A stretch of DNA of 56,678 nucleotides from Pseudomonadota bacterium (GTDB lineage Bacteria > Pseudomonadota > Alphaproteobacteria > SHVP01): NCBI GenBank assembly GCA_022566715.1, contig JADFIH010000003.1, positions 1-56,678 of the forward strand. The letters are read 5' to 3'. Under the pieces are notes generated by a model. That model worked only from the letters and a program-made list of their open reading frames with translations. It made no database searches and was not told where the DNA came from. A program made the position numbers and the translations under genes. Every line of letters starts with the position of its first letter. The first letter of the stretch is position 1. Shown one piece after another: positions 1 through 56,678 of the stretch.

Positions 1-1
1 C

Positions 2-193
2 CGGGCGACCGCGGACTCTAATGCGCCGATGGTCAGCATTACCCATTTCATGAATCGCGACGGCCAGTTTCTGGCCTCGGTCTCGCCCCGGCGGTTCTTC
101 TGCACCCAATGCCACGTGACGCAGCAGGTGACCAAGCCCCTGGTCGGCAACGATTTCATCGACATCGACTCGATCCTCTCGGACCAGAACTAG
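2..193 (+). CDS. napB: Periplasmic nitrate reductase diheme cytochrome c subunit, 3' fragment (5' end outside window)
   Basis: Frame from nt 2 reads [32 protein letters not shown]...; CxxCH plus the NapB-typical SPRRxFCxQCHV motif; TAG at 191-193; directly upstream of napC. Not in the ORF track because it has no start. Confidence 0.92.
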
Positions 194-218
194 GCCTGGG
201 CGGACCGGGGAAACAGCA

Positions 219-809
219 ATGTGGTCGCTCGCCAAGGTGTATTGGGACGTGTTGCGGCGCCCCAGCGTTCACTTCAGCCTCGGCTTCCTGACTTTCGGCG
301 GTTTCATCGGCGGCATCATCTTCTGGGGCGCCTTCAACACCGCCCTCGAGATCACCAACACCGAGACGTTCTGCGTGAGTTGTCACGAGATGTACGACAA
401 CGTTTTCCAGGAACTGAAGCCGACCATCCACTACACCAACCGATCGGGCGTCCGCGCGACTTGCCCCGACTGCCACGTGCCGCACGAGTGGACCAACAAG
501 ATCGCGCGCAAGATGCAGGCCTCCAAGGAGGTCTGGGGCATGATTTTCGGCACCATCAACACGCGCGAGAAGTTCCTCGTCATGCGGCGCGAGTTGGCCG
601 AGCGCGAATGGACCCGCCTGAAGGCGAACAACTCGCTGGAGTGCCGCAACTGCCACGAATTCGACTACATGGACTTCACCCGGCAGAGCCCGCGCGCGGC
701 TAGCGCGCATGAGGAGTTCCTGGTCAGCGGCGAGAAGACCTGCATCGACTGCCACAAGGGCATCGCCCACGAACTCCCCGACATGACCGGCGTGCCCGGC
801 TGGCAGTAG
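219..809 (+). CDS. napC: NapC/NirT tetraheme cytochrome c
   Basis: N-terminal TM helix, four CxxCH motifs (CVSCH, CPDCH, CRNCH, CIDCH), C-terminal KGIAH; follows napB. Confidence 0.96.
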
Positions 810-990
810 GGCGGCGGAACGCCTTATCTCCGGTTACGGCTGAGAAGAGCGGCGTCGGGGGGCGGGCCTTCTTTGGTATTCCGGTTGCGCCGCTGGGGAA
901 CCTGTCCCTCGGCGATGCGCGGGAACCGAAACACGGCCAGAAGAGGAGCGGGGCCCTTGGCCCCGCGTCGTTCCATGGGCCCTGTCTTTT

Positions 991-1986
991 CTAACGATCC
1001 CAAATTTCCCTCAAAATTTTCTCCTGCTCGTCGTCGCGGGCGCGGCCGCTTTTCGTGCCGTGCATGATTTGACCGGCGAGTTTTCCGGCCCTGAAAGCGA
1101 TCCCTTGTTTGCCTCCCTCCCGCACCGGCTGGCCGGGATCAAGGGCGGGCGACGCGCGGCCGCCGACGGCCCCGGCCGCACCGCGGTTCCTCGGCGGACG
1201 TCCGGCCAGCGTTCGACTCCGTGCGATCGGAACCGGCACCAGTTGACGCGGCCGGATCGGACCGATGACGCGCCCGTTGGCGACCGGCGGACCAATCTCG
1301 AGTTCCCCGGTGCGTTCCGTCATGCCTGTCACGCGCCGCGGTGGGCGCGGCCGGCCCAAGAGGTTGACCAGCACCAGTCCGCCCGCAAAGCCCCCGATAT
1401 GCGCCCACCACGCGATGCCGTCGGTTCCCGGGGCCGTGTTCAAAAGATCGGTGACGCCCTGGACGACCTGAATGGCGAACCACAGGACGGTGAACAGAAC
1501 CGCCGGCAGTTCGTGAATAAAGAGGCCGAAAAACACGATGCGGGACCTTGGGTGGAGAAGAGTGTAGGCGCCAAGTACCCCGGCGATGGCGCCGGACGCC
1601 CCCAGCGCCGGGATTGGCGATCCAAGGTTGGCGAAGAGATGGGCCAGGCTGGCGATGATGCCGCTTGCCAGGTAAAGAAGGACAAAACGCAGGACACCCA
1701 GACGTTGCTCGAGCGGCCTGCCGAAAACCCACAGGACCCACATGTTGAGCAGGAGATGCCACCAGCCCACATGCATGAACGCGTTCGTGATTAGGGCGGC
1801 CAAGGCTCCGAGCGTGATGCCGGTCGAATAGTTGGCCGGAACCAGGGCGTTGCGCAGGATGAACTCATGCGCCAGGTCGGGCGGCAGGGATTGCTGCAAC
1901 AGAAACACGACCACATTGGCGAGGATCAGTCCGACGACCACGCCGGGCGTCTCATGAATCGCGATGGAAGTGCGAATCGGGAACAT
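991..1986 (-). CDS. Rhomboid-family intramembrane serine protease with ~110-aa soluble C-terminal extension
   Basis: HxxxxHLLLNM, catalytic GASG and WWAHIGGF motifs, multiple TM segments. Confidence 0.92.
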   Translation of the reverse strand: MFPIRTSIAIHETPGVVVGLILANVVVFLLQQSLPPDLAHEFILRNALVPANYSTGITLGALAALITNAFMHVGWWHLLLNMWVLWVFGRPLEQRLGVLRFVLLYLASGIIASLAHLFANLGSPIPALGASGAIAGVLGAYTLLHPRSRIVFFGLFIHELPAVLFTVLWFAIQVVQGVTDLLNTAPGTDGIAWWAHIGGFAGGLVLVNLLGRPRPPRRVTGMTERTGELEIGPPVANGRVIGPIRPRQLVPVPIARSRTLAGRPPRNRGAAGAVGGRASPALDPGQPVREGGKQGIAFRAGKLAGQIMHGTKSGRARDDEQEKILREIWDR

Positions 1987-2037
1987 GGCCGCGCTAAACG
2001 GGTGGCGCCCCGCGAGGCCGGGGAATATTGAACCTCA

Positions 2038-2484
2038 TCACCCTTGCTCCACTTTCAACATCGAGCCGTCGACCTTTACGATTTTGACGCGGGCCCCGGA
2101 GTCCAGGTCCGGTCCCTCGATCGTCCAAATCGTGTCGTCGATGGAAAGCTTTCCGCGGCCCCCGACGATCGGGTCGACCAGCGTGAATTGGCGGCCGACG
2201 TACTGCTCGCCCCGTCGATTGAGGGGCGCGCCCGTCGATTTGGCGGGGAATCTCTTGATGTAGTATCGGCCGGCCACGGCGCACACAACGGTCAGCGCCG
2301 CGAAAAGAAGCACGGAGAATTCCCAACCGACGTCGGCGAAAATAAGCACGATGAGACCGACGATGGCGGCCGCGATTCCCGGCCAAAGAAGAACCGCGCT
2401 GGGCGCAAACATCTCGATGGTGATGAGTACCGCGCCCAGCACCCACCAGTGCCAAAACACGATGCTGTCAAGGACGCTCGACAT
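2038..2484 (-). CDS. Short NfeD-family (YbbJ-like) membrane protein with C-terminal OB fold
   Basis: FWHWWVLG...EMFAP start, LNRRGEQYVGR and IDDTIW motifs; 5 nt downstream of the SPFH gene. Confidence 0.9.
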   Translation of the reverse strand: MSSVLDSIVFWHWWVLGAVLITIEMFAPSAVLLWPGIAAAIVGLIVLIFADVGWEFSVLLFAALTVVCAVAGRYYIKRFPAKSTGAPLNRRGEQYVGRQFTLVDPIVGGRGKLSIDDTIWTIEGPDLDSGARVKIVKVDGSMLKVEQG

Positions 2485-2489
2485 GGCCT

Positions 2490-3476
2490 TTACTCGGTTT
2501 CGGGCACGTGCTGGGGCTGCCGCCGCCTGCGGCGGGCCGGCGGGGCCGCGCCCGGAGGACCGTCGTCTCCGAATGCTTCGCGGGCAATCTCGCCGATACC
2601 GGCGATCGCCGCGAGGACGCCCGTCGTTTCCAGCGGCATGAAGAGCGTCTTCATGTTGGGGCCGTCGGCAAAATGCTTCAACATTTCGACGTATTTCTGG
2701 GCGACAAAATAGTTGATCGCTTGCACGTCCCCCTTCGCGATGGCTTCGGACACCACTCGGGTGGCGGTCGCCTCGGCTTCGGCCTCGCGCTCGCGCGCCT
2801 CGGCGTCGCGGAACGCCGCATCCTTACGGCCTTCAGCCGCCAAGATTATGGCCTGCTTCTCACCTTCGGCCTTCAGGATCTCCGCTTGCCGAAAACCTTC
2901 CGCTTCGAGAATGTTCGCGCGCTTTTCACGCTCGGCCTTCATCTGACGGGCCATGGCGTTGACGATATCGGTGGGGGGTTCGATGTCCTTGATTTCAACC
3001 CGCGTGACCTTGACGCCCCATGGGTTTGTCGCGGCATCGATAACTTCGAGCAGCCGCGCATTGATGATGTCCCGTTTCGACAAAAGCTCATCCAGGTCCA
3101 TCGATCCCATCACGGTCCGCAAGTTGGTCATCGTGAGATTTAGGATGCCGTTGTGCAGGTCCGTCACCTCGTAGGCCGCCTTCGGCGCATCGACGACCTG
3201 AAAGAAGATGATGCCATTCGCGGTGACCATCGCGTTGTCCTTGGTGATCACCTCCTGCCTGGGAACATCAATGACTGTTTCCTTCATGTTCATCTTGGCG
3301 CCGACCCGGTCGACGACGGGCATGATCATATGAAATCCGGGGTGAAGAAGGCGCGTAAACCGGCCAAACCGCTCGACCGTGTACTCCATGCCCTGGGGTA
3401 CGGCCTTGACCGACATGAAGATCAGAACAACCGACAAAACAAGAATCGCGATAACGAAAATCGATAATCCTGCCAT
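2490..3476 (-). CDS. qmcA: SPFH/band-7 stomatin-like protein (QmcA/paraslipin type)
   Basis: ERFGRF, QEVITKDNA, NLRTVMGSMDLDELLS, WGVKVTRVEIKDI, QMKAEREKRA motifs; start moved to ATG 3476 (GGAG upstream, TM helix follows). Confidence 0.92.
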   Translation of the reverse strand: MAGLSIFVIAILVLSVVLIFMSVKAVPQGMEYTVERFGRFTRLLHPGFHMIMPVVDRVGAKMNMKETVIDVPRQEVITKDNAMVTANGIIFFQVVDAPKAAYEVTDLHNGILNLTMTNLRTVMGSMDLDELLSKRDIINARLLEVIDAATNPWGVKVTRVEIKDIEPPTDIVNAMARQMKAEREKRANILEAEGFRQAEILKAEGEKQAIILAAEGRKDAAFRDAEAREREAEAEATATRVVSEAIAKGDVQAINYFVAQKYVEMLKHFADGPNMKTLFMPLETTGVLAAIAGIGEIAREAFGDDGPPGAAPPARRRRRQPQHVPETE

Positions 3477-3710
3477 GAAGAAGGTCTCCGTTAATTTGGC
3501 GTGAGGAGGTCGGGATCGAATTGAGCGGCGTAAGGGGAACGGTGGGATGTCGCGGCGCGCGCGGAAACGGTCCTGCCGTCCGTTCCGTCGCCGTGCGTTG
3601 CCCCCATAACGTGCAATATATAGGGATTCCATCCCTCCGGAAAAAGGGACCGCCTAGGAAAACTCATGGACTTCCTTGCGAGTCCGTCGCGCCGCGCCGT
3701 TCCATGGAGC

Positions 3711-4814
3711 CTATTTCTGGGCGCCGCAGGCCCACCAGACGCCGTCGCCGGAGCGGTTCTTCAAGTAGGTATCGAAGGTCTTCTCGCGCGCGAAACCCGC
3801 CTCGACCAAGGGCTTGATCACGTCCATGTCGTGCAGCTTGCCCCAGAAGGGCTCGTTGTTGAAATGGGTGCTCCAGTCCCGGTACCACTCCGTATAGAGG
3901 TCGAGGTCCTTGTTGCGCAGCGGCACGTCGAGGTGAACCGCCACGCCGCCGGGCCGCAGGATGCGGTGACAATCTTTCATGATGTTGCGCAAAGCCGCCG
4001 CCGAGGTTTCGTGCAACATGATGTTGGAGACGACGAGATCGAAGGACTCGTCGGGAAAATCCGTGTGCTCCGCGTTCTGTTGGCTGAAATGGACGGCGAG
4101 CCCCATGTCCTCCATGCGGCGGTGCCCATAGCGCACCATGCCGGCGCTGACCTCGATGGCGTGAAGCTCGGCGCCGGGGAATTCCTTCGCCATGACCGGC
4201 AGGCAACCGCCGATGGAGCTGCCTTCGTCGAGAATTTTCCTGGGCTTCAGGCCGGGGTAGGTGGTCTTGACGAAATCGGCGATATTCTGCGCCGGGTTGC
4301 CGCTCGCCGGGTGGCCCTGGCCCCTGCCATAGAGCAGCATGCCCTGCTCGTAGAAAGCGCCGGCCGAGACATCGTCATCGGATTGGTCGAGGCCGTAGCC
4401 ACCCGGCTGGCCGTGAATGTGCACCGCGGTCAGGTAACGCGGCATCTCGAGCTTGGGGTCGAGACGCAGGGAGCCGAGCTTGCGGCCCTTGACCTTCGCC
4501 CGTTTGTTGAGCTCGGGTAATTGCCGGTCCACCTTCGTTTCCGAGGATTCCCACATCAGGTGTTGGGCGGTGCGCCAGAGCGAGCCCCACATCTGGAAGT
4601 AATCCTCCTCCAGCATTTGGCGGCGCACTTCGTGGCGGTCCTTCGGGGGCCGGCCATGCACTTTTTCGAAGGCGGGCACCGCACGTTTCTCATAGACCGT
4701 CTTCAGCCCCGGCGCCATGCCGAGGTTGATGTGCAGCTTGAGGCTCAGGACGAACGCATCCCGCGCGCCCTCGTCGTGGTTTGCCTCCAGGTGGAGGTAA
4801 TTCTGGTCAGGCAT
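3711..4814 (-). CDS. Class I SAM-dependent methyltransferase-fold protein, paralogue 1
   Basis: KILDEGSSIGG motif I variant, QQNAEHTDFPDESFDLVVSNIMLHE, RILRPGG; long N-terminal domain (HDE-x-AR-xx-FVLSLK) shared with 6165..7304; GGGAGG RBS. Confidence 0.85.
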   Translation of the reverse strand: MPDQNYLHLEANHDEGARDAFVLSLKLHINLGMAPGLKTVYEKRAVPAFEKVHGRPPKDRHEVRRQMLEEDYFQMWGSLWRTAQHLMWESSETKVDRQLPELNKRAKVKGRKLGSLRLDPKLEMPRYLTAVHIHGQPGGYGLDQSDDDVSAGAFYEQGMLLYGRGQGHPASGNPAQNIADFVKTTYPGLKPRKILDEGSSIGGCLPVMAKEFPGAELHAIEVSAGMVRYGHRRMEDMGLAVHFSQQNAEHTDFPDESFDLVVSNIMLHETSAAALRNIMKDCHRILRPGGVAVHLDVPLRNKDLDLYTEWYRDWSTHFNNEPFWGKLHDMDVIKPLVEAGFAREKTFDTYLKNRSGDGVWWACGAQK

Positions 4815-4962
4815 GGCGGCCTCCCAACGGGTGCAGGTTCAGCGGAAAAATACTAACATAGTTGAGCGCGCCAGGGAGAAGCCCCTGGGCCGGCGCTGGT
4901 CATGGGGCCCGCCACCCGGTGGACTTCGATGACACGGTTGATTCTTGGGGCAGGGAGATTTC

Positions 4963-6159
4963 ATGGCGCGGGACCGGGTGATTATTGCGGGCGCGGGGCC
5001 GGTGGGACTGGTCGCCGCATTGAGGTTGGCGAGCGGGGGCGTGCCGGTCCTTGTGTTGGAAGCCGGGGACGATCTCGCCATCGACCTGCGCGCTTCGACC
5101 TTCCACCCGCCGACCCTCGACATGCTCGATGAGTTCGGCGTTACCGCGAAACTCATCGAGATCGGCCTCGTCGCGCCAAAATGGCAGTTCCGGGACCGCG
5201 AATCGGGCGAGCGGGCGGAGTTCGATCTCGGCGTCCTGAGCGATGTCACGGAGCATCCCTACCGGGTGCAGTGCGAGCAACACAAGCTCACGCGCATCAT
5301 CCACGACATGATCAAGGATTGGGACAACGTCGAGGTTCTATTCGGCGCGAAACTCAAGGCCATGAGCCAGGACGGGGAGGGGGTTCGTGTCACGGCCGAG
5401 ACGGATGGCAAGGACGAGGTCTTCGAGGGCGCCTATTTGATCGGCGCGGACGGAGCCAGCAGCGCCGTCCGCATTGGTCTCGGCATCGGCTTCGAGGGCA
5501 TCACCTACCCGGAGCTTTTCGTTCAGGCGAGCACGCCGTTTCCATTCCACGAGCACATCCCCAACATGTCGCTCATCAATTACGTTTCCGATTCCGAGGA
5601 GTGGTACGTGCTTCTCAAGGTTCCGGATTTGTGGCGCACCCTGTTCCCGACGCGCCAGGGCGAGGACGAAGAGTACGCCGTGTCGGAGGAGGGGTTGCAG
5701 AAACGCCTGCAGGGCATACTGCCCCGGGACGAGCCCTATGACATCGTCCACCGCACGCTCTACCGTATTCATCAGCGCGTCGCGAGCACCTACCGCATGG
5801 GGCGCATCTGTCTCGCCGGTGACGCCGCGCACCTCAACAATCCGCTCGGCGGCATGGGCATGAACGGCGGCATCCACGACGCCTGGAACCTGACCGGCAA
5901 ACTTCTGAGCATCCTGAAGGGCGAGGAGGACGAGAGCGTCTTGGACCGGTACACCCGCCAGCGCAAACCCATCGCGGTGGAGAACGTTCAGGCCCAGGCG
6001 GAACGGAACCGGCAGCTCCTGAACGAGCGCGATCCGAAGGTCCGCCGGAAGAGCTTTCGCGAGATGCAGGAGACGGCGAACGACCCGGAGAAGGCGCGCC
6101 CGTTCCTCCTGCGGTCGTCGATGATCGAGGGCCTGCGCCGCTCGGAAAGCATCGAGTAG
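4963..6159 (+). CDS. FAD-dependent monooxygenase (aromatic-ring hydroxylase family, group A)
   Basis: GAGPVG, GADGASSAVR and GDAAHLNNPLGGMGMNGGIHDA fingerprints; ATG 4963 preceded by GGGAG. Confidence 0.9.
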   Translation: MARDRVIIAGAGPVGLVAALRLASGGVPVLVLEAGDDLAIDLRASTFHPPTLDMLDEFGVTAKLIEIGLVAPKWQFRDRESGERAEFDLGVLSDVTEHPYRVQCEQHKLTRIIHDMIKDWDNVEVLFGAKLKAMSQDGEGVRVTAETDGKDEVFEGAYLIGADGASSAVRIGLGIGFEGITYPELFVQASTPFPFHEHIPNMSLINYVSDSEEWYVLLKVPDLWRTLFPTRQGEDEEYAVSEEGLQKRLQGILPRDEPYDIVHRTLYRIHQRVASTYRMGRICLAGDAAHLNNPLGGMGMNGGIHDAWNLTGKLLSILKGEEDESVLDRYTRQRKPIAVENVQAQAERNRQLLNERDPKVRRKSFREMQETANDPEKARPFLLRSSMIEGLRRSESIE

Positions 6160-6164
6160 CGGCG

Positions 6165-7304
6165 CTAGTTTTCCTTCCGCGCGCCGAATAGGAACCAGTG
6201 CCCGGGGCCATCGACCTTGGGGCGGTCCAAGACTTCGATTGTTTGCTCGGGGAAACCCGCCGCCTCGAGCTCGGCGCGCGCGTCCATGGTGACGTAGACG
6301 GGCCAGCAAGGTTCGGCGTTGTGCCAGGTCTGCCAGTCGCCGACGAACTGGTCGAGCAGATCGAAGCGGTGGCGTTGGGCGGGAATGTCGAGGTGGAACA
6401 CGGCCCCGCCCGGCCGCAGAAGGCGGTGGCACTCCTCGAAAATTCGGGGCCCGCTCCGGCGCGACACCTCGTGAAATAGATTGTGCGACACGATCAGATC
6501 GAAGTGACCGTCGGGGAAGCCTGTTTCCTCCGCGTTGCGTTGCGAGAAGTGGACGGGAAAGCGCAGGGACTCCGCCCGCGCGTGCGCGTAACGCAGCAAC
6601 CCGGCGCCAATATCGATGGCGTGGACTTCCGCCTCGGGGAAGGCTTCGGCGTAGGGCACCGAGGCGCCGCCGGCCGAGCAGCCCATGTCGAGAATGCGGG
6701 TGGGTCTCAGGTTCGCGTGGTGCTCTTGCAGATAGCCGATGAGGCAACCCGCCTTGCTGTCATGCCGGCCGATGGCGACGCCGCGCGAATAGAGGTTGCC
6801 GCCGCTTTCGTACAGCGCGCCGGCGATAATATCGTCCGCGGACTCGTCTTGCTCATAGCCGCCCGGCTGTCCGTGAACATCGATATGTCCGATGTACTCC
6901 GGCATCTTGACCGATGGGTTCAGCATGAGGGAGCCGAGCTTCCGGTTGCTTGTGCGCAGTTTGCGGGCGAGGGTTTCCATGCGTGGCGCGGCGCGTTCGA
7001 TGCTGGCGCCAACCGCATGCCACATCAAATCTTGGGCCGACCGCGACAGGGCGCTCCACATTTGATGGAGCGGCTCGCGGGCCATGGGGTCGCGCAGGTC
7101 CTCGAGGGACGCGGGCGCCGCGCCATATTCTTTCTGAAAGGCGGGCAGGACGCGGTGTTCGAAGGCCGCTCTCGGCGCCTTGCCCAGGCCGCTCCGTAGG
7201 CTGCCCTTGAGGCTCAGCACGAACTTTTCCCGCGCCAGCTCGTCGTGGTCAGGCCGGGCCAGCATTTCGTGGGTCAGGGTTCGCGTGGCGGTCTTAAGGT
7301 GCAT
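6165..7304 (-). CDS. Class I SAM-dependent methyltransferase-fold protein, paralogue 2
   Basis: RILDMGCSAGG motif I, NAEETGFPDGHFDLIVSHNLFHE, RLLRPGG; alignable along its length to 3711..4814 (e.g. HGQPGGY, AGAxYE, NxEPxW). Start uncertain (7304 vs 7346). Confidence 0.85.
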   Translation of the reverse strand: MHLKTATRTLTHEMLARPDHDELAREKFVLSLKGSLRSGLGKAPRAAFEHRVLPAFQKEYGAAPASLEDLRDPMAREPLHQMWSALSRSAQDLMWHAVGASIERAAPRMETLARKLRTSNRKLGSLMLNPSVKMPEYIGHIDVHGQPGGYEQDESADDIIAGALYESGGNLYSRGVAIGRHDSKAGCLIGYLQEHHANLRPTRILDMGCSAGGASVPYAEAFPEAEVHAIDIGAGLLRYAHARAESLRFPVHFSQRNAEETGFPDGHFDLIVSHNLFHEVSRRSGPRIFEECHRLLRPGGAVFHLDIPAQRHRFDLLDQFVGDWQTWHNAEPCWPVYVTMDARAELEAAGFPEQTIEVLDRPKVDGPGHWFLFGARKEN

Positions 7305-7370
7305 GGGATGCGTCGCGCCGTTCCTGGAGTCCGAATGGTTTCCCAACGCGAGGGAAATAGCAAGCCGCGA

Positions 7371-9263
7371 TCAGTCGGGATTTGCTCGGGCTTGACCGCG
7401 TTCGTACCAGAGCACAAGGCCCGCGCCGGCGATGGATCCAATCAAGATCCAGGTTCCGTACGCGATGGAGTGCGTGGGGGCCAACAATCCGATCCCGAAC
7501 ACGAACAGGAGAAAACGTTGGGGAACGGCCAATGGGCGCATGAAGTATCCCCCCACCGCCAGGGACGCCAGCCAGACGCCGGCGACGGCTGTCACCGCGG
7601 TCAAAACGATCTCGCCCACCGATCCTTGCAGGAGAAGGCTTGGCGAGAGGACGAACAGGAACGGTACGATAAAGGCGGGCCAGCCGTAGCGTACGGCGGT
7701 CACGGCCACTTTCATGGGCGGGGCGCCCGCCATGTTCGCCGCCGTGAAGGCCGCGATGGCGACCGGCGGCGTAATCATCGACAAAAGCCCGAAATACAGC
7801 ACGAACATGTCCGCCGCGATCGGCGAAACCCCAAGTTGCCGAAGCGGGGGCGCCGCGAGCGTCGCGACGATCAGATAGATAGCGGTGGTCGGCATCCCCA
7901 TGCCGAGGATGATGCAGACGACTGCCGTCAAACCCAGAAGGCCGAACAGACTGCCTTGTCCCAGTTGCACGAGAAGGAACGTAAGGCCGAAGGAAAGTCC
8001 GGTGACCTCGATCACGCCGATGATCAGGCCCGCCATCGCGCCGATGATGATGATATCGACCGCGACCTTGCCGGTGCCGGTGAGGCTTTCCCAAATGTCC
8101 GCGATGCTGATGCGTTTGCCCTTGTACCCGAAGACAAGCGATACCAGGATGATGGTTCCCGACGCCCACAGGGCCGCCGTGTCGGGCCGCCGGTTCAGGA
8201 CGAAAAGCGTGAAGATCAGGACCACGAAGGGCAGCGCGAAATGCCAACCCTCCTTCAGGACGGGCCCCAGTTTTCGAATCTGATCTTCGGGGATCGGCGG
8301 AATCTTGAGCCGCGCCGCCTCCACATCGGCCTGAATGAATACGGCGATGTAGTAGAGCAACGACGGCAGAAGCGCGGCGATGATGATTTCCGAATAGGGC
8401 AGTTCCAGGCGCTCCGACATCAGAAACGCGGCGGCGCCCATGATCGGCGGCATGACCTGCCCGCCCGTGGACGCGACCGCCTCGAAGGCCGCGGCGGACG
8501 TTTTCGAATAACCGCCCTTGCGCATCAGGGGGATGGTCAGCACGCCGGTCGACGCGACGTTTGAAACCGCGCTTCCCGAGATCGATCCGAACAGGCCCGA
8601 GGCGATGACGGCGATTTTCGCGGCGCCGCCGCGCGAGCGGCCCGTGGCGGCGATGGCGAGGTCGGTAAACCACTCCGACCCGCCCGTGCGAAGCAGCAAT
8701 TGCCCGAGAAAGATGAAAACGACGACGATGCTGGTGATGATTTCAAGCGGCAGGCCGAACAGGGCGTTCAGGTCGATGCCCAGGTAGGAGAATAGCTTCG
8801 GAAATGACTGCGCCCGCCCCTCGAGGTGCCCGGGCACCTTGTCGGCGAGCAGGCCGTAGATCAGGAATGTGCCCAGGATGGAGACCAGGACCAGCCCCGC
8901 CGTCCGGCGCAGGGCCTCGATCACCAGGGGAATGATCACAAGGCCGACCAAAAAAGTTTCGGTCTGGCGGTAAAAGAATTCGCCCGACAACACCGGGTAG
9001 CGAACCGCCACATATATCCCGGCGGCGAGACCGACGGCGGCGAGTATGAGGTCGAGCACGGGAACTCGCTCGCGCGCCCCTCCCCGGAATGGCCGCGTGA
9101 GGTAAACGATCGCCAGTGCAAGCCCGAGGACGACGCCAAGCGCCTGCTGGGTGAAGATCGAGACCCTCAGGAAAAACGGAATATTACCGGCGATGCCCAG
9201 GACGATGAGGGTGAGTACGGCGCCAAGCAAAAGCGGCGCGTGTCTGGTCAGCCAGGTGGGCAC
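7371..9263 (-). CDS. TRAP transporter fused 4TM/12TM permease (TAXI type)
   Basis: Highly hydrophobic; GSISGSAVSNVASTG, EAVASTGGQVMPPIMGAAAFLM, GMGMPT, ITPPVA motifs. Confidence 0.93.
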   Translation of the reverse strand: MPTWLTRHAPLLLGAVLTLIVLGIAGNIPFFLRVSIFTQQALGVVLGLALAIVYLTRPFRGGARERVPVLDLILAAVGLAAGIYVAVRYPVLSGEFFYRQTETFLVGLVIIPLVIEALRRTAGLVLVSILGTFLIYGLLADKVPGHLEGRAQSFPKLFSYLGIDLNALFGLPLEIITSIVVVFIFLGQLLLRTGGSEWFTDLAIAATGRSRGGAAKIAVIASGLFGSISGSAVSNVASTGVLTIPLMRKGGYSKTSAAAFEAVASTGGQVMPPIMGAAAFLMSERLELPYSEIIIAALLPSLLYYIAVFIQADVEAARLKIPPIPEDQIRKLGPVLKEGWHFALPFVVLIFTLFVLNRRPDTAALWASGTIILVSLVFGYKGKRISIADIWESLTGTGKVAVDIIIIGAMAGLIIGVIEVTGLSFGLTFLLVQLGQGSLFGLLGLTAVVCIILGMGMPTTAIYLIVATLAAPPLRQLGVSPIAADMFVLYFGLLSMITPPVAIAAFTAANMAGAPPMKVAVTAVRYGWPAFIVPFLFVLSPSLLLQGSVGEIVLTAVTAVAGVWLASLAVGGYFMRPLAVPQRFLLFVFGIGLLAPTHSIAYGTWILIGSIAGAGLVLWYERGQARANPD

Positions 9264-9340
9264 GGGACCGTCATGGATGGTGATTTCCGAAAGGAAGCGC
9301 CCGGCGAAATCGTGCCGGGCGCCTTATGCGAAATCGATGC

Positions 9341-10300
9341 CTACGACGAAGGCCAGACGCCGGCTTCCTTATAGAATTTAATGGCGCCGGGGTGATAGGG
9401 CATGCCCTGATCCTTGGGCATTCCCTTCGAGGAATGGGTCCTCCAAAGGGGACCGAGCCCCTTGAAGTCGTCTTCGTTCTCGAACATGGCCTTGGTGACG
9501 TTGTAAACCACGTCATCCGATACGTTCTTGCCGGCCCAAAGCATGTAGTCGTAGGCCATGATGGTTGTGGGAGCCATAACTCCGGTTGCCCCTGGTCCGG
9601 GCGCGACTTCCAACAGGAACGTCTTCGGCGCCTGGGCGGCCAGCGCCGCCGCGTCCGCCGATTCGGTAGAGAGCGTAATGAAACGCACACCGCCTGACAC
9701 GGCCGCATTGGCGGCGTTCACGAAACCGGCGCCGATGGCGGCGATCACGGCGTCGATCTTGCCTTCCTTGAAGGCGTTGACGCCGGGCACGAGGCCGGTG
9801 ACGGGCACCTTCTCCACGTCGTCATAGGTCAGGCCGCCATTGGCGAGCATGGCGCTCAGCATATGGGCGAACAGCGGCGCGGAGCTATAGCCCGACGGCA
9901 GACGCTTGCCGCGAAGGTCGGCAATGCTGTGAATATCGGAATCGTTGCGGACCATGATGGCCGCGCGGAACACCATCAGCGTCGAGACCATCCGCAGGTT
10001 GTCGTTTACCCGGCCCTCGGAAATACCGGTGCCGGTATACGCCATGTAGGTCTGCATGACATTGGCGATTCCGAACTCGAGCTCTCCGGCGTTGACGATC
10101 GGAATATATTGCTGGGATCCGCCCATGGGTTGCGGACGCATCTGAAACCCCGCGTGCTCCGACACGACCTTCGCGATTCCCGCGGACACCTGTGCCGTCG
10201 CGCCCCCTTTGGTGGTGCCGATGCCGACGACTTGCGCGAAGGCGGGGCCCGAAATCAGGACCGCAGCCAACGCGCCAACGAAAAACTTTAATGCTTTCAT
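9341..10300 (-). CDS. TAXI-family TRAP solute-binding protein
   Basis: Signal peptide (AFA-Q), DLRGKRL, VYNVTKAMFEN, PYHPGAIKFYKEAG; directly upstream of the fused permease. Confidence 0.93.
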   Translation of the reverse strand: MKALKFFVGALAAVLISGPAFAQVVGIGTTKGGATAQVSAGIAKVVSEHAGFQMRPQPMGGSQQYIPIVNAGELEFGIANVMQTYMAYTGTGISEGRVNDNLRMVSTLMVFRAAIMVRNDSDIHSIADLRGKRLPSGYSSAPLFAHMLSAMLANGGLTYDDVEKVPVTGLVPGVNAFKEGKIDAVIAAIGAGFVNAANAAVSGGVRFITLSTESADAAALAAQAPKTFLLEVAPGPGATGVMAPTTIMAYDYMLWAGKNVSDDVVYNVTKAMFENEDDFKGLGPLWRTHSSKGMPKDQGMPYHPGAIKFYKEAGVWPSS

Positions 10301-10495
10301 AGGTTTAGCCTCCTCGTGTGAACATCTGCCGGTTTTCCGGTTCTGAGACGCCGATTATGCCACAGATTGGGCCCGTAAATCGATTTCAAGCTCCGGGGCC
10401 CCTACCGCCGGTTCACCAGAGCGGCCCCTTGCTCTCGAATAGCCCTTTGATCACAATGCGGCAGCTAAGAGCGATCCTAAAGGAGGGCTACCGCC

Positions 10496-11254
10496 ATGAC
10501 CGATTCGCTGGGCTACCGCATGAAGTTCGGAGTCATCGCGCCATCGACCAATACCTCGGTGCAGCCCGAGTTCGACGCCATGGCGCCCGCCGGCGTGACC
10601 AACCACATGGCCCGAATCATGATTCCGGATATGCCCATCAACAACGACGAGGACTTCGACAAACTGATCGAAGTCATCGCCTCGACCCAGGATGAGGCGG
10701 TAGAGCGGGTCAAGACCTGCGCCATGGATCATCTCGTCATGGGCATGTCGGCGGAAACCTTCTGGGACGGGCTCGACGGCGCCAAAAAGCTGCAAAAGCA
10801 CATGGAACAGGTGGCGGGCACCGGCGTGACCATGGGGTCGGACGCCTGTCAGGCGGCGCTCAAGGTCCTGTCGACGCAGTACGGGGAGATCAAGCGCATC
10901 GCCTGCATCACCCCCTATCAGCCGGTCGGCGACAAGAACGTGCGGAAGTTTTTCGAGGACCTGGGGTTCGACGTGAAGGTGGTGCTCGGCCTGAAATGCA
11001 AAAGCCCGGTGCTGATCGCCCACACCTCGGAAGCGGTGCTGCGCGACGCCATCAAGGAGGTGGACGGCGACGATGTGGACGCCATCGTCCAGGCGGGTAC
11101 GAACCTCGCCATGGCGCGGCTCGCCGCGGTGGCCGAGGAGTGGCTGCGCAAGCCGGTGATCGCCATCAACACGGCGACCTATTGGCATGCGCTGCGCACC
11201 AACGGCATCGAGGATAAGGTCCAGGGCTTCGGTTCGCTCTTGGCGCTGCATTAG
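10496..11254 (+). CDS. Asp/Glu racemase / maleate isomerase / arylmalonate decarboxylase superfamily protein
   Basis: GVIAPSTNTSVQPEF, ITPY, KPVIAIN motifs; GGAGG RBS; canonical Cys positions substituted (see findings). Confidence 0.85.
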   Translation: MTDSLGYRMKFGVIAPSTNTSVQPEFDAMAPAGVTNHMARIMIPDMPINNDEDFDKLIEVIASTQDEAVERVKTCAMDHLVMGMSAETFWDGLDGAKKLQKHMEQVAGTGVTMGSDACQAALKVLSTQYGEIKRIACITPYQPVGDKNVRKFFEDLGFDVKVVLGLKCKSPVLIAHTSEAVLRDAIKEVDGDDVDAIVQAGTNLAMARLAAVAEEWLRKPVIAINTATYWHALRTNGIEDKVQGFGSLLALH

Positions 11255-11327
11255 GCGGATAAGGAGGACATTCCCGAAACGTCCCGGCGGGGCGAAAACC
11301 GCGCCGCGCTGCCCGCGCGAGTTGCGC

Positions 11328-12218
11328 TTAAGGTTCTTCTCTATCAGGGCATGCGGCGTCGGCTTCGACGAACCAATCGGCGATGCCCGCGCCGGTCATG
11401 AAGATCGTATCGTCGCGGGCCTGCAATTCGTCGATCATCCGCGCCAAATAACCGATGCGGTGCGGCACGCCGATCAGGTGCGGATGCAGCGCCAAGGTCA
11501 GCACCCGCGGGTTCTCTTTGGTCTCTTCGCCGAAGGTTTCCAGGGTATCCCGGAAGCGCCGGTACATCTCCGGCGAGGACTGCGTCTGCATGGCATAGAT
11601 CGGACTGTCGTTGAGTTCCAGCGTATAGGGCATGCAGATCAGCGGCCCGTGCTTGGTCGTCATCCAGCACGGCAGGTCGTCGAGCACCCAATCGCAGAGG
11701 TAGTCGATGCCGGCCGCCTTTAGGAGGTCGGGCGTCTCCAGGGTCTCCTTGAGGCCGGGCCCGAGCCAGCCGCGCGGGCGCACGCCGTAGAAGGAGGCGA
11801 GTTTATCGAGGCACCTCTCGATCAGCGTCGCTTCGTCGGCCTCACCCTGGAGGGAGCGCTGCTTGAAACCGTGCCCCACGACCTCCCAGCCCGCGTCCGC
11901 GATCGCAGCCGCGACCGCCGGGTAGTCGTCGACGACGCCCGCGTTCATGAAGGCGCTGGCGGGGACGCTCTTTTCGCGGAACATCTTGAACAGGCGCGGC
12001 AGGCCGGTGCGCAGGCCGTATTCCGCCCAACTGAAATTTGGAACATCGGGCACCGATTCGAGCCCGTGCGGCGCCGTGATCAGCTTGCGCGGCATGGGCT
12101 CGTCGAAGGGCCAGGATTCCACGTTCACCACCAGGTGCACGATCAGGGGCTTACCCTCGGGCGGCGCGAGCTTGGCGCGGCTCGAAGACAATTCAAAGGG
12201 AACGCGCGGGTTGTTCAT
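11328..12218 (-). CDS. Polysaccharide-deacetylase-fold hydrolase (PuuE/allantoinase-like subgroup)
   Basis: SWAEYGLRTG, WEVVGHG, PRGWLGPG, PYTLELND, LALHPHLIG motifs. Confidence 0.85.
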   Translation of the reverse strand: MNNPRVPFELSSSRAKLAPPEGKPLIVHLVVNVESWPFDEPMPRKLITAPHGLESVPDVPNFSWAEYGLRTGLPRLFKMFREKSVPASAFMNAGVVDDYPAVAAAIADAGWEVVGHGFKQRSLQGEADEATLIERCLDKLASFYGVRPRGWLGPGLKETLETPDLLKAAGIDYLCDWVLDDLPCWMTTKHGPLICMPYTLELNDSPIYAMQTQSSPEMYRRFRDTLETFGEETKENPRVLTLALHPHLIGVPHRIGYLARMIDELQARDDTIFMTGAGIADWFVEADAACPDREEP

Positions 12219-12270
12219 CGCATTTGGTTTCCCAGTACACCGACGCACAACATCATCATTGCCGAGCTTA

Positions 12271-12366
12271 CCCCCTCAGCTCTCTCCCAGCTAAGGGGAG
12301 GGGGTTCGGGATGCGCCGCCGAATTCTTGTTCCCTCTCCCTTTAGGGGGAGGGTTAGGGAGGGGGG
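12271..12366. repeat. Alphaproteobacterial palindromic intergenic element (RIME/CIR/RPE-like)
   Basis: CCCCCTCAGCTCTCTCCC...GGGGAGGG(G) arm and inverted CCCTCTCCCTTTAGGGGGAGGGTTAGGGAGGGGG arm; minus strand translates to the characteristic SPLPNPPPKGRG peptide. Confidence 0.75.
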
Positions 12367-12419
12367 AGGTTTGCGGGCGGATCATGGAGATTGGACCAGT
12401 GCCCGGCCGGACGCCACGG

Positions 12420-13544
12420 CTAACCGAACTCTTTATATATAGCGTCGCCATGGGCGCCTACGGCCGGAACCGGGGCCGCGGCCGGCAGGCCGTCGCCGAC
12501 GACTCTCACGGGCGGCGCGACGACTTGAATTTCGCCCGCCGGCGTCGCCACGGCCAGGCGGCGCAACTGAGGGTGCTTGGAAAAATCGGCGACCGAGTTC
12601 AACACCCCGAAGGCGATCTTCGCCCGCTTGAGAACCTTGGACAGCTCGGGCCGCGACAGGGCGCCAAAGACCTTGTCGATCTCGGCGTTTAGTTTATTGC
12701 GGTTGGCGACGCGCGCGTCGTTGTCGCGGAAGTCCGGCGCTGACGCCAGATCGGGCTGGCCCAGAACCTCGGCGCAAAACCGCACCCACTCGCGCTCGTT
12801 CTGAATGGAAATGACGACGTAGTCGCCGTCCCTCGCCGCGTAGGCGCCATAGGGCGCGATGCCCGGATGGTTGAGGCCGAGGCGGACCGGGGCCTTGCCC
12901 GTGTAGTCGTGCAGGAGCAGGGGAACCGACATCCAGTCCCCCAGCGCGTCGAACAGCGAGACCTGGAGCCCCACGCCCTTGCCGGTCTTATGGCGTTGAA
13001 GAAGCGCCTGGCAAATACCGGTAACCGCATACATCCCGGCGGCGATGTCGCATAGGGAGACGCCGACGCGCGACGGCGCGTCCGGACCACCGGTGATGGA
13101 GGCAAGTCCGGTCTCGGCCTGGATGAGAAAGTCATAGGCCTTCATGTCGCGGTAGGGACCGTCCTCGCCGTAGCCGCTGATGTCGCAGGTGATCAGCCGC
13201 GGATGCGCCTTGCGCAGCTCGCCGGAACCGAAGCCCGCGCGCGCCGCGGCGCCAGGCGCCAGGTTCTGGATGAAGACATCGGCCTTGGCCAGCATGCGGT
13301 GCAGCAGGGCCTTTCCCGCTTCGTCCTTGATGTCGATGACGACCGATTCCTTGCCCCGGTTGAGCCAGACGAAATAGGCGCTCTGTCCCTTGACGGCCGT
13401 GTCGTAGCCCCGCGCGAAATCGCCTTCGGCCCGCTCGATCTTGATCACCCGCGCGCCCGCGTCCGCCAGCCGCGAGGAGCAGAAGGGGGCGGCCACCGCC
13501 TGTTCGAGGGAGACGACGAGAACGCCGTCGAGCGGATTGAACAT
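12420..13544 (-). CDS. CaiB/BaiF family III CoA-transferase (resembles itaconate/mesaconate CoA-transferase subgroup)
   Basis: PLDGVLVVSLEQAVAAPFCSSRLADAGARVIKIER-x-EGDFARGYD, WLNRGKES, KAYDFLIQAETG; ATG overlaps the upstream TGA (TGATG) at 13544. Confidence 0.92.
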   Translation of the reverse strand: MFNPLDGVLVVSLEQAVAAPFCSSRLADAGARVIKIERAEGDFARGYDTAVKGQSAYFVWLNRGKESVVIDIKDEAGKALLHRMLAKADVFIQNLAPGAAARAGFGSGELRKAHPRLITCDISGYGEDGPYRDMKAYDFLIQAETGLASITGGPDAPSRVGVSLCDIAAGMYAVTGICQALLQRHKTGKGVGLQVSLFDALGDWMSVPLLLHDYTGKAPVRLGLNHPGIAPYGAYAARDGDYVVISIQNEREWVRFCAEVLGQPDLASAPDFRDNDARVANRNKLNAEIDKVFGALSRPELSKVLKRAKIAFGVLNSVADFSKHPQLRRLAVATPAGEIQVVAPPVRVVGDGLPAAAPVPAVGAHGDAIYKEFG

Positions 13545-14722
13545 CAATAGGACCGCGGCAGGCCGAGCACGTGCTCGGCGATATAGGCAAGGATCAGGTT
13601 GGTCGAGATGGGCGCGATTTGATACAGCCGCGTCTCGCGAAACTTGCGCTCGATATCGTATTCCTCGGCGAAGGCGAAACCGCCGTGGGTTTGCATGCAG
13701 GCTTCGGCCGCCTGCCAGGCCGCCTCCGAGCCGATCATCTTGGCCATGTTGGCTTCCGGACCGCAGGGCTGGCCCGCGTCGAACATGGCGGCGGCCTTCT
13801 TGACCATCAGGTCGGCGGCCTCGATCGCCGCATAGGCCCGGGCGATGGGGAACTGTATGCCCTGGTTCTGGCCGATGGGGCGGCCAAACACGACCCGTTC
13901 GTTGGCGTAGTCCGTCGCCTTTTTGATGAACCAGCGGCCGTCGCCGATACATTCGTGGGCGATCAGGATGCGCTCCGCGTTCATGCCGTCGATGATACAG
14001 CGGAAGCCTTTACCCTCCTGGCCGATCAAGTTCTCGGCGGGCACCTTCATGTTGTCGAAAAAGACTTCCGTCGTGGAGTGATTGATCATGGCCCGGATCG
14101 GCCGAATGGTGAGACCGTTGCCCAGCGCCTTTCGCATGTCGACGACGAAAACGGACAGACCGTCCGTGCGTTTCTCCACCTTGTCCTTCGGCATGGTGCG
14201 CGCCAGAAGCAGCATGAGGTCCGAGTGCTCGGCCCGCGAGGTCCAAACCTTCTGCCCATTGACGACATAGTGGTCTCCGTCGCGCTCCGCCGTGGTGCTC
14301 AGGCTCAGGGTGTCGGTGCCGCTGGTAGGCTCGGTCACCGCGAAGGCCTGAAGGCGCAACTCGCCGCTGGCGATCTTGGGCAGCCAGCGCGCTTTCTGTT
14401 CCGGGCTGCCGTGACGCAGGATGGTGCCCATGATGTACATCTGGGCGTGGCAGGCGCCGCCGTTGCAGCCCGATTTCTGAATCTCTTCGAGAATGGCGCC
14501 GGCATGGGTGACGCCAAGACCGCTGCCGCCATATTCCTCGGGGATCAGGGCGGCCAGGAACCCGGACTTGGTCAGGGCCGTCACGAACTCCGTGGGGTAT
14601 TCGCGGTCGCGGTCCTTTTGGCGCCAGTATTTGCCCGGAAAGTCCGCGCAAAGGGCTCGAACGGCCTGGCGGATCTGTTCCATATCCTGGCCTTCGGCGG
14701 CGATGTCCTCGGGCATGGTCAT
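13544..14722 (-). CDS. Acyl-CoA dehydrogenase
   Basis: IPEEYGGSGLG, AVTEPTSGTD, NGQKVWTS, FGRPIGQNQGIQF, QTHGGFAFAEEYDIERKFRETRLYQIAPISTN. Confidence 0.95.
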   Translation of the reverse strand: MTMPEDIAAEGQDMEQIRQAVRALCADFPGKYWRQKDRDREYPTEFVTALTKSGFLAALIPEEYGGSGLGVTHAGAILEEIQKSGCNGGACHAQMYIMGTILRHGSPEQKARWLPKIASGELRLQAFAVTEPTSGTDTLSLSTTAERDGDHYVVNGQKVWTSRAEHSDLMLLLARTMPKDKVEKRTDGLSVFVVDMRKALGNGLTIRPIRAMINHSTTEVFFDNMKVPAENLIGQEGKGFRCIIDGMNAERILIAHECIGDGRWFIKKATDYANERVVFGRPIGQNQGIQFPIARAYAAIEAADLMVKKAAAMFDAGQPCGPEANMAKMIGSEAAWQAAEACMQTHGGFAFAEEYDIERKFRETRLYQIAPISTNLILAYIAEHVLGLPRSY

Positions 14723-15019
14723 GGCCTGTCCTCACTCTCGGCGGTTCGTTGAATTGGCGGCGCTCGCAGGATCGCCGCAGGGTCCGTCCTAGGCGCCCAT
14801 CATAGGCGCCCACCATAGGCCAATGGCGCGCTCGAACCCAAGGCCGCCCAATATTAATAAGTTTGAGCAAATCCTCCGGGTCGCCAGATTTGCTCTATGG
14901 ACCGCCTCCGGCGATTCCGGTCAATGCGGATTTGCCCCGCGCGGCGCCGCGTGGTGCGCGGGCGAAAAAAGAACGCGGGCATTGCCCGCGCTCTTCTTAC
15001 TCGGAAACCGAGCCGCGTT

Positions 15020-15775
15020 CTAGCGCGCGACCTCTTTGACGATATTTTCGTACTGCTCGTTCGATTCCTTGCGCGTGATCTGCTCCAACTCGTCGGTGAC
15101 GATGCGCAGGATTCGGGCCACATAGTCGGCGCGCCACTTCACCCGCTCTTGATCGACAACTTCCGTCGCCCTGTAGGCTTCGATATTCGCCGACGTCGAA
15201 AATTTCTTCTTCTCCGCCAGGCGCTCGTGGGTATCGAGCCGCTCGCGGATCACCGATACCTCGCCCGTCAACGCCATCAGCATGGCCAACAGTTTGTCGA
15301 CGTTGGGATCGTCGAAGAAGTAAGGCCGCCGGCCCTTGGCCGTGCGGATACGCTTGATCTCGGGTTGCGGCGCCGCCGCCTTGGCGACGACTTTCTTGCG
15401 GGCCGTCCGTTTCGCCGCGCTTTTCTTTGGCGCGGCGGGCTTTCGCTTGACTCGGATTTTTCGCTTGGCCGGGGCCTTTCGCTTGGCGGTGGTCTTCTTG
15501 GCGGCCGTCTTGCGCTTCGCCGGGGCCTTCTTGGCGGCCGTCTTGCGCTTGGCCGGGGCCTTCTTGGCGGTGGTCTTCTTGGCCGTCGTCTTGCGTGCCG
15601 GGGCCTTCCGCTTGGCGGTGGTCTTCCTTGCCGTCGTCTTGCGTGCCGGGGCCTTCGGCTTGGCGGTGGTCTTGCGGGCCGGCGTCTTGGGCTTGGCCGT
15701 CGATTTCCGCGCCGTCGATTTCTTCGCGGCGGGTTTGCTGCCCGGCTTGCGGGCCTTCGTTGCTGCTTTAGCCAT
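15020..15775 (-). CDS. Histone H1-like Lys/Ala/Arg repeat region fused to a conserved ~110-aa helical domain of unknown function
   Basis: About 140 N-terminal residues of KAPARKTTAK/KAPAKRKTAAK repeats, then AKGRRPYFFDDPNVDKLLAMLMALTGEVSVIRERLDTHERL; AGGAG upstream. Confidence 0.8.
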   Translation of the reverse strand: MAKAATKARKPGSKPAAKKSTARKSTAKPKTPARKTTAKPKAPARKTTARKTTAKRKAPARKTTAKKTTAKKAPAKRKTAAKKAPAKRKTAAKKTTAKRKAPAKRKIRVKRKPAAPKKSAAKRTARKKVVAKAAAPQPEIKRIRTAKGRRPYFFDDPNVDKLLAMLMALTGEVSVIRERLDTHERLAEKKKFSTSANIEAYRATEVVDQERVKWRADYVARILRIVTDELEQITRKESNEQYENIVKEVAR

Positions 15776-15889
15776 GAGTTGTCTGCTCTCTCCTGTTTTT
15801 GTGGTTAGCCTTATTTACGAGCCCCAAAATACCACCAGTTGCGTCGATACCGTTATTACCTTCTTTGAACCGTTCCGAATAGTGCTCAG

Positions 15890-16432
15890 TTAGTGCAAGC
15901 TCTTTACATACTCCTCAATGTAATTGCCATCCTCGAATCCAGCGCCCGCCATCAGCGATACTGGATCCAACTCGTGAATGTTTCTTATGTAGGGCTCGGC
16001 ATTGTCGTGGGCGTCCCGGCCGAGGACCGAAGCCTCGTAGGGAGACATTCGGTCCCGGGGCGGTCCCTCGCGATGGAGGCTGATCCCGCCCTCAATAAAA
16101 TCCGATGGGTCGTTTCGAGAATTTGAGGCGTGGCCGCGTTCGGCGCTCCCGCCGGCGCGATCCCACATCGGTTCCCGCGCGATGCGCTTTAGCGAACGGC
16201 TCATCCGATAGTAGTCGTTTACGAGGAGGACATCGAGAACTTGGCGCCTGCCGCCCGGTGAGTCACCATTCGCCCGTTCGTATGCCGGTGCGGCGCGCCT
16301 ATCCATAGTAACCTTGTCCCCTGGCGTTACGCCGGCCACGGCGTATTCTTTCGGGGAAACAACGAAACTCTCACGCGAGAGTTCATTGCGGGTTACGTCC
16401 GCGGGCATCGCGTGCCCGCCCGGACCAATCAT
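15890..16432 (-). pseudogene. Internally deleted third paralogue of the 3711/6165 methyltransferase family
   Basis: N-terminal part (RESFVVSPK...PAYERANG...YYRMSRSLKRIAREPMWD...SAER) and C-terminal part (GGISLH...NAEPY..IHELD..M.GAGF) align to the paralogues, but the HGQPGGY and SAM-binding core are missing. Confidence 0.7.
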
Positions 16433-16664
16433 CTTTCGCGTCTCCCTTTTGCCGCCATCCCGAACACCCCCTTCGATCGAAAGGCGAGGCACGAAAAGAT
16501 AATAGCCCTTTTCGCTCTGGGCGAAAGGTTTCTTACACATCGGTTCGCCTCAACCTGGATTTTTTGTCGAAGGCGTCTGCAACGGTTATGGTGCCGGCGG
16601 AGGCGCGCCCACCGCATCGGCGTGGGGCGATACGTTCATTGCATATGAGGAAGGCAAAAACGAT

Positions 16665-16886
16665 ATGGCGAAACAGGGCGAAGGTTTTTCGGGCGCCGAT
16701 GTCAAGAAGATGGCCGCCGAATGGCATGGCATCGAATTGAGCGATGCGCGGGCGGCGGGACTTGCCGGCGAACTCAACGGCCTGAACGCGGCGACGCGGT
16801 CGGCCGCGCGGCGCTTGCCCTACGATACCGATCCCGCCGCGTTCACATCCGCCCTGACAAGACTCAAGCACAAGGGGCGGACCTGA
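16665..16886 (+). CDS. Small (73 aa) amidase-associated protein, AtzG/GatC-like
   Basis: GIELSDARAAGL...LPYDTDPAAF pattern; stop 1 nt before the amidase ATG; GAGG upstream. Confidence 0.6.
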   Translation: MAKQGEGFSGADVKKMAAEWHGIELSDARAAGLAGELNGLNAATRSAARRLPYDTDPAAFTSALTRLKHKGRT

Positions 16887-16887
16887 A

Positions 16888-18303
16888 ATGGCGGCGGACC
16901 CGACCGCCTGGAGTCTCGTTGAGGTTGCCGACGCCATCGTGCGTAAAGAGGTGTCGTGCCTCGAGGTGACGCAGGCCTGCCTCGCGCGGGCGGAGACGCA
17001 CCAGCCCACCCTTAATTGCTTCATCTCCCTGGAGGCCGACGAGGCCCGGCGCCAGGCGATGGACGCCGACGCCGCCTTGGCGCGGGGCGATGTACGCGGG
17101 CCGCTCCACGGCGTGCCCCTGGCCCACAAGGATCTTCTCTACCGGGCCGGCAAGGTCGTCACCTGCGGTTCCCGGATTCTCGGGGATTTCGTCGCGGACC
17201 GCACGGCCACCGTGCTGGAGCGTTTGAGCGCGGCCGGCGCGGTCAATTTGGGCGCCCTGAACATGGCCGAGATCGCGCTTGGCGCCTCGGGACGCAACGA
17301 GCATTTCGGCCATTGCCGCAACCCTTGGAACCCGGATCACGTAACGGGGGGGTCGTCCAGCGGCTCCGCAGCGGCGGTGGCGGGGCGCATTGCCTACGGC
17401 GCCATCGGCACCGACACGGGCGGTTCGATCCGCCTTCCGGCGACCATGTGCGGCCTCGTTGGCATCAAGCCGACGCAGACCCGAACCAGCCGCCATGGCG
17501 TCATGCCCTTGTCGTACTCTTTGGATAACGTGGGGCCCCTCACGCGCACGGTCGCGGATTGCGCCCGCATGCTTGGCGTCATCGCCGGCGTGGATCCAAA
17601 TGATCCGACCTGCAGTAGCGAGCCCGTGCCCGACTACGAAAAGAGCTTGGATGGGGCCGGCGCGCGCGGCGTGCGGATCGGCGTTCCCACCTCCTATTAC
17701 TATGACCACACGACCGAGGCGGTGCGATCGGCGCTGGAGGCAAGCCTTCAGGTCTTCAAATCGCTCGGGGCCGAGATCGTCGAGGTCGAGATTCCGGATC
17801 ACGACCTGATACGCGAACTCTTCGGGACCTTGATGCGGGCGGAAGCGGCGAATATCCACGCCAAGTGGTTCGCCGAACGCCCAGGGGACTATTCCACCGA
17901 GGTCCGCGCCCGCATCGAAGCGGGGCTCTATATGCCGGCCACGCGCTACCTCGAATCCATGCGTCTGCGTCCCGGCCTGATGGATGAGTTCTGCGAAATG
18001 GTGTTCGGCAAGGCCGACGTATTCCATGCGCCGGGATTGGCAATTGCGGTGCCGACCTTGGAGGAGACCGATGCCGCGGTGTCTGACGACGCCCTTCTGA
18101 TCAACGAGCGCCTCGCCTGGTGTACGCGCGCGGCGAACTATTTGGGCCTGCCTTCTTTGGCTGTTCCTTGCGGGTTCGCCGACCGCGGGCTTCCGGTCGG
18201 GTTCCAACTCATGGGGCGGCCTTTCGCGGAGGAGTTCCTTTTTCAGGTCGGCCACGCCTATCAGCGCGAGACCGATTGGCACCAGCGCGCGCCCGCGCTC
18301 TAA
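16888..18303 (+). CDS. Amidase-signature family hydrolase (GatA/AtzE-like)
   Basis: GPLHGVPLAHKD, GGSSSGS, GTDTGGSIRLPA (Lys-cisSer-Ser triad), GLPVGFQLMG. Confidence 0.95.
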   Translation: MAADPTAWSLVEVADAIVRKEVSCLEVTQACLARAETHQPTLNCFISLEADEARRQAMDADAALARGDVRGPLHGVPLAHKDLLYRAGKVVTCGSRILGDFVADRTATVLERLSAAGAVNLGALNMAEIALGASGRNEHFGHCRNPWNPDHVTGGSSSGSAAAVAGRIAYGAIGTDTGGSIRLPATMCGLVGIKPTQTRTSRHGVMPLSYSLDNVGPLTRTVADCARMLGVIAGVDPNDPTCSSEPVPDYEKSLDGAGARGVRIGVPTSYYYDHTTEAVRSALEASLQVFKSLGAEIVEVEIPDHDLIRELFGTLMRAEAANIHAKWFAERPGDYSTEVRARIEAGLYMPATRYLESMRLRPGLMDEFCEMVFGKADVFHAPGLAIAVPTLEETDAAVSDDALLINERLAWCTRAANYLGLPSLAVPCGFADRGLPVGFQLMGRPFAEEFLFQVGHAYQRETDWHQRAPAL

Positions 18304-18378
18304 CGCCTGCCGCCGCCGTCGGCGTCCGGTTTCCGGCGGCCTCCGGTTGATCCGGCGCGGAGGCGTTTAGCGGAACAC

Positions 18379-21054
18379 CTAGGCCAGGGTGAGGAGCGCG
18401 AGGGCGGTGGAGCCAGAGGTGAAGTTGAGCGTTTGCACTTGGTCGAAGGCGGCCTTATACGCCGCCAAACGTTGCAAGGTCAGTAACGATGCTTGGCCGG
18501 GATCGACGAAGTCCTTTTCCGGCCCCTCGATAAGAAACTTGTAGATCTTCTTGATCTCGCGCTGGGCGTTTTCGATGAGGACGAGGGCCTCGGAGGCCTT
18601 GCTTTCCGTCATGACGTTCATGCCGTTTGCGAATCCGAGTTCGTAGGGATTCGCCGAGGCGGAGGCCTCGTCGTCGTCGTCGCCCGGTTTGCCGAAAAGG
18701 ATGGTCTCGCTCAGGCCCAGGCCCGCGAGGGCATTGTAGCCGTCGCGTCCCGCGGTTATTTCGATCTTGTTTCCGTGCAAGGCCTCGATTGTCAGGAAGC
18801 GCCCCCGGATATCGTCGTCCACGAATTCCGCGGTCCCCATGACGCCGAGGGCCGCCCGCAACTTGAAGGACAGGATGCCGAAGCTATCGTCACGGTCGAT
18901 GGTGATCTTGGTGGCCGCCCCGCCGTTGACGGAAATGTAGAAGTACTGACCGTCGCGCACCGTCGTCGAGCTGGTGATCGAATCGGCATATTCCTGCGGG
19001 ACCTGCCCGCTGGATAAACCGAGCCGGCTCAGCACGCTGGTGCCGTTGGTATCGAAGGCGATGCCAAGGCCCGCCTGGTCGAAGGCGCCGCCGAACTGAT
19101 GGTTCCAAACCAGCGCGCCCGTGCTGTCAAATTTGGCGGCGAACCCATCGACCTTGCTCGAGCTGGTTTCGCCGGAGAGCGTGCCCGCGGTGCTGCCCGT
19201 GATATAGGCGTCATCGGTCGCCGTATCGATGGCGATCGCGTAGGCCTTATCGGCGGACGTGGTTCCGAAATAGGTGCCGAAGGTGAGGGTGCCCGCGGCG
19301 TTGTCCAGCTTGGCCATGAAAGCATCGACGTCGCCCGAGTGCGCGGCGACCGGGCTTCCGAACAGGCTCGCGTCGGAGGTGTAACCGGTGAAATAGACGT
19401 TGTTGGACGAATCGAGCGCGATGCCCGTGATGGCGCCGTCCGTGCCAAGCGAGCCGGTGTACTCCCAATCGGCGGTGCTGGCCGCGCTGTCGGCGTACTT
19501 GCGCACGAACAAGCTGCCGTCGTTCTCGCCGGCCACGTAGATGTTGCCCGCGGTATCGACGGTGATCGCGGTCACCTTCTCGTCGCCCGCTTCCGCGAAC
19601 TGCTTGTTGTAAACGAGGGTGCCGCTGGAATCGAGTTTGGTCACGTAGGCGTCGCTGCCGCCGCCATAAGTCTGATCCGAAGCGATCGCGCCATAAGCGA
19701 GGCCCGCGACAAAGATGTTATTACTGGAATCGATGGTGAGGGTGAGGCCCGCATCATTGGCGGAGGTCGCCGCCTGGCGCGTCCACAGCTCCTGACCCTT
19801 TTTATCGTATTGAGTCACGAAGGTGTCGTAGCCGCCGCCATAGCCGTCCGTGGTCAAAATTCCGCTGACCTGCCCGGCGATGATCACGTTGTCGTCGCTA
19901 TCTATCGCGATGGCGAAACCGCTGGCGTCGCCTTTCGCGCCGAGGCGCTGCGTGAACAGGAGATTCCCGACGGAGTCGTATTTGTTCAGGTAAACGTCGC
20001 TCGTCCCCTCCGTCGACAGATCACCAAGGTCGCCCGCGGTGCTGCCGACGACGTAGATGTTGCCCTCACTGTCCACGGCCGTTGCGGCCGCCTTGTCGAC
20101 CGCCTCAAGCGAATCGATGCCCTTGTAGAAGCCTTCGGTTGGGTCCGCCGTGGCGATATCGTCGAGCTTGGTGACGAAGGCGCCGCCGCTGTCGCCGGTG
20201 CCCCGGGTGCCGGTGATGTAGATGGCCTTCGCTTCGGTTGCCGCATCGGCGCTGAAGTTGACGGTTTCCCCATAACCGATTTCAATGCGGATGCCGTACT
20301 GGGTCTCGCTGGTGCGCTCGACGTTGAACGTCGTCGAGATGCCCGCCGAGAGCAATTGCGTGTTGACGTAATCGGTGATGTTGTCGAGGCTGAGTGTGCC
20401 CGAGACATCGGCGAGATCGATGTTGACGACGTTGTCGACGCCGCTCAGGGTGACCGTGATGGTGAATTTATCGCCGGATGCAACTCCCGCAATGGCGGTG
20501 GTGCGGGAGCTGCTCACGATGGTGCCGACATAACGCGGCGCGTTCTCGATTTGCGGGATTTTGACGGTCGATTCGATCTTGTCCTTGATGAGACCGGAGA
20601 CCAGATTGAATTTTTGAAAGGCTGAATCGCTCACGTAGTTTGAGACCGTCGAGATTTGACTCTGGAAGATCGCGTCTAGGATTCCCGACATGCCCCGGCC
20701 CTTGGTCGTTTGCGCGTACTCCGTGAGCTCCTTCATGCGGTCGAGCGCCTTGTACATGGCGAACAACTTCTTGATATCCTCCGACAAATTGTCGCGTTTG
20801 AAGAGGCGGTCCTTGGGATCGATCAAGAACTTCGAGGACAGCACCCGGTTGGCGAGTTCGTCGGCGGGCTTGAATGTCTCTCTTTTCCAAGGTGGCCGGG
20901 GGCCCGCTTTCCGGGCCGCGATAATGTCCTTCAGCACACCTTGCTTCAGGAATTCGGCGTGCAGCTTCGAGCCCAGCGAGGCTCCCGTCGAATAGTACGC
21001 GGACAGACCGGTGTAGTCGGCCTGGATTAAGGGAAAGGCGATATGGCTTACCAT
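18379..21054 (-). CDS. FlaEY-like flagellar protein with SBBP-type beta-propeller repeats
   Basis: Repeats of the form A-I-A-x-D-S-x-G/N-N-I/V-Y-V/I-x-G-x-T...D-A/V-F/Y-V-T-K-L/Y-D-xx-G; N-terminal PPW...DIKKLFAMYKAL segment recalls Caulobacter FlaEY; sigma54 promoter and location beside the flagellin locus. Confidence 0.7.
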   Translation of the reverse strand: MVSHIAFPLIQADYTGLSAYYSTGASLGSKLHAEFLKQGVLKDIIAARKAGPRPPWKRETFKPADELANRVLSSKFLIDPKDRLFKRDNLSEDIKKLFAMYKALDRMKELTEYAQTTKGRGMSGILDAIFQSQISTVSNYVSDSAFQKFNLVSGLIKDKIESTVKIPQIENAPRYVGTIVSSSRTTAIAGVASGDKFTITVTLSGVDNVVNIDLADVSGTLSLDNITDYVNTQLLSAGISTTFNVERTSETQYGIRIEIGYGETVNFSADAATEAKAIYITGTRGTGDSGGAFVTKLDDIATADPTEGFYKGIDSLEAVDKAAATAVDSEGNIYVVGSTAGDLGDLSTEGTSDVYLNKYDSVGNLLFTQRLGAKGDASGFAIAIDSDDNVIIAGQVSGILTTDGYGGGYDTFVTQYDKKGQELWTRQAATSANDAGLTLTIDSSNNIFVAGLAYGAIASDQTYGGGSDAYVTKLDSSGTLVYNKQFAEAGDEKVTAITVDTAGNIYVAGENDGSLFVRKYADSAASTADWEYTGSLGTDGAITGIALDSSNNVYFTGYTSDASLFGSPVAAHSGDVDAFMAKLDNAAGTLTFGTYFGTTSADKAYAIAIDTATDDAYITGSTAGTLSGETSSSKVDGFAAKFDSTGALVWNHQFGGAFDQAGLGIAFDTNGTSVLSRLGLSSGQVPQEYADSITSSTTVRDGQYFYISVNGGAATKITIDRDDSFGILSFKLRAALGVMGTAEFVDDDIRGRFLTIEALHGNKIEITAGRDGYNALAGLGLSETILFGKPGDDDDEASASANPYELGFANGMNVMTESKASEALVLIENAQREIKKIYKFLIEGPEKDFVDPGQASLLTLQRLAAYKAAFDQVQTLNFTSGSTALALLTLA

Positions 21055-21114
21055 TTTCATCCACCACACGTACCAAAGACAAAGCGGCTCACGACCACGC
21101 GGTTCGGCGAACCC

Positions 21115-21156
21115 GGCAATTCTTGCCTGGCACACATTGCCTAGGAAAAAATTGCC
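21115..21156. promoter_or_regulatory. Three tandem ftr-like (FlbD enhancer) palindromes downstream of the FlaEY-like promoter
   Basis: GGCAA-TTC-TTGCC (21115), GGCAC-ACA-TTGCC (21129), GGAAA-AAA-TTGCC (21144). Confidence 0.65.
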
Positions 21157-21262
21157 TCGCCGGGTCACGGGTTACCGGCCCTTCCGCCGCCCCGCCTTTT
21201 GGGCGAAAACCGCGGAAAGCGGGCCTTTAACGGTTCCGTGGCCCTGGCCACAGGGAGGAAAT

Positions 21263-21278
21263 TGCAACAAGCAGGCCA
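21263..21278 (-). promoter_or_regulatory. Sigma54 (-24/-12) promoter for the FlaEY-like gene
   Basis: Minus strand TGGCCTGCTTGTTGCA = GG-N10-GC. Confidence 0.7.
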
Positions 21279-21513
21279 CCGCGCGGGCGCCTAGGATCGC
21301 CGAGTTCGGGTTTTTGCGTATACTTAACCTGTTTTCAACTGACGAATGATAAACTTCGAACGTCCTTCGAATGCCTGCGAATTAGGTCGAACCTAAGGCT
21401 TTTCCTTGCGCCGTTTTCGAAGCGTTGCCACTCAATCAGATGATGAGCGATCCCGAAAAGACGCTCGAAACCAAGGAAATCCCGGCTCACGCCTGGACAC
21501 AATATTTTCCTAG

Positions 21514-21551
21514 GTAACTTGTTGTTAACCGTTCGTTACGAGTTCGGTAAC
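21514..21551. promoter_or_regulatory. Phased CtrA half-site array upstream of the sugar operon
   Basis: GTAA-N7-TTAA-N7-TTAC-N7-GTAAC; half-sites at 21514, 21525, 21536, 21547 (11-bp period). Confidence 0.65.
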
Positions 21552-21747
21552 CGTCCTCACCGAGACTTCGATGCGCAGATTGCGGTGCGCCTTGTCCACG
21601 TAGGCCGTTATTGCGGCGCGCGCCGCACCCTTCTGGTCAGCCGCTCAACTGCCGGTTCAGCATCGTTTTGTTAGTCCATATTCCAGCGCCCGCGGCCCCG
21701 ACCAAGAGCCATTTCGCCGGGCGCATTCCTCCTCTAAGAGGCGCCCT

Positions 21748-23322
21748 GTGAGCGCCGCCCAGCCGCTGCGGCGGCGCACCACCGACCGGGCGACGCGCGC
21801 GCGCGACAAGGTCAAGCCGCTTCGCGAAGTCGCCGCGATCGCGAAACAGGCCCAAGAACAGGGGCGCACCGTCGTGCTGGCGCACGGCGTCTTCGATCTC
21901 GTCCACCTGGGTCACGTCCGCCACCTCGAGGCGGCCGAGAAGGAAGCCGATGTCCTGATCGTGTCGGTGACGCCCGACCGCTTCGTCAACAAGGGCCCGG
22001 GCCGCCCCGTCTTCGGCGAGCCATTGCGCGCCGAAATGCTGGCGGCGCTGGAATGCGTCGATTGGGTGACGATAAGCAATTGGCCGTCGGCCGAGGAACT
22101 CATCACCCTGATCAAACCGGACGTCTACATCAAGGGCTCGGACTATTCCAACGAGGGCGACGACATCACCGGCAAGATCGGCGCCGAACGCGCTGCCGTC
22201 GAACGTCATGGCGGCCGGGTCATCACCACCGAGGACATCACGTTTTCGTCCTCCGCCCTGATCAACCGCAACTTCAACGTCCTCGACCCGGAGGTCATGG
22301 AATACCTGGGCGGCCTGAACCAAGAACAGTTCCTGCGGACGGCATTGGAGGCCATCGACGGCATCGCCGATATGCGCGTCCTGCTGGTCGGCGAGACCAT
22401 CATCGACGAGTACCAGTACGCCAAACCGATGGGGAAGTCGGCCAAGGAAAACATCATCGCCAGCCGCTTTCAGGGCCGCGAGGTCTTCGCCGGCGGGGTG
22501 ATCGCGGCGGCCAATCACGTGGCCGATTTCTGCCGCGACGTCGGCGTAATCACCATCTTGGGCGAGCGCGATTCCTATCAGGATCTCATCCTCGACACGG
22601 TGCGTCCCAACGTCAAGGTGCATCCCCTGTTCAGGCGCGGCGTCCCGACCATCCGCAAATGCCGGTTCGTCGATCCCGGTCACATGCGCAAGATGTTCGA
22701 AGTCTACTTCTTCGAGGATGAGCCGATCAGCGGCAATCTGGAAAAACAATTGGCCGACATGATCGGCGACAAGGCGCGCGATTTCGACGTTGTCATCGTG
22801 ACCGACTTCGGCCACGGCATGATGACGGACAGGGCCATCCGCATGGTCACCGAGTCCGCCAAGTTCCTCGCCGTCAACGCCCAAAGCAACAGCGCGAATC
22901 TCGGTTACAACCTGATCACGCGGTATCCGCGGGCTGACTACGTCTGCATCGACGCGCCCGAGGCCCAGCTCGCCGTGGGCGACCGCTTCAGCGACATCGC
23001 CGACCTGATCGCCACCGATCTGCGCGCGGCCATCGACTGCCGCAACTTCGCCGTGACGCACGGCGAGCGGGGCTGCGTCGTCTATTCGCCATCGACCGGC
23101 GTTCGGCGCGTGCCTGCGTTTACCCGCCAAGTGGTGGACACGGTCGGCGCGGGGGATGCGTTCCTGGCGGTCACCTCGCCGATCGTCGCGGCGGGCACGA
23201 ACATGGAGGTCGCCGGATTCATCGGCAACGCCGTCGGCGCGCTGAAGGTCGGCATCGTCGGCCACCGCCAATCGGTCGAGAAGATTCCAGTCAAAAAGTA
23301 CATCACGACGCTTCTCAAGTAA
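21748..23322 (+). CDS. Bifunctional sugar nucleotidyltransferase (N-term) / PfkB kinase (C-term), HldE-like with inverted domain order
   Basis: HGVFDLVHLGHVRHL (HxGH), KPDVYIKGSDY; C-terminal DTVGAGDAF PfkB signature. Confidence 0.88.
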   Translation: MSAAQPLRRRTTDRATRARDKVKPLREVAAIAKQAQEQGRTVVLAHGVFDLVHLGHVRHLEAAEKEADVLIVSVTPDRFVNKGPGRPVFGEPLRAEMLAALECVDWVTISNWPSAEELITLIKPDVYIKGSDYSNEGDDITGKIGAERAAVERHGGRVITTEDITFSSSALINRNFNVLDPEVMEYLGGLNQEQFLRTALEAIDGIADMRVLLVGETIIDEYQYAKPMGKSAKENIIASRFQGREVFAGGVIAAANHVADFCRDVGVITILGERDSYQDLILDTVRPNVKVHPLFRRGVPTIRKCRFVDPGHMRKMFEVYFFEDEPISGNLEKQLADMIGDKARDFDVVIVTDFGHGMMTDRAIRMVTESAKFLAVNAQSNSANLGYNLITRYPRADYVCIDAPEAQLAVGDRFSDIADLIATDLRAAIDCRNFAVTHGERGCVVYSPSTGVRRVPAFTRQVVDTVGAGDAFLAVTSPIVAAGTNMEVAGFIGNAVGALKVGIVGHRQSVEKIPVKKYITTLLK

Positions 23323-23343
23323 CCGCTATAAGGCATTGGTGAT

Positions 23344-23958
23344 ATGAGAAAAATTATCGACGAATACTTCGAGACCCTGGGCGCGCTTCCGGCCCGGCTG
23401 GAATCGACCGACCGGGTCGGGCGTTCCCTGCCCATCGAGCGGGTTTTCGAGCAAGTGATTGCACTGGCGCGCCAGGCCCACGACGGCGGCTACAAACTGA
23501 TGTTCATCGGCAACGGCGGCAGCTCGACGATCGCCAGTCACATGGCCGAGGATTTCTCCAAGGCGGCGAACATCCGCGCCATCGCCTTCAACGATCCGGC
23601 ATTTCTGACCTGCTTGGGCAACGACCTCGGTTTCGATCAGATTTTTTCCAAGCAGATCGAGCTCTTCGCCAAGGCGGGCGACGTGCTGGTGGCGATCTCG
23701 AGCTCCGGCAACTCGCAAAACATTCTCAACGGCGTGCTGGCGGCGCGCGAGAAGGGCTGCACGGTCGTCACCCTGAGCGGCTTCGGCCCGGACAACAGCC
23801 TGCGCGGCCAGGGCGACTACAACATCTATGTGCCGAACAGCGAGTACGGCTTCGTCGAGATCACGCACTCCGCCATTTGCCATGCGATCCTCGATATCGC
23901 CATGGGGTGGCGGGGCGGCGAGCAGGAGGCGCCGGGTCCCCGCGCGGTCTCCGCATGA
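23344..23958 (+). CDS. SIS-domain phosphosugar isomerase, GmhA-like
   Basis: GNGGS, GNDLGFDQIFSKQ, AISSSGNSQN motifs. Confidence 0.88.
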   Translation: MRKIIDEYFETLGALPARLESTDRVGRSLPIERVFEQVIALARQAHDGGYKLMFIGNGGSSTIASHMAEDFSKAANIRAIAFNDPAFLTCLGNDLGFDQIFSKQIELFAKAGDVLVAISSSGNSQNILNGVLAAREKGCTVVTLSGFGPDNSLRGQGDYNIYVPNSEYGFVEITHSAICHAILDIAMGWRGGEQEAPGPRAVSA

Positions 23959-24962
23959 GCGCCGAAACGCGAAAGTGGCACGTCCTCGTCACCGGCGGCG
24001 CGGGCTATGTGGGCAGCGCGCTGGTGCCCAAGCTGATCGAGGCCGGGCATCAGGTGACCGTGCTCGACCTCTATCTGTTCGGGGACCATATTTTCGAGAG
24101 CCTAGGCGCCAATGGATGCTTGCGCGAGGTCAAGGGCGACCTGCGCGATCCGGCGATGGTCGAAAGCGCGCTGACGGGCTGCGACGCCGTGATCCATCTC
24201 GCCTGCATCTCGAATGATCCGAGTTTCGAGCTCAACCCGGCCCTCGGGAAATCGATCAACTACGACTCCTTCCGGCCCCTGGTGCGGGCGGCCAAGCGGG
24301 CAGGGGTCCGGCGCTTCATCTACGCCTCGTCGTCGAGCGTCTACGGCATCAAGGACGACCCCGAGGTTACCGAGGATCTCCCGTTGGACCCCCTCACGGA
24401 CTATTCCAAGTACAAGGCGATGTGCGAGAAGGTGCTGGCCGAGGAGCGCGAGCCCGGCTTCGTGACCCTGACCATCCGGCCCGCCACCGTGTGCGGCTAC
24501 GCCAAGCGCCTGCGCCTCGACCTGACCGTCAACATCCTCACCAACCACGCCGTCAACAACGGCCGCATCACCGTCTTCGGGGGCAGCCAGAAGCGGCCCA
24601 ACCTCAACATCGAGGACATGACCGACCTGTACGTCCAGTGCCTCCAGTACCCGAACGAGCTGATCGACGGCAAAACCTACAACGCCGGCTATGAAAACCA
24701 CGCGGTCGCGGACATCGCCGAGATGGTGCGCGGCGCCGTCGGCAACGGCGTCGAGGTGGTGACCGAGTCCACCGACGATCTGCGCTCCTATCACGTCTCG
24801 TCGGCGCTCATCAAAAAGGAACTCGGCTTCGTGCCGGTGCATACCATCGGCGACGCCGTCACCAGCCTGGTCGAGGCCTTCCGCGCCGGCAAGGTGCCCA
24901 ACCCCATGACGGACAAGGCCTACTACAACATCAAGACCATGCAGGCCCTCGATCTCAAGTAG
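23955..24962 (+). CDS. NAD-dependent nucleotide-sugar epimerase/dehydratase (extended SDR)
   Basis: TGGAGYVG, ASSSSVYG, YSKYK (YxxxK); ATGA overlap with the upstream gene. Confidence 0.92.
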   Translation: MSAETRKWHVLVTGGAGYVGSALVPKLIEAGHQVTVLDLYLFGDHIFESLGANGCLREVKGDLRDPAMVESALTGCDAVIHLACISNDPSFELNPALGKSINYDSFRPLVRAAKRAGVRRFIYASSSSVYGIKDDPEVTEDLPLDPLTDYSKYKAMCEKVLAEEREPGFVTLTIRPATVCGYAKRLRLDLTVNILTNHAVNNGRITVFGGSQKRPNLNIEDMTDLYVQCLQYPNELIDGKTYNAGYENHAVADIAEMVRGAVGNGVEVVTESTDDLRSYHVSSALIKKELGFVPVHTIGDAVTSLVEAFRAGKVPNPMTDKAYYNIKTMQALDLK

Positions 24963-24972
24963 GACGGGCCCG

Positions 24973-24998
24973 TTAACACTCTGTCAACCAACAGTTAA
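24973..24998. promoter_or_regulatory. Internal phased CtrA half-site array
   Basis: TTAA-N7-TCAA-N7-TTAA (24973, 24984, 24995) in the only sizeable (72-nt) gap of the operon. Confidence 0.6.
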
Positions 24999-25034
24999 TA
25001 GCTTCGGTGCGGAATGGGGCAGAGACCGTAGCGA

Positions 25035-25667
25035 ATGCGCATCGGCGTTGATTTCGACAATACGATCGCCAAGTACGATCGCCTTTTCGCGGCCCTTGCG
25101 GTCGAGGGCGGGCTGCTGCCTTGCGCGCCGGAAGGCGGGAAGACGGCCGTGCGCGACGCGGTGCGGGCCCTGCCCAACGGCGACGAGGAATGGCAACATC
25201 TTCAGGCCAAGGCGTATGGCGCGCGCATGGCCGAAGCCGATCTTTCCGCCGGCTTCAGCCGCTTCGTGGCCCGCTGCCGGGCCAGGGGACTGCCCCTGTT
25301 CATCGTCAGTCACAAATCGGCCCGCTCGCAGATCGAACCCACCGGGCCGGGCCTGCGCGCGGCGGCACTGGCCTGGATGGAAAGCAAAGCCTTCTTCGAC
25401 CCAAGCTATTTCGGCTTCGACCGCGAGGCGGTCTATTTCGAAGACACCCGGGCCCAGAAAATCTCCCGAATCCGCGACCTCCACTGCACCCATTTCATCG
25501 ACGATCTGGTGGAGGTGTTCGAGGAGCCGGACTTCCCGGACGATGTGCTTGGCCTTCTTTTAACCTCTCGGGACGATGGCGCCGATCCGGCCAACGTCGT
25601 CCGTTGCAAGTGCTGGAATGATGTCACGCTCCAACTTCTCGAACCTTTGGCCGGGCATGCTGCCTAA
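25035..25667 (+). CDS. HAD-superfamily phosphatase
   Basis: IGVDFDNTI (DxD motif I), VSHK, HFIDDL. Confidence 0.82.
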   Translation: MRIGVDFDNTIAKYDRLFAALAVEGGLLPCAPEGGKTAVRDAVRALPNGDEEWQHLQAKAYGARMAEADLSAGFSRFVARCRARGLPLFIVSHKSARSQIEPTGPGLRAAALAWMESKAFFDPSYFGFDREAVYFEDTRAQKISRIRDLHCTHFIDDLVEVFEEPDFPDDVLGLLLTSRDDGADPANVVRCKCWNDVTLQLLEPLAGHAA

Positions 25668-26697
25668 ACGCCAGACCGACACCGATGCCGTCGCCGCAAT
25701 CGCGGCGCGGCTTTCGGGTGCGCCGGTGTCCTCCGTCACTCAGGTGCTGGGCGGTGGCAACAACCGGATATTCCGGATCGAGGGCGCGGCGGGTTTGACC
25801 TTTGCCCTGAAGGTCTATTATGCCGAGGACGGCGGCGGCGCCAAACGCCTGCGGGCCGAGTACAACGGACTCGAGTTCCTCTGGCGCAACGGCGTACGCC
25901 GGATCCCGCAGCCGATTGCCCACGACGCCCACAACGACTGCGCGCTTTACTCGTGGATCAACGGCACGGCGATCGGCGAGCCCAGGTCGGCCGACATCGA
26001 CGCCGTGCTCGACTTCATGGCCGTCCTGAAACAGGCCTCGCTCGATCCGGCGGCGCCCAGCCTCGCGCCGGCGCGCGAAGCCTGCCTGTCGGCAAGCGAG
26101 CTGGTCGGCCAAATCCGCCAGCGCCGCGAGCGCCTCGACCGGCCGGCCCAGACCGATTCGGGCCTTTCCAAATTCCTCTTCACTGAATTCGATGAGGCTC
26201 TCGTCGTACTCGTCGAGGCGGCGCGCCGGAGTTACGCGAGCCGCGCCGCCGACATCTCCTCGGATTTAGCGCGGGTCAGTCAAACCCTGTCGCCGTCGGA
26301 TTTCGGTTTTCACAACGCGTTGCGTCAGGAAGACGGATCGCTGGTCTTCCTCGATTTCGAGTACTTCGGCTGGGACGACCCGGTAAAACTGACATCCGAT
26401 TTTCTCCTCCACCCCGCGATGCGCCTGACCGAAGAGTTGCGCCAGCGCTTCTCCGACGGGGCAGACCGGCTGTACGGGGGCGACCTAGGGTTTACGCAGC
26501 GCCTGGACGCGCTGTTCGCGCTCTATGGGCTGCGCTGGGCGACGATCGCTCTCAACGAGTTTATCTCGGAGGAGTGGGCGCGCCGGTCCTATGCGCGCGG
26601 CGAAGTGGACCGCGAACGGGTGCTCAACCTGCAGCTTGAAAAGGCGCGCGCTCTGGTCGGCAGGGCCTTGAAGGGGCAGGTCGGCAATGCCGCTTGA
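25657..26697 (+). CDS. Aminoglycoside-phosphotransferase-like kinase
   Basis: GGGNNRIF, ALKVY, SPSDFGFHN, FLDFEYFGWDD motifs. Confidence 0.82.
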   Translation: MLPKRQTDTDAVAAIAARLSGAPVSSVTQVLGGGNNRIFRIEGAAGLTFALKVYYAEDGGGAKRLRAEYNGLEFLWRNGVRRIPQPIAHDAHNDCALYSWINGTAIGEPRSADIDAVLDFMAVLKQASLDPAAPSLAPAREACLSASELVGQIRQRRERLDRPAQTDSGLSKFLFTEFDEALVVLVEAARRSYASRAADISSDLARVSQTLSPSDFGFHNALRQEDGSLVFLDFEYFGWDDPVKLTSDFLLHPAMRLTEELRQRFSDGADRLYGGDLGFTQRLDALFALYGLRWATIALNEFISEEWARRSYARGEVDRERVLNLQLEKARALVGRALKGQVGNAA

Positions 26698-27544
26698 GGC
26701 GCGACAAGCGCACGGCTCCCACACCACCGCGAAAACGCCGAACCTCGACGAACGTTCCCTGGCCCTGCGGCGCCTGGTCATCAAGGCCCTGGAGGGCGGC
26801 GGCCGCGGCCATTTGGGATCGGCCCTGTCCCTGATCGAGATTCTGCGGGCGCTTTACGACGACACCCTGCGCTTCGACTCCGCCAGGCCGGATTGGCCCG
26901 AGCGCGACCGGTTTATCCTCAGCAAGGGGCACGGCTGCCTCGCGCTCTACGCCATTCTTGCCGACAAGGGCTTTTTCCCGATGGCGGAGCTGGTCAAGTT
27001 CTGCCACTTCGACGGCATCCTCGGCGGCCACCCCGACGCGGGAAAGGTTCCAGGCGTCGAGGCCTCGACCGGCGCGCTGGGCCACGGCCTGCCCATCGGG
27101 CTCGGTCTCGCCCTGGCCGCGCGCCTGCAGAAACGGGACTCGCGCGTGTTCGTGGTCATGGGCGACGGCGAGATCAACGAGGGCTCCGTCTGGGAAGCCG
27201 CCATGTGCGCGGGCAAGCACAACTTGTCCAACCTCACCGCCATCGTCGATTACAACAAGCTTCAGTCCTACGGCCGGACCGCCGAGGTTCAGGACCTCGA
27301 GCCCCTGGCCGACAAATGGCGCAGCTTCGGATTCGCTGTTCACGAGGTGGACGGTCACGATATGGCGGACCTAAATCGGACTTTTTCCGCCTTGCCGCGC
27401 GACCCGAACCGTCCCTCCGCCGTGATCTGCCACACCGTCAAGGGCAAGGGCATTTCCTACGCCGAAGGCAGCCCCGCCTGGCACCACAAATCGAAGATCA
27501 GCGATGAGGAAGTCGTCGCCCTCTACAAAGAACTGGAAGCCTAG
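26687..27544 (+). CDS. Transketolase N-terminal (TPP-binding) subunit
   Basis: GHLGSALS, RDRFILSKGHG, GDGEINEG...DYN TPP motif, HTVKGKG. Confidence 0.93.
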   Translation: MPLEARQAHGSHTTAKTPNLDERSLALRRLVIKALEGGGRGHLGSALSLIEILRALYDDTLRFDSARPDWPERDRFILSKGHGCLALYAILADKGFFPMAELVKFCHFDGILGGHPDAGKVPGVEASTGALGHGLPIGLGLALAARLQKRDSRVFVVMGDGEINEGSVWEAAMCAGKHNLSNLTAIVDYNKLQSYGRTAEVQDLEPLADKWRSFGFAVHEVDGHDMADLNRTFSALPRDPNRPSAVICHTVKGKGISYAEGSPAWHHKSKISDEEVVALYKELEA

Positions 27545-27546
27545 CC

Positions 27547-28479
27547 GTGCGCCGCACCAGCCTCGACATGGTCTATGAGCTCGCCAAACAGGACGAGCGC
27601 GTGGTGTTCATCGGCTCCGACCTGGGGGCGGGAACGCTCGACGCCTTTCGCGACGAGATGCCGGACCGATTCTTTATGGAAGGCGTGTCCGAAGCCAACA
27701 TCATCGGCATGGCGGCGGGCCTCGCCATGGACGGCTTCATCCCCTACGTCAACACCATCGCCACCTTTCTGACCCGCCGCTGCTTCGAGCAGGTGGCCAT
27801 GGACCTGTGCCTGCATAACCTGCCGGTGCGTTTGATCGCCAACGGCGGAGGGCTGGTCTACGCGCCGCTCGGACCGACCCATCTCGCCATCGAGGACATG
27901 GCCATCATGCGCGCCCTGCCGCGGATGACCGTGGTGGCGCCCGCCGACAAGGAAGAAATGGCCCGCTTCATCCCCCTGACCCTCGATCTGCCGGGGCCGG
28001 TCTATATCCGGCTGGGCAAGGGCGGCGACCCCATCGTGTCGGACGAGCGCAAGGGGTTCACCGTCGGCAAGGCCATTCTCATGCGCGAGCCCGGCCGCGT
28101 GTTGCTGGTCAGTACGGGCGTGATGACGAACCGGGCGCTGACCGCGGCGGAACTCTTGAATGAGTCCGGTCTTGGCTGTGGCGTGCTTCATATGCACACC
28201 GTGAAGCCGCTCGACGATGAGGCCCTTCTCGATTTGGCGTCTCAGGTCGAGGCGATCGTGACCATTGAAGAGCATACCCTGGTCGGTGGCCTGGGAAGCG
28301 CGGTGCGCGATCTTCTTTGCGACCGCCTGGTTACCGCGGCGCCGCCGGTGCTGCGGCTCGGCATCCCCGACACCTTCCCCGACAAGTACGGTACGCAAGA
28401 CGACTTGCTGGCGTATTACGGCCTGCAGCCCGACGCGCTCGCCCATTCGATCCGCGAGTTCGCCGCCAAGGTCGGTTAG
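27547..28479 (+). CDS. Transketolase C-terminal (pyrimidine-binding) subunit
   Basis: GVSEANIIGMAAGLA, GPTHLAIED, PVYIRL, TIEEH...GGLGS. Confidence 0.93.
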   Translation: MRRTSLDMVYELAKQDERVVFIGSDLGAGTLDAFRDEMPDRFFMEGVSEANIIGMAAGLAMDGFIPYVNTIATFLTRRCFEQVAMDLCLHNLPVRLIANGGGLVYAPLGPTHLAIEDMAIMRALPRMTVVAPADKEEMARFIPLTLDLPGPVYIRLGKGGDPIVSDERKGFTVGKAILMREPGRVLLVSTGVMTNRALTAAELLNESGLGCGVLHMHTVKPLDDEALLDLASQVEAIVTIEEHTLVGGLGSAVRDLLCDRLVTAAPPVLRLGIPDTFPDKYGTQDDLLAYYGLQPDALAHSIREFAAKVG

Positions 28480-28486
28480 ACCGGGC

Positions 28487-29302
28487 ATGGCGGCGGCGGA
28501 GGCCTATTTCAGCGCGCACGACGCGGACCTCGCGGAACAGTTCCTCGCCGATGGTCATATCGTTTTTCCGGTTGAAGACCGGCCGGCGCTGGACCGGCTG
28601 CGCGGCGCCGTTGCCGGCCTGGCCGCCGAGCACCTTGGCGAAGGGCCCCCCCGTGAAGCAGGTGAATTTCTAAACACGATTCATGAGCGCGTGGGAGCCG
28701 GAAACCTCAACACCCTGCGCCTCGCCATTTTCAACGGCATCAACGACGAGGACTGGCTCCGGCCGGCCTATTTCGGACTGGCCCGTGGCGCCCTGGAAAC
28801 CCTTGTGGGAAACGAGCTGGCGATGCAGCGCCGCATCAATCTCAGCATTCAGCTGCCCAAGGACGATTCATCGCTGCTGCCGGTTCATGCCGATGTCTGG
28901 AGCGGCGATTCGCCCTTCGAGGTGGTGGTCTGGCTGCCGCTGGTCGATTGCTACGCCACCAAGTCGATGTTTTTGCTGCCTCCCGAAGCGAACCGGGAGG
29001 CGGAAGCGCGGCTGGGCGAGTTCAGCGGGCGCAGCGCCGAGGACCTGTTCCGGTCCATCGAGCCCGACGTGGAATGGCTCGATATTCCCTACGGCAAGGT
29101 GCTGCTGTTCTCGCAAAACCTGATGCACGGCAACCGCATCAACCAGGAACCGGAGACGCGCTGGACCATGAACTGCCGTTTCAAATCGTTGTTCTCGCCC
29201 TACGCCGAGAAGCGTTTGGGCGAGTTCTTCGAGCCCATCACCATCCGGCCCGCCACGCGGCTCGGCATGGCGTACCGGCTGCCCGGCGGGTTCAAGGAGT
29301 AG
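28487..29302 (+). CDS. 2OG-Fe(II) oxygenase of the 'sporadic carbohydrate cluster' type
   Basis: HxD (PVHADVWSGDSPFE), distal His (LMHGN), RWTMNCRFK; adjacent to a LIC12192-like gene. Confidence 0.8.
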   Translation: MAAAEAYFSAHDADLAEQFLADGHIVFPVEDRPALDRLRGAVAGLAAEHLGEGPPREAGEFLNTIHERVGAGNLNTLRLAIFNGINDEDWLRPAYFGLARGALETLVGNELAMQRRINLSIQLPKDDSSLLPVHADVWSGDSPFEVVVWLPLVDCYATKSMFLLPPEANREAEARLGEFSGRSAEDLFRSIEPDVEWLDIPYGKVLLFSQNLMHGNRINQEPETRWTMNCRFKSLFSPYAEKRLGEFFEPITIRPATRLGMAYRLPGGFKE

Positions 29303-29306
29303 CCGG

Positions 29307-29720
29307 GTGGACGATGTGCGGACCAGTCTGGGTTACCGGGGCTACATCGCGAGCCGTCCGGTGCGCGGCGCCTCCACGCCGCAGCACGTTCAGAACCTCG
29401 TCATTCGCGACTATGCGGCGCGCAATGGGCTCGACTTCAAACTGTCGGCGACCGAGTACGCCATGGACGGCTGTTACCTGATGCTCGAATCGGTTCTGGA
29501 CGACCTGGCCAACCTCGACGGCATCATTCTCTACAGCGTTTTCATGCTGCCCCGGGACCCGGCCCGCCGCAACGCGGTCTATCGCAGCGTGCTCGACTCG
29601 GCGAAGACCCTCCACGGCGCGCTCGAAAATCTTCAACTCGGCGACGGCGGCGACGTGAAACGCCTTGAGGACATTTTCCTCGTCGCCCAGTTCGTGCCCT
29701 CCACGGCGCCGAGCTTCTGA
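29307..29720 (+). CDS. Sporadic carbohydrate cluster protein (LIC12192-like family)
   Basis: GYRGYIASRP...PQHVQNLVIRDY...LSATEYAM pattern. Confidence 0.75.
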   Translation: MDDVRTSLGYRGYIASRPVRGASTPQHVQNLVIRDYAARNGLDFKLSATEYAMDGCYLMLESVLDDLANLDGIILYSVFMLPRDPARRNAVYRSVLDSAKTLHGALENLQLGDGGDVKRLEDIFLVAQFVPSTAPSF

Positions 29721-29724
29721 GCCC

Positions 29725-30387
29725 ATGGCCTACATCGATTTCATCGGGCGGCTGCACACGGCGACCAAGCGCGATTATCTGGAGCGTGTGACCGCGCACG
29801 ACAAAGCGGAGTGCGCGGAGGTCGCTTGCAAGTTCGGCAAGGACTATTGGGACGGCGACCGCAGGTTTGGTTTCGGCGGCTATACGTACGATGGCCGATG
29901 GCTGAAGGTCGCCGAGGCCATGGCCGAGCACTATGGACTGAAACCCGGCGCGCGTATTCTCGATGTGGGGTGCGGCAAGGGATTTCTGCTTTACGAGTTC
30001 ACCCGCGTGGTCGCCGGCGCGGACGTGCACGGCATCGACATCTCGGCTTACGCCCTCGAGCACGCCAAGGAAGAGGTGAGGCCAAACCTCACCGAGGGCT
30101 CGGCGACGGAGCTGCCATTCGACGCGGATAGCTTCGATTTCGTGTTTTCGATCAATACCTTACACAATTTTTACAACCATGACCTTCACCGCGCGGCGGC
30201 GGAGATCGAACGAGTCGGCAAGGGCGCGGCGCACATCTCGATCGAGTCCTACCGCAACGAGCGGGAAAAGATGAATCTCCTTTATTGGCAACTCACCTGC
30301 CGCGCCTTCTTGACGCCGCGGGAATGGGAGTGGGCGTTCGCGCAGGCAGGATATACGGGGGACTATGGCTGCATCTTTTTTGAGTAA
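29725..30387 (+). CDS. Class I SAM-dependent methyltransferase
   Basis: ILDVGCGKG, GIDIS, LPFDADSFDFVFSINTLHN. Confidence 0.9.
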   Translation: MAYIDFIGRLHTATKRDYLERVTAHDKAECAEVACKFGKDYWDGDRRFGFGGYTYDGRWLKVAEAMAEHYGLKPGARILDVGCGKGFLLYEFTRVVAGADVHGIDISAYALEHAKEEVRPNLTEGSATELPFDADSFDFVFSINTLHNFYNHDLHRAAAEIERVGKGAAHISIESYRNEREKMNLLYWQLTCRAFLTPREWEWAFAQAGYTGDYGCIFFE

Positions 30388-31090
30388 GTTTCGCGCCGCG
30401 CCGGTTCGATCGCCAGGGCAGTCGAAGGAGCCGCAATATCAGGACGCCTTCGAACTTGCCGCGAAGCAGGGCCTGACCAGCCTTGGCTTGATGACCAATC
30501 AGGTTTGGCACGATGACCCACGCCGTCTGGGCATCGTTCTCGCGCGCTACAAGTTCACCGCCAAAATGTTGAGCGGTGCCCGGCGCGTCCTCGAAGTCGG
30601 CTGCGCCGACGCGTTCGGCACGCGGATCGTTCAGCAGGAAGTGGGGGTGGTGACAGCGTTGGACTTCGATCCCGCGTTCATCGCCGACATCGAACGCCGC
30701 AAGGACCCGTCCTGGCCCATGGAGACCGCCCTGCACGACATGCTCGATGGGCCCTTCGGCGGAGATTTCGACGCCGCCTACAGCCTCGATGTGCTGGAGC
30801 ACGTCGATCGCTCCAGCGAGACCGCGTTCATCGGCAACCTGACGCGCTCGCTGACGCAGCACGGCGTCCTCATAATCGGAACGCCCAGCTTGTCGTCCCA
30901 GGCCCATGCCTCGCCCGCCAGCAAGGAGGGGCACGTCAACTGCAAGAGCGCCGAGACCTTGAAGACGCTTCTGCAGGAGTTCTTCCAAAACGTGTTCATC
31001 TTCTCGATGAACGACGAAGTCGTGCACACGGGGTTCTACCCGATGGCGCATTACTACTTCGCCCTGTGTTGCGCGCCGAAGGAGCGTTGA
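30365..31090 (+). CDS. Class I SAM-dependent methyltransferase
   Basis: VLEVGCADAFG, FDAAYSLDVLEHV, IIGTP. Confidence 0.88.
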   Translation: MAASFLSKFRAAPVRSPGQSKEPQYQDAFELAAKQGLTSLGLMTNQVWHDDPRRLGIVLARYKFTAKMLSGARRVLEVGCADAFGTRIVQQEVGVVTALDFDPAFIADIERRKDPSWPMETALHDMLDGPFGGDFDAAYSLDVLEHVDRSSETAFIGNLTRSLTQHGVLIIGTPSLSSQAHASPASKEGHVNCKSAETLKTLLQEFFQNVFIFSMNDEVVHTGFYPMAHYYFALCCAPKER

Positions 31091-31091
31091 T

Positions 31092-31982
31092 GTGCCCCTG
31101 CCCGGGAGCGTCCTGGTCGTTGGCGCCGACGGCCTGATCGGGGCCGCGTTGGTTCGCCGCCTAAGCCGCGGCGGTTCGCGCGTTCTTTCGACCAGCCGCC
31201 GCGCCGCGTCCCATGCCACGTTTCAGGTGGACCTCGCGGCGCCCGGCGCATGGCCCGCCCTGCCCAAGGTCGATGCGGCCGTCCTGTGCGCGGGCAATAC
31301 CTCGATCAGCGCCTGCGCGGAGAACCCCGCCGCCAGCGCCGCCGTTAACGTGACCGGTCTGTCGGCGCTCGCCGACCGGCTGGCGGCGCAAGCGGACATG
31401 GTGCTGCTGCTTTCCAGCAACCAGGTTTTCGACGGCGGCGTCCCCCGGCGCGGCCGCGCGGACGGGACCTGTCCCGTTTGCCAATATGGCCGCCAGAAGG
31501 CCGCCGCCGAGGCCCATGTTCTTGGTTTGAGGGGCGGCGCGGTGCTGCGGCTGACCAAGGTTTTGACGCCGGATCTTGCGCTGCTTACCGGCTGGTGCGC
31601 GGACCTCGCGGCGGGCCGGCCGGTGACCCCCTTCGACAACTTTCCCCTGGCGCCGGTGACGCTGGACTTCGCCGTCGATACTATCGTCGACATACTTTCG
31701 CGGGGCCAGCCCGGCGTTTACCAGGCCTCGGGCGCGGATGATCTCACCTACGCCGACCTTGCGCGCGCCCTGGCCGGGCATGTAGGCGCCGACCCCGGAC
31801 TGGTCACTCCGGTGCAAGCAGTCGCGGCCGGGCTCGGCTTCGAGCGGCTGCCCCGCTATTCTACTCTCGAGATGGAGCTGGAGGAGGCGCGGTTCGGGCG
31901 GGCCGCGCCGGCGTCAGACAGCGTCCTTGAGGAGGTGATCCGGCCGATCGTCCTCACGGGCCGCGCCGTGGCGCACGGGTAG
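31092..31982 (+). CDS. RmlD-like NDP-4-keto-sugar reductase (SDR)
   Basis: VVGADGLIG, SSNQVFDG, YGRQK (YxxxK). Confidence 0.82.
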   Translation: MPLPGSVLVVGADGLIGAALVRRLSRGGSRVLSTSRRAASHATFQVDLAAPGAWPALPKVDAAVLCAGNTSISACAENPAASAAVNVTGLSALADRLAAQADMVLLLSSNQVFDGGVPRRGRADGTCPVCQYGRQKAAAEAHVLGLRGGAVLRLTKVLTPDLALLTGWCADLAAGRPVTPFDNFPLAPVTLDFAVDTIVDILSRGQPGVYQASGADDLTYADLARALAGHVGADPGLVTPVQAVAAGLGFERLPRYSTLEMELEEARFGRAAPASDSVLEEVIRPIVLTGRAVAHG

Positions 31983-34904
31983 CGCCGGCACCTCGATCGT
32001 GCGCGGCGGGTTCCCCGCGAGATAGTTTTCCATCATCAGCTCGAAACCCGATTCGAGATGGCCGGTTAAACGCCCAATATCGAACAGCGGATGAGTGTCG
32101 CGGTTGGCCTGCAGCTTGGCCTTGAGCGCGGCGAGCTCGGCGGGATTTCGGGCCAGCGAAAGCGCTTTCGATTCGTATTCGGTCATGGAATAGGTGGTGA
32201 GCTCGGGCGCGCCGATGGCGCTGACCAGACTTGCGCCGTTGCGCGCGGGCGGCGCATCACCCCAGAGAGTTAGGACCGGCACCCCCACCCACAGGGCGTC
32301 CGTCGTCGTCACGCCGCCGCCGTGGAAAAGATTGTCCAGGCAGAGATCCACGTGGTGAATCCGCGCCAAGTGATTCGGGTGGAGGATCGTGTTCGCGAAA
32401 CACAAGCGTGCGGGATCGACGCCACGCTTCTTGGCTTCCAAACGGAGGTTCTTGCGGCTTGTCTTGGTACCGCCCATGAACCAAATGAGACTGCCCGGAA
32501 CCTGACGCAGAAGGCGCATCCAGATGTCGAACATCGTCGGATAGAACTTGTAGTGCGAATTGAAGTTTGCAAAGACAAAACCCTCTTCCGGCAAGCCCGC
32601 TTCCACGCGGCTTACCGGCTCGGCGATATGCTCGTGCTGCGAGGTCGCCATGAAGGTGTCGGGAAGGTAGACGAGCTTTTCCGAACAGTACTTTTGGTCT
32701 TCGGGCGGTAACTGGATCTTGTCGGTAATGAGGTAATCGATGTAATCCGCTCCGGTCGTTGAGGAAAAGCCCAGCCAATGCGCTTGAATGGGGGCGGGCC
32801 TAAACGCAAATACTTCATACCGGCCCCCACGCGTGTGGCCCGCCAGATCGACCAAGATGTCGACGCCGTTCCCGTGGATCGTGTCCGCGGCTTTCGTATG
32901 GGTCATGTTGGTGATGTCGATATATTTGTCGAAAGTGGCCTGGAAAAAACTGGTCAGGCCGTCCTCGCCGTAGGTCGTAATGGCGTAGGCCTGGTATTCA
33001 AACCTATCGGTGTTCCGTGCCCCGAGCACCGACTTGAACGCGACCGCGACGCTGTGGAAACGGAAGTCCGGGGACATGAAGCCGACCGTGATTTTTTTCC
33101 CGCGCCGCCGCCGAAATTTGTAGGGTGGCCGTGCTTTCTTCTGCTCCTCGACCTTTTCTTGGGCGCGCTTCGAAATCTGACGCGCGGCGCCGAGCTTTAG
33201 CTCCGGAGTCGCCGGGAGACTTTGAAGACCAAAGGCCGAAACGGCGACTTCCTCGCCGCGGATAACCTGCAACTCCGCGTTGGTGAGGACCTTGCTGATG
33301 ATTGCGTCAAGGTTTGTCCAACTGCACTGTTGCATCAATCCGTGCGCCAAGTAGGGATAGACCACGTCGTAGTGTTCCCTCTGGGAGAGCGCCTTTTTGA
33401 ACACCACGACCGATTCGTCGAACCGGCTCATGAGTTGGAGCAACGTGCCCAGGTTAAAATACACCTCGGTCAACTCAGGGTGGTTGTCCAGAATATCCTG
33501 ATAGGCCTTGATCGCCTTGGCATGCTGACCGGTGTCCTGGTAGGAGATGGCGAGGTTGTTCAGCGCATGCGCGTAGTGCGGCTTGATCTCCACGGCCTTC
33601 TCAAAGGCGTCGATGGCCTTTTCATGCTCGTTGTAGGCTTGGTAGGACAGGCCGATTCCGTTGTATGCCGAATAAAGCGCGGGATTTTTCTGCAGCGCCT
33701 TTTCGAACCACTGCAATGCTTCGTCGAGCCGGTCCATGGCGCGCAAGACGTTGCCAAGGTTGATCATCGCGACGTCGAGTTTCGGGTCGATCTCGGCCGC
33801 CCGCCGATATGCGTCGAGGGCCTCTTCTTGTTTTTTTAAAGCGGCATAGGAGTTTCCCAGGTTGTTCCAGGCATGGGCGGATTCCGGATTGACCTCGATG
33901 GCCTTGTTCAGGGCCTCGATTGCCTCGTCTTGCCGGTCGAGGCTTTGCAGTGCGTTTCCAAGGTTGTTGTAGGCCTCGGAAATATCGCCATGCAGCGTCA
34001 GCGCGTGCTCGAAGTGGGTTATGGCCTGTTCTGCTTCCTTCTTGGCGAGGCACAGGTTTCCGTAGTGAAACGCCACTTCCACGTCATCCGGACGCAATTC
34101 CTTGCAGCGCGCGAGGCGTTCCTCGGCTTCCTCGTACTCCCCGGTTCCGGTGAGCAGCCGGGCCAGGTGGGTCAGGGCCCCGAAGTGGTCAGGATCGAGG
34201 GCAACGACCTTCCGGAAATGATCTATCGCCTCGTCCTGCTTTGCGAGCTTTTCCAGAACGGTGCCAAAGTTACAGTGGACAGCGGCATTGTTGGGATCGA
34301 TGGAAATGGAGTGGCGGTAACTTTCGGCCGCGCCCTTGTAGTCCCCGTTGTTGAAGAGCACGCCCGCCAGGTTGTCGTGGACCTGGGCGCTTCGAGGATC
34401 GTGCTCTGCCGCGGTCGTAAAGGCCGCAACGGCGTCGGCCGTCCGGTCAAGGCCCGCAAGCGCGGCACCCAGGGCCGAATGGGCATGAGCAATCCGTGGG
34501 TTGATGTCGACGCCGCGGGATAGGGACTCAACGGCCTTCTCAAGTTCCCCCTTCGAGAGGTAAAGATTGCCAAGATTGACGTGCGCTTCGGCCAGCCGAG
34601 GGTCCAGGTCCAGTGCTGCCCGGTAGTAGTCCACCGCCTCCTCGAGGCGATTCTGGGTCTGCATGAGATTGCCCAGGTTCGAACGAACCGCAGCATCGGC
34701 GGGCTCGAGTTCGGCCGAACGCTTATAGTATTGCTCCGCTTCCTCGAACCGTTCCTGAGCGGCGACGAGGGCGCCCAGGTTCAGGAGTGCGCTGGTGTCT
34801 TCGGGAGCCGCCTTAAGGACCGCCAAGTAAGTCTTCTCGGCTTCGTCCGCCCGGCCCGCACGATGGTGTTGAAGCGCGAGCGCCAGGGAGTCGGTGGCGC
34901 GCAT
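31914..34904 (-). CDS. TPR-repeat protein O-glycosyltransferase, GT41 (OGT/SPINDLY-like); candidate flagellin glycosyltransferase
   Basis: ~520 aa of TPR repeats (A-x-x-NLG...A...Y..AL...P) then GFMSPDFRFHSV, DILVDLAGHT, PAPIQAHWLG, FANFN.xYK, GGGVTTTDALWVGVPVLT. Confidence 0.88.
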   Translation of the reverse strand: MRATDSLALALQHHRAGRADEAEKTYLAVLKAAPEDTSALLNLGALVAAQERFEEAEQYYKRSAELEPADAAVRSNLGNLMQTQNRLEEAVDYYRAALDLDPRLAEAHVNLGNLYLSKGELEKAVESLSRGVDINPRIAHAHSALGAALAGLDRTADAVAAFTTAAEHDPRSAQVHDNLAGVLFNNGDYKGAAESYRHSISIDPNNAAVHCNFGTVLEKLAKQDEAIDHFRKVVALDPDHFGALTHLARLLTGTGEYEEAEERLARCKELRPDDVEVAFHYGNLCLAKKEAEQAITHFEHALTLHGDISEAYNNLGNALQSLDRQDEAIEALNKAIEVNPESAHAWNNLGNSYAALKKQEEALDAYRRAAEIDPKLDVAMINLGNVLRAMDRLDEALQWFEKALQKNPALYSAYNGIGLSYQAYNEHEKAIDAFEKAVEIKPHYAHALNNLAISYQDTGQHAKAIKAYQDILDNHPELTEVYFNLGTLLQLMSRFDESVVVFKKALSQREHYDVVYPYLAHGLMQQCSWTNLDAIISKVLTNAELQVIRGEEVAVSAFGLQSLPATPELKLGAARQISKRAQEKVEEQKKARPPYKFRRRRGKKITVGFMSPDFRFHSVAVAFKSVLGARNTDRFEYQAYAITTYGEDGLTSFFQATFDKYIDITNMTHTKAADTIHGNGVDILVDLAGHTRGGRYEVFAFRPAPIQAHWLGFSSTTGADYIDYLITDKIQLPPEDQKYCSEKLVYLPDTFMATSQHEHIAEPVSRVEAGLPEEGFVFANFNSHYKFYPTMFDIWMRLLRQVPGSLIWFMGGTKTSRKNLRLEAKKRGVDPARLCFANTILHPNHLARIHHVDLCLDNLFHGGGVTTTDALWVGVPVLTLWGDAPPARNGASLVSAIGAPELTTYSMTEYESKALSLARNPAELAALKAKLQANRDTHPLFDIGRLTGHLESGFELMMENYLAGNPPRTIEVPALPVRHGAAREDDRPDHLLKDAV

Positions 34905-34927
34905 AGGCCGGTTCTAGGGTGCCGTGG

Positions 34928-34942
34928 TTAAGGATCGGTAAT
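34928..34942. promoter_or_regulatory. Degenerate CtrA box upstream of the GT41 gene
   Basis: TTAA-GGATCGG-TAAT, 24 nt upstream of the start codon. Confidence 0.45.
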
Positions 34943-34982
34943 GAACCACGCCGCGCGGGTTCTCGCCGGGGCCTGCCCGGAA

Positions 34983-35145
34983 GGCATAAAATTCCCGGCA
35001 AATCTTGCTTAAATCGGAACAATTTCCCCCATTTCGCGGGACGGCGCTCGGGACCATCTGGCTTGATGTGACAGAAATACTATAATAATATCAACGGATT
35101 ATATCAGTTTTCTCGCCCATTAGATGGACTGGCACAGGCGTTGCG
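34983..35145 (+). promoter_or_regulatory. Flagellin 1 promoter: ftr-like sites + IHF site + sigma54 box
   Basis: ftr-like 13-mers at 34983, 34997, 35016; perfect IHF WATCAANNNNTTR (TATCAACGGATTA, 35089-35101); TGGCACAGGCGTTGCG at 35130-35145. Confidence 0.85.
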
Positions 35146-35203
35146 CTAAGGGGAGTATCCGAAACCCTAGGCTGTGAGCCACCTCGCGAAGAGGAGATAG
35201 AAA

Positions 35204-36019
35204 ATGGTTTTGTCAGTTAACACAAATGTCGGGGCGATGGTGGCCCTGCAGAATCTCAACATCACGAATAAATTGCTGGAGAAAACCCAGCTCAGGATTA
35301 CCACAGGCCTGAAAATCAACGGGCCCAAGGACGACGCGGCGACTTATGCCATCGCGCAAAACATGCGTGGCGATATCGGGTCGTTCCGGGCCGTGAGAAT
35401 CGCTTTGTCGGCGGGTGAGTCCACGGTCAACGTGGCGATCAGCGCCGCCAAGTCCATTTCCGACCTGATGATCGAGATGAAGGCCAAGGTGGTGCAGTCC
35501 AACCAGGCAGGTCTCGACAGCCAGTCGCGGACCGCGTTGCACAACGACTTCAAAGCGTTACGGGACCAGATCGACACGATTGTCCAGACCGCCAAGTTCA
35601 ACGGCAAGAATCTCATCGAGATCAGCGCCACCAACATGACGGTTCTGAGCACGGTCGACGGCAGCACGATTACCGTCAGTGCACAGAGTATGGATACCAC
35701 GACGCTCGCCATCAACACGTCGATTTTGACGAGCAGTTCGGGCGCCGCGAGCGCGCTGACCGCGATCAATACGGCCATGACGCTTGTCACCGACAAGCTC
35801 GCGGCTCTTGGTTCTTCGGCCAAGCGTATCGAAGTTCAGTCCGACTTCACCGTCAAGCTGGTGGACATCCTCAGGGCAGGCGTGGGCAACCTCGTCGATG
35901 CGGACTTGGCGGAAGAGAGCGCTAGTTTGCAGGCCTTGCAGATCAAGCAGCAGCTTGGCATTCAGGCGCTGGCCATCGCCAACTCGGGCCCGCAGAATAT
36001 TCTCGCGCTCTTCCAATAG
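35204..36019 (+). CDS. fliC: Flagellin 1 (271 aa, minimal D0/D1 type)
   Basis: SVNTNVGAMVALQNL, RITTGLKINGPKDDAA, C-terminal GVGNLVDADLAEESA.LQALQIKQQLG.QAL.IAN. Confidence 0.96.
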   Translation: MVLSVNTNVGAMVALQNLNITNKLLEKTQLRITTGLKINGPKDDAATYAIAQNMRGDIGSFRAVRIALSAGESTVNVAISAAKSISDLMIEMKAKVVQSNQAGLDSQSRTALHNDFKALRDQIDTIVQTAKFNGKNLIEISATNMTVLSTVDGSTITVSAQSMDTTTLAINTSILTSSSGAASALTAINTAMTLVTDKLAALGSSAKRIEVQSDFTVKLVDILRAGVGNLVDADLAEESASLQALQIKQQLGIQALAIANSGPQNILALFQ

Positions 36020-36033
36020 TCTCGAGATAGGAG

Positions 36034-36055
36034 TGGGGCCAGGTAACTGGCCCCA
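36034..36055 (+). other. 9-bp stem with GTAA tetraloop between flagellin 1 and flbT (no U tract)
   Basis: TGGGGCCAG-GTAA-CTGGCCCCA. Confidence 0.7.
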
Positions 36056-36063
36056 TAAGACCA

Positions 36064-36456
36064 ATGCCATTGAAAGTAACTTTGAAGCCCCGCGAAAGGT
36101 TCGTCCTGAATGGCGGCGTCTTGGTGAACGGCAACCGGCGTACCGATCTCATCATCGAGAATCAGGTGTCCCTTCTTCGCGAGCGCGACATCCTGCATCC
36201 CGACGAGGCCAATACGCCCGTTCGCCGCATCTACTTCGCCATCATGATGATGTACCTGGAAGAGGCGCTCGAAAGCCCGTTCTACCAGGAGTTCGTCGAC
36301 CGCATCACCGAATTCATGTGCGTCGTTACAAGTAAGGAAATACTCGGCAAGTGCCACCAGATCTTGGACGACGTTCATGAGCAGCGGTTCTATTCGGCCC
36401 TCATGACGTGCAAAACGCTTCTGCCCTTTGAAAAAGAGAGGTTGGAAAATGTCTGA
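36064..36456 (+). CDS. flbT: Flagellin post-transcriptional regulator FlbT, copy 1
   Basis: MPLKVTLKPRERFVLNGGVLVNGNRR...LRERDIL..DEANTPVRRIYF...FYSAL...LLPFE. Confidence 0.93.
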   Translation: MPLKVTLKPRERFVLNGGVLVNGNRRTDLIIENQVSLLRERDILHPDEANTPVRRIYFAIMMMYLEEALESPFYQEFVDRITEFMCVVTSKEILGKCHQILDDVHEQRFYSALMTCKTLLPFEKERLENV

Positions 36457-36781
36457 AGCAGCCGTCGCCATGCAGAGCGACCCCCGCGGCACGGAGTACA
36501 AAGTCTTCGATCGCGTCACCAAGGCCCTGTCGTCGTCCAAGGACAAAGCTCTGGACGACAAGGACTATCTGGAAGCCCTCGATACGAATCGCCGCCTGTG
36601 GCAGGCCCTCGAAGTCGATGTCTCCTCCACCGAAAACGTCCTCCCCGACCAGTTGAAAGCAAAGATCATTTCGCTGGCGATCTGGGTCGACAAGCACTCC
36701 GCCAAGGTGACCCGCGGCGAAGCCAAGCTCCAACCCCTGATCACGGTTAACCAAGCGATCATGGAGGGCCTCGCGGCCTAG
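36449..36781 (+). CDS. flaF: Flagellar biosynthesis regulator FlaF, copy 1
   Basis: DPRGTEY, NRRLW, N.LPDQLKAKIISLAIWV, PLITVNQAIMEGL; overlaps flbT stop. Confidence 0.92.
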   Translation: MSEAAVAMQSDPRGTEYKVFDRVTKALSSSKDKALDDKDYLEALDTNRRLWQALEVDVSSTENVLPDQLKAKIISLAIWVDKHSAKVTRGEAKLQPLITVNQAIMEGLAA

Positions 36782-36791
36782 CCAAAGATCT

Positions 36792-36828
36792 GGTGGGGCC
36801 GGACGCTCTCCGGCCCCCCACCCTTTTT
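36792..36828 (+). terminator. Rho-independent terminator after flaF1
   Basis: GGTGGGGCCGGA...TCCGGCCCCCCACC followed by CTTTTT. Confidence 0.7.
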
Positions 36829-36868
36829 GCCGCCAAACCGGCATCCTCATGGGGCATGCATCCTCATG

Positions 36869-36995
36869 GGAACGAAGTGCCCGGCAATTCTTGCCAGGCC
36901 GGCAAAATTTGCCATTTATTGTCTAAGATATAATTCCCAGGATACCCTGACGCCCACGGAGTCCGGGGCCACGCAGGTCCGGCATCCGGATTGCT
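36869..36995 (+). promoter_or_regulatory. ftr-like cluster + sigma54 box upstream of flaF2
   Basis: 13-mers at 36869, 36883 (GGCAATTCTTGCC), 36901 (GGCAAAATTTGCC); AT-rich spacer; CGGCATCCGGATTGCT (GG-N10-GC) at 36980-36995. Confidence 0.65.
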
Positions 36996-37149
36996 TAGGG
37001 GGTTGCCATGACCAGTGGGCGCAGCCGGCACCGGCACTTAACCGTACCGAAAGCACTAATCGCGTACCGTTGGCTGGTTCGAAGGACGGCGGAATTGGGG
37101 TCGAAGGGCTGGGTGGCGCAAGCCTTCACCGGCCCGGCTGAAAGGTTTC

Positions 37150-37506
37150 ATGTCGGTTCATAAGTACAAGACCGCGCAAGCGACGACCGAGAATCCGCGT
37201 CAGACCGAATACCGTCTCTTCGCGGAGGTGACGAAGTCGCTGATATCCAACAAGGATAAGGAGCGCGTCGATCCGGAGTGCATCAAGGCGATCGACTGGA
37301 ACCGGCGGCTTTGGATCACCCTTCAGTCGGACCTGGCGGGAGAGGACAATGGTTATCCCGACGAGCTCAGGGCACAACTCATCTCCCTCGCCATCTGGGT
37401 CGACAAGCATTCCCGCAAAGCCATGCGTGGCGAAGCCCGATTGGCGCCGCTGATTTCGGTCAACCGCTCCATCATGGAAGGCTTGGTTAACGCCGGCAGG
37501 GCCTAG
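37150..37506 (+). CDS. flaF: Flagellar biosynthesis regulator FlaF, copy 2
   Basis: ENPRQTEYRLFAEVT, DWNRRLW, PDELRAQLISLAIWVDKHS, PLISVNRSIMEGL. Confidence 0.93.
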   Translation: MSVHKYKTAQATTENPRQTEYRLFAEVTKSLISNKDKERVDPECIKAIDWNRRLWITLQSDLAGEDNGYPDELRAQLISLAIWVDKHSRKAMRGEARLAPLISVNRSIMEGLVNAGRA

Positions 37507-37620
37507 CATTTACGCCGCACGCGCCACGGCCGCGCGCCGGCATCACTTCACCACCATCATCGCAGCGTTCTTGATCGCGGACCATCACGCCGCCGCCACG
37601 CTCCCACCGGTGCGGCGCCC

Positions 37621-37823
37621 GGCAATTCCTTCCGGCAAGATTTGCCGAGTGGGCAATTTATGCCGCCCGCATCCTCCGGGTCGTCCCTAAAACCGGCAAG
37701 ATCTGCCCCCTCGCGTGCTCTCGTCTTGGCTTTTCCGTTCGCGAAAATACATCTAAAAATCAACTGACTAGCCGCGTCCTAGGAAAATTCTTCCAGGTTG
37801 GGCGCTGTGGCATAGGCATTGCT
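37621..37823 (+). promoter_or_regulatory. Flagellin 2 promoter: five ftr-like sites + IHF-like site + sigma54 box
   Basis: 13-mers at 37621, 37634, 37652, 37695, 37782; AATCAACTGACTA (37758-37770, one mismatch to IHF); TGGCATAGGCATTGCT at 37808-37823. Confidence 0.85.
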
Positions 37824-37912
37824 TTCCTGGTTGCCGGGCCTTGGCCCCTTTCCGGCAAAACGCCGGCGCCAGCATAACGCTGGATTGAGTAACTTAGAAC
37901 GAGGAGTGAGTA

Positions 37913-38728
37913 ATGGGACTATCAGTTAATACAAATGTCGGCGCAATGGTCGCGCTGCGGAACCTCAACAAAACCCAAATGGCGCTGGAGCAGACCCAGC
38001 TTCGCATTACCACCGGCCTCAAGATCAACGGCCCGAAGGACGACGCGTCGACCTACGCCATCGCCCAGCGGATGCGCGGTGACATCGCCGGCATGAACGC
38101 CGTGAAGGTCGCTCTCGCTACGGGCGATTCGACGGTCAACACCGCGATCTCGGGCGGCAAGGCCATCGCCGACCTTCTGACGGAGATGAAAGCGAAGGTC
38201 GTGCAGGCCAACCAGGCCGGACTGGACAGCCAGTCGCGGACGGCTCTGCACAACGACTTCACGGCCCTGCGGGATCAGCTTACCACCATCGTTCAGACGG
38301 CCGAGTTCAACGCCACGAACTTGATCAAGATAAGCGCAACGACGCTTACGGTCTTGAGCACGGTCGACGGCAGCACGATTACCGTGTCCGCCCAGAAGAT
38401 GGATACCACGACGCTGGCCATCAACACGTCGATCCTGACGAGCAGTTCGGGCGCCTCCAGCGCGCTGACCGCGATCGACTCGGCCATCACGAAGGTGACC
38501 GACAAGCTTGCGGCCCTGGGTTCCGCGGCGAAGCAGATCGAGGTGCAGACCTCGTTCACCAGCACCCTGGTCGACATCTTGAAGCAAGGCGTGGGCAACC
38601 TGGTCGATGCCGATTTGGCGGAAGAGAGCGCCAATTTGCAGGCCTTGCAGATCAAGCAGCAGCTCGGCGTGAACTCGCTGGCCATCGCCAACGCCGGTCC
38701 GCAGTCTATCCTGGGTCTCTTCGGGTAA
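37913..38728 (+). CDS. fliC: Flagellin 2 (271 aa, minimal D0/D1 type)
   Basis: Same terminal flagellin motifs as 35204..36019; GAGGAG RBS. Confidence 0.96.
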   Translation: MGLSVNTNVGAMVALRNLNKTQMALEQTQLRITTGLKINGPKDDASTYAIAQRMRGDIAGMNAVKVALATGDSTVNTAISGGKAIADLLTEMKAKVVQANQAGLDSQSRTALHNDFTALRDQLTTIVQTAEFNATNLIKISATTLTVLSTVDGSTITVSAQKMDTTTLAINTSILTSSSGASSALTAIDSAITKVTDKLAALGSAAKQIEVQTSFTSTLVDILKQGVGNLVDADLAEESANLQALQIKQQLGVNSLAIANAGPQSILGLFG

Positions 38729-38752
38729 GAGCAGCAGGGTTTCGGATAACTT

Positions 38753-38783
38753 GGGGCCGGGATTTTCCCGGCCCCTTCTTTTT
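38753..38783 (+). terminator. Rho-independent terminator after flagellin 2
   Basis: GGGGCCGGGA-TTT-TCCCGGCCCC-TTCTTTTT. Confidence 0.85.
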
Positions 38784-38801
38784 GCCACACCGCCGGCGCC
38801 G

Positions 38802-38923
38802 CAGAGCACTATCCGAAGTTGTTGAGCGGCTCACTTCAGTCACTTCGGATAAAATTGCTCTACCTTTCAAGATGCTAGAGCAGCGTTATCCGCTCGATGC
38901 CGCCTGAACCGACGCTGCTCCAG
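38802..38923 (+). repeat. Dispersed double-hairpin repeat, copy A
   Basis: AGAGCACTATCCGAAGT...ACTTCGGATAAAATTGCTCT hairpin, then TTCAAGATGCTAGAGCAGC.TTATCCG...CCGCCTGAAC; alignable to 49487 and 55592 copies. Confidence 0.7.
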
Positions 38924-39232
38924 GGCCCGCTACCGCGTGACGTCGTTACATCGAATGCAACGCGAAATTTAGAAAAATGCCGTGGTTGTCGCACGTGGAA
39001 CACCGTGCAAGCGCCCGTTAATACGGCGGTAACCGTGCAAGTCCAAGATGCTCGGGTGGCACAACTGTTGCGTCGAATCCAGAGCCGACAAAAGTCGACG
39101 TGAGACGAGGTAGCTGAGTCGACTTAGTAGAAGGAGACACGGCAAAATGAATAGGAACCTATCGGCGGCCCGCGGGACGCCAGCCAAATCGCGTCAGGGA
39201 GCTGCGGCGGACGGGCCCGCGCAGGACGCATC

Positions 39233-39667
39233 ATGGCTTTGAAGCTCACTCTCAAACCGGGCGAGAAATTCGTCGTGAACGGCGCCGTGATCGTCAACGG
39301 GGACCGCCGTGGCCACTTGCTCATCCAGAACAACGTCAGCGTTTTGCGCGAAAAGGACGTGATGCAGCAGGTGGATGCAAATACACCCGTCAAGCGCATC
39401 TACTTCGCGATCCAGGTCCTCTACCTCGATGAGAGCTCCCGGCCGCAGTACTACGCTGACTTTGCCGACCGGTTGCAGGAGTTCATGGGGGTGATCAGAG
39501 ATCCCGGCATTCTCGACAAATGCGCGTCAATTCTCGAAGACGTAAACGGGGGACGCTATTACCGCGCCCTATTGACCGCCAAGAAAATGTTTCCCTTCGA
39601 GCGCGAGAGGCTGAACTACGGCATGGCCCATGAGGAGGAAGGCGCGGATTTAGGAATGAGTTCTTGA
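39233..39667 (+). CDS. flbT: Flagellin post-transcriptional regulator FlbT, copy 2
   Basis: MALKLTLKPGEKFVVNGAVIVNGDRR...LREKDVM...ANTPVKRIYF...YYRAL. Confidence 0.93.
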   Translation: MALKLTLKPGEKFVVNGAVIVNGDRRGHLLIQNNVSVLREKDVMQQVDANTPVKRIYFAIQVLYLDESSRPQYYADFADRLQEFMGVIRDPGILDKCASILEDVNGGRYYRALLTAKKMFPFERERLNYGMAHEEEGADLGMSS

Positions 39668-39843
39668 AGGGGTACCCAAATGGTATAGCCCGTTTAGCCC
39701 TTTGGAGTCTTGGGTTTAGACGATTAGGTTAGAGTTGTAAGCAAACGGTTAGCGCCCAATATGAGTAGTCAGGTGAGAACAAGAGCAGAAAGGGCCGCTT
39801 GAAAGGCCCGTAGGGAAACCGGGATAGCGAAACGAGCGATACG

Positions 39844-40257
39844 ATGATCGCACCTCAAATATCCTTCGCTAGTGTGACGCCGATGGTCAGCGCCGTTCCC
39901 CTGCCCGCGCCCCAGAAGGAGGTCGCACCGGCGGCTAACGCGGCGCGGTCGAATCCGGACTCCTACCTCGGCGCCAACGTCCAGCCCAATGAAAAACCGG
40001 ACGTCCCCGCGGAAGAGGTAAAAGCCGAGCGGGCCAAGGCCGAAGAGGCGAAGCAGGCGAGGGTCGAGCGCCAACTCGCCGATCTGGGCGGCACGCGCCT
40101 GTCCATTCTGCATGACGACGACGCCGACCGCTTCGTCTATCGGAGCGTGAACGCGGAATCGAAAGAGGTCGAGCGCCAGTACCCGACCGATGACGACCTG
40201 GAGCGGATCACCCAATTCCGCGAGCAGGCCGCCCGGGCCTTCGACGAGGACGTCTAA
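39844..40257 (+). CDS. flaG: FlaG-family flagellar protein
   Basis: C-terminal TRLSILHDDDADRFVYRSVNAESKEVERQYP.DD pattern; located after flagellins. Confidence 0.75.
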   Translation: MIAPQISFASVTPMVSAVPLPAPQKEVAPAANAARSNPDSYLGANVQPNEKPDVPAEEVKAERAKAEEAKQARVERQLADLGGTRLSILHDDDADRFVYRSVNAESKEVERQYPTDDDLERITQFREQAARAFDEDV

Positions 40258-40354
40258 CGCGGTCCCACTGCCCAGGCATTGGCCGGGCGATCAAATAATA
40301 GCGCCGTTTGGAAGCGCGGAGCAGATCAGCCCCGCCGCCGGTTCGTGGCGCCGG

Positions 40355-40747
40355 TTAGAGGTCCATAAGGCGCTGGCCATGCGGGTTGTCGATAACCATC
40401 CGCCAGCGGCCGTCGGTCTGCTTGCGCAGCACGGCAACGGACAAGCCGTCTTGCTTGATCTCCGCGCCATCGGTTGATGTGCCTTTCATCGTCCAGGGCG
40501 CGAAGTGGACCGCGAGATCCCCGGCGATGACGACCTCGTGTCCGCTGTAGTCGAAACGCGGGTTCATCGTGAACATGCCTAGAAACAATTCCCTCAGAAC
40601 GGCCGGGCCGGATACCGGGTTTCCGGGTTCGAATACAATTGTCGCTGTGTCCTCATAGCTCGCCATAACTCCTTCGATATCGCCTTTGTGGAAGGCCTCC
40701 GTCATGCGTTCGATAACCGCGAGGACATTTTTTTGATCTTCGGTCAT
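40355..40747 (-). CDS. SnoaL/NTF2-like (YybH/DUF4440) protein
   Basis: AFHKGDIEGVMASY...LSVAVLRKQTDGRWRMVIDNP; AAGGA RBS. Confidence 0.85.
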   Translation of the reverse strand: MTEDQKNVLAVIERMTEAFHKGDIEGVMASYEDTATIVFEPGNPVSGPAVLRELFLGMFTMNPRFDYSGHEVVIAGDLAVHFAPWTMKGTSTDGAEIKQDGLSVAVLRKQTDGRWRMVIDNPHGQRLMDL

Positions 40748-40945
40748 TGGTTTTCCTTCTTTGGGATGAGCGATTGCCGGGGTGAAACGTCTGCGGCAAT
40801 CAGGAATGAAACGGGTGGATCTTTTGAAATCTTTGCCTCTGTCACTGGGTTGACTTCAGAATTGGGTTGACCGGGGGCAAACCCCGCCCGGTCCCGCCAG
40901 GCAGGTTTGGCGGGTTGGACGGCACGCTGAACGGGTGTTGTCTCG

Positions 40946-41764
40946 CTAGGCTCCCCCGACAATCCGGGAAATTCGAACGCTCAGATCCTCGGGGCTTTTG
41001 AATTGCGGGGTAGCGGTTTGCAGCTTCAGTGTCTTCAACGCTCCTTCGACTTTTCTTACTTTCGACAATACGTCGCCATAGGCCGGCGCACCCACGAGGG
41101 CGTAGGCGATATTACCTGGCCGTACCCGGCCCAGGGCCGTTGCCGCGGGCAATCTGCGAGGACAAGTGCATTTGGCGGCCGCGTTGGCCAACCCGCAATT
41201 CCGCGACGTAAAGGCCACGACCTCCGCGCGCCCGCGCGACAGGCGCTTTCGATAATTTGCTTTCGAGATACCCAGGATGCCGGCGGCGTCTCCATGGTCA
41301 AGTTCAAGGATATCGCCCAGTACATAGGCAAGCCGGTGTTTCAGATCGAGGCACAGGAGCATGGCCATGGTGCAGGAGATGCGCAGCTCGTTCAGCATGA
41401 CCACGTCTTCGGCTGAAGTGGCGGGCGCGGCCACGAGGCCGTTTTCCAGGTCGGCGCGGAACATCTCGAAACTCGGGCCCTGATCGCGGTCGAGCATCTT
41501 CCTTGCGCTGAGTAAATAGTTCGCCGCGACGCGGTAAACCCAGGTGTGAAACGCGCTGTCACCTTGAAACGTGGACAGTTTCGTAATCACGAGAATCAGG
41601 ATTTCTTGCGTCGCCTCGAGGGCATCTTCCGGATTCACCAGCATGCGCATCGCCAGATGATGCACGCGATCTTGTATCCCGCGCACAACCCCTTCCAGAG
41701 CGTCTTGGTCGCCCCGTTGGGCGGCACTGACCAGATCGTCCAGATTCACAGTCACGATGCACAA
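40946..41764 (-). CDS. ECF sigma factor with Cys-containing C-terminal extension
   Basis: Region 2 (DALEATQEIL, FHTWVYRVAANY), region 4 (RLAYVL.DI.EL...A.ILGIS.ANYRKRLSRGR), tail NCGLANAAAKCTC. Start uncertain (TTG 41764 or GTG 41755/41749). Confidence 0.88.
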   Translation of the reverse strand: MCIVTVNLDDLVSAAQRGDQDALEGVVRGIQDRVHHLAMRMLVNPEDALEATQEILILVITKLSTFQGDSAFHTWVYRVAANYLLSARKMLDRDQGPSFEMFRADLENGLVAAPATSAEDVVMLNELRISCTMAMLLCLDLKHRLAYVLGDILELDHGDAAGILGISKANYRKRLSRGRAEVVAFTSRNCGLANAAAKCTCPRRLPAATALGRVRPGNIAYALVGAPAYGDVLSKVRKVEGALKTLKLQTATPQFKSPEDLSVRISRIVGGA

Positions 41765-41798
41765 TGCTCGGTGGTTTCAATGGATACTTGTCTGATTA

Positions 41799-41825
41799 GA
41801 CGGTTCCACCGCGCGATGTGTGACA
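41799..41825 (-). promoter_or_regulatory. ECF41-type promoter TGTCACA-N16-CGTC upstream of the ECF sigma gene
   Basis: Minus strand TGTCACA-CATCGCGCGGTGGAAC-CGTC, 35 nt upstream of the annotated start. Confidence 0.7.
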
Positions 41826-41947
41826 AAGTTCTTGACGAAAGAGGAAATCGGGCCCGCCCAAAACGGCCCCGAACCAATTAAGCCAAAACCAATCCAGCCT
41901 GATTTTCGCCGTCTGATCCGCGCCGTCGGGGGCCCGGGCGTGAACCG

Positions 41948-42397
41948 TCAGATGATTTGATTCAGGGCGAGAGAGACGGGGCGGCCGCCGGGCGGGGTGG
42001 TGAGGGCCGTGGCCTGGGCCGTCTTGGTGTAACCGACGACCGTTAAGTCGTGTCCCGCGACTTCGTCGGCGACAGCCTTGATGAAGCGTTCGGTGACGGT
42101 CTTGGCCACGAACAGGGCCCGGTTGTGCTCGTCCAGAATCTTGCGGAAGGGACCGATGATCGATTTGAGCGTGTCCACCTCTCCGTCCTGCGCGGCGGCG
42201 AGGATGGCGGGGTTCTCCCGCAGCTCGCTAATCTCTTCGTCATAGGCCTTGGTGAGTTGGTTCTTCTGAAGCCGCGTATCCGCCAGTTCGCCGGGCCGCC
42301 GGTCGCGCAGCACCGTGGTCTCCGCGGTGATGATCTCGCCGAGGTGGTGGACCAAGTCCCGGATACGGGAAATCCGCTCAGTCAGGGCCGTTGTCAT
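41948..42397 (-). CDS. FlgN/FlbY-like flagellar export chaperone
   Basis: Helical protein ending ...VVGYTKTA...PVSLALNQII; third gene of the flgI-flgJ operon as in Caulobacter flgI-flgJ-flbY; AGGAG RBS. Confidence 0.7.
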   Translation of the reverse strand: MTTALTERISRIRDLVHHLGEIITAETTVLRDRRPGELADTRLQKNQLTKAYDEEISELRENPAILAAAQDGEVDTLKSIIGPFRKILDEHNRALFVAKTVTERFIKAVADEVAGHDLTVVGYTKTAQATALTTPPGGRPVSLALNQII

Positions 42398-42755
42398 TCC
42401 GCATCTCCTGGAGTTGGAGTAGTTGACGGTAGACGGCGTCGCTGATACCGAAGCCGCTACTTGCGCTAATCGATTTGGCGATCTCTTCATTCATCAGCGA
42501 GCGGAACATCTTCTCGCCCTGTCCACCACCGAAGGGGCCGTCGGTGGCCAGACCCGAGTTCATGATGTCCAGCATCTGGAAGATGAAGATGCTTTCAAAA
42601 TCCTGCGCCACTTGCCGCAGCTTGTCGGACCCCGCGTCGCCGGGCGCGCCGGCCTGTGCCGGGGCGGCGCCCAGGCGCGGGCCAAGGCCGGGGCCACGGG
42701 TGGGGTTGGGGCCGAGGGCCGGGGTCGGAGCCGCTGGGTCGAGCGCGTTCATCAC
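42378..42755 (-). CDS. flgJ: Single-domain FlgJ rod-binding protein (no muramidase domain)
   Basis: AQDFESIFIFQML, FGGGQGEKMFRSLM, GFGISDAVYRQLL. Confidence 0.88.
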   Translation of the reverse strand: MMNALDPAAPTPALGPNPTRGPGLGPRLGAAPAQAGAPGDAGSDKLRQVAQDFESIFIFQMLDIMNSGLATDGPFGGGQGEKMFRSLMNEEIAKSISASSGFGISDAVYRQLLQLQEMRNDNGPD

Positions 42756-43942
42756 ATCACCACGATTTCGGCTTGCAGCGCGCCGGCCGCCTTGATCGTC
42801 TGGAGGATGGAAATCATGTCCCTTGGGCCGATGCCGAGGGCGTTGAGGCCGTCGACCAAGTCCTGGAGGCTGACGCCGCTCTTGACCAGGACCAGCCCCT
42901 GGCCGCTTTGCTCGTCGACCTCGATGTCGGTGCGCGGCACCGTCACGGTGGTACCCTGCTGGGCGAATGGGGACGGTTGAGACACCTGCGGGGTCTCGGT
43001 GACGCGGATCGTCAGGTTGCCCTGGGCGATGGCCACGGTGTCGACCCTGACCTTGTCACCGATGACAATGACGCCGGTGGTTTCGTCGATGACCACGCGG
43101 GCCAGTTGATCGGGCTCGACGGAGAGTTGTTCCACATCGGTGAGCAGGCCGACCATATTGTTGGCGTAAGCGGGGGGCGTCGTCAGCAACACGGTGCCGG
43201 GGTCCAGGACCACGGCCGCGGGGACCTTGAGAAGGGTATTGATGGCCTTTGCGATCCGTCCGGCGGTGGTCAGGTCTGGATTGCGCAGGGAAATGTTCAG
43301 TTCGCTGGCATTGGAGAGATCGAATTCGATCTCACGCTCGATGATGCCGCCGGACGGGATGCGGCCCGACGTGGGAACGCCCTTGACGATGCTGGCTCCG
43401 TCACCGCCGGCGGCGAATCCGCCCACCACGGTGGAGCCTTGGGCCACGGCATAGACCTGGCCGTCCGCACCGATCAGCGGCGTGACCAGAAGGGTTCCGC
43501 CGAGCAGGCTTTTGGAATCGCCGAGTGTGCTGACGGTGACGTCGATGCGGCTGCCCTGGCGCGAGAAGGGAGGCAGGGTGGCCGAAACGATGACGGCGGC
43601 CACGTTCTTCGAGTTGAGCTTTGAATTACGGATGTTCACACCCAGACGCTCGAGCATGCTTTCCAGGCTTTGCCGCGTGAACGGCGAGTTGGAGAGCGAA
43701 TCTCCGGTGCCGTTGAGCCCAACCACCAGGCCGTAACCGACGAGCAGATTGTCGCGGACGCCTTCGAAGGTCACGATGTCCTTGATCCGGGACGCCGCCT
43801 GGGCGGGTTCGGCACCTACGGTGGTGGCGAGGAGGACCAGGGTGACGCCGACGCCGCGGCGCAGGCGCCGGAACAAGCGCGCGCGCGCCTTCGGGGCGGT
43901 TGCCTCAAGAATGGGGAGCGCGGAGTTTCGGAAGGCCATCAT
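42752..43942 (-). CDS. flgI: Flagellar P-ring protein
   Basis: SRIKDI..EGVRDN.LVGYGLVVGLNGTGD, SLLGGTLLVTPL, ILQTIKAAGALQAEI; signal peptide; start 43942 or 43939. Confidence 0.96.
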   Translation of the reverse strand: MMAFRNSALPILEATAPKARARLFRRLRRGVGVTLVLLATTVGAEPAQAASRIKDIVTFEGVRDNLLVGYGLVVGLNGTGDSLSNSPFTRQSLESMLERLGVNIRNSKLNSKNVAAVIVSATLPPFSRQGSRIDVTVSTLGDSKSLLGGTLLVTPLIGADGQVYAVAQGSTVVGGFAAGGDGASIVKGVPTSGRIPSGGIIEREIEFDLSNASELNISLRNPDLTTAGRIAKAINTLLKVPAAVVLDPGTVLLTTPPAYANNMVGLLTDVEQLSVEPDQLARVVIDETTGVIVIGDKVRVDTVAIAQGNLTIRVTETPQVSQPSPFAQQGTTVTVPRTDIEVDEQSGQGLVLVKSGVSLQDLVDGLNALGIGPRDMISILQTIKAAGALQAEIVVM

Positions 43943-43991
43943 ATTGCTCCAGGCGCGCGGTTTTTCCGCGCAGTAGGTCTGCAAGGGGCAT

Positions 43992-44124
43992 AGCGAACAT
44001 CGTGCCAACGAGGGCCATTCCTAACTACTTGAAATAAAAAGAAAAATATGGTTCTGGGCAATCCGGACCCGAGCCCGGGCCGGCGCCCGGGGCAAGCAGT
44101 GCAGGGTTTTCGGAAAGATCTGCC
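43992..44124 (-). promoter_or_regulatory. flgI promoter: sigma54 box + IHF-like site + ftr-like sites
   Basis: TGGCACGATGTTCGCT (43992-44007, minus); TTTCAAGTAGTTA (44022-44034, minus); 13-mers at 44091 and 44112. Confidence 0.8.
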
Positions 44125-44196
44125 GGTTTCGGCGGTGGGCCGCCTCGTGCCGTGGGCCGGGCCACGGCGGAGCTCGCGGACCTCAGGTCCCCATAT

Positions 44197-44212
44197 TTAA
44201 GTCATTGTTAAC
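44197..44212 (+). promoter_or_regulatory. Consensus CtrA box upstream of fliX
   Basis: TTAA-GTCATTG-TTAAC exact match to TTAA-N7-TTAAC. Confidence 0.85.
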
Positions 44213-44260
44213 GGGAATCGCCCCATCCTAGGGCACCTAGGGGAGTTGCCCGGAAAGATT

Positions 44261-44686
44261 ATGAAGGTTACCGGTCCCGGAACGGTCCAGTCCAACGCCA
44301 TTCGCCGCGTTCGCCGCGGAGGCGAAAACGGCGGGCCCGCGTTCGCCGATCACGTGTCGGGAGAGTCCCAAGATGGGGCGGTCGCGGCTGTCGGGGCCAC
44401 CGCGCCGCCGGCCCCCGTCGACGCCCTTATTGCACTCCAGGAGGTCCCGGACGCCACGAGCGGCCGCCGCCGCGCCTTCATGCGGGGTTCGAACATGCTC
44501 GACCTGCTCGACGAGGTTCGTGTGGGCCTACTCTCCGGCGTCGTTCCACGGGGGCGCCTGCAATCCCTGCTGGACGCCCTCAAGGGCCGGCGTGAGAGTG
44601 TCGAGGATCCACGTCTCGCTCAGTTGATTGACGAAATAGAACTTCGTGCGTCAGTAGAACTTGCCAAGCTCAGTGCCCTGCCGTAG
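44261..44686 (+). CDS. fliX: Flagellar regulator FliX (FlbD partner)
   Basis: VDALIALQEV, RG..MLDLLDEVRVGLLSG, DPRL..LIDEIELRASVELAK; divergent from flgI. Confidence 0.93.
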   Translation: MKVTGPGTVQSNAIRRVRRGGENGGPAFADHVSGESQDGAVAAVGATAPPAPVDALIALQEVPDATSGRRRAFMRGSNMLDLLDEVRVGLLSGVVPRGRLQSLLDALKGRRESVEDPRLAQLIDEIELRASVELAKLSALP

Positions 44687-44823
44687 TTGGGATATTCCCT
44701 TGTAACTCTTTTACTTTCAAAGGGTTGTGAGGTTTTTCTCCCTTTGGCTTGCCGCCGAGGGGCCGCCTCCATATACTGCGGCGCCCCAGCGGACAGGCGG
44801 CGGGAGCTGATTTGAGGACAGGT

Positions 44824-45729
44824 ATGGCAGCCCGAAAGAAATCCACGGCTAAGCCAGCGGCAAGGCGGAAGTCCACGGCCCGGCCCGCAACGGGATCGCG
44901 GCCCAAGGCGGCTGCGAAATCCGCCGCTAGATCCGCTCCGTCGACGCGGGGGAAGCCAAAAACGAAAGCCCGGGCGAGCGCGGCGGGCCGAACGAAGGCC
45001 GCGGCCAAACCAGCCAAGCGGCGGGCGGCGAAGGCCGGACCGAAGGCCCAACCAAGGCCAAAGGCCAAATCCAAGGCAAACGCTCGACAGAAGACAACCG
45101 CCAGGCCGGCAGCGGCCAAAAAGCCGGCGCGCGCCTCAAAACCGGCCGGCGCCGCACGGCGCTCGAACGGGGCCGCGCCGCGATCCAAGCCCCGCCTCAC
45201 GGCCAAGCCCAGTGCCCGCCCGGCGCGTAAATCCACGGTTCGGCACGTGCCGGAGCCCTCGGCCCGGCCCCGGCCCGACGCGCCAAGGAGAATCGCGGGA
45301 GCCCGGCCTAATCGCGAGCGGGTCCGGTTGGGCGAATACCAGCCCGCGGACGAAGAAAGCTTCATGAATCGCCGTCAGCTCAGCTACTTCCGTAACAAAC
45401 TGCTCGATTGGCGCGAGGACTTGGTCCGGGACTCTTCCCAGACGCTCGTGAACCTGCAGGAAACCACCGTCGCCGAACCCGATCTGGCCGATCGGGCCTC
45501 GGCCGAATCGGACCGGTCACTGGAACTGCGGACGCGCGACCGCGAGCGCAAATTGGTGGCGAAGATCGACGAGGCTCTAGTCCGCATCGACGATGGCTCT
45601 TACGGGTACTGCGAGGAGACGGGCGAGCCCATCGGCCTCAGACGGCTCGAGGCGCGCCCCATCGCGACCCTCAGCATCGAGGCCCAGGAGCGGCATGAGC
45701 GCCGCGAAAAGGTTTACCGCAACGAGTAG
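44824..45729 (+). CDS. dksA: RNA polymerase-binding protein DksA (one-Cys alphaproteobacterial type) with ~170-aa basic N-terminal extension
   Basis: YQPADEESFMNRRQLSYFR, DLADRA coiled-coil tip, YGYCEETGEPIGLRRLEARPIATLSIEAQERHE; GAGG RBS before ATG 44824. Confidence 0.9.
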   Translation: MAARKKSTAKPAARRKSTARPATGSRPKAAAKSAARSAPSTRGKPKTKARASAAGRTKAAAKPAKRRAAKAGPKAQPRPKAKSKANARQKTTARPAAAKKPARASKPAGAARRSNGAAPRSKPRLTAKPSARPARKSTVRHVPEPSARPRPDAPRRIAGARPNRERVRLGEYQPADEESFMNRRQLSYFRNKLLDWREDLVRDSSQTLVNLQETTVAEPDLADRASAESDRSLELRTRDRERKLVAKIDEALVRIDDGSYGYCEETGEPIGLRRLEARPIATLSIEAQERHERREKVYRNE

Positions 45730-45808
45730 GCGCGGCGCGGCCAACATTTCACGCCCTCCGGGCGATGCTTCACCTTTCCAAACGACAAAAAAAGGCCGGC
45801 AAAACGAC

Positions 45809-45841
45809 AAAAAGGCCGGTCCTTTCTGGACCGGCCTTTTT
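45809..45841. terminator. Bidirectional terminator between dksA and flgH
   Basis: AAAAAGGCCGGTCC-TTTCT-GGACCGGCCTTTTT; left arm is duplicated immediately upstream (AAACGACAAAAA(AA)GGCCGG twice). Confidence 0.85.
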
Positions 45842-45862
45842 GCTGCGGCAAGGGGCGGACGC

Positions 45863-46624
45863 TTAGAACGGGAGCAGGATATCGAGAACCTGCTGTCCGT
45901 ACCGGGGCTGCTGCACGTCGGTGAGCTGCCCACGTCCGCCGTACGAAATCCGTGCTTCCGCAATCTGCGTGTGGTTGACGGTATTGGCCGCGGTGATGTC
46001 CTCGGGCCTCACCACGCCGGCGATGAGGAGCTCGCGGACTTCAAAGTTCACGCGGACTTCCTGCCTGCCCTGAATGACGAGATTACCGTTGGGCAGGACT
46101 TGCGTGATGATCACCGCGATCGTCAAACTCAGTTCTTCCTTGCGGTCGACGGTTCCGACGCCCTTGCTCGAGTTGCTCGAGCCCAGGCTGACGATGCTTG
46201 CCGGATTGATCGCCTGGGGGAAGACGCGGCCAAGTTGACTCTCGAGGCCGAACAAGTTGGTCAAATCGGAGTCGTCGATGTTGGTGCGCGACCGCGTCGT
46301 CGTATTGTTGAACGTGGCCTTGTCGTTGATGCCGATGATGACGGTCAAAATGTCTCCTACGCGCGAGGCGCGTTGGTCCTTGAAGAAGGCGCGCGCGCCC
46401 TGACGCCACAGCGAATTGGGCATGTGGGTCACCGTCGTGGGCGCCGGCATCGGTAAGCTGACCGTACGGTAGTCCGACCGCGTTATCGGGTTTTCGATCG
46501 GCGCCAATGGCGGTGTGGTTCCGATCTGCGACACACGGGTGACCGCGCCGCAGGCGCTCAGCGTAGCTAGGACGGTGAGGAACAAGGCCGGTCTCAACAG
46601 GCGGCGATAGTTCGGTGCGGTCAT
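45863..46624 (-). CDS. flgH: Flagellar L-ring lipoprotein
   Basis: Lipobox LSAC, NSLW...FFKDQRA..VGDILTV, VLPNGNLVIQG.QEVRVN, IAEARISYGGRG. Confidence 0.95.
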   Translation of the reverse strand: MTAPNYRRLLRPALFLTVLATLSACGAVTRVSQIGTTPPLAPIENPITRSDYRTVSLPMPAPTTVTHMPNSLWRQGARAFFKDQRASRVGDILTVIIGINDKATFNNTTTRSRTNIDDSDLTNLFGLESQLGRVFPQAINPASIVSLGSSNSSKGVGTVDRKEELSLTIAVIITQVLPNGNLVIQGRQEVRVNFEVRELLIAGVVRPEDITAANTVNHTQIAEARISYGGRGQLTDVQQPRYGQQVLDILLPF

Positions 46625-46639
46625 GACAAACATCCTTTC

Positions 46640-46697
46640 CTGGACTTTCCTGGGCCTGGACTTTCCTGGGCTTGGACTTTCTTGGGCCTGGATTTTC
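46640..46697. repeat. 16-nt tandem repeat (~3.6 copies) in the flgA-flgH gap
   Basis: CTGGACTTTCCTGGGC x2, TTGGACTTTCTTGGGC, CTGGATTTTC. Confidence 0.85.
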
Positions 46698-46703
46698 AAG
46701 CGC

Positions 46704-47669
46704 CTATCTGAGTGCGAGTTCGACGGATCCGCGCATGATCATTTGGACCTGGCCCTTGCTCACGACGGTGCCCTGCACGGTCTTGCGGCTCTTTGGATTG
46801 AGGATGCGAATAACGTCCCCCTTGGCGCCATCCTCGAGGGCCTGTCCGACCGCAGAGAGTGACATCGCCGGTGTGCGCACGAGCATGGTTACGAGGGCGC
46901 CCTTTTTGACTAGAATCGGTGTCTGGACATCGCTGAGGCGGATGGGCCGATTGGCTTGAAGGGCGCGTTTGGTCTCGAGTCCAATCAAGTCGGACTCGTC
47001 CCGGGCCGTATTCTGCTGACTTTGGCTGGCGCGCATCTCAACCATGCCGAGGTCCTCCGCGCGGATGATCTTTCCCTTTCCTAGTCCCCTCGTCAGGACG
47101 GGAAGTTCCACGAGCTTGCGCGCGTATCCCGACACGTTCAGACGCTTCGTCGCAAAGCCATCGCCTGAGATTTTCAGAGCGGCGCTGAAGCGTGATGTCC
47201 GGCGATCGAAATCGACCGCGCTGGCCTCGATCCGATAGGCCGAGTCGGGCGGAATGTTGATGCCACCGCCGCGCCCCTGCAGGTCGATTTCGAAGGATCC
47301 GGTGGCGCCGGCCGCCCTCAATTCCGGGCGGATCGCCGCCTCCAAATCCTGGCGCGGGATGGGCCGGCCCGCCCGTTCGACCTGGATGGAATGCACCCCG
47401 GGAGGGACCTGCCAGTCCAGCCCCTTGGCCCGTGCGAACTCCTGCAGCGAGCGGGTGCGAATGGACAGCCTTTCCCCCGGTTCGGGTGCGGGCCGGACCG
47501 CCACGAAGGCCAGTTCGCCCGCGCCCGTGAAAAGGTCGCCCAAAGTGATGTCGGAACCCTCGACGACGATCGCGTTCCGCAGCCGCACTTCGCCATATGC
47601 CGTGGAGGAGAAGGCCAGCATAAGCAGCCCGGCGATGGCGGCGAGGACGTGTTTCAACTCGTGTTTCAT
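46704..47669 (-). CDS. flgA: Flagellar P-ring formation chaperone
   Basis: Signal peptide, ITLGDLF, PILVKKG..V, GQALEDGAKGDVIRILNPKSRK; between flgG and flgH. Confidence 0.9.
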   Translation of the reverse strand: MKHELKHVLAAIAGLLMLAFSSTAYGEVRLRNAIVVEGSDITLGDLFTGAGELAFVAVRPAPEPGERLSIRTRSLQEFARAKGLDWQVPPGVHSIQVERAGRPIPRQDLEAAIRPELRAAGATGSFEIDLQGRGGGINIPPDSAYRIEASAVDFDRRTSRFSAALKISGDGFATKRLNVSGYARKLVELPVLTRGLGKGKIIRAEDLGMVEMRASQSQQNTARDESDLIGLETKRALQANRPIRLSDVQTPILVKKGALVTMLVRTPAMSLSAVGQALEDGAKGDVIRILNPKSRKTVQGTVVSKGQVQMIMRGSVELALR

Positions 47670-47700
47670 GGTTCCAACTCACTTATTGGGATCGCCGCGC

Positions 47701-48486
47701 CTATCTCAGGTTGGCGATCGTGCGAAGCATTTCGTCGGCCGTCGTGATGACGCGCGAGTTCATCTCGTAGGCGCGCTGGGCGGTGATCAGACTGGTCACC
47801 TCGGCGACGGGATTGACGTTCGAGGTCTCGAGAAATCCCTGAAGAATTGTGCCGTTGCCGCCAACGCCGGGCACGCCCGGCGTGGCGGTACCGGATGCCG
47901 CGGTCTCGAGCAGCAAGTTGCCGCCGATGGCGTCGAGGCCGGCCTCATTGGGAAACCTGACGAGCGTAATCTGCCCGACATTTGTCGGCGTGACCTGCCC
48001 GTTGATGATGGCGAGGATTTCGCCGCTCTGGTTGATCGTGACATCAATGGCGTCGTTGGGAACCGTCAAGCCCGGCGCGACGGTGAGACCGTCCAGGGTG
48101 ACGATCTGGCCCGTCGGACTGAGCTGGAAAGTGCCGGCCCGCGTGTAGGCGTTGCTGCCGTCCGACAGGGTGATTTGGAAATACCCCTTACCTTGAATCG
48201 CCAAATCGAAATCGTTTCCGGTATTGACCAGGCTGCCCTGCTCAGTGATTCGGTAAACGGCGCCGGCGTTGACTCCCACGCCGATTTGGATGCCGGAGGG
48301 TTCGATGGTCCCGGAATCGGTCGTTTGGGTGCCGACACGCAGCAGGTTCTGGTAGATCAGGTCCTGAAACACCGCGCGCTGGCGTTTGAAGCCCGTGGTG
48401 TTCATGTTCGCGATGTTGTTGGAAATGACTTCGACATTGAGTTGCTGCGCGAGCATTCCCGTACCGGCAGTGCTAAGGGAACTCAT
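47701..48486 (-). CDS. flgG: Flagellar distal rod protein
   Basis: TGMLAQQLNVEVISNNIANMNTTGFK, YTRAG.F, LETSNVNPV.E...LITAQRAYEMNS. Confidence 0.96.
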   Translation of the reverse strand: MSSLSTAGTGMLAQQLNVEVISNNIANMNTTGFKRQRAVFQDLIYQNLLRVGTQTTDSGTIEPSGIQIGVGVNAGAVYRITEQGSLVNTGNDFDLAIQGKGYFQITLSDGSNAYTRAGTFQLSPTGQIVTLDGLTVAPGLTVPNDAIDVTINQSGEILAIINGQVTPTNVGQITLVRFPNEAGLDAIGGNLLLETAASGTATPGVPGVGGNGTILQGFLETSNVNPVAEVTSLITAQRAYEMNSRVITTADEMLRTIANLR

Positions 48487-48514
48487 GGCGTGACTCCTTT
48501 TCTACCTGGTGCGG

Positions 48515-49243
48515 CTAAACCGAAAGAACCTGTCCGATGGTCTGGATGGCGCGGCGCCGCAAATCATCGACGGTGCTGGTTATTTGGGCGGTCGTCCTGT
48601 AGGCGTTGGCGACCTCCATCATGAGGGTCATTTCGACAACGCCGTTTACGTTCGACGTTTCGAGCATGCCTTGCAGGACGGAGAAGTTCGTCGCCGGCCG
48701 CGCGATTTGCCCGCCCGCGTCGAAGAGCCCGTCGCCCATCTTCTGCATCGCCTGTTCGTCCTCGAACGAGACGATCCGCAGTTGTCCGATCGGACCGGCC
48801 TCCGACAAAACGGTGCCGTCCGCGCGGATGGTGATCGCGCCGTCATTCGCGTCGATGACGATGGGCAGTCCGGCGTCGTCGACCAACGGGTTGCCGGTCC
48901 CGACAACGATCTGTCCGAACTCATCGAGCCGCCAATTGCCGTTCCGCGTGTAGCGCTCACCATCGAGGGTATCGACCACGAAGAAACCTTCGCCACTGAT
49001 GGCGACGTCCAGGGTGTTGCCCGTCTGCTGGATCGATCCCGGGTTGGTGTTGCGGAGCAGGCCGACATCCTCGACGTAGGAGGTCGTGCTTCCGTCGTCG
49101 GCGGTGACGAGAAATTCTTGAAACAAAGGGCGCTCGCTACGAAACGCCGTTGAAGTCATGTTTGCGACGTTGTTCGCGAGAATGTCCAGGTGACGCTGGA
49201 GCGCCATTTGATAGGACAGGACGACGTACGAGACGTTCTCCAT
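48515..49243 (-). CDS. flgF: Flagellar proximal rod protein
   Basis: MENVSYVVLSYQMALQR.LDILANNVAN, TGNTLDVAISGEGFF, YTRNG, QGMLETSNVN. Confidence 0.94.
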   Translation of the reverse strand: MENVSYVVLSYQMALQRHLDILANNVANMTSTAFRSERPLFQEFLVTADDGSTTSYVEDVGLLRNTNPGSIQQTGNTLDVAISGEGFFVVDTLDGERYTRNGNWRLDEFGQIVVGTGNPLVDDAGLPIVIDANDGAITIRADGTVLSEAGPIGQLRIVSFEDEQAMQKMGDGLFDAGGQIARPATNFSVLQGMLETSNVNGVVEMTLMMEVANAYRTTAQITSTVDDLRRRAIQTIGQVLSV

Positions 49244-49324
49244 CTTTCCTCTTCCTTGCCACTGTTTGCACCGCACTGATTTTTCAGCCGGCCACAAACC
49301 TTGCCTCATCGGCGTTAGGGAAAT

Positions 49325-49430
49325 TGCATGGCCTGTGCCAAGCCGGACAGGCCCGGAAGTCCGGGCGTTTCGACGGGACGCCGGCGGCGGGGCCGCCGTT
49401 CGGGGCAGCCATTGCCGGGCAGTTCTTTCC
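49325..49430 (-). promoter_or_regulatory. flgF promoter: sigma54 box + two ftr-like sites
   Basis: TGGCACAGGCCATGCA (49325-49340, minus); 13-mers at 49404 and 49418. Confidence 0.78.
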
Positions 49431-49486
49431 TTTGGAGGCCGGTTTGGCCTTCGGAAGCTGGTTTGGCCCCAATCCGGTGCCGGGAG

Positions 49487-49626
49487 CCAGGGCAATATCC
49501 GAAGCGATTGGACCGGCGCGGTTCGATCCCGCCCGATGAGATCGCGCTAACCCTCAAGACGCTTGGGCGGCTTTATCCATTCAGTGATCGCCGAAAGCGG
49601 GTCCGCTTGAACGGATGGGGCCCGAG
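49487..49626 (+). repeat. Dispersed double-hairpin repeat, copy B
   Basis: GGCAATATCCGAAG...TCAAGACGCTTGGGCGGCTTTATCCATTCAGTGAT...TCCGCTTGAACGGA. Confidence 0.7.
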
Positions 49627-49821
49627 CGGTGCGGCTCCGGCGGTTCGCTCCCTTGATGTCAGGCCGCGCCATTCGTCTAGTGACTTGATAATATTAGTAT
49701 TTTTCGAGATTTGGCCCCAATTCCGTCGGCGCCGCGAATTCTGTCGGTGCCAAATGCCGAAATTGAACCGATAGGACCGGACATCGGCGCGAAAACGGGG
49801 CCGAACCCCGGCCAACTGCGG

Positions 49822-49916
49822 TGAAACGGCTGTTAACCTTTTGTTTGCCCTAACGAAAATCCGCTCCGGATTTCATCCATTTTTACATCAAATGCCCCGC
49901 TTCAACGTGTTGTTAA
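49822..49916 (+). promoter_or_regulatory. Two degenerate CtrA boxes upstream of fliL
   Basis: TGAA-ACGGCTG-TTAAC (49822) and TCAA-CGTGTTG-TTAA (49902). Confidence 0.55.
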
Positions 49917-50006
49917 GCAGAAACAAGCCATTCTCCAGGCTCGGCAAGGGGAGAGAAGGGTTGGCGTGCCCGCGAGAAACCGGGTTCGCCAATAAAAGTA
50001 ACGGCC

Positions 50007-50558
50007 ATGGCCGACGACGATAAGGACGATCCCGCGGAAGATGAAGTCGTTGATGACGCCGATGAAGACGGCGGCGAAGACGGCGAAGAAGGCGAGGGTT
50101 CTAAGGGCCGCAAACTCAGCGGCAAGAAGCTCATATTGCTCGCCGGTATTCCAATTCTGCTGCTTCTGCTCGGGGCCGGCGCCTTTTTCGGCGGTTTCAT
50201 CGGTGGTTCGGAGGGCGACGAAGAGCACGCCGGGGAAGAAGGACCTCCGCCGGAGATCCACTTCTTCGACCTTCCCGAAATGCTGGTCAATTTGAACACC
50301 GGCGGCAACAAGACGACGTTCCTCAAGGTGAAGGTCTCGCTTGAGATCGAGGGTGCGGAAGCGGTGCCGGTGCTGGAGAACTTGCTGCCGCGCGTGCTCG
50401 ACAATTTCCAGGTTTATCTTCGTGAGCTCCGCATCGAAGACCTGAACGGGTCGGCCGGGCTGTTCCGGCTGAAGCAGGAGCTGCTCATGCGCATCAATCG
50501 AGCGGTCGAGCCCATTCGAGTGACCGACGTGCTGTTCAGGGAAATTTTGGTCCAATAG
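50007..50558 (+). CDS. fliL: Flagellar basal body-associated protein FliL
   Basis: Acidic N-terminus, one TM helix, FFDLPEMLVNL, FQVYLRELR.EDL.GSAGL.RLK.ELL.R, VLFREILVQ. Confidence 0.95.
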   Translation: MADDDKDDPAEDEVVDDADEDGGEDGEEGEGSKGRKLSGKKLILLAGIPILLLLLGAGAFFGGFIGGSEGDEEHAGEEGPPPEIHFFDLPEMLVNLNTGGNKTTFLKVKVSLEIEGAEAVPVLENLLPRVLDNFQVYLRELRIEDLNGSAGLFRLKQELLMRINRAVEPIRVTDVLFREILVQ

Positions 50559-50596
50559 GGGCTTGGGGCCGATAGGGACCTAGGAAATAACGGGAA

Positions 50597-51790
50597 ATGG
50601 CGGACGACGATAACGAAGCACCACCCTCGGACGAGGATGTCGCGGCCGAATGGGAGGCGAGTCTCGCGGCGGAAGGGGGGGGCGACGAAAAAGCCGATGG
50701 AGGCGGAGAGGCGCCCTCAAAGGACGGCGGCGACGGCGAGTCGGAGTCGGGCGACGGAGAGTCGGCCGAGGACGGTTTCAGCGAAGAGCTCGAAGAGTTC
50801 TCGGAATCGGGCGGCGGTGAAACCACGCGGGTTCTCAATCAAGACGAAATCGACAGTCTGCTCGGCTTCGATGGCGCTAGCGGCGACGAAGGCGAACGCA
50901 ATGGCATTCGCGCCATCATCAACAGCGCGCTGGTTTCTTACGAGCGCCTGCCGATGCTCGAGGTCGTGTTCGACCGCCTCGTGCGCATGATGACGACGAG
51001 CTTGCGCAACTTCACGTCCGACAACGTTGAGGTTTCGCTCGACAACATCACCTCCATCCGATTTGGCGACTACCTCAATTCCATCCCGTTGCCCGCCATT
51101 CTCGGCGTCTTCCGGGCCATGGAGTGGGACAACTACGGCCTGCTTACCGTCGATTCGTCGCTCATTTATTCGATCGTCGATGTCCTCCTGGGCGGCCGGC
51201 GGGGCACCGCCGCCATGCGCATCGAGGGCCGGCCCTACACGACCATCGAGCGGACCCTGGTTGAGACCATGATCGAGGTCATTTTGGCCGACTTGAGCGC
51301 CGCCTTCGAGCCCCTGGCTCCTGTGACCTTCAATTTCGAGCGGATCGAGACGAACCCGCGGTTTGCCACCATCGCCCGGCCCGCCAATGCGGCGATTCTC
51401 ATTCGGCTGCGGATCGACATGGAGGACCGGGGCGGGCGTGTCGAAATGCTGATCCCCTACGCCACCCTGGAACCCGTGCGCGAGTTGCTCTTGCAGATGT
51501 TCATGGGCGAGAAGTTCGGCCGGGACTCGATTTGGGAAAGCCACTTGGCGAGCGAGCTGTGGGCCACCGAAATCGAGATCGAAGCCGTCCTCGACGAAAC
51601 GAGAATGACGCTCCGCCAGGTCATGGAGTTTGAGCCTGGCACCACGATCATGTTCAACAGCACGAGGGAATCGAAGGTCGAACTGCGCTGCGGCGGGGTC
51701 GGCTTGATGCTCGGATCCATGGGCCGCGTTGGAAACACCCTTGCGATTCAAGTCACCGGCCGCATGGGCCAAGATGAGGCGGCCGCGTGA
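50597..51790 (+). CDS. fliM: Flagellar motor switch protein FliM
   Basis: RVLNQDEIDSLLGF, VSYERLPMLEVVFDRLVR, FMGEKFGRDSIWE. Confidence 0.96.
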   Translation: MADDDNEAPPSDEDVAAEWEASLAAEGGGDEKADGGGEAPSKDGGDGESESGDGESAEDGFSEELEEFSESGGGETTRVLNQDEIDSLLGFDGASGDEGERNGIRAIINSALVSYERLPMLEVVFDRLVRMMTTSLRNFTSDNVEVSLDNITSIRFGDYLNSIPLPAILGVFRAMEWDNYGLLTVDSSLIYSIVDVLLGGRRGTAAMRIEGRPYTTIERTLVETMIEVILADLSAAFEPLAPVTFNFERIETNPRFATIARPANAAILIRLRIDMEDRGGRVEMLIPYATLEPVRELLLQMFMGEKFGRDSIWESHLASELWATEIEIEAVLDETRMTLRQVMEFEPGTTIMFNSTRESKVELRCGGVGLMLGSMGRVGNTLAIQVTGRMGQDEAAA

Positions 51791-52251
51791 GCCCCGCGTT
51801 GATCCTCGATATCGTGATCGCCGTTATGCTCGTGGTCACCATTGGATACAGCGTCGTGCTGTATCGGCGGCTCGGAGTCCTGCGCGGTTCGCACGACGAC
51901 ATGAAGAAAGTGGTGCGCAAGTTCTCGTTCTCGATCGAACGGGCTCAGACGGGATTGCTCACCCTGAAGACCGCGAGCACCGAGCTGTCGTCGGTTCTCG
52001 CCGAGCGCACCGAAGCGGCCCGGGCCGTGAGCGATGATCTTGGCTTTCTGACCACCTCCGCGGACCGTCTCGCCGACCGCCTCGACGCCTTGGTCGGGGA
52101 GGGGCGGGCGCAGGCCAGCGTTGGCGTGCTTCAAGGTGGGGCGGCGCCCGGCGCGCAGCCTCCGCAAAGCGATTTGGGAGCGGATGACGGGAAGGTCGAC
52201 CGGTCCGAAACCGAGCGCGAGCTGATGGAAGCTTTGCGCGAGGCGAAATAA
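51787..52251 (+). CDS. PflI-like bitopic coiled-coil protein
   Basis: N-terminal TM (LDIVIAVMLVVTIGYSVVLYRRL), coiled coil, C-terminal SETERELMEAL; position fliM-X-motE as for Caulobacter pflI. Confidence 0.65.
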   Translation: MSPALILDIVIAVMLVVTIGYSVVLYRRLGVLRGSHDDMKKVVRKFSFSIERAQTGLLTLKTASTELSSVLAERTEAARAVSDDLGFLTTSADRLADRLDALVGEGRAQASVGVLQGGAAPGAQPPQSDLGADDGKVDRSETERELMEALREAK

Positions 52252-52275
52252 GTCTTTGATGGGGATGGGGTAGGT

Positions 52276-52962
52276 ATGCACAGGAAACTGCGGCTTCTTC
52301 CAATCTTGATTCTCGTGGCGGGCCTGGGCACGGCGGCCAAGGCCGTCGGCATATGGACGGAATTGCGGCCGTTCCTCGGCGTGACCGAGGCGTTGGCGCA
52401 AGAGTCCGACGCCGAAGAGGCGAAGGAGGAAGGTGCGGAGGACGGGGAAGAAGCCGCCGACACACCGGAAATCGACGGCGAGGCCATGGCCGAAGAGGCC
52501 GAAGAGCCGCCGGCGCCACGTCCCCGGAACACCGGGCCGCAGTTCTCCCGCGCTGAAATCGAGATTTTGCAGAGCTTGATGGAACGCCGCGAAACCCTCG
52601 ATCTTCGCGCCCGCGAGCTCGATATTCGGGGCAACCTCTTGTTGGCCGCGGAGCAGCGCATCGACGAAAAGATCGCTCAGCTCAAGAGCATCGAGGCGAC
52701 GATCCAGGACCTTTTGGGGCAGCATGACGACCAGGAGGAGAAAAAGCTTCGCAGCCTCGTCCGGATCTACGAGAGCATGAAACCCAAACAGGCGGCGCGT
52801 ATTTTCGAGGAACTCGACCTCGAAATCCTGATCGACGTGGCCGAGCGGATGAACGAACGGAAGTTTGCGCCGATCCTCGCCCAGATGAATCCGAAACGGG
52901 CCAAGACGGTCACGGTGGAGATCCGGACGCGCCGGAAACTGCCGGAGACGGGTGGAGGTTAA
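52276..52962 (+). CDS. motE: MotE-like (MgtE-N fold) flagellar protein
   Basis: LRLLPILI, AEQRID.KI..L, LVRIYESMKPKQAARIF, APILAQMNP..A..VT. Confidence 0.85.
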   Translation: MHRKLRLLPILILVAGLGTAAKAVGIWTELRPFLGVTEALAQESDAEEAKEEGAEDGEEAADTPEIDGEAMAEEAEEPPAPRPRNTGPQFSRAEIEILQSLMERRETLDLRARELDIRGNLLLAAEQRIDEKIAQLKSIEATIQDLLGQHDDQEEKKLRSLVRIYESMKPKQAARIFEELDLEILIDVAERMNERKFAPILAQMNPKRAKTVTVEIRTRRKLPETGGG

Positions 52963-53082
52963 GCCCAGGTAAACTGCGGGTTTTGGGCCATATGGTTAAC
53001 GCTAACTTCACTTTTTATTCCTATTTTCTTTTGAATTCTGGGCGACCCCACCATGGTCTGTGGAGGGCTGGAGGAGCTGATC

Positions 53083-53469
53083 ATGAGCGTCGATAAGAGC
53101 ATGCACATCCTCATCGTCGATGACTACAAGACGATGCTTCGAATCATCCGCAACTTGCTCAAGCAGCTCGGCTTCGAAAACGTGGACGAAGCGACGGACG
53201 GCACCGCGGCCCTGCAGAAGATCCGCGAGCGGCCCTACGGCCTGGTTATCTCGGACTGGAACATGGAGCCGATGACGGGCATCGAGCTTCTGCGCGAGGT
53301 TCGCGCCGACGAGAAGGTCAAAGGAACGCCGTTCATCATGGTGACGGCCGAGAGCAAGACGGAAAACGTCATCGCGGCCAAGCAAGCTGGGGTCAACAAC
53401 TACATCGTCAAGCCGTTCAACGCGGAAACCCTGAAGCGGAAGATGAACTCCGTTATCGGCGACTTCTAG
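53083..53469 (+). CDS. cheY: Chemotaxis response regulator CheY
   Basis: ILIVDDYKTMLRIIRNLLKQLGF, ISDWNMEPMTG, MVTAE, YIVKPF; GGAGGAG RBS. Confidence 0.95.
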   Translation: MSVDKSMHILIVDDYKTMLRIIRNLLKQLGFENVDEATDGTAALQKIRERPYGLVISDWNMEPMTGIELLREVRADEKVKGTPFIMVTAESKTENVIAAKQAGVNNYIVKPFNAETLKRKMNSVIGDF

Positions 53470-53518
53470 TTCTGGACGCGGCACAACGGACAAGGCATTC
53501 GTGCGCGGGAGCACCGGC

Positions 53519-54139
53519 ATGCGCGATACCAACGGCGAAAGAGTTTCCCTCAACGATGCGGCCGGGGTTGCATCGCTCGTCCTAGGATCGGAGCGGGACG
53601 CCATGGCCGCGGAGCCCGTCGACCATAAGGATCTGCGCCATCTCGCCAACTATGTCCGGCACGCAAAGGATGCGGTCGCCGCGGCCCGGCCCGAGGCGAT
53701 CTTGATCGACCAGGTTCCGATGGCAATGGCCGAATTGGTGGCGGTGGTCGCGGCGACGGAGGAGGCCACCGGCGTTTTTCTCGAGGCCGCGGAACAGTTG
53801 GATATCCTGAGCGAAGGTCTTCCGCGGGAGATTACCGCGAAGCTGACCGCCATCACCACGGCGATCTACGAAGCCTCTGGGTTTCAAGACATCACCGGGC
53901 AGCGCATCTCGAAGGTCCAGGGTTTTTTGAAGGAGATCGAGGACAAGGTCGCGAAGATGACGGACGCCATCGGATATCAGCCCGACCCCGACGCGCCGCC
54001 ATCCGAGCCGGCCCCAGGGGCGGCCCCGAGGGCGGCCATGGGACCGGGTAGCGAGCCCGGCGACGAAGATCTTCTCGACGGCCCCGCGCTGCCGGGTACC
54101 GGGGCCACGCAGGAAGATATCGACGCGCTGTTCGACTGA
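53519..54139 (+). CDS. cheZ: CheZ-family phosphatase (alphaproteobacterial type)
   Basis: ELxAVV.ATE.AT, IYEASGFQDITGQRISKV (DxxxQ), LLDGPALP, QEDIDALFD. Confidence 0.9.
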   Translation: MRDTNGERVSLNDAAGVASLVLGSERDAMAAEPVDHKDLRHLANYVRHAKDAVAAARPEAILIDQVPMAMAELVAVVAATEEATGVFLEAAEQLDILSEGLPREITAKLTAITTAIYEASGFQDITGQRISKVQGFLKEIEDKVAKMTDAIGYQPDPDAPPSEPAPGAAPRAAMGPGSEPGDEDLLDGPALPGTGATQEDIDALFD

Positions 54140-54153
54140 CCGGCGGTGCACAC

Positions 54154-54861
54154 ATGGACGAGGAAAATCCTCAGAAGCCGCGTGTAACGATCAACGATCC
54201 GAGCGTTTCTCTGTTTCTGGGTCTTTACCTGATCCTGCTTGCTTTCTTCATTCTGCTCAGCACGATCTCCTCGCTCTCCGCGGAAAAGTCCGAGGCCGCG
54301 GTGGGCAGCATCAATTCGGCGTTTCGATCGGACAGCCGGGTCGAGGCCCTTACCGGCGAAAGCCTCTTGTTCGCGCCGGGCGCCGGCCAACTCGACCGGA
54401 AACTTCTTGGGGCCGTGCGGGCGAGCTTCAGTAGCGCGTTTCCCAATGAGGAGCTCAACGAGACCGTCATCGGCAAGTCCGTTCGGTTCGTCATTTCCGC
54501 GGATCAAATTTTTCAGCCGGGTAGCCCGGCGATTCAAGACGAGGCCAGCGATCTTCTTGAAAAGCTCGCGGCTTCCCTGGACTCTTCGGTGCTGGGCTTT
54601 CGCAACGAGATCGAGGTGGTTCTGCGCACCGGAGAGGACCTGCCCTCGGGCGGAACCCCTGAGGGACGGCTGCTCATCGAACGTGCGGGTGCGTTGGCGC
54701 GGGAGATCCTCGCAAAAGGAGTTCACGCCAGATCGGTTCAGACGGGCCTGCGCGCCGGCGCCTCCGGAACCATCGCCTTTTTCTTCCGCCAGACCGAAGA
54801 GACAGCCCCCGTCATAAGCTTCGAGGGCCAATCCATATTTGAGTCAGGTCCGGCGCAATGA
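54154..54861 (+). CDS. Divergent MotB-like protein lacking the conserved TM aspartate
   Basis: TM SLFLGLYLILLAFFILLSTIS followed by plug-like AAVGSINSAF and a degenerate OmpA-like domain. Confidence 0.6.
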   Translation: MDEENPQKPRVTINDPSVSLFLGLYLILLAFFILLSTISSLSAEKSEAAVGSINSAFRSDSRVEALTGESLLFAPGAGQLDRKLLGAVRASFSSAFPNEELNETVIGKSVRFVISADQIFQPGSPAIQDEASDLLEKLAASLDSSVLGFRNEIEVVLRTGEDLPSGGTPEGRLLIERAGALAREILAKGVHARSVQTGLRAGASGTIAFFFRQTEETAPVISFEGQSIFESGPAQ

Positions 54862-55595
54862 GAGACCCCGAATTCGGAAGACACGGCGGCGGCGGCGCCA
54901 AGAAAATCAGTCAGGCGTGGTTGGTCACCTTCGCCGATTTGACGGCCCTGATGCTCACTTTTTTCATCCTTCTTTTCTCCATGTCGAACATCGAATCCTC
55001 GACTTGGGAGACCATCGTCGATTCGTTCAAGCAACAGCTCAATCCCTCCAAATCCGGCCAAGGCCAGTCGACGGGGGAACGCAACGAAGTGACTCGAATC
55101 ATTATTCCCCAATCGACCGATCTTGATTACTTGAATACACTGATCATCGGAAAAATTCGCGATCATCCCCTGTTGTCGCGCGCTATCCTTACGCGGCTCG
55201 ATGACGGGCTGGTAATTTCACTGCCGAGCGACGCCTTATTCGAGACCGGCAGCGCAACTCTAACCGAAGCCGCGGGCGAGGCGGCGGGGCTGCTGGTCGA
55301 GGTTCTGGGTCTGGTTGACAATCGGGTCGACATACATGGCCATTCCGATCCCACGCCGATTGATGGCGGCGAATTCGTCTCGAACTGGGAACTTTCGGTG
55401 GGCCGCGCCCTATCCCTGGCGACGATGCTTCTCGACGCCGGGCTCAATAAAGACATTGCGGCCTTTGGCTTCGCTGATTCAAGATACGCCGACATTTCCA
55501 GCGAATTTACCGAGGAACAGCGCTTGAGCCTGGGCCGCCGAGTCGACGTGGTGATCCGTGAGGGCGAAGACGGAGCGGACTCGAATGCGCCCTAG
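54858..55595 (+). CDS. motB: Flagellar stator protein MotB
   Basis: WLVTFADLTALMLTFFILLFS, LFETGSA, HGHSD, SNWELSVGRA, RRVDVVI; ATGA overlap with upstream gene. Confidence 0.9.
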   Translation: MRDPEFGRHGGGGAKKISQAWLVTFADLTALMLTFFILLFSMSNIESSTWETIVDSFKQQLNPSKSGQGQSTGERNEVTRIIIPQSTDLDYLNTLIIGKIRDHPLLSRAILTRLDDGLVISLPSDALFETGSATLTEAAGEAAGLLVEVLGLVDNRVDIHGHSDPTPIDGGEFVSNWELSVGRALSLATMLLDAGLNKDIAAFGFADSRYADISSEFTEEQRLSLGRRVDVVIREGEDGADSNAP

Positions 55596-56678
55596 CGCGA
55601 TAGCCGAAGTAATGGAACCGGAGTGTTCGACCGCTCCGGAAAAAATTGCTCACCTTTTCAAAAAGCTTGAGCGGCTTTATCCGTTCGGTGATGGCCCCCC
55701 GAAGTTTTCAACGAGGCGGCTCCGCCTGAACGGAATCCGCGCCAGGCCCAAGACCCGCCTCTTACTCCGGCCGATTTGGCTCCGGCCGATTTGGCTCCGG
55801 CCGAGGCGGCCTCGGCCGATATGGCCTCTTTGGCTGGCCGCCGCGGGCCTTGCTTTCTCGTTGGTGCTGAGCCCCGCGTTGGCGCAGGATCGCGTTCAGA
55901 CGCGTGCCTGGCCGCATCCGGGGTTCGCCCGCATCGTGTTCGATTGGCCGGCCCCGGTCGCCTACACGGCGCGGATCGAGGGGGCGTCGCTCATCATCGA
56001 CTTCGAACGCAGCCTAAGCAGCGACTTTGCCCGAATGGAGCGTTTTCTCCCGGAATACGTTTCCGGGGCAAGCCTTAGCGAGGACGGCAAAACCCTGACG
56101 GTGGCGCTGAAGGGAGCGTTCGGGCTGCGCACGAGCACGAGCAACACCTCAATTGTCGTCGACCTTCTGCTGGAGCCGGGCAATCCCAAGGCGGAGGTGG
56201 AGGCAAAACCTCCGGAACCGGAAAAGGTCAGGGTTCGTTTCGGCGAACACCCGAACTTCACGCGCGTCGTCTTCGATTGGACGCGCAATGTCGACTACAA
56301 GGTCGAGAAGACGGGTGCGACGGTGGGTATCCGGTTTGGCAGCGACGCCCGTTTCGACCTCAGCCGCCTCGCGAGCGGCGAGTTCCCCTTGGTGAACACG
56401 GCGTCCTCGAGGTCGGAGAACGGCCGCGCCGTCGTCGAGCTTCAGGTGGCGGACGCCACACGCTTCAGGCATTTTCGCGACGGGACCAAGGTCGTCATCG
56501 ACATTCTACGGGGCGCCGGCCGGGCGGACGCGGCTCCGGCGCGAAAGGCGCTCCAAGAAACGGCTGGGGACGAGACGGCGGCGCCTCAAGCTCCACCGCC
56601 CGTGGCCCTGCCGGCACCGCCCCCGCCGCTGCCCAGACGGAAGCCGGACCTCGCGGCCGACCCGGCGGCGCCCCGGCC
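55585..56678 (+). CDS. Large exported flagellar-locus protein with two AMIN-like N-terminal repeats (3' end outside window)
   Basis: Frame open from ATG 55585 (GGAG upstream) to window end; signal peptide LWLAAAGLAFSLVLSPALA-Q; repeats HPGFARIVFDW and HPNFTRVVFDW. Missing from ORF track because no stop. Confidence 0.75.
   Translation, partial: MRPSAIAEVMEPECSTAPEKIAHLFKKLERLYPFGDGPPKFSTRRLRLNGIRARPKTRLLLRPIWLRPIWLRPRRPRPIWPLWLAAAGLAFSLVLSPALAQDRVQTRAWPHPGFARIVFDWPAPVAYTARIEGASLIIDFERSLSSDFARMERFLPEYVSGASLSEDGKTLTVALKGAFGLRTSTSNTSIVVDLLLEPGNPKAEVEAKPPEPEKVRVRFGEHPNFTRVVFDWTRNVDYKVEKTGATVGIRFGSDARFDLSRLASGEFPLVNTASSRSENGRAVVELQVADATRFRHFRDGTKVVIDILRGAGRADAAPARKALQETAGDETAAPQAPPPVALPAPPPPLPRRKPDLAADPAAPR
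55592..55745 (+). repeat. Dispersed double-hairpin repeat, copy C (in-frame within a CDS)
   Basis: CTAGCGCGATAGCCGAAGT...CGGAAAAAATTGCTCACCTTTTCAAAAAGCTTGAGCGGCTTTATCCGTTC...TCCGCCTGAACGGA...GCCAG. Confidence 0.7.

Follow-up and report, generated by a model that had tools for sequence, protein, structure and literature searches.

A GT41 glycosyltransferase gene and a 12-gene sugar pathway beside the flagellins of an uncultured marine-sediment bacterium form a candidate flagellin O-glycosylation island

In a 56,678-nt stretch of DNA from an uncultured marine-sediment bacterium (the window, by which we mean the whole stretch analysed), a GT41 gene and a 12-gene sugar pathway adjoin flagellin genes. 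The sugar-pathway genes, g01 to g12, are tightly packed at 21748-31982 on the forward strand, at the edge of the flagellar cluster, and converge on the GT41 gene, g13:

18379-21168, reverse: SBBP beta-propeller-repeat protein, 929 aa, "FlaEY-like" (PF06739)
21748-23322, forward: g01, N-terminal nucleotidyltransferase fused to a C-terminal PfkB sugar kinase (PF01467 + PF00294)
23344-23958, forward: g02, GmhA-like ketose-phosphate isomerase, SIS domain (PF13580)
23955-24962, forward: g03, SDR NDP-sugar epimerase/dehydratase family (PF01370, 130 bits)
25035-25667, forward: g04, HAD-superfamily phosphatase (conserved HAD motifs; Pfam hit weak)
25657-26697, forward: g05, APH/choline-kinase-fold small-molecule kinase (predicted structure and Foldseek)
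26687-27544, forward: g06, transketolase N-terminal (ThDP-binding) subunit (PF00456, 160.8 bits)
27547-28479, forward: g07, transketolase pyrimidine-binding and C-terminal subunit (PF02779 + PF02780)
28487-29302, forward: g08, "sporadic carbohydrate cluster" 2OG-Fe(II) oxygenase (TIGR04324, 319.7 bits, cut-off 150)
29307-29720, forward: g09, LIC12192-family protein (TIGR04323, 149.4 bits, cut-off 55)
29725-30387, forward: g10, SAM-dependent methyltransferase 1 (PF08241, 72 bits)
30365-31090, forward: g11, SAM-dependent methyltransferase 2 (PF08241, 37 bits)
31092-31982, forward: g12, RmlD-like NDP-4-keto-sugar reductase (PF04321, 78 bits)
31914-34904, reverse: g13, 996 aa, TPR array (about residues 1-520) and GT41 domain (527-990; PF13844, 255.7 bits)
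35130-35144, forward: sigma-54-type -24/-12 element, TGGCAC-N5-TTGC, a perfect match to what we take to be the consensus
35204-36019, forward: flagellin 1, 271 aa, with a Ser/Thr-rich central segment (PF00669 + PF00700, alignment)
36064-39667, forward: FlbT, FlaF, FlaF, flagellin 2 (37913-38728) and FlbT (PF07378, PF07309, PF00669)

With best-guess starts, the successive gaps from g01 to g12 are 21, -4, 72, -11, -11, 2, 7, 4, 4, -23 and 1 nt, the g03 ATG at 23955 overlapping the g02 stop codon. The ORFs and family assignments agree with the tightly coupled 12-gene operon of an earlier preliminary description, which also noted, correctly, that the GT41 gene shares its upstream region with flagellin 1: the two are divergently transcribed, with 299 bp between their starts. 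At its 3' end g13 overlaps g12 by 69 nt. The sigma-54-type element precedes the start codon of flagellin 1 by 60 nt and is no more than suggestive, with six such matches observed across the window against 3.6 expected. The FlbT and FlaF proteins encoded at 36064-39667 are flagellin regulators/chaperones. In one metatranscriptome run, X19, near-identical contigs cover flagellin 1 and three parts of the operon, the g06/g07 and g09/g10 junctions among them; as contigs only, with DNA carry-over possible, these are weak evidence.

The sole PF13844 gene in the genome, g13 is a candidate flagellin O-glycosyltransferase. Among PDB sequences, its GT domain matches human OGT (E 5e-69) and XcOGT (E 5e-67). 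Aligned to OGT, it keeps K786, which we take to be the catalytic-site lysine, as well as several presumed nucleotide-binding residues, H617, H845, R848 and D869. Other OGT donor-site positions, which we assume contact UDP-GlcNAc in the human enzyme, are replaced (H498 by F, Q839 by S, K898 by H, and H920-T921 by G-V), and these replacements are invariant in the g13 family. Identification of g13 as FlmG was considered and rejected, its alignment to FlmG being confined to the TPR region.

In a FastTree phylogeny of 106 GT41 domains, g13 falls in a well-supported clade of 16 rows, 12 of which have a flagellin within 5 kb; two of the remaining four border a contig end, another comes from a contig of 5 kb, and the fourth is truly without flagellin. 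A 36-row clade of other TPR-GT41 proteins in the same tree shows flagellin pairing in none. The divergent flagellin/GT41 layout is seen again, with about 360 bp separating the two genes, at L019, L020, L022, L024, L025, L026 and L027, and the pairing of a GT41 gene with the sugar pathway is found in many related genomes. TPR-GT41 genes are also near flagellin in Burkholderia loci, and GT41 (SPINDLY-type) transferases have been described in predicted flagellin glycosylation islands of Enterobacteriaceae (PMC4875605, in excerpt). The preliminary description had presented the system as a candidate new one, which is overstated in view of this precedent. Moreover, g13 shares the TPR-plus-GT-B design of FlmG, and the window system is therefore a variant and not a new kind.

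The heptose-pathway-like genes of the cluster all score far under the equivalog cut-offs, and the substrate may therefore not be a heptose. The first, g01, is HldE-like, but with the domain order reversed (165 bits against NF008454, cut-off 521), and g02 scores 97-101 bits against gmhA models, under their cut-offs. The RmlD-like g12 scores 75 bits against TIGR01214, under cut-off. Given a second gmhA-like gene on contig C154 of the same genome, closer to gmhA than g02 is, and a housekeeping tkt on contig C165, apart from g06/g07, we read the cluster genes as private paralogues. The Pfam HAD match of g04 is not significant (E 0.089), but its HAD motifs (D6xD8xT10, S92, K142 and D156D157) are invariant across 15 homologues. 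Sequence searches of Pfam and the PDB gave no hit for g05, which has the conserved motifs SPSDFGFHN and DFEYFGWDDP; its predicted fold (pLDDT 90.1) matches APH/choline-kinase/NahK-type kinases, with Foldseek hits to APH(9), LicA and NahK at E 3e-10 to 8e-8. For g09, modelled at pLDDT 89.9, the fold search gave nothing better than a resolvase-like alpha/beta domain (TM 0.66, E 5e-4). The second methyltransferase, g11, is absent from several loci and some cassette variants, the cassette being the sugar-pathway genes wherever they occur.

We favour, as reasonably probable, a cytoplasmic flagellin O-glycosylation island in which the operon makes a dedicated NDP-sugar that g13 puts on flagellin. 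We infer an order of steps in which the private split transketolase g06/g07 would form a ketose phosphate (sedoheptulose-7-phosphate or a longer ketose), GmhA-like g02 would isomerise it to the aldose phosphate, and the PfkB half of g01 and/or the g05 kinase, together with the g04 phosphatase, would yield the sugar-1-phosphate. The nucleotidyltransferase half of g01 would then activate this product, and the NDP-sugar would be tailored by the g03 SDR, g08, g09, the methyltransferases g10 and g11, and the reductase g12. Our best guess for the sugar is an NDP-heptose-like compound, methylated and oxidised. The TPR superhelix of g13 may bind unexported flagellin in the manner of FlmG, such that the sugar would be moved onto Ser/Thr residues of the flagellin central segment, the presumed acceptor, before export. 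The nucleotidyltransferase of g01 is of the ADP/CDP type, and GT41 enzymes are known to use UDP- or GDP-sugars, which counts against the cassette product as the presumed donor for g13. The replaced donor-site residues likewise weigh against the favoured reading.

How closely do cassette and GT41 gene travel together? The full cassette converges on the GT41 gene in the window and at L003, L004, L019 and L139, and a partial or variant cassette does so at L036, L138, L145, L149, L150, L152 and L159; in the same-family genomes G343 and G213, only the half comprising the 2OG oxygenase, LIC12192 protein, two methyltransferases and RmlD-like reductase adjoins it. Many GT41-flagellin pairs have no neighbouring cassette (for example L020, L025 and L026), and cassette-adjacent and cassette-distant rows interleave within the GT41 clade. 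Five genomes whose GT41-flagellin pair lacks an adjacent cassette were tested, and all five carry TIGR04323 at another place in the genome. Taking TIGR04323 above its cut-off as the cassette marker, only 24 of the 401 genomes in our class sample carry it. The marker is present in 11 of 13 genomes, over seven families, with a GT41 at E<=1e-125, an orthologue-level threshold picked after the list was seen, versus 13 of 388 others; at the preset 1e-90 it is present in 13 of 27 versus 11 of 374. The two exceptions among the 13, G054 and G196, have an orthologue-level GT41 and no TIGR04323 match. It follows from these and from the pairs without a cassette that the GT41 can act in the cassette's absence or take a different donor. 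This counts against the favoured reading, as do the half-cassettes of G343 and G213 and the 13 cassette genomes that lack an orthologue-level GT41.

Such genomes are what one would expect if g13 adds a common UDP-sugar such as GlcNAc, as OGT does, and the cassette is an optional accessory, its product being added by another enzyme, or its enzymes tailoring the sugar once attached. The interleaving in the clade and the closeness of g13 to true OGTs point the same way. We think this rather unlikely, however, given the unlinked cassettes, the co-occurrence of the two in 11 of 13 genomes, the family-wide replacement of residues assumed to contact UDP-GlcNAc, and the lack of a glycosyltransferase both inside the cassette and elsewhere among the scanned ORFs of the window.

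A Pfam scan of 50 window ORFs, which left out nine small ones (84-183 aa), detected neither another glycosyltransferase nor Wzx/Wzy, and NeuB and Maf were not found in the whole genome (90.4% complete), in keeping with the preliminary description of a window lacking pse/leg/neuB, Maf, wzx/wzy and a second glycosyltransferase. The scan, in which no polymerase or export gene appeared either, weighs against a chance placement beside the flagellar cluster of an operon whose sugar goes into LPS, capsule or some other part of the envelope, with the GT41 as a general or regulatory OGT or modifying another protein such as the SBBP-repeat protein. That protein is a neighbour whose membership of the system is uncertain: in Caulobacterales loci, homologues that align along most of it at 23-33% identity adjoin flagellins, and homologues are also present at the cassette 5' end at L136 and L139. 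The L136 cassette is unlinked from GT41, as an envelope role would allow, whereas no SBBP homologue was detected beside the cassette-free GT41-flagellin pairs. The LIC12192 family name (NCBIfam) derives from an LPS locus, the cassette is far from flagellin in G065, G306 and G218, and 13 of the 24 cassette genomes have no orthologue-level GT41. Nevertheless, all ten of the latter that were tested are flagellated, two with the cassette 16-20 kb from flagellins, and together with flagellin adjoining the GT41 in most of its clade and GT41-cassette co-occurrence over seven families, this makes an envelope role decidedly improbable.

Those two genomes, neither with a close GT41, are G021, with the cassette about 20 kb from flagellins inside a larger sugar island, and G224, with the cassette 16 kb from flagellins and accompanied by FliD and two TPR-GT9 proteins, encoded between and beside them. 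TPR-GT9 (FlmG-like) enzymes accompany the same cassette near flagellins in other genomes, and the present genome encodes one of 600 aa on contig C4, whose full length hhalign aligns over 514 columns to the FlmG-like family at E 1e-47. Could this protein put the cassette sugar on flagellin, as the TPR-GT9 proteins of G224 seem to do, leaving the GT41 a second sugar or another substrate? GT9 is by its Pfam name a heptosyltransferase family, which would fit. Against this, the gene's 10.7-kb contig offers neither a flagellar nor a sugar context, its scanned neighbours encoding a TauD-like dioxygenase and a pentapeptide-repeat protein; the FlmG-like family is common anyway (151 of 401 genomes, the unpublished G245 counted); and a search at E<=1e-15 did not detect the family's C-terminal domain in 7 of the 11 genomes having both cassette and GT41 orthologue. 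We consider this division of labour very improbable.

The preliminary description's reading of the locus as flagellin glycosylation by the GT41 enzyme overstated its novelty and has to accommodate the FlmG-like gene elsewhere in the genome, but it gains from the flagellin-adjacent GT41 clade, from co-occurrence with the cassette, which extends to genomes that keep them apart, and from the cassette's place near flagellins alongside other TPR-transferases. As judged from its genes, this bacterium most likely has a flagellar filament decorated with a sugar that is a candidate for a previously undescribed one.

The sugar genes, the putative transferase and the flagellins form an island on contig C142; the metagenome-assembled genome to which this contig belongs comprises 3.01 Mb, at 90.4% completeness. 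Twelve ORFs occupy the + strand between 21748 and 31982, with every gap at most 72 nt and four pairs overlapping (best-guess start codons), and the operon is convergent with g13, the two 3´ ends sharing 69 nt. Flagellin 1 is transcribed divergently from g13, 299 bp away from the g13 start. On its 3´ side come genes for FlbT, FlaF, FlaF, flagellin 2 and FlbT; flgI, flgH, flgA, flgG, flgF, fliM and motB-like genes lie beyond these. FlbT and FlaF are each present in two copies, interleaved with the two flagellin genes (36064-39667), and a third flagellin, 58% identical, is encoded on contig C112.

Genes of the island (g01-g12, the cassette, 21748-31982, + strand; g13 on the - strand)
g01, fused cytidylyltransferase-like/PfkB protein, HldE-like with the domains in reversed order (165 bits; HldE cut-off 521)
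g02, GmhA-like SIS isomerase
g03, SDR epimerase
g04, HAD phosphatase; four HAD motifs, invariant across 15 homologues; no significant family match
g05, aminoglycoside/choline-kinase-type (APH-fold) kinase; model pLDDT 90.1, Foldseek E 3e-10, NahK among the matches; no significant family match
g06/g07, split transketolase
g08, 2OG-Fe(II) oxygenase of the NCBIfam 'sporadic carbohydrate cluster' (TIGR04324, 319.7 bits; cut-off 150)
g09, LIC12192-family protein (TIGR04323, 149.4 bits; cut-off 55)
g10 and g11, two SAM methyltransferases
g12, RmlD-like reductase
g13, 31914-34904, - strand, 996-aa TPR + GT41 protein (PF13844, 255.7 bits)

ORF calls, family scans, motifs and the g05 fold agree on this arrangement, and the 12-gene operon converging on a TPR-GT41 gene beside flagellin 1 stands as it was first described from the sequence. 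The accompanying claim that the locus has no other transferase or polymerisation machinery, and no Pse/Leg or Maf genes, was also borne out. No further glycosyltransferase, Wzx/Wzy or export gene was detected among the 50 window ORFs that were family-scanned (nine small ORFs lay outside the scan), and neither NeuB (PF03102), Maf (MAF_flag10/MptE-like, PF01973) nor a second GT41 was found in the genome, at its 90.4% completeness. PDB sequence searches with g04 and g05 returned nothing useful. The best fold matches of a confident g09 model were serine-recombinase catalytic domains (TM 0.66, E 5e-4), and a protein atlas search with g09 recovered its own family only. TIGR04323 and TIGR04324 genes were neighbours in 27 of the 27 related loci examined, and both score above cut-off in the window. 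A 251-aa ORF elsewhere in the window (15020-15775, - strand) has a sub-threshold HC2 histone-H1-like match (32 bits; cut-off 40) that probably reflects low-complexity, Lys/Ala-rich sequence.

The GT41 assignment of g13 is well above threshold (PF13844, cut-off 25), and TPR families span residues ~5-520. Its GT domain matches human OGT (E 5e-69) and Xanthomonas OGT (XcOGT; E 5e-67) over the whole domain, with XcOGT residues 138-544 aligning to residues 6-422 of the g13 catalytic domain. Equivalents of human OGT K842, H558, H901, R904 and D925 are retained; K786, H845, R848 and D869 of g13 correspond to K842, H901, R904 and D925, which we take to be donor phosphate/nucleotide-binding residues. 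Human OGT H498, Q839, K898 and H920-T921 are replaced by F, S, H and G-V, and these substitutions are invariant in the g13 family. Such a pattern would fit an active enzyme with an altered donor pocket, proving neither. Relatives are numerous, with 858 matches at E<=1e-5 from 8000 candidates scored; among the matches listed, ~100 clusters of ~900-1000 aa have 45-91% GT-domain identity and bear only 'TPR protein' or 'O-GlcNAc transferase' names, and the name FlmG is absent from the best 120 of the 858. A complex prediction pairing g13 residues 1-520 (g13-family alignment) with flagellin (flagellin alignment) gave a score of 0.01 (mark 0.32), which counts neither for nor against binding. Human OGT and XcOGT (PDB 3pe3, 2vsn/2jlb) share the TPR + GT41 architecture; unlike them, g13 has a genomic tie to one candidate substrate, flagellin, and to a private sugar pathway.

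That tie is not particular to the window. Among loci fetched from species-representative genomes with the g13 protein alone and with an alignment of 13 homologues, a head-to-head flagellin/GT41 pair with a spacer of ~360 bp is present in L019, L020, L022, L024, L025, L026 and L027, and flagellins also adjoin the GT41 in L003 and L004. A FastTree phylogeny of 106 GT domains, which has local support values only and whose rows include paralogues that share a locus, assigns the window enzyme to a 16-row clade that is starred (98). A flagellin lies within 5 kb in 12 of these; of the other four, L021 and L145 each border a contig end, the contig of L031 spans just 5 kb, and L160 alone is truly without a flagellin within its 20 kb. 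Flagellin-adjacent TPR-GT41s of Burkholderia and Paraburkholderia belong to a different major branch of the tree, and a Nitrospirota locus (L093) has genes for TPR-GT41, split transketolase and flagellin within 12 kb. The recurrence of operon, GT41 and flagellin as a group in related genomes, for which the preliminary description had proposed a synteny search, is seen.

The same searches recovered TPR-GT41 tandem arrays (L005-L011 and others), which we rejected as orthologues; they form a separate 36-row clade, with a flagellin near none of its members. Six or seven tandem flagellin genes adjoin the GT41 in L152/L027 (G386:C6) and L159 (G101:C13), and genomes G386 and G266 each carry three additional GT41 paralogues on the same contig. 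In L025, phage portal-like and capsid-like genes follow the GT41 (13125-16868), probably a prophage or gene-transfer-agent remnant.

The full 12-gene version of the cassette converges on the GT41 in the window, L003, L004, L019 and L139, and shortened or variant versions do so in L036, L138, L145, L149, L150, L152 and L159. Two modules can be distinguished: module A comprises the NT-kinase, isomerase, SDR, HAD phosphatase, kinase and transketolase genes, and module B the 2OG oxygenase, LIC12192, one or two methyltransferases and the reductase. Two genomes of the same family (G343 and G213) have only module B and a CN-hydrolase beside the GT41 and flagellin. In the five genomes examined whose GT41-flagellin pair has no adjoining cassette, TIGR04323 occurs elsewhere in the genome (5/5), surrounded by the rest of the cassette in four; L135, the fifth, showed the tailoring half alone. 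Across the class, represented by an even selection of 401 genomes, TIGR04323 scores above cut-off in 24, and a GT-domain match at E<=1e-90 is present in 27, 13 of which carry TIGR04323 too. At E<=1e-125, our level for a GT41 orthologue and a threshold picked after inspecting the list, the cassette occurs in 11 of 13 GT41 genomes versus 13 of 388 others; the 11 span 7 families, related genomes not being independent.

Some variants have ~2.3 kb extra between the transketolase (TktC) and 2OG oxygenase genes (L134, L143, L153 and L159). In L134 two DegT/EryC1-type aminotransferases lie between module A and module B (6911-9176), so that the product may also exist in amino-sugar forms.

In L020 the genes after the GT41 (ParA-like, sulfotransferase, ABC transporter, malonyl-CoA decarboxylase, YjeF and amidase) are unrelated to the cassette, and an amidase gene also lies left of the window's island. 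Because L020 has these unrelated genes after its GT41, and the amidase is common to both sites, the cassette and the SBBP-repeat gene look inserted or rearranged. The latter, left of the operon (18379-21168, - strand), encodes a 929-aa SBBP beta-propeller-repeat protein. Homologues with 23-33% identity over most of the length lie beside flagellins in Caulobacter, Phenylobacterium and Maricaulis loci (flagellin-adjacent copies in L170, L176, L201, L217, L220, L221 and L227), and others lie at the cassette 5´ end in L136 and L139; in one of these two the cassette is not linked to the GT41 and flagellin. The protein may be a flagellar accessory, a second glycosylation target or something else.

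The closest functional precedent is FlmG, the flagellin O-glycosyltransferase of Caulobacter crescentus and Brevundimonas subvibrioides. In the accessible parts of the published accounts (PMC7591256; bioRxiv 10.1101/2022.03.25.485807; 10.1101/2023.12.03.569772), it is a 596-aa protein whose TPR N-terminal domain binds flagellin and whose GT-B C-terminal domain selects Pse or Leg, and it is reportedly confined to Caulobacterales. Our putative FlmG family was gathered by position, size and taxon (Caulobacter, Brevundimonas and others), not from a published FlmG sequence. A degenerate pattern from the N-terminus of the window flagellin led to Caulobacter, Brevundimonas, Phenylobacterium, Maricaulis and other loci, and the 13 used for the alignment (Caulobacterales loci within L181-L240) each have a TPR-bearing ORF of 581-642 aa adjoining flbT and flagellins. 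The window shares several features with this system: both have a soluble enzyme made of two modules, a TPR array at the N-terminus and a GT-B-type transferase at the C-terminus; its gene lies beside flagellin, FlbT and FlaF, the flagellins are of the same short type (~271-276 aa), and there is a tie to a dedicated sugar pathway. The catalytic domains differ, being GT41 (~470 aa) in g13 and GT9-like in the putative FlmG family. The first member of that family gave TPR matches and no PF13844. Between the two families only the TPR part aligns (BLASTP; hhalign E 1e-28), and the C-terminal 'GT-B' domain of the FlmG set is related to GT9 (heptosyltransferase-family) proteins, including L297:4059-5624, and akin to GT9-bearing proteins of genome G224 (hhalign E 1e-33, 480 columns). 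Because only the TPR part aligns and the FlmG-family C-terminus is GT9-related, g13 appears, as far as sequence goes, to be FlmG-like in design and to lie outside the FlmG family. The donor would differ as well, since FlmG uses CMP-Pse or CMP-Leg, whereas the window genome has no NeuB and so no Pse/Leg route.

On one point the picture of the preliminary description has to be amended. Contig C4 of the same genome encodes (3740-5542; L302) a 600-aa TPR + GT9-like protein that aligns with the FlmG family over its full length (hhalign E 1e-47, 514 columns), and this protein has to be weighed against g13 as the transferase for the cassette. It adjoins genes for a TauD-like dioxygenase and a pentapeptide-repeat protein, with no flagellar or sugar genes. 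At E<=1e-15, the FlmG-like C-terminal domain is present in 151 of the 401 class genomes (a count that includes G245, an unpublished genome), often in several copies. Its distribution would then be far wider than the published Caulobacterales range, and most copies may not act on flagellin. At the same threshold, 7 of the 11 genomes with both the cassette and a GT41 orthologue gave no match to the domain. Because it is so common, and yet not found in these seven, the C4-type protein is a poorer candidate than the GT41 for the cassette transferase in the window GT41 clade.

Other lineages may combine these parts differently. Flagellins are encoded in all 10 of the checked cassette genomes without an orthologue-level GT41 (one of which, G109, has a GT41 match at 1.8e-92). 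G224 has 16 kb between the cassette and a set of four flagellin genes, with two TPR + GT9 proteins and FliD between and beside them, and in G021 it lies ~20 kb from flagellin, with a TPR-GT9-like gene 9 kb beyond; in G065, G306 and G218 hundreds of kb separate cassette and flagellins. Therefore the cassette recurs, not always, in flagellar neighbourhoods, and does so with differing TPR-linked transferases. The G021 interval between cassette and flagellin (L296, G021:C1:3751500-3771499) contains a larger putative flagellin sugar island, with genes for an NDP-sugar C-methyltransferase, a TPR-GSCFA fusion, an ATP-grasp ligase, an acetolactate-synthase-type ThDP enzyme, a CMP-sugar-type cytidylyltransferase and a GH57-like protein.

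What sugar might the cassette make? The genome has a second gmhA-like gene on contig C154, which at 186 bits is closer to the gmhA model than g02, and a housekeeping transketolase on contig C165; the island copies are therefore private paralogues. Module A has homologues of all five activities of the ADP-heptose pathway (GmhA, HldE, GmhB and HldD), namely isomerase, PfkB kinase, HAD phosphatase, nucleotidyltransferase and SDR. It differs in that its components all score far below the equivalog cut-offs (HldE 165 bits against 521, gmhA 97 against 209, heptose epimerase 59 against 275, with the HAD phosphatase recognised by motifs only), in the reversed domain order of the HldE-like protein, and in the extra APH-fold kinase. 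The simplest reading, by analogy with the ADP-heptose route, is that the transketolase (g06/g07) would feed a ketose phosphate, which would be isomerised, phosphorylated at C1, trimmed by the phosphatase and then nucleotide-activated, every step being inferred. Module B would oxidise, methylate and reduce the activated sugar. The GDP-octose route of lincomycin biosynthesis (LmbR/N/P/K/O) likewise has its own enzyme making a ketose phosphate, a transaldolase there and a transketolase in the cassette. Alternatively, the transketolase may serve to add a two-carbon branch. For the tailoring half (2OG oxygenase, LIC12192, methyltransferases and reductase) we know of no described counterpart.

Regulation and expression of the locus could be addressed in part. 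A window scan for sigma-54-type -24/-12 elements found the following in the flagellin region and none before the sugar operon or g13.

Sigma-54-type -24/-12 elements
35130-35144, +, perfect, 60 nt upstream of flagellin 1
37808-37822, +, one mismatch, upstream of flagellin 2
39057-39071, +, perfect, upstream of the second flbT

Window-wide there are 6 such matches versus 3.6 expected, which is not significant, and a generic scan for sigma-70 promoters and terminators gave counts at or below shuffle expectation. Near-identical sequence to window positions 30000-37000 (at least half of sampled words) is present in 18 runs, which belong to 9 studies and bear the label marine sediment or marine metagenome, except for two runs labelled just 'metagenome'. 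In one RNA-Seq metatranscriptome (X19), near-identical contigs cover flagellin 1 (depth 110), g03 (depth 59) and two gene junctions, g06/g07 and g09/g10; in DNA from the same study, one run covers the locus about evenly at depth 1-9, with two bins uncovered. The X19 data are contigs rather than reads, and stretches without RNA-contig cover, including most of g13, are uninformative. These contigs are a weak hint of transcription of the locus.

GT41 transferases have been placed near flagellins before. Those of the SPINDLY/COG3914 type were predicted, in silico, in enterobacterial flagellin glycosylation islands (De Maayer and Cowan, 2016; PMC4875605). As far as the accessible text of that paper goes, these islands, like the window, bring a GT41 together with functions in sugar biosynthesis and methyl transfer, placed among flagellar genes or next to them, and both cases are in silico. 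They differ in their gammaproteobacterial hosts and in that most of their GT41s are fused to methyltransferase domains, whereas the window cassette is a TIGR04323/TIGR04324 cluster; transketolase, heptose and TPR each have 0 occurrences in the same text. In Burkholderia cenocepacia, deletion of flmQ (BCAL0111), the gene for a flagellin glycosyltransferase, results in non-glycosylated flagellin and reduced motility, according to the accessible part of the report (PMC4462625). TPR-GT41 homologues with 27-30% identity lie 2-5 kb from flagellin in three of our loci (L064, L087 and L089), for which identity with flmQ is not assumed, and the Burkholderia sequences fall in a clade separate from the window enzyme. 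The Burkholderia flagellin glycan is a dideoxy-amino-hexose derivative, derived from other genes. In the searchable part of the literature we found no paper on the TIGR04323/TIGR04324 ('sporadic carbohydrate cluster', LIC12192) cassette and, supplements being outside the search, none on a transketolase-containing flagellin island; no title on heptose on flagellin was among the matches listed for flagellin glycosylation and heptose. The suggestion that this is a new system therefore holds for the coupling to the cassette, for which we found no published account, and not for the presence of a GT41 in a predicted flagellin island (PMC4875605, in its accessible text). What appears to be new, from sequence comparison, is a flagellin-dedicated OGT-like clade that many uncultured alphaproteobacteria possess, and its coupling to an uncharacterised cassette whose partners in other lineages are FlmG-like enzymes.

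Transferase and sugar genes lie in or beside the flagellin locus and recur in relatives, and in this genomic sense the locus is a flagellin glycosylation island. We think it somewhat probable that the island glycosylates flagellin with the cassette's sugar through the GT41. A fuller reading is considerably more doubtful, and we offer it tentatively: that the cassette makes an undescribed C7/C8 or branched, methylated and oxidised sugar by transketolase-fed, heptose-like activation, that a flagellin-dedicated clade of OGT-like GT41s O-glycosylates flagellin with this non-UDP/GDP sugar, and that the cassette plugs into at least two unrelated classes of TPR-transferase, GT41 and FlmG-like GT9. 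Were it true, flagellin glycosylation in marine and freshwater Alphaproteobacteria would follow a modular logic of a TPR adaptor plus any GT-B.

If confirmed, these predictions would define, for an OGT-family enzyme of bacteria, both the protein substrate and a donor other than GlcNAc, and would provide a function for the orphan 'sporadic carbohydrate cluster' (TIGR04323/TIGR04324). Cytoplasmic, soluble-donor O-glycosylation systems are in demand for glyco-engineering, and this module is widespread among uncultured alphaproteobacteria. The FlmG principle, in which the TPR picks flagellin and an exchangeable GT domain picks the sugar, would then reach beyond Caulobacterales and nonulosonic acids.
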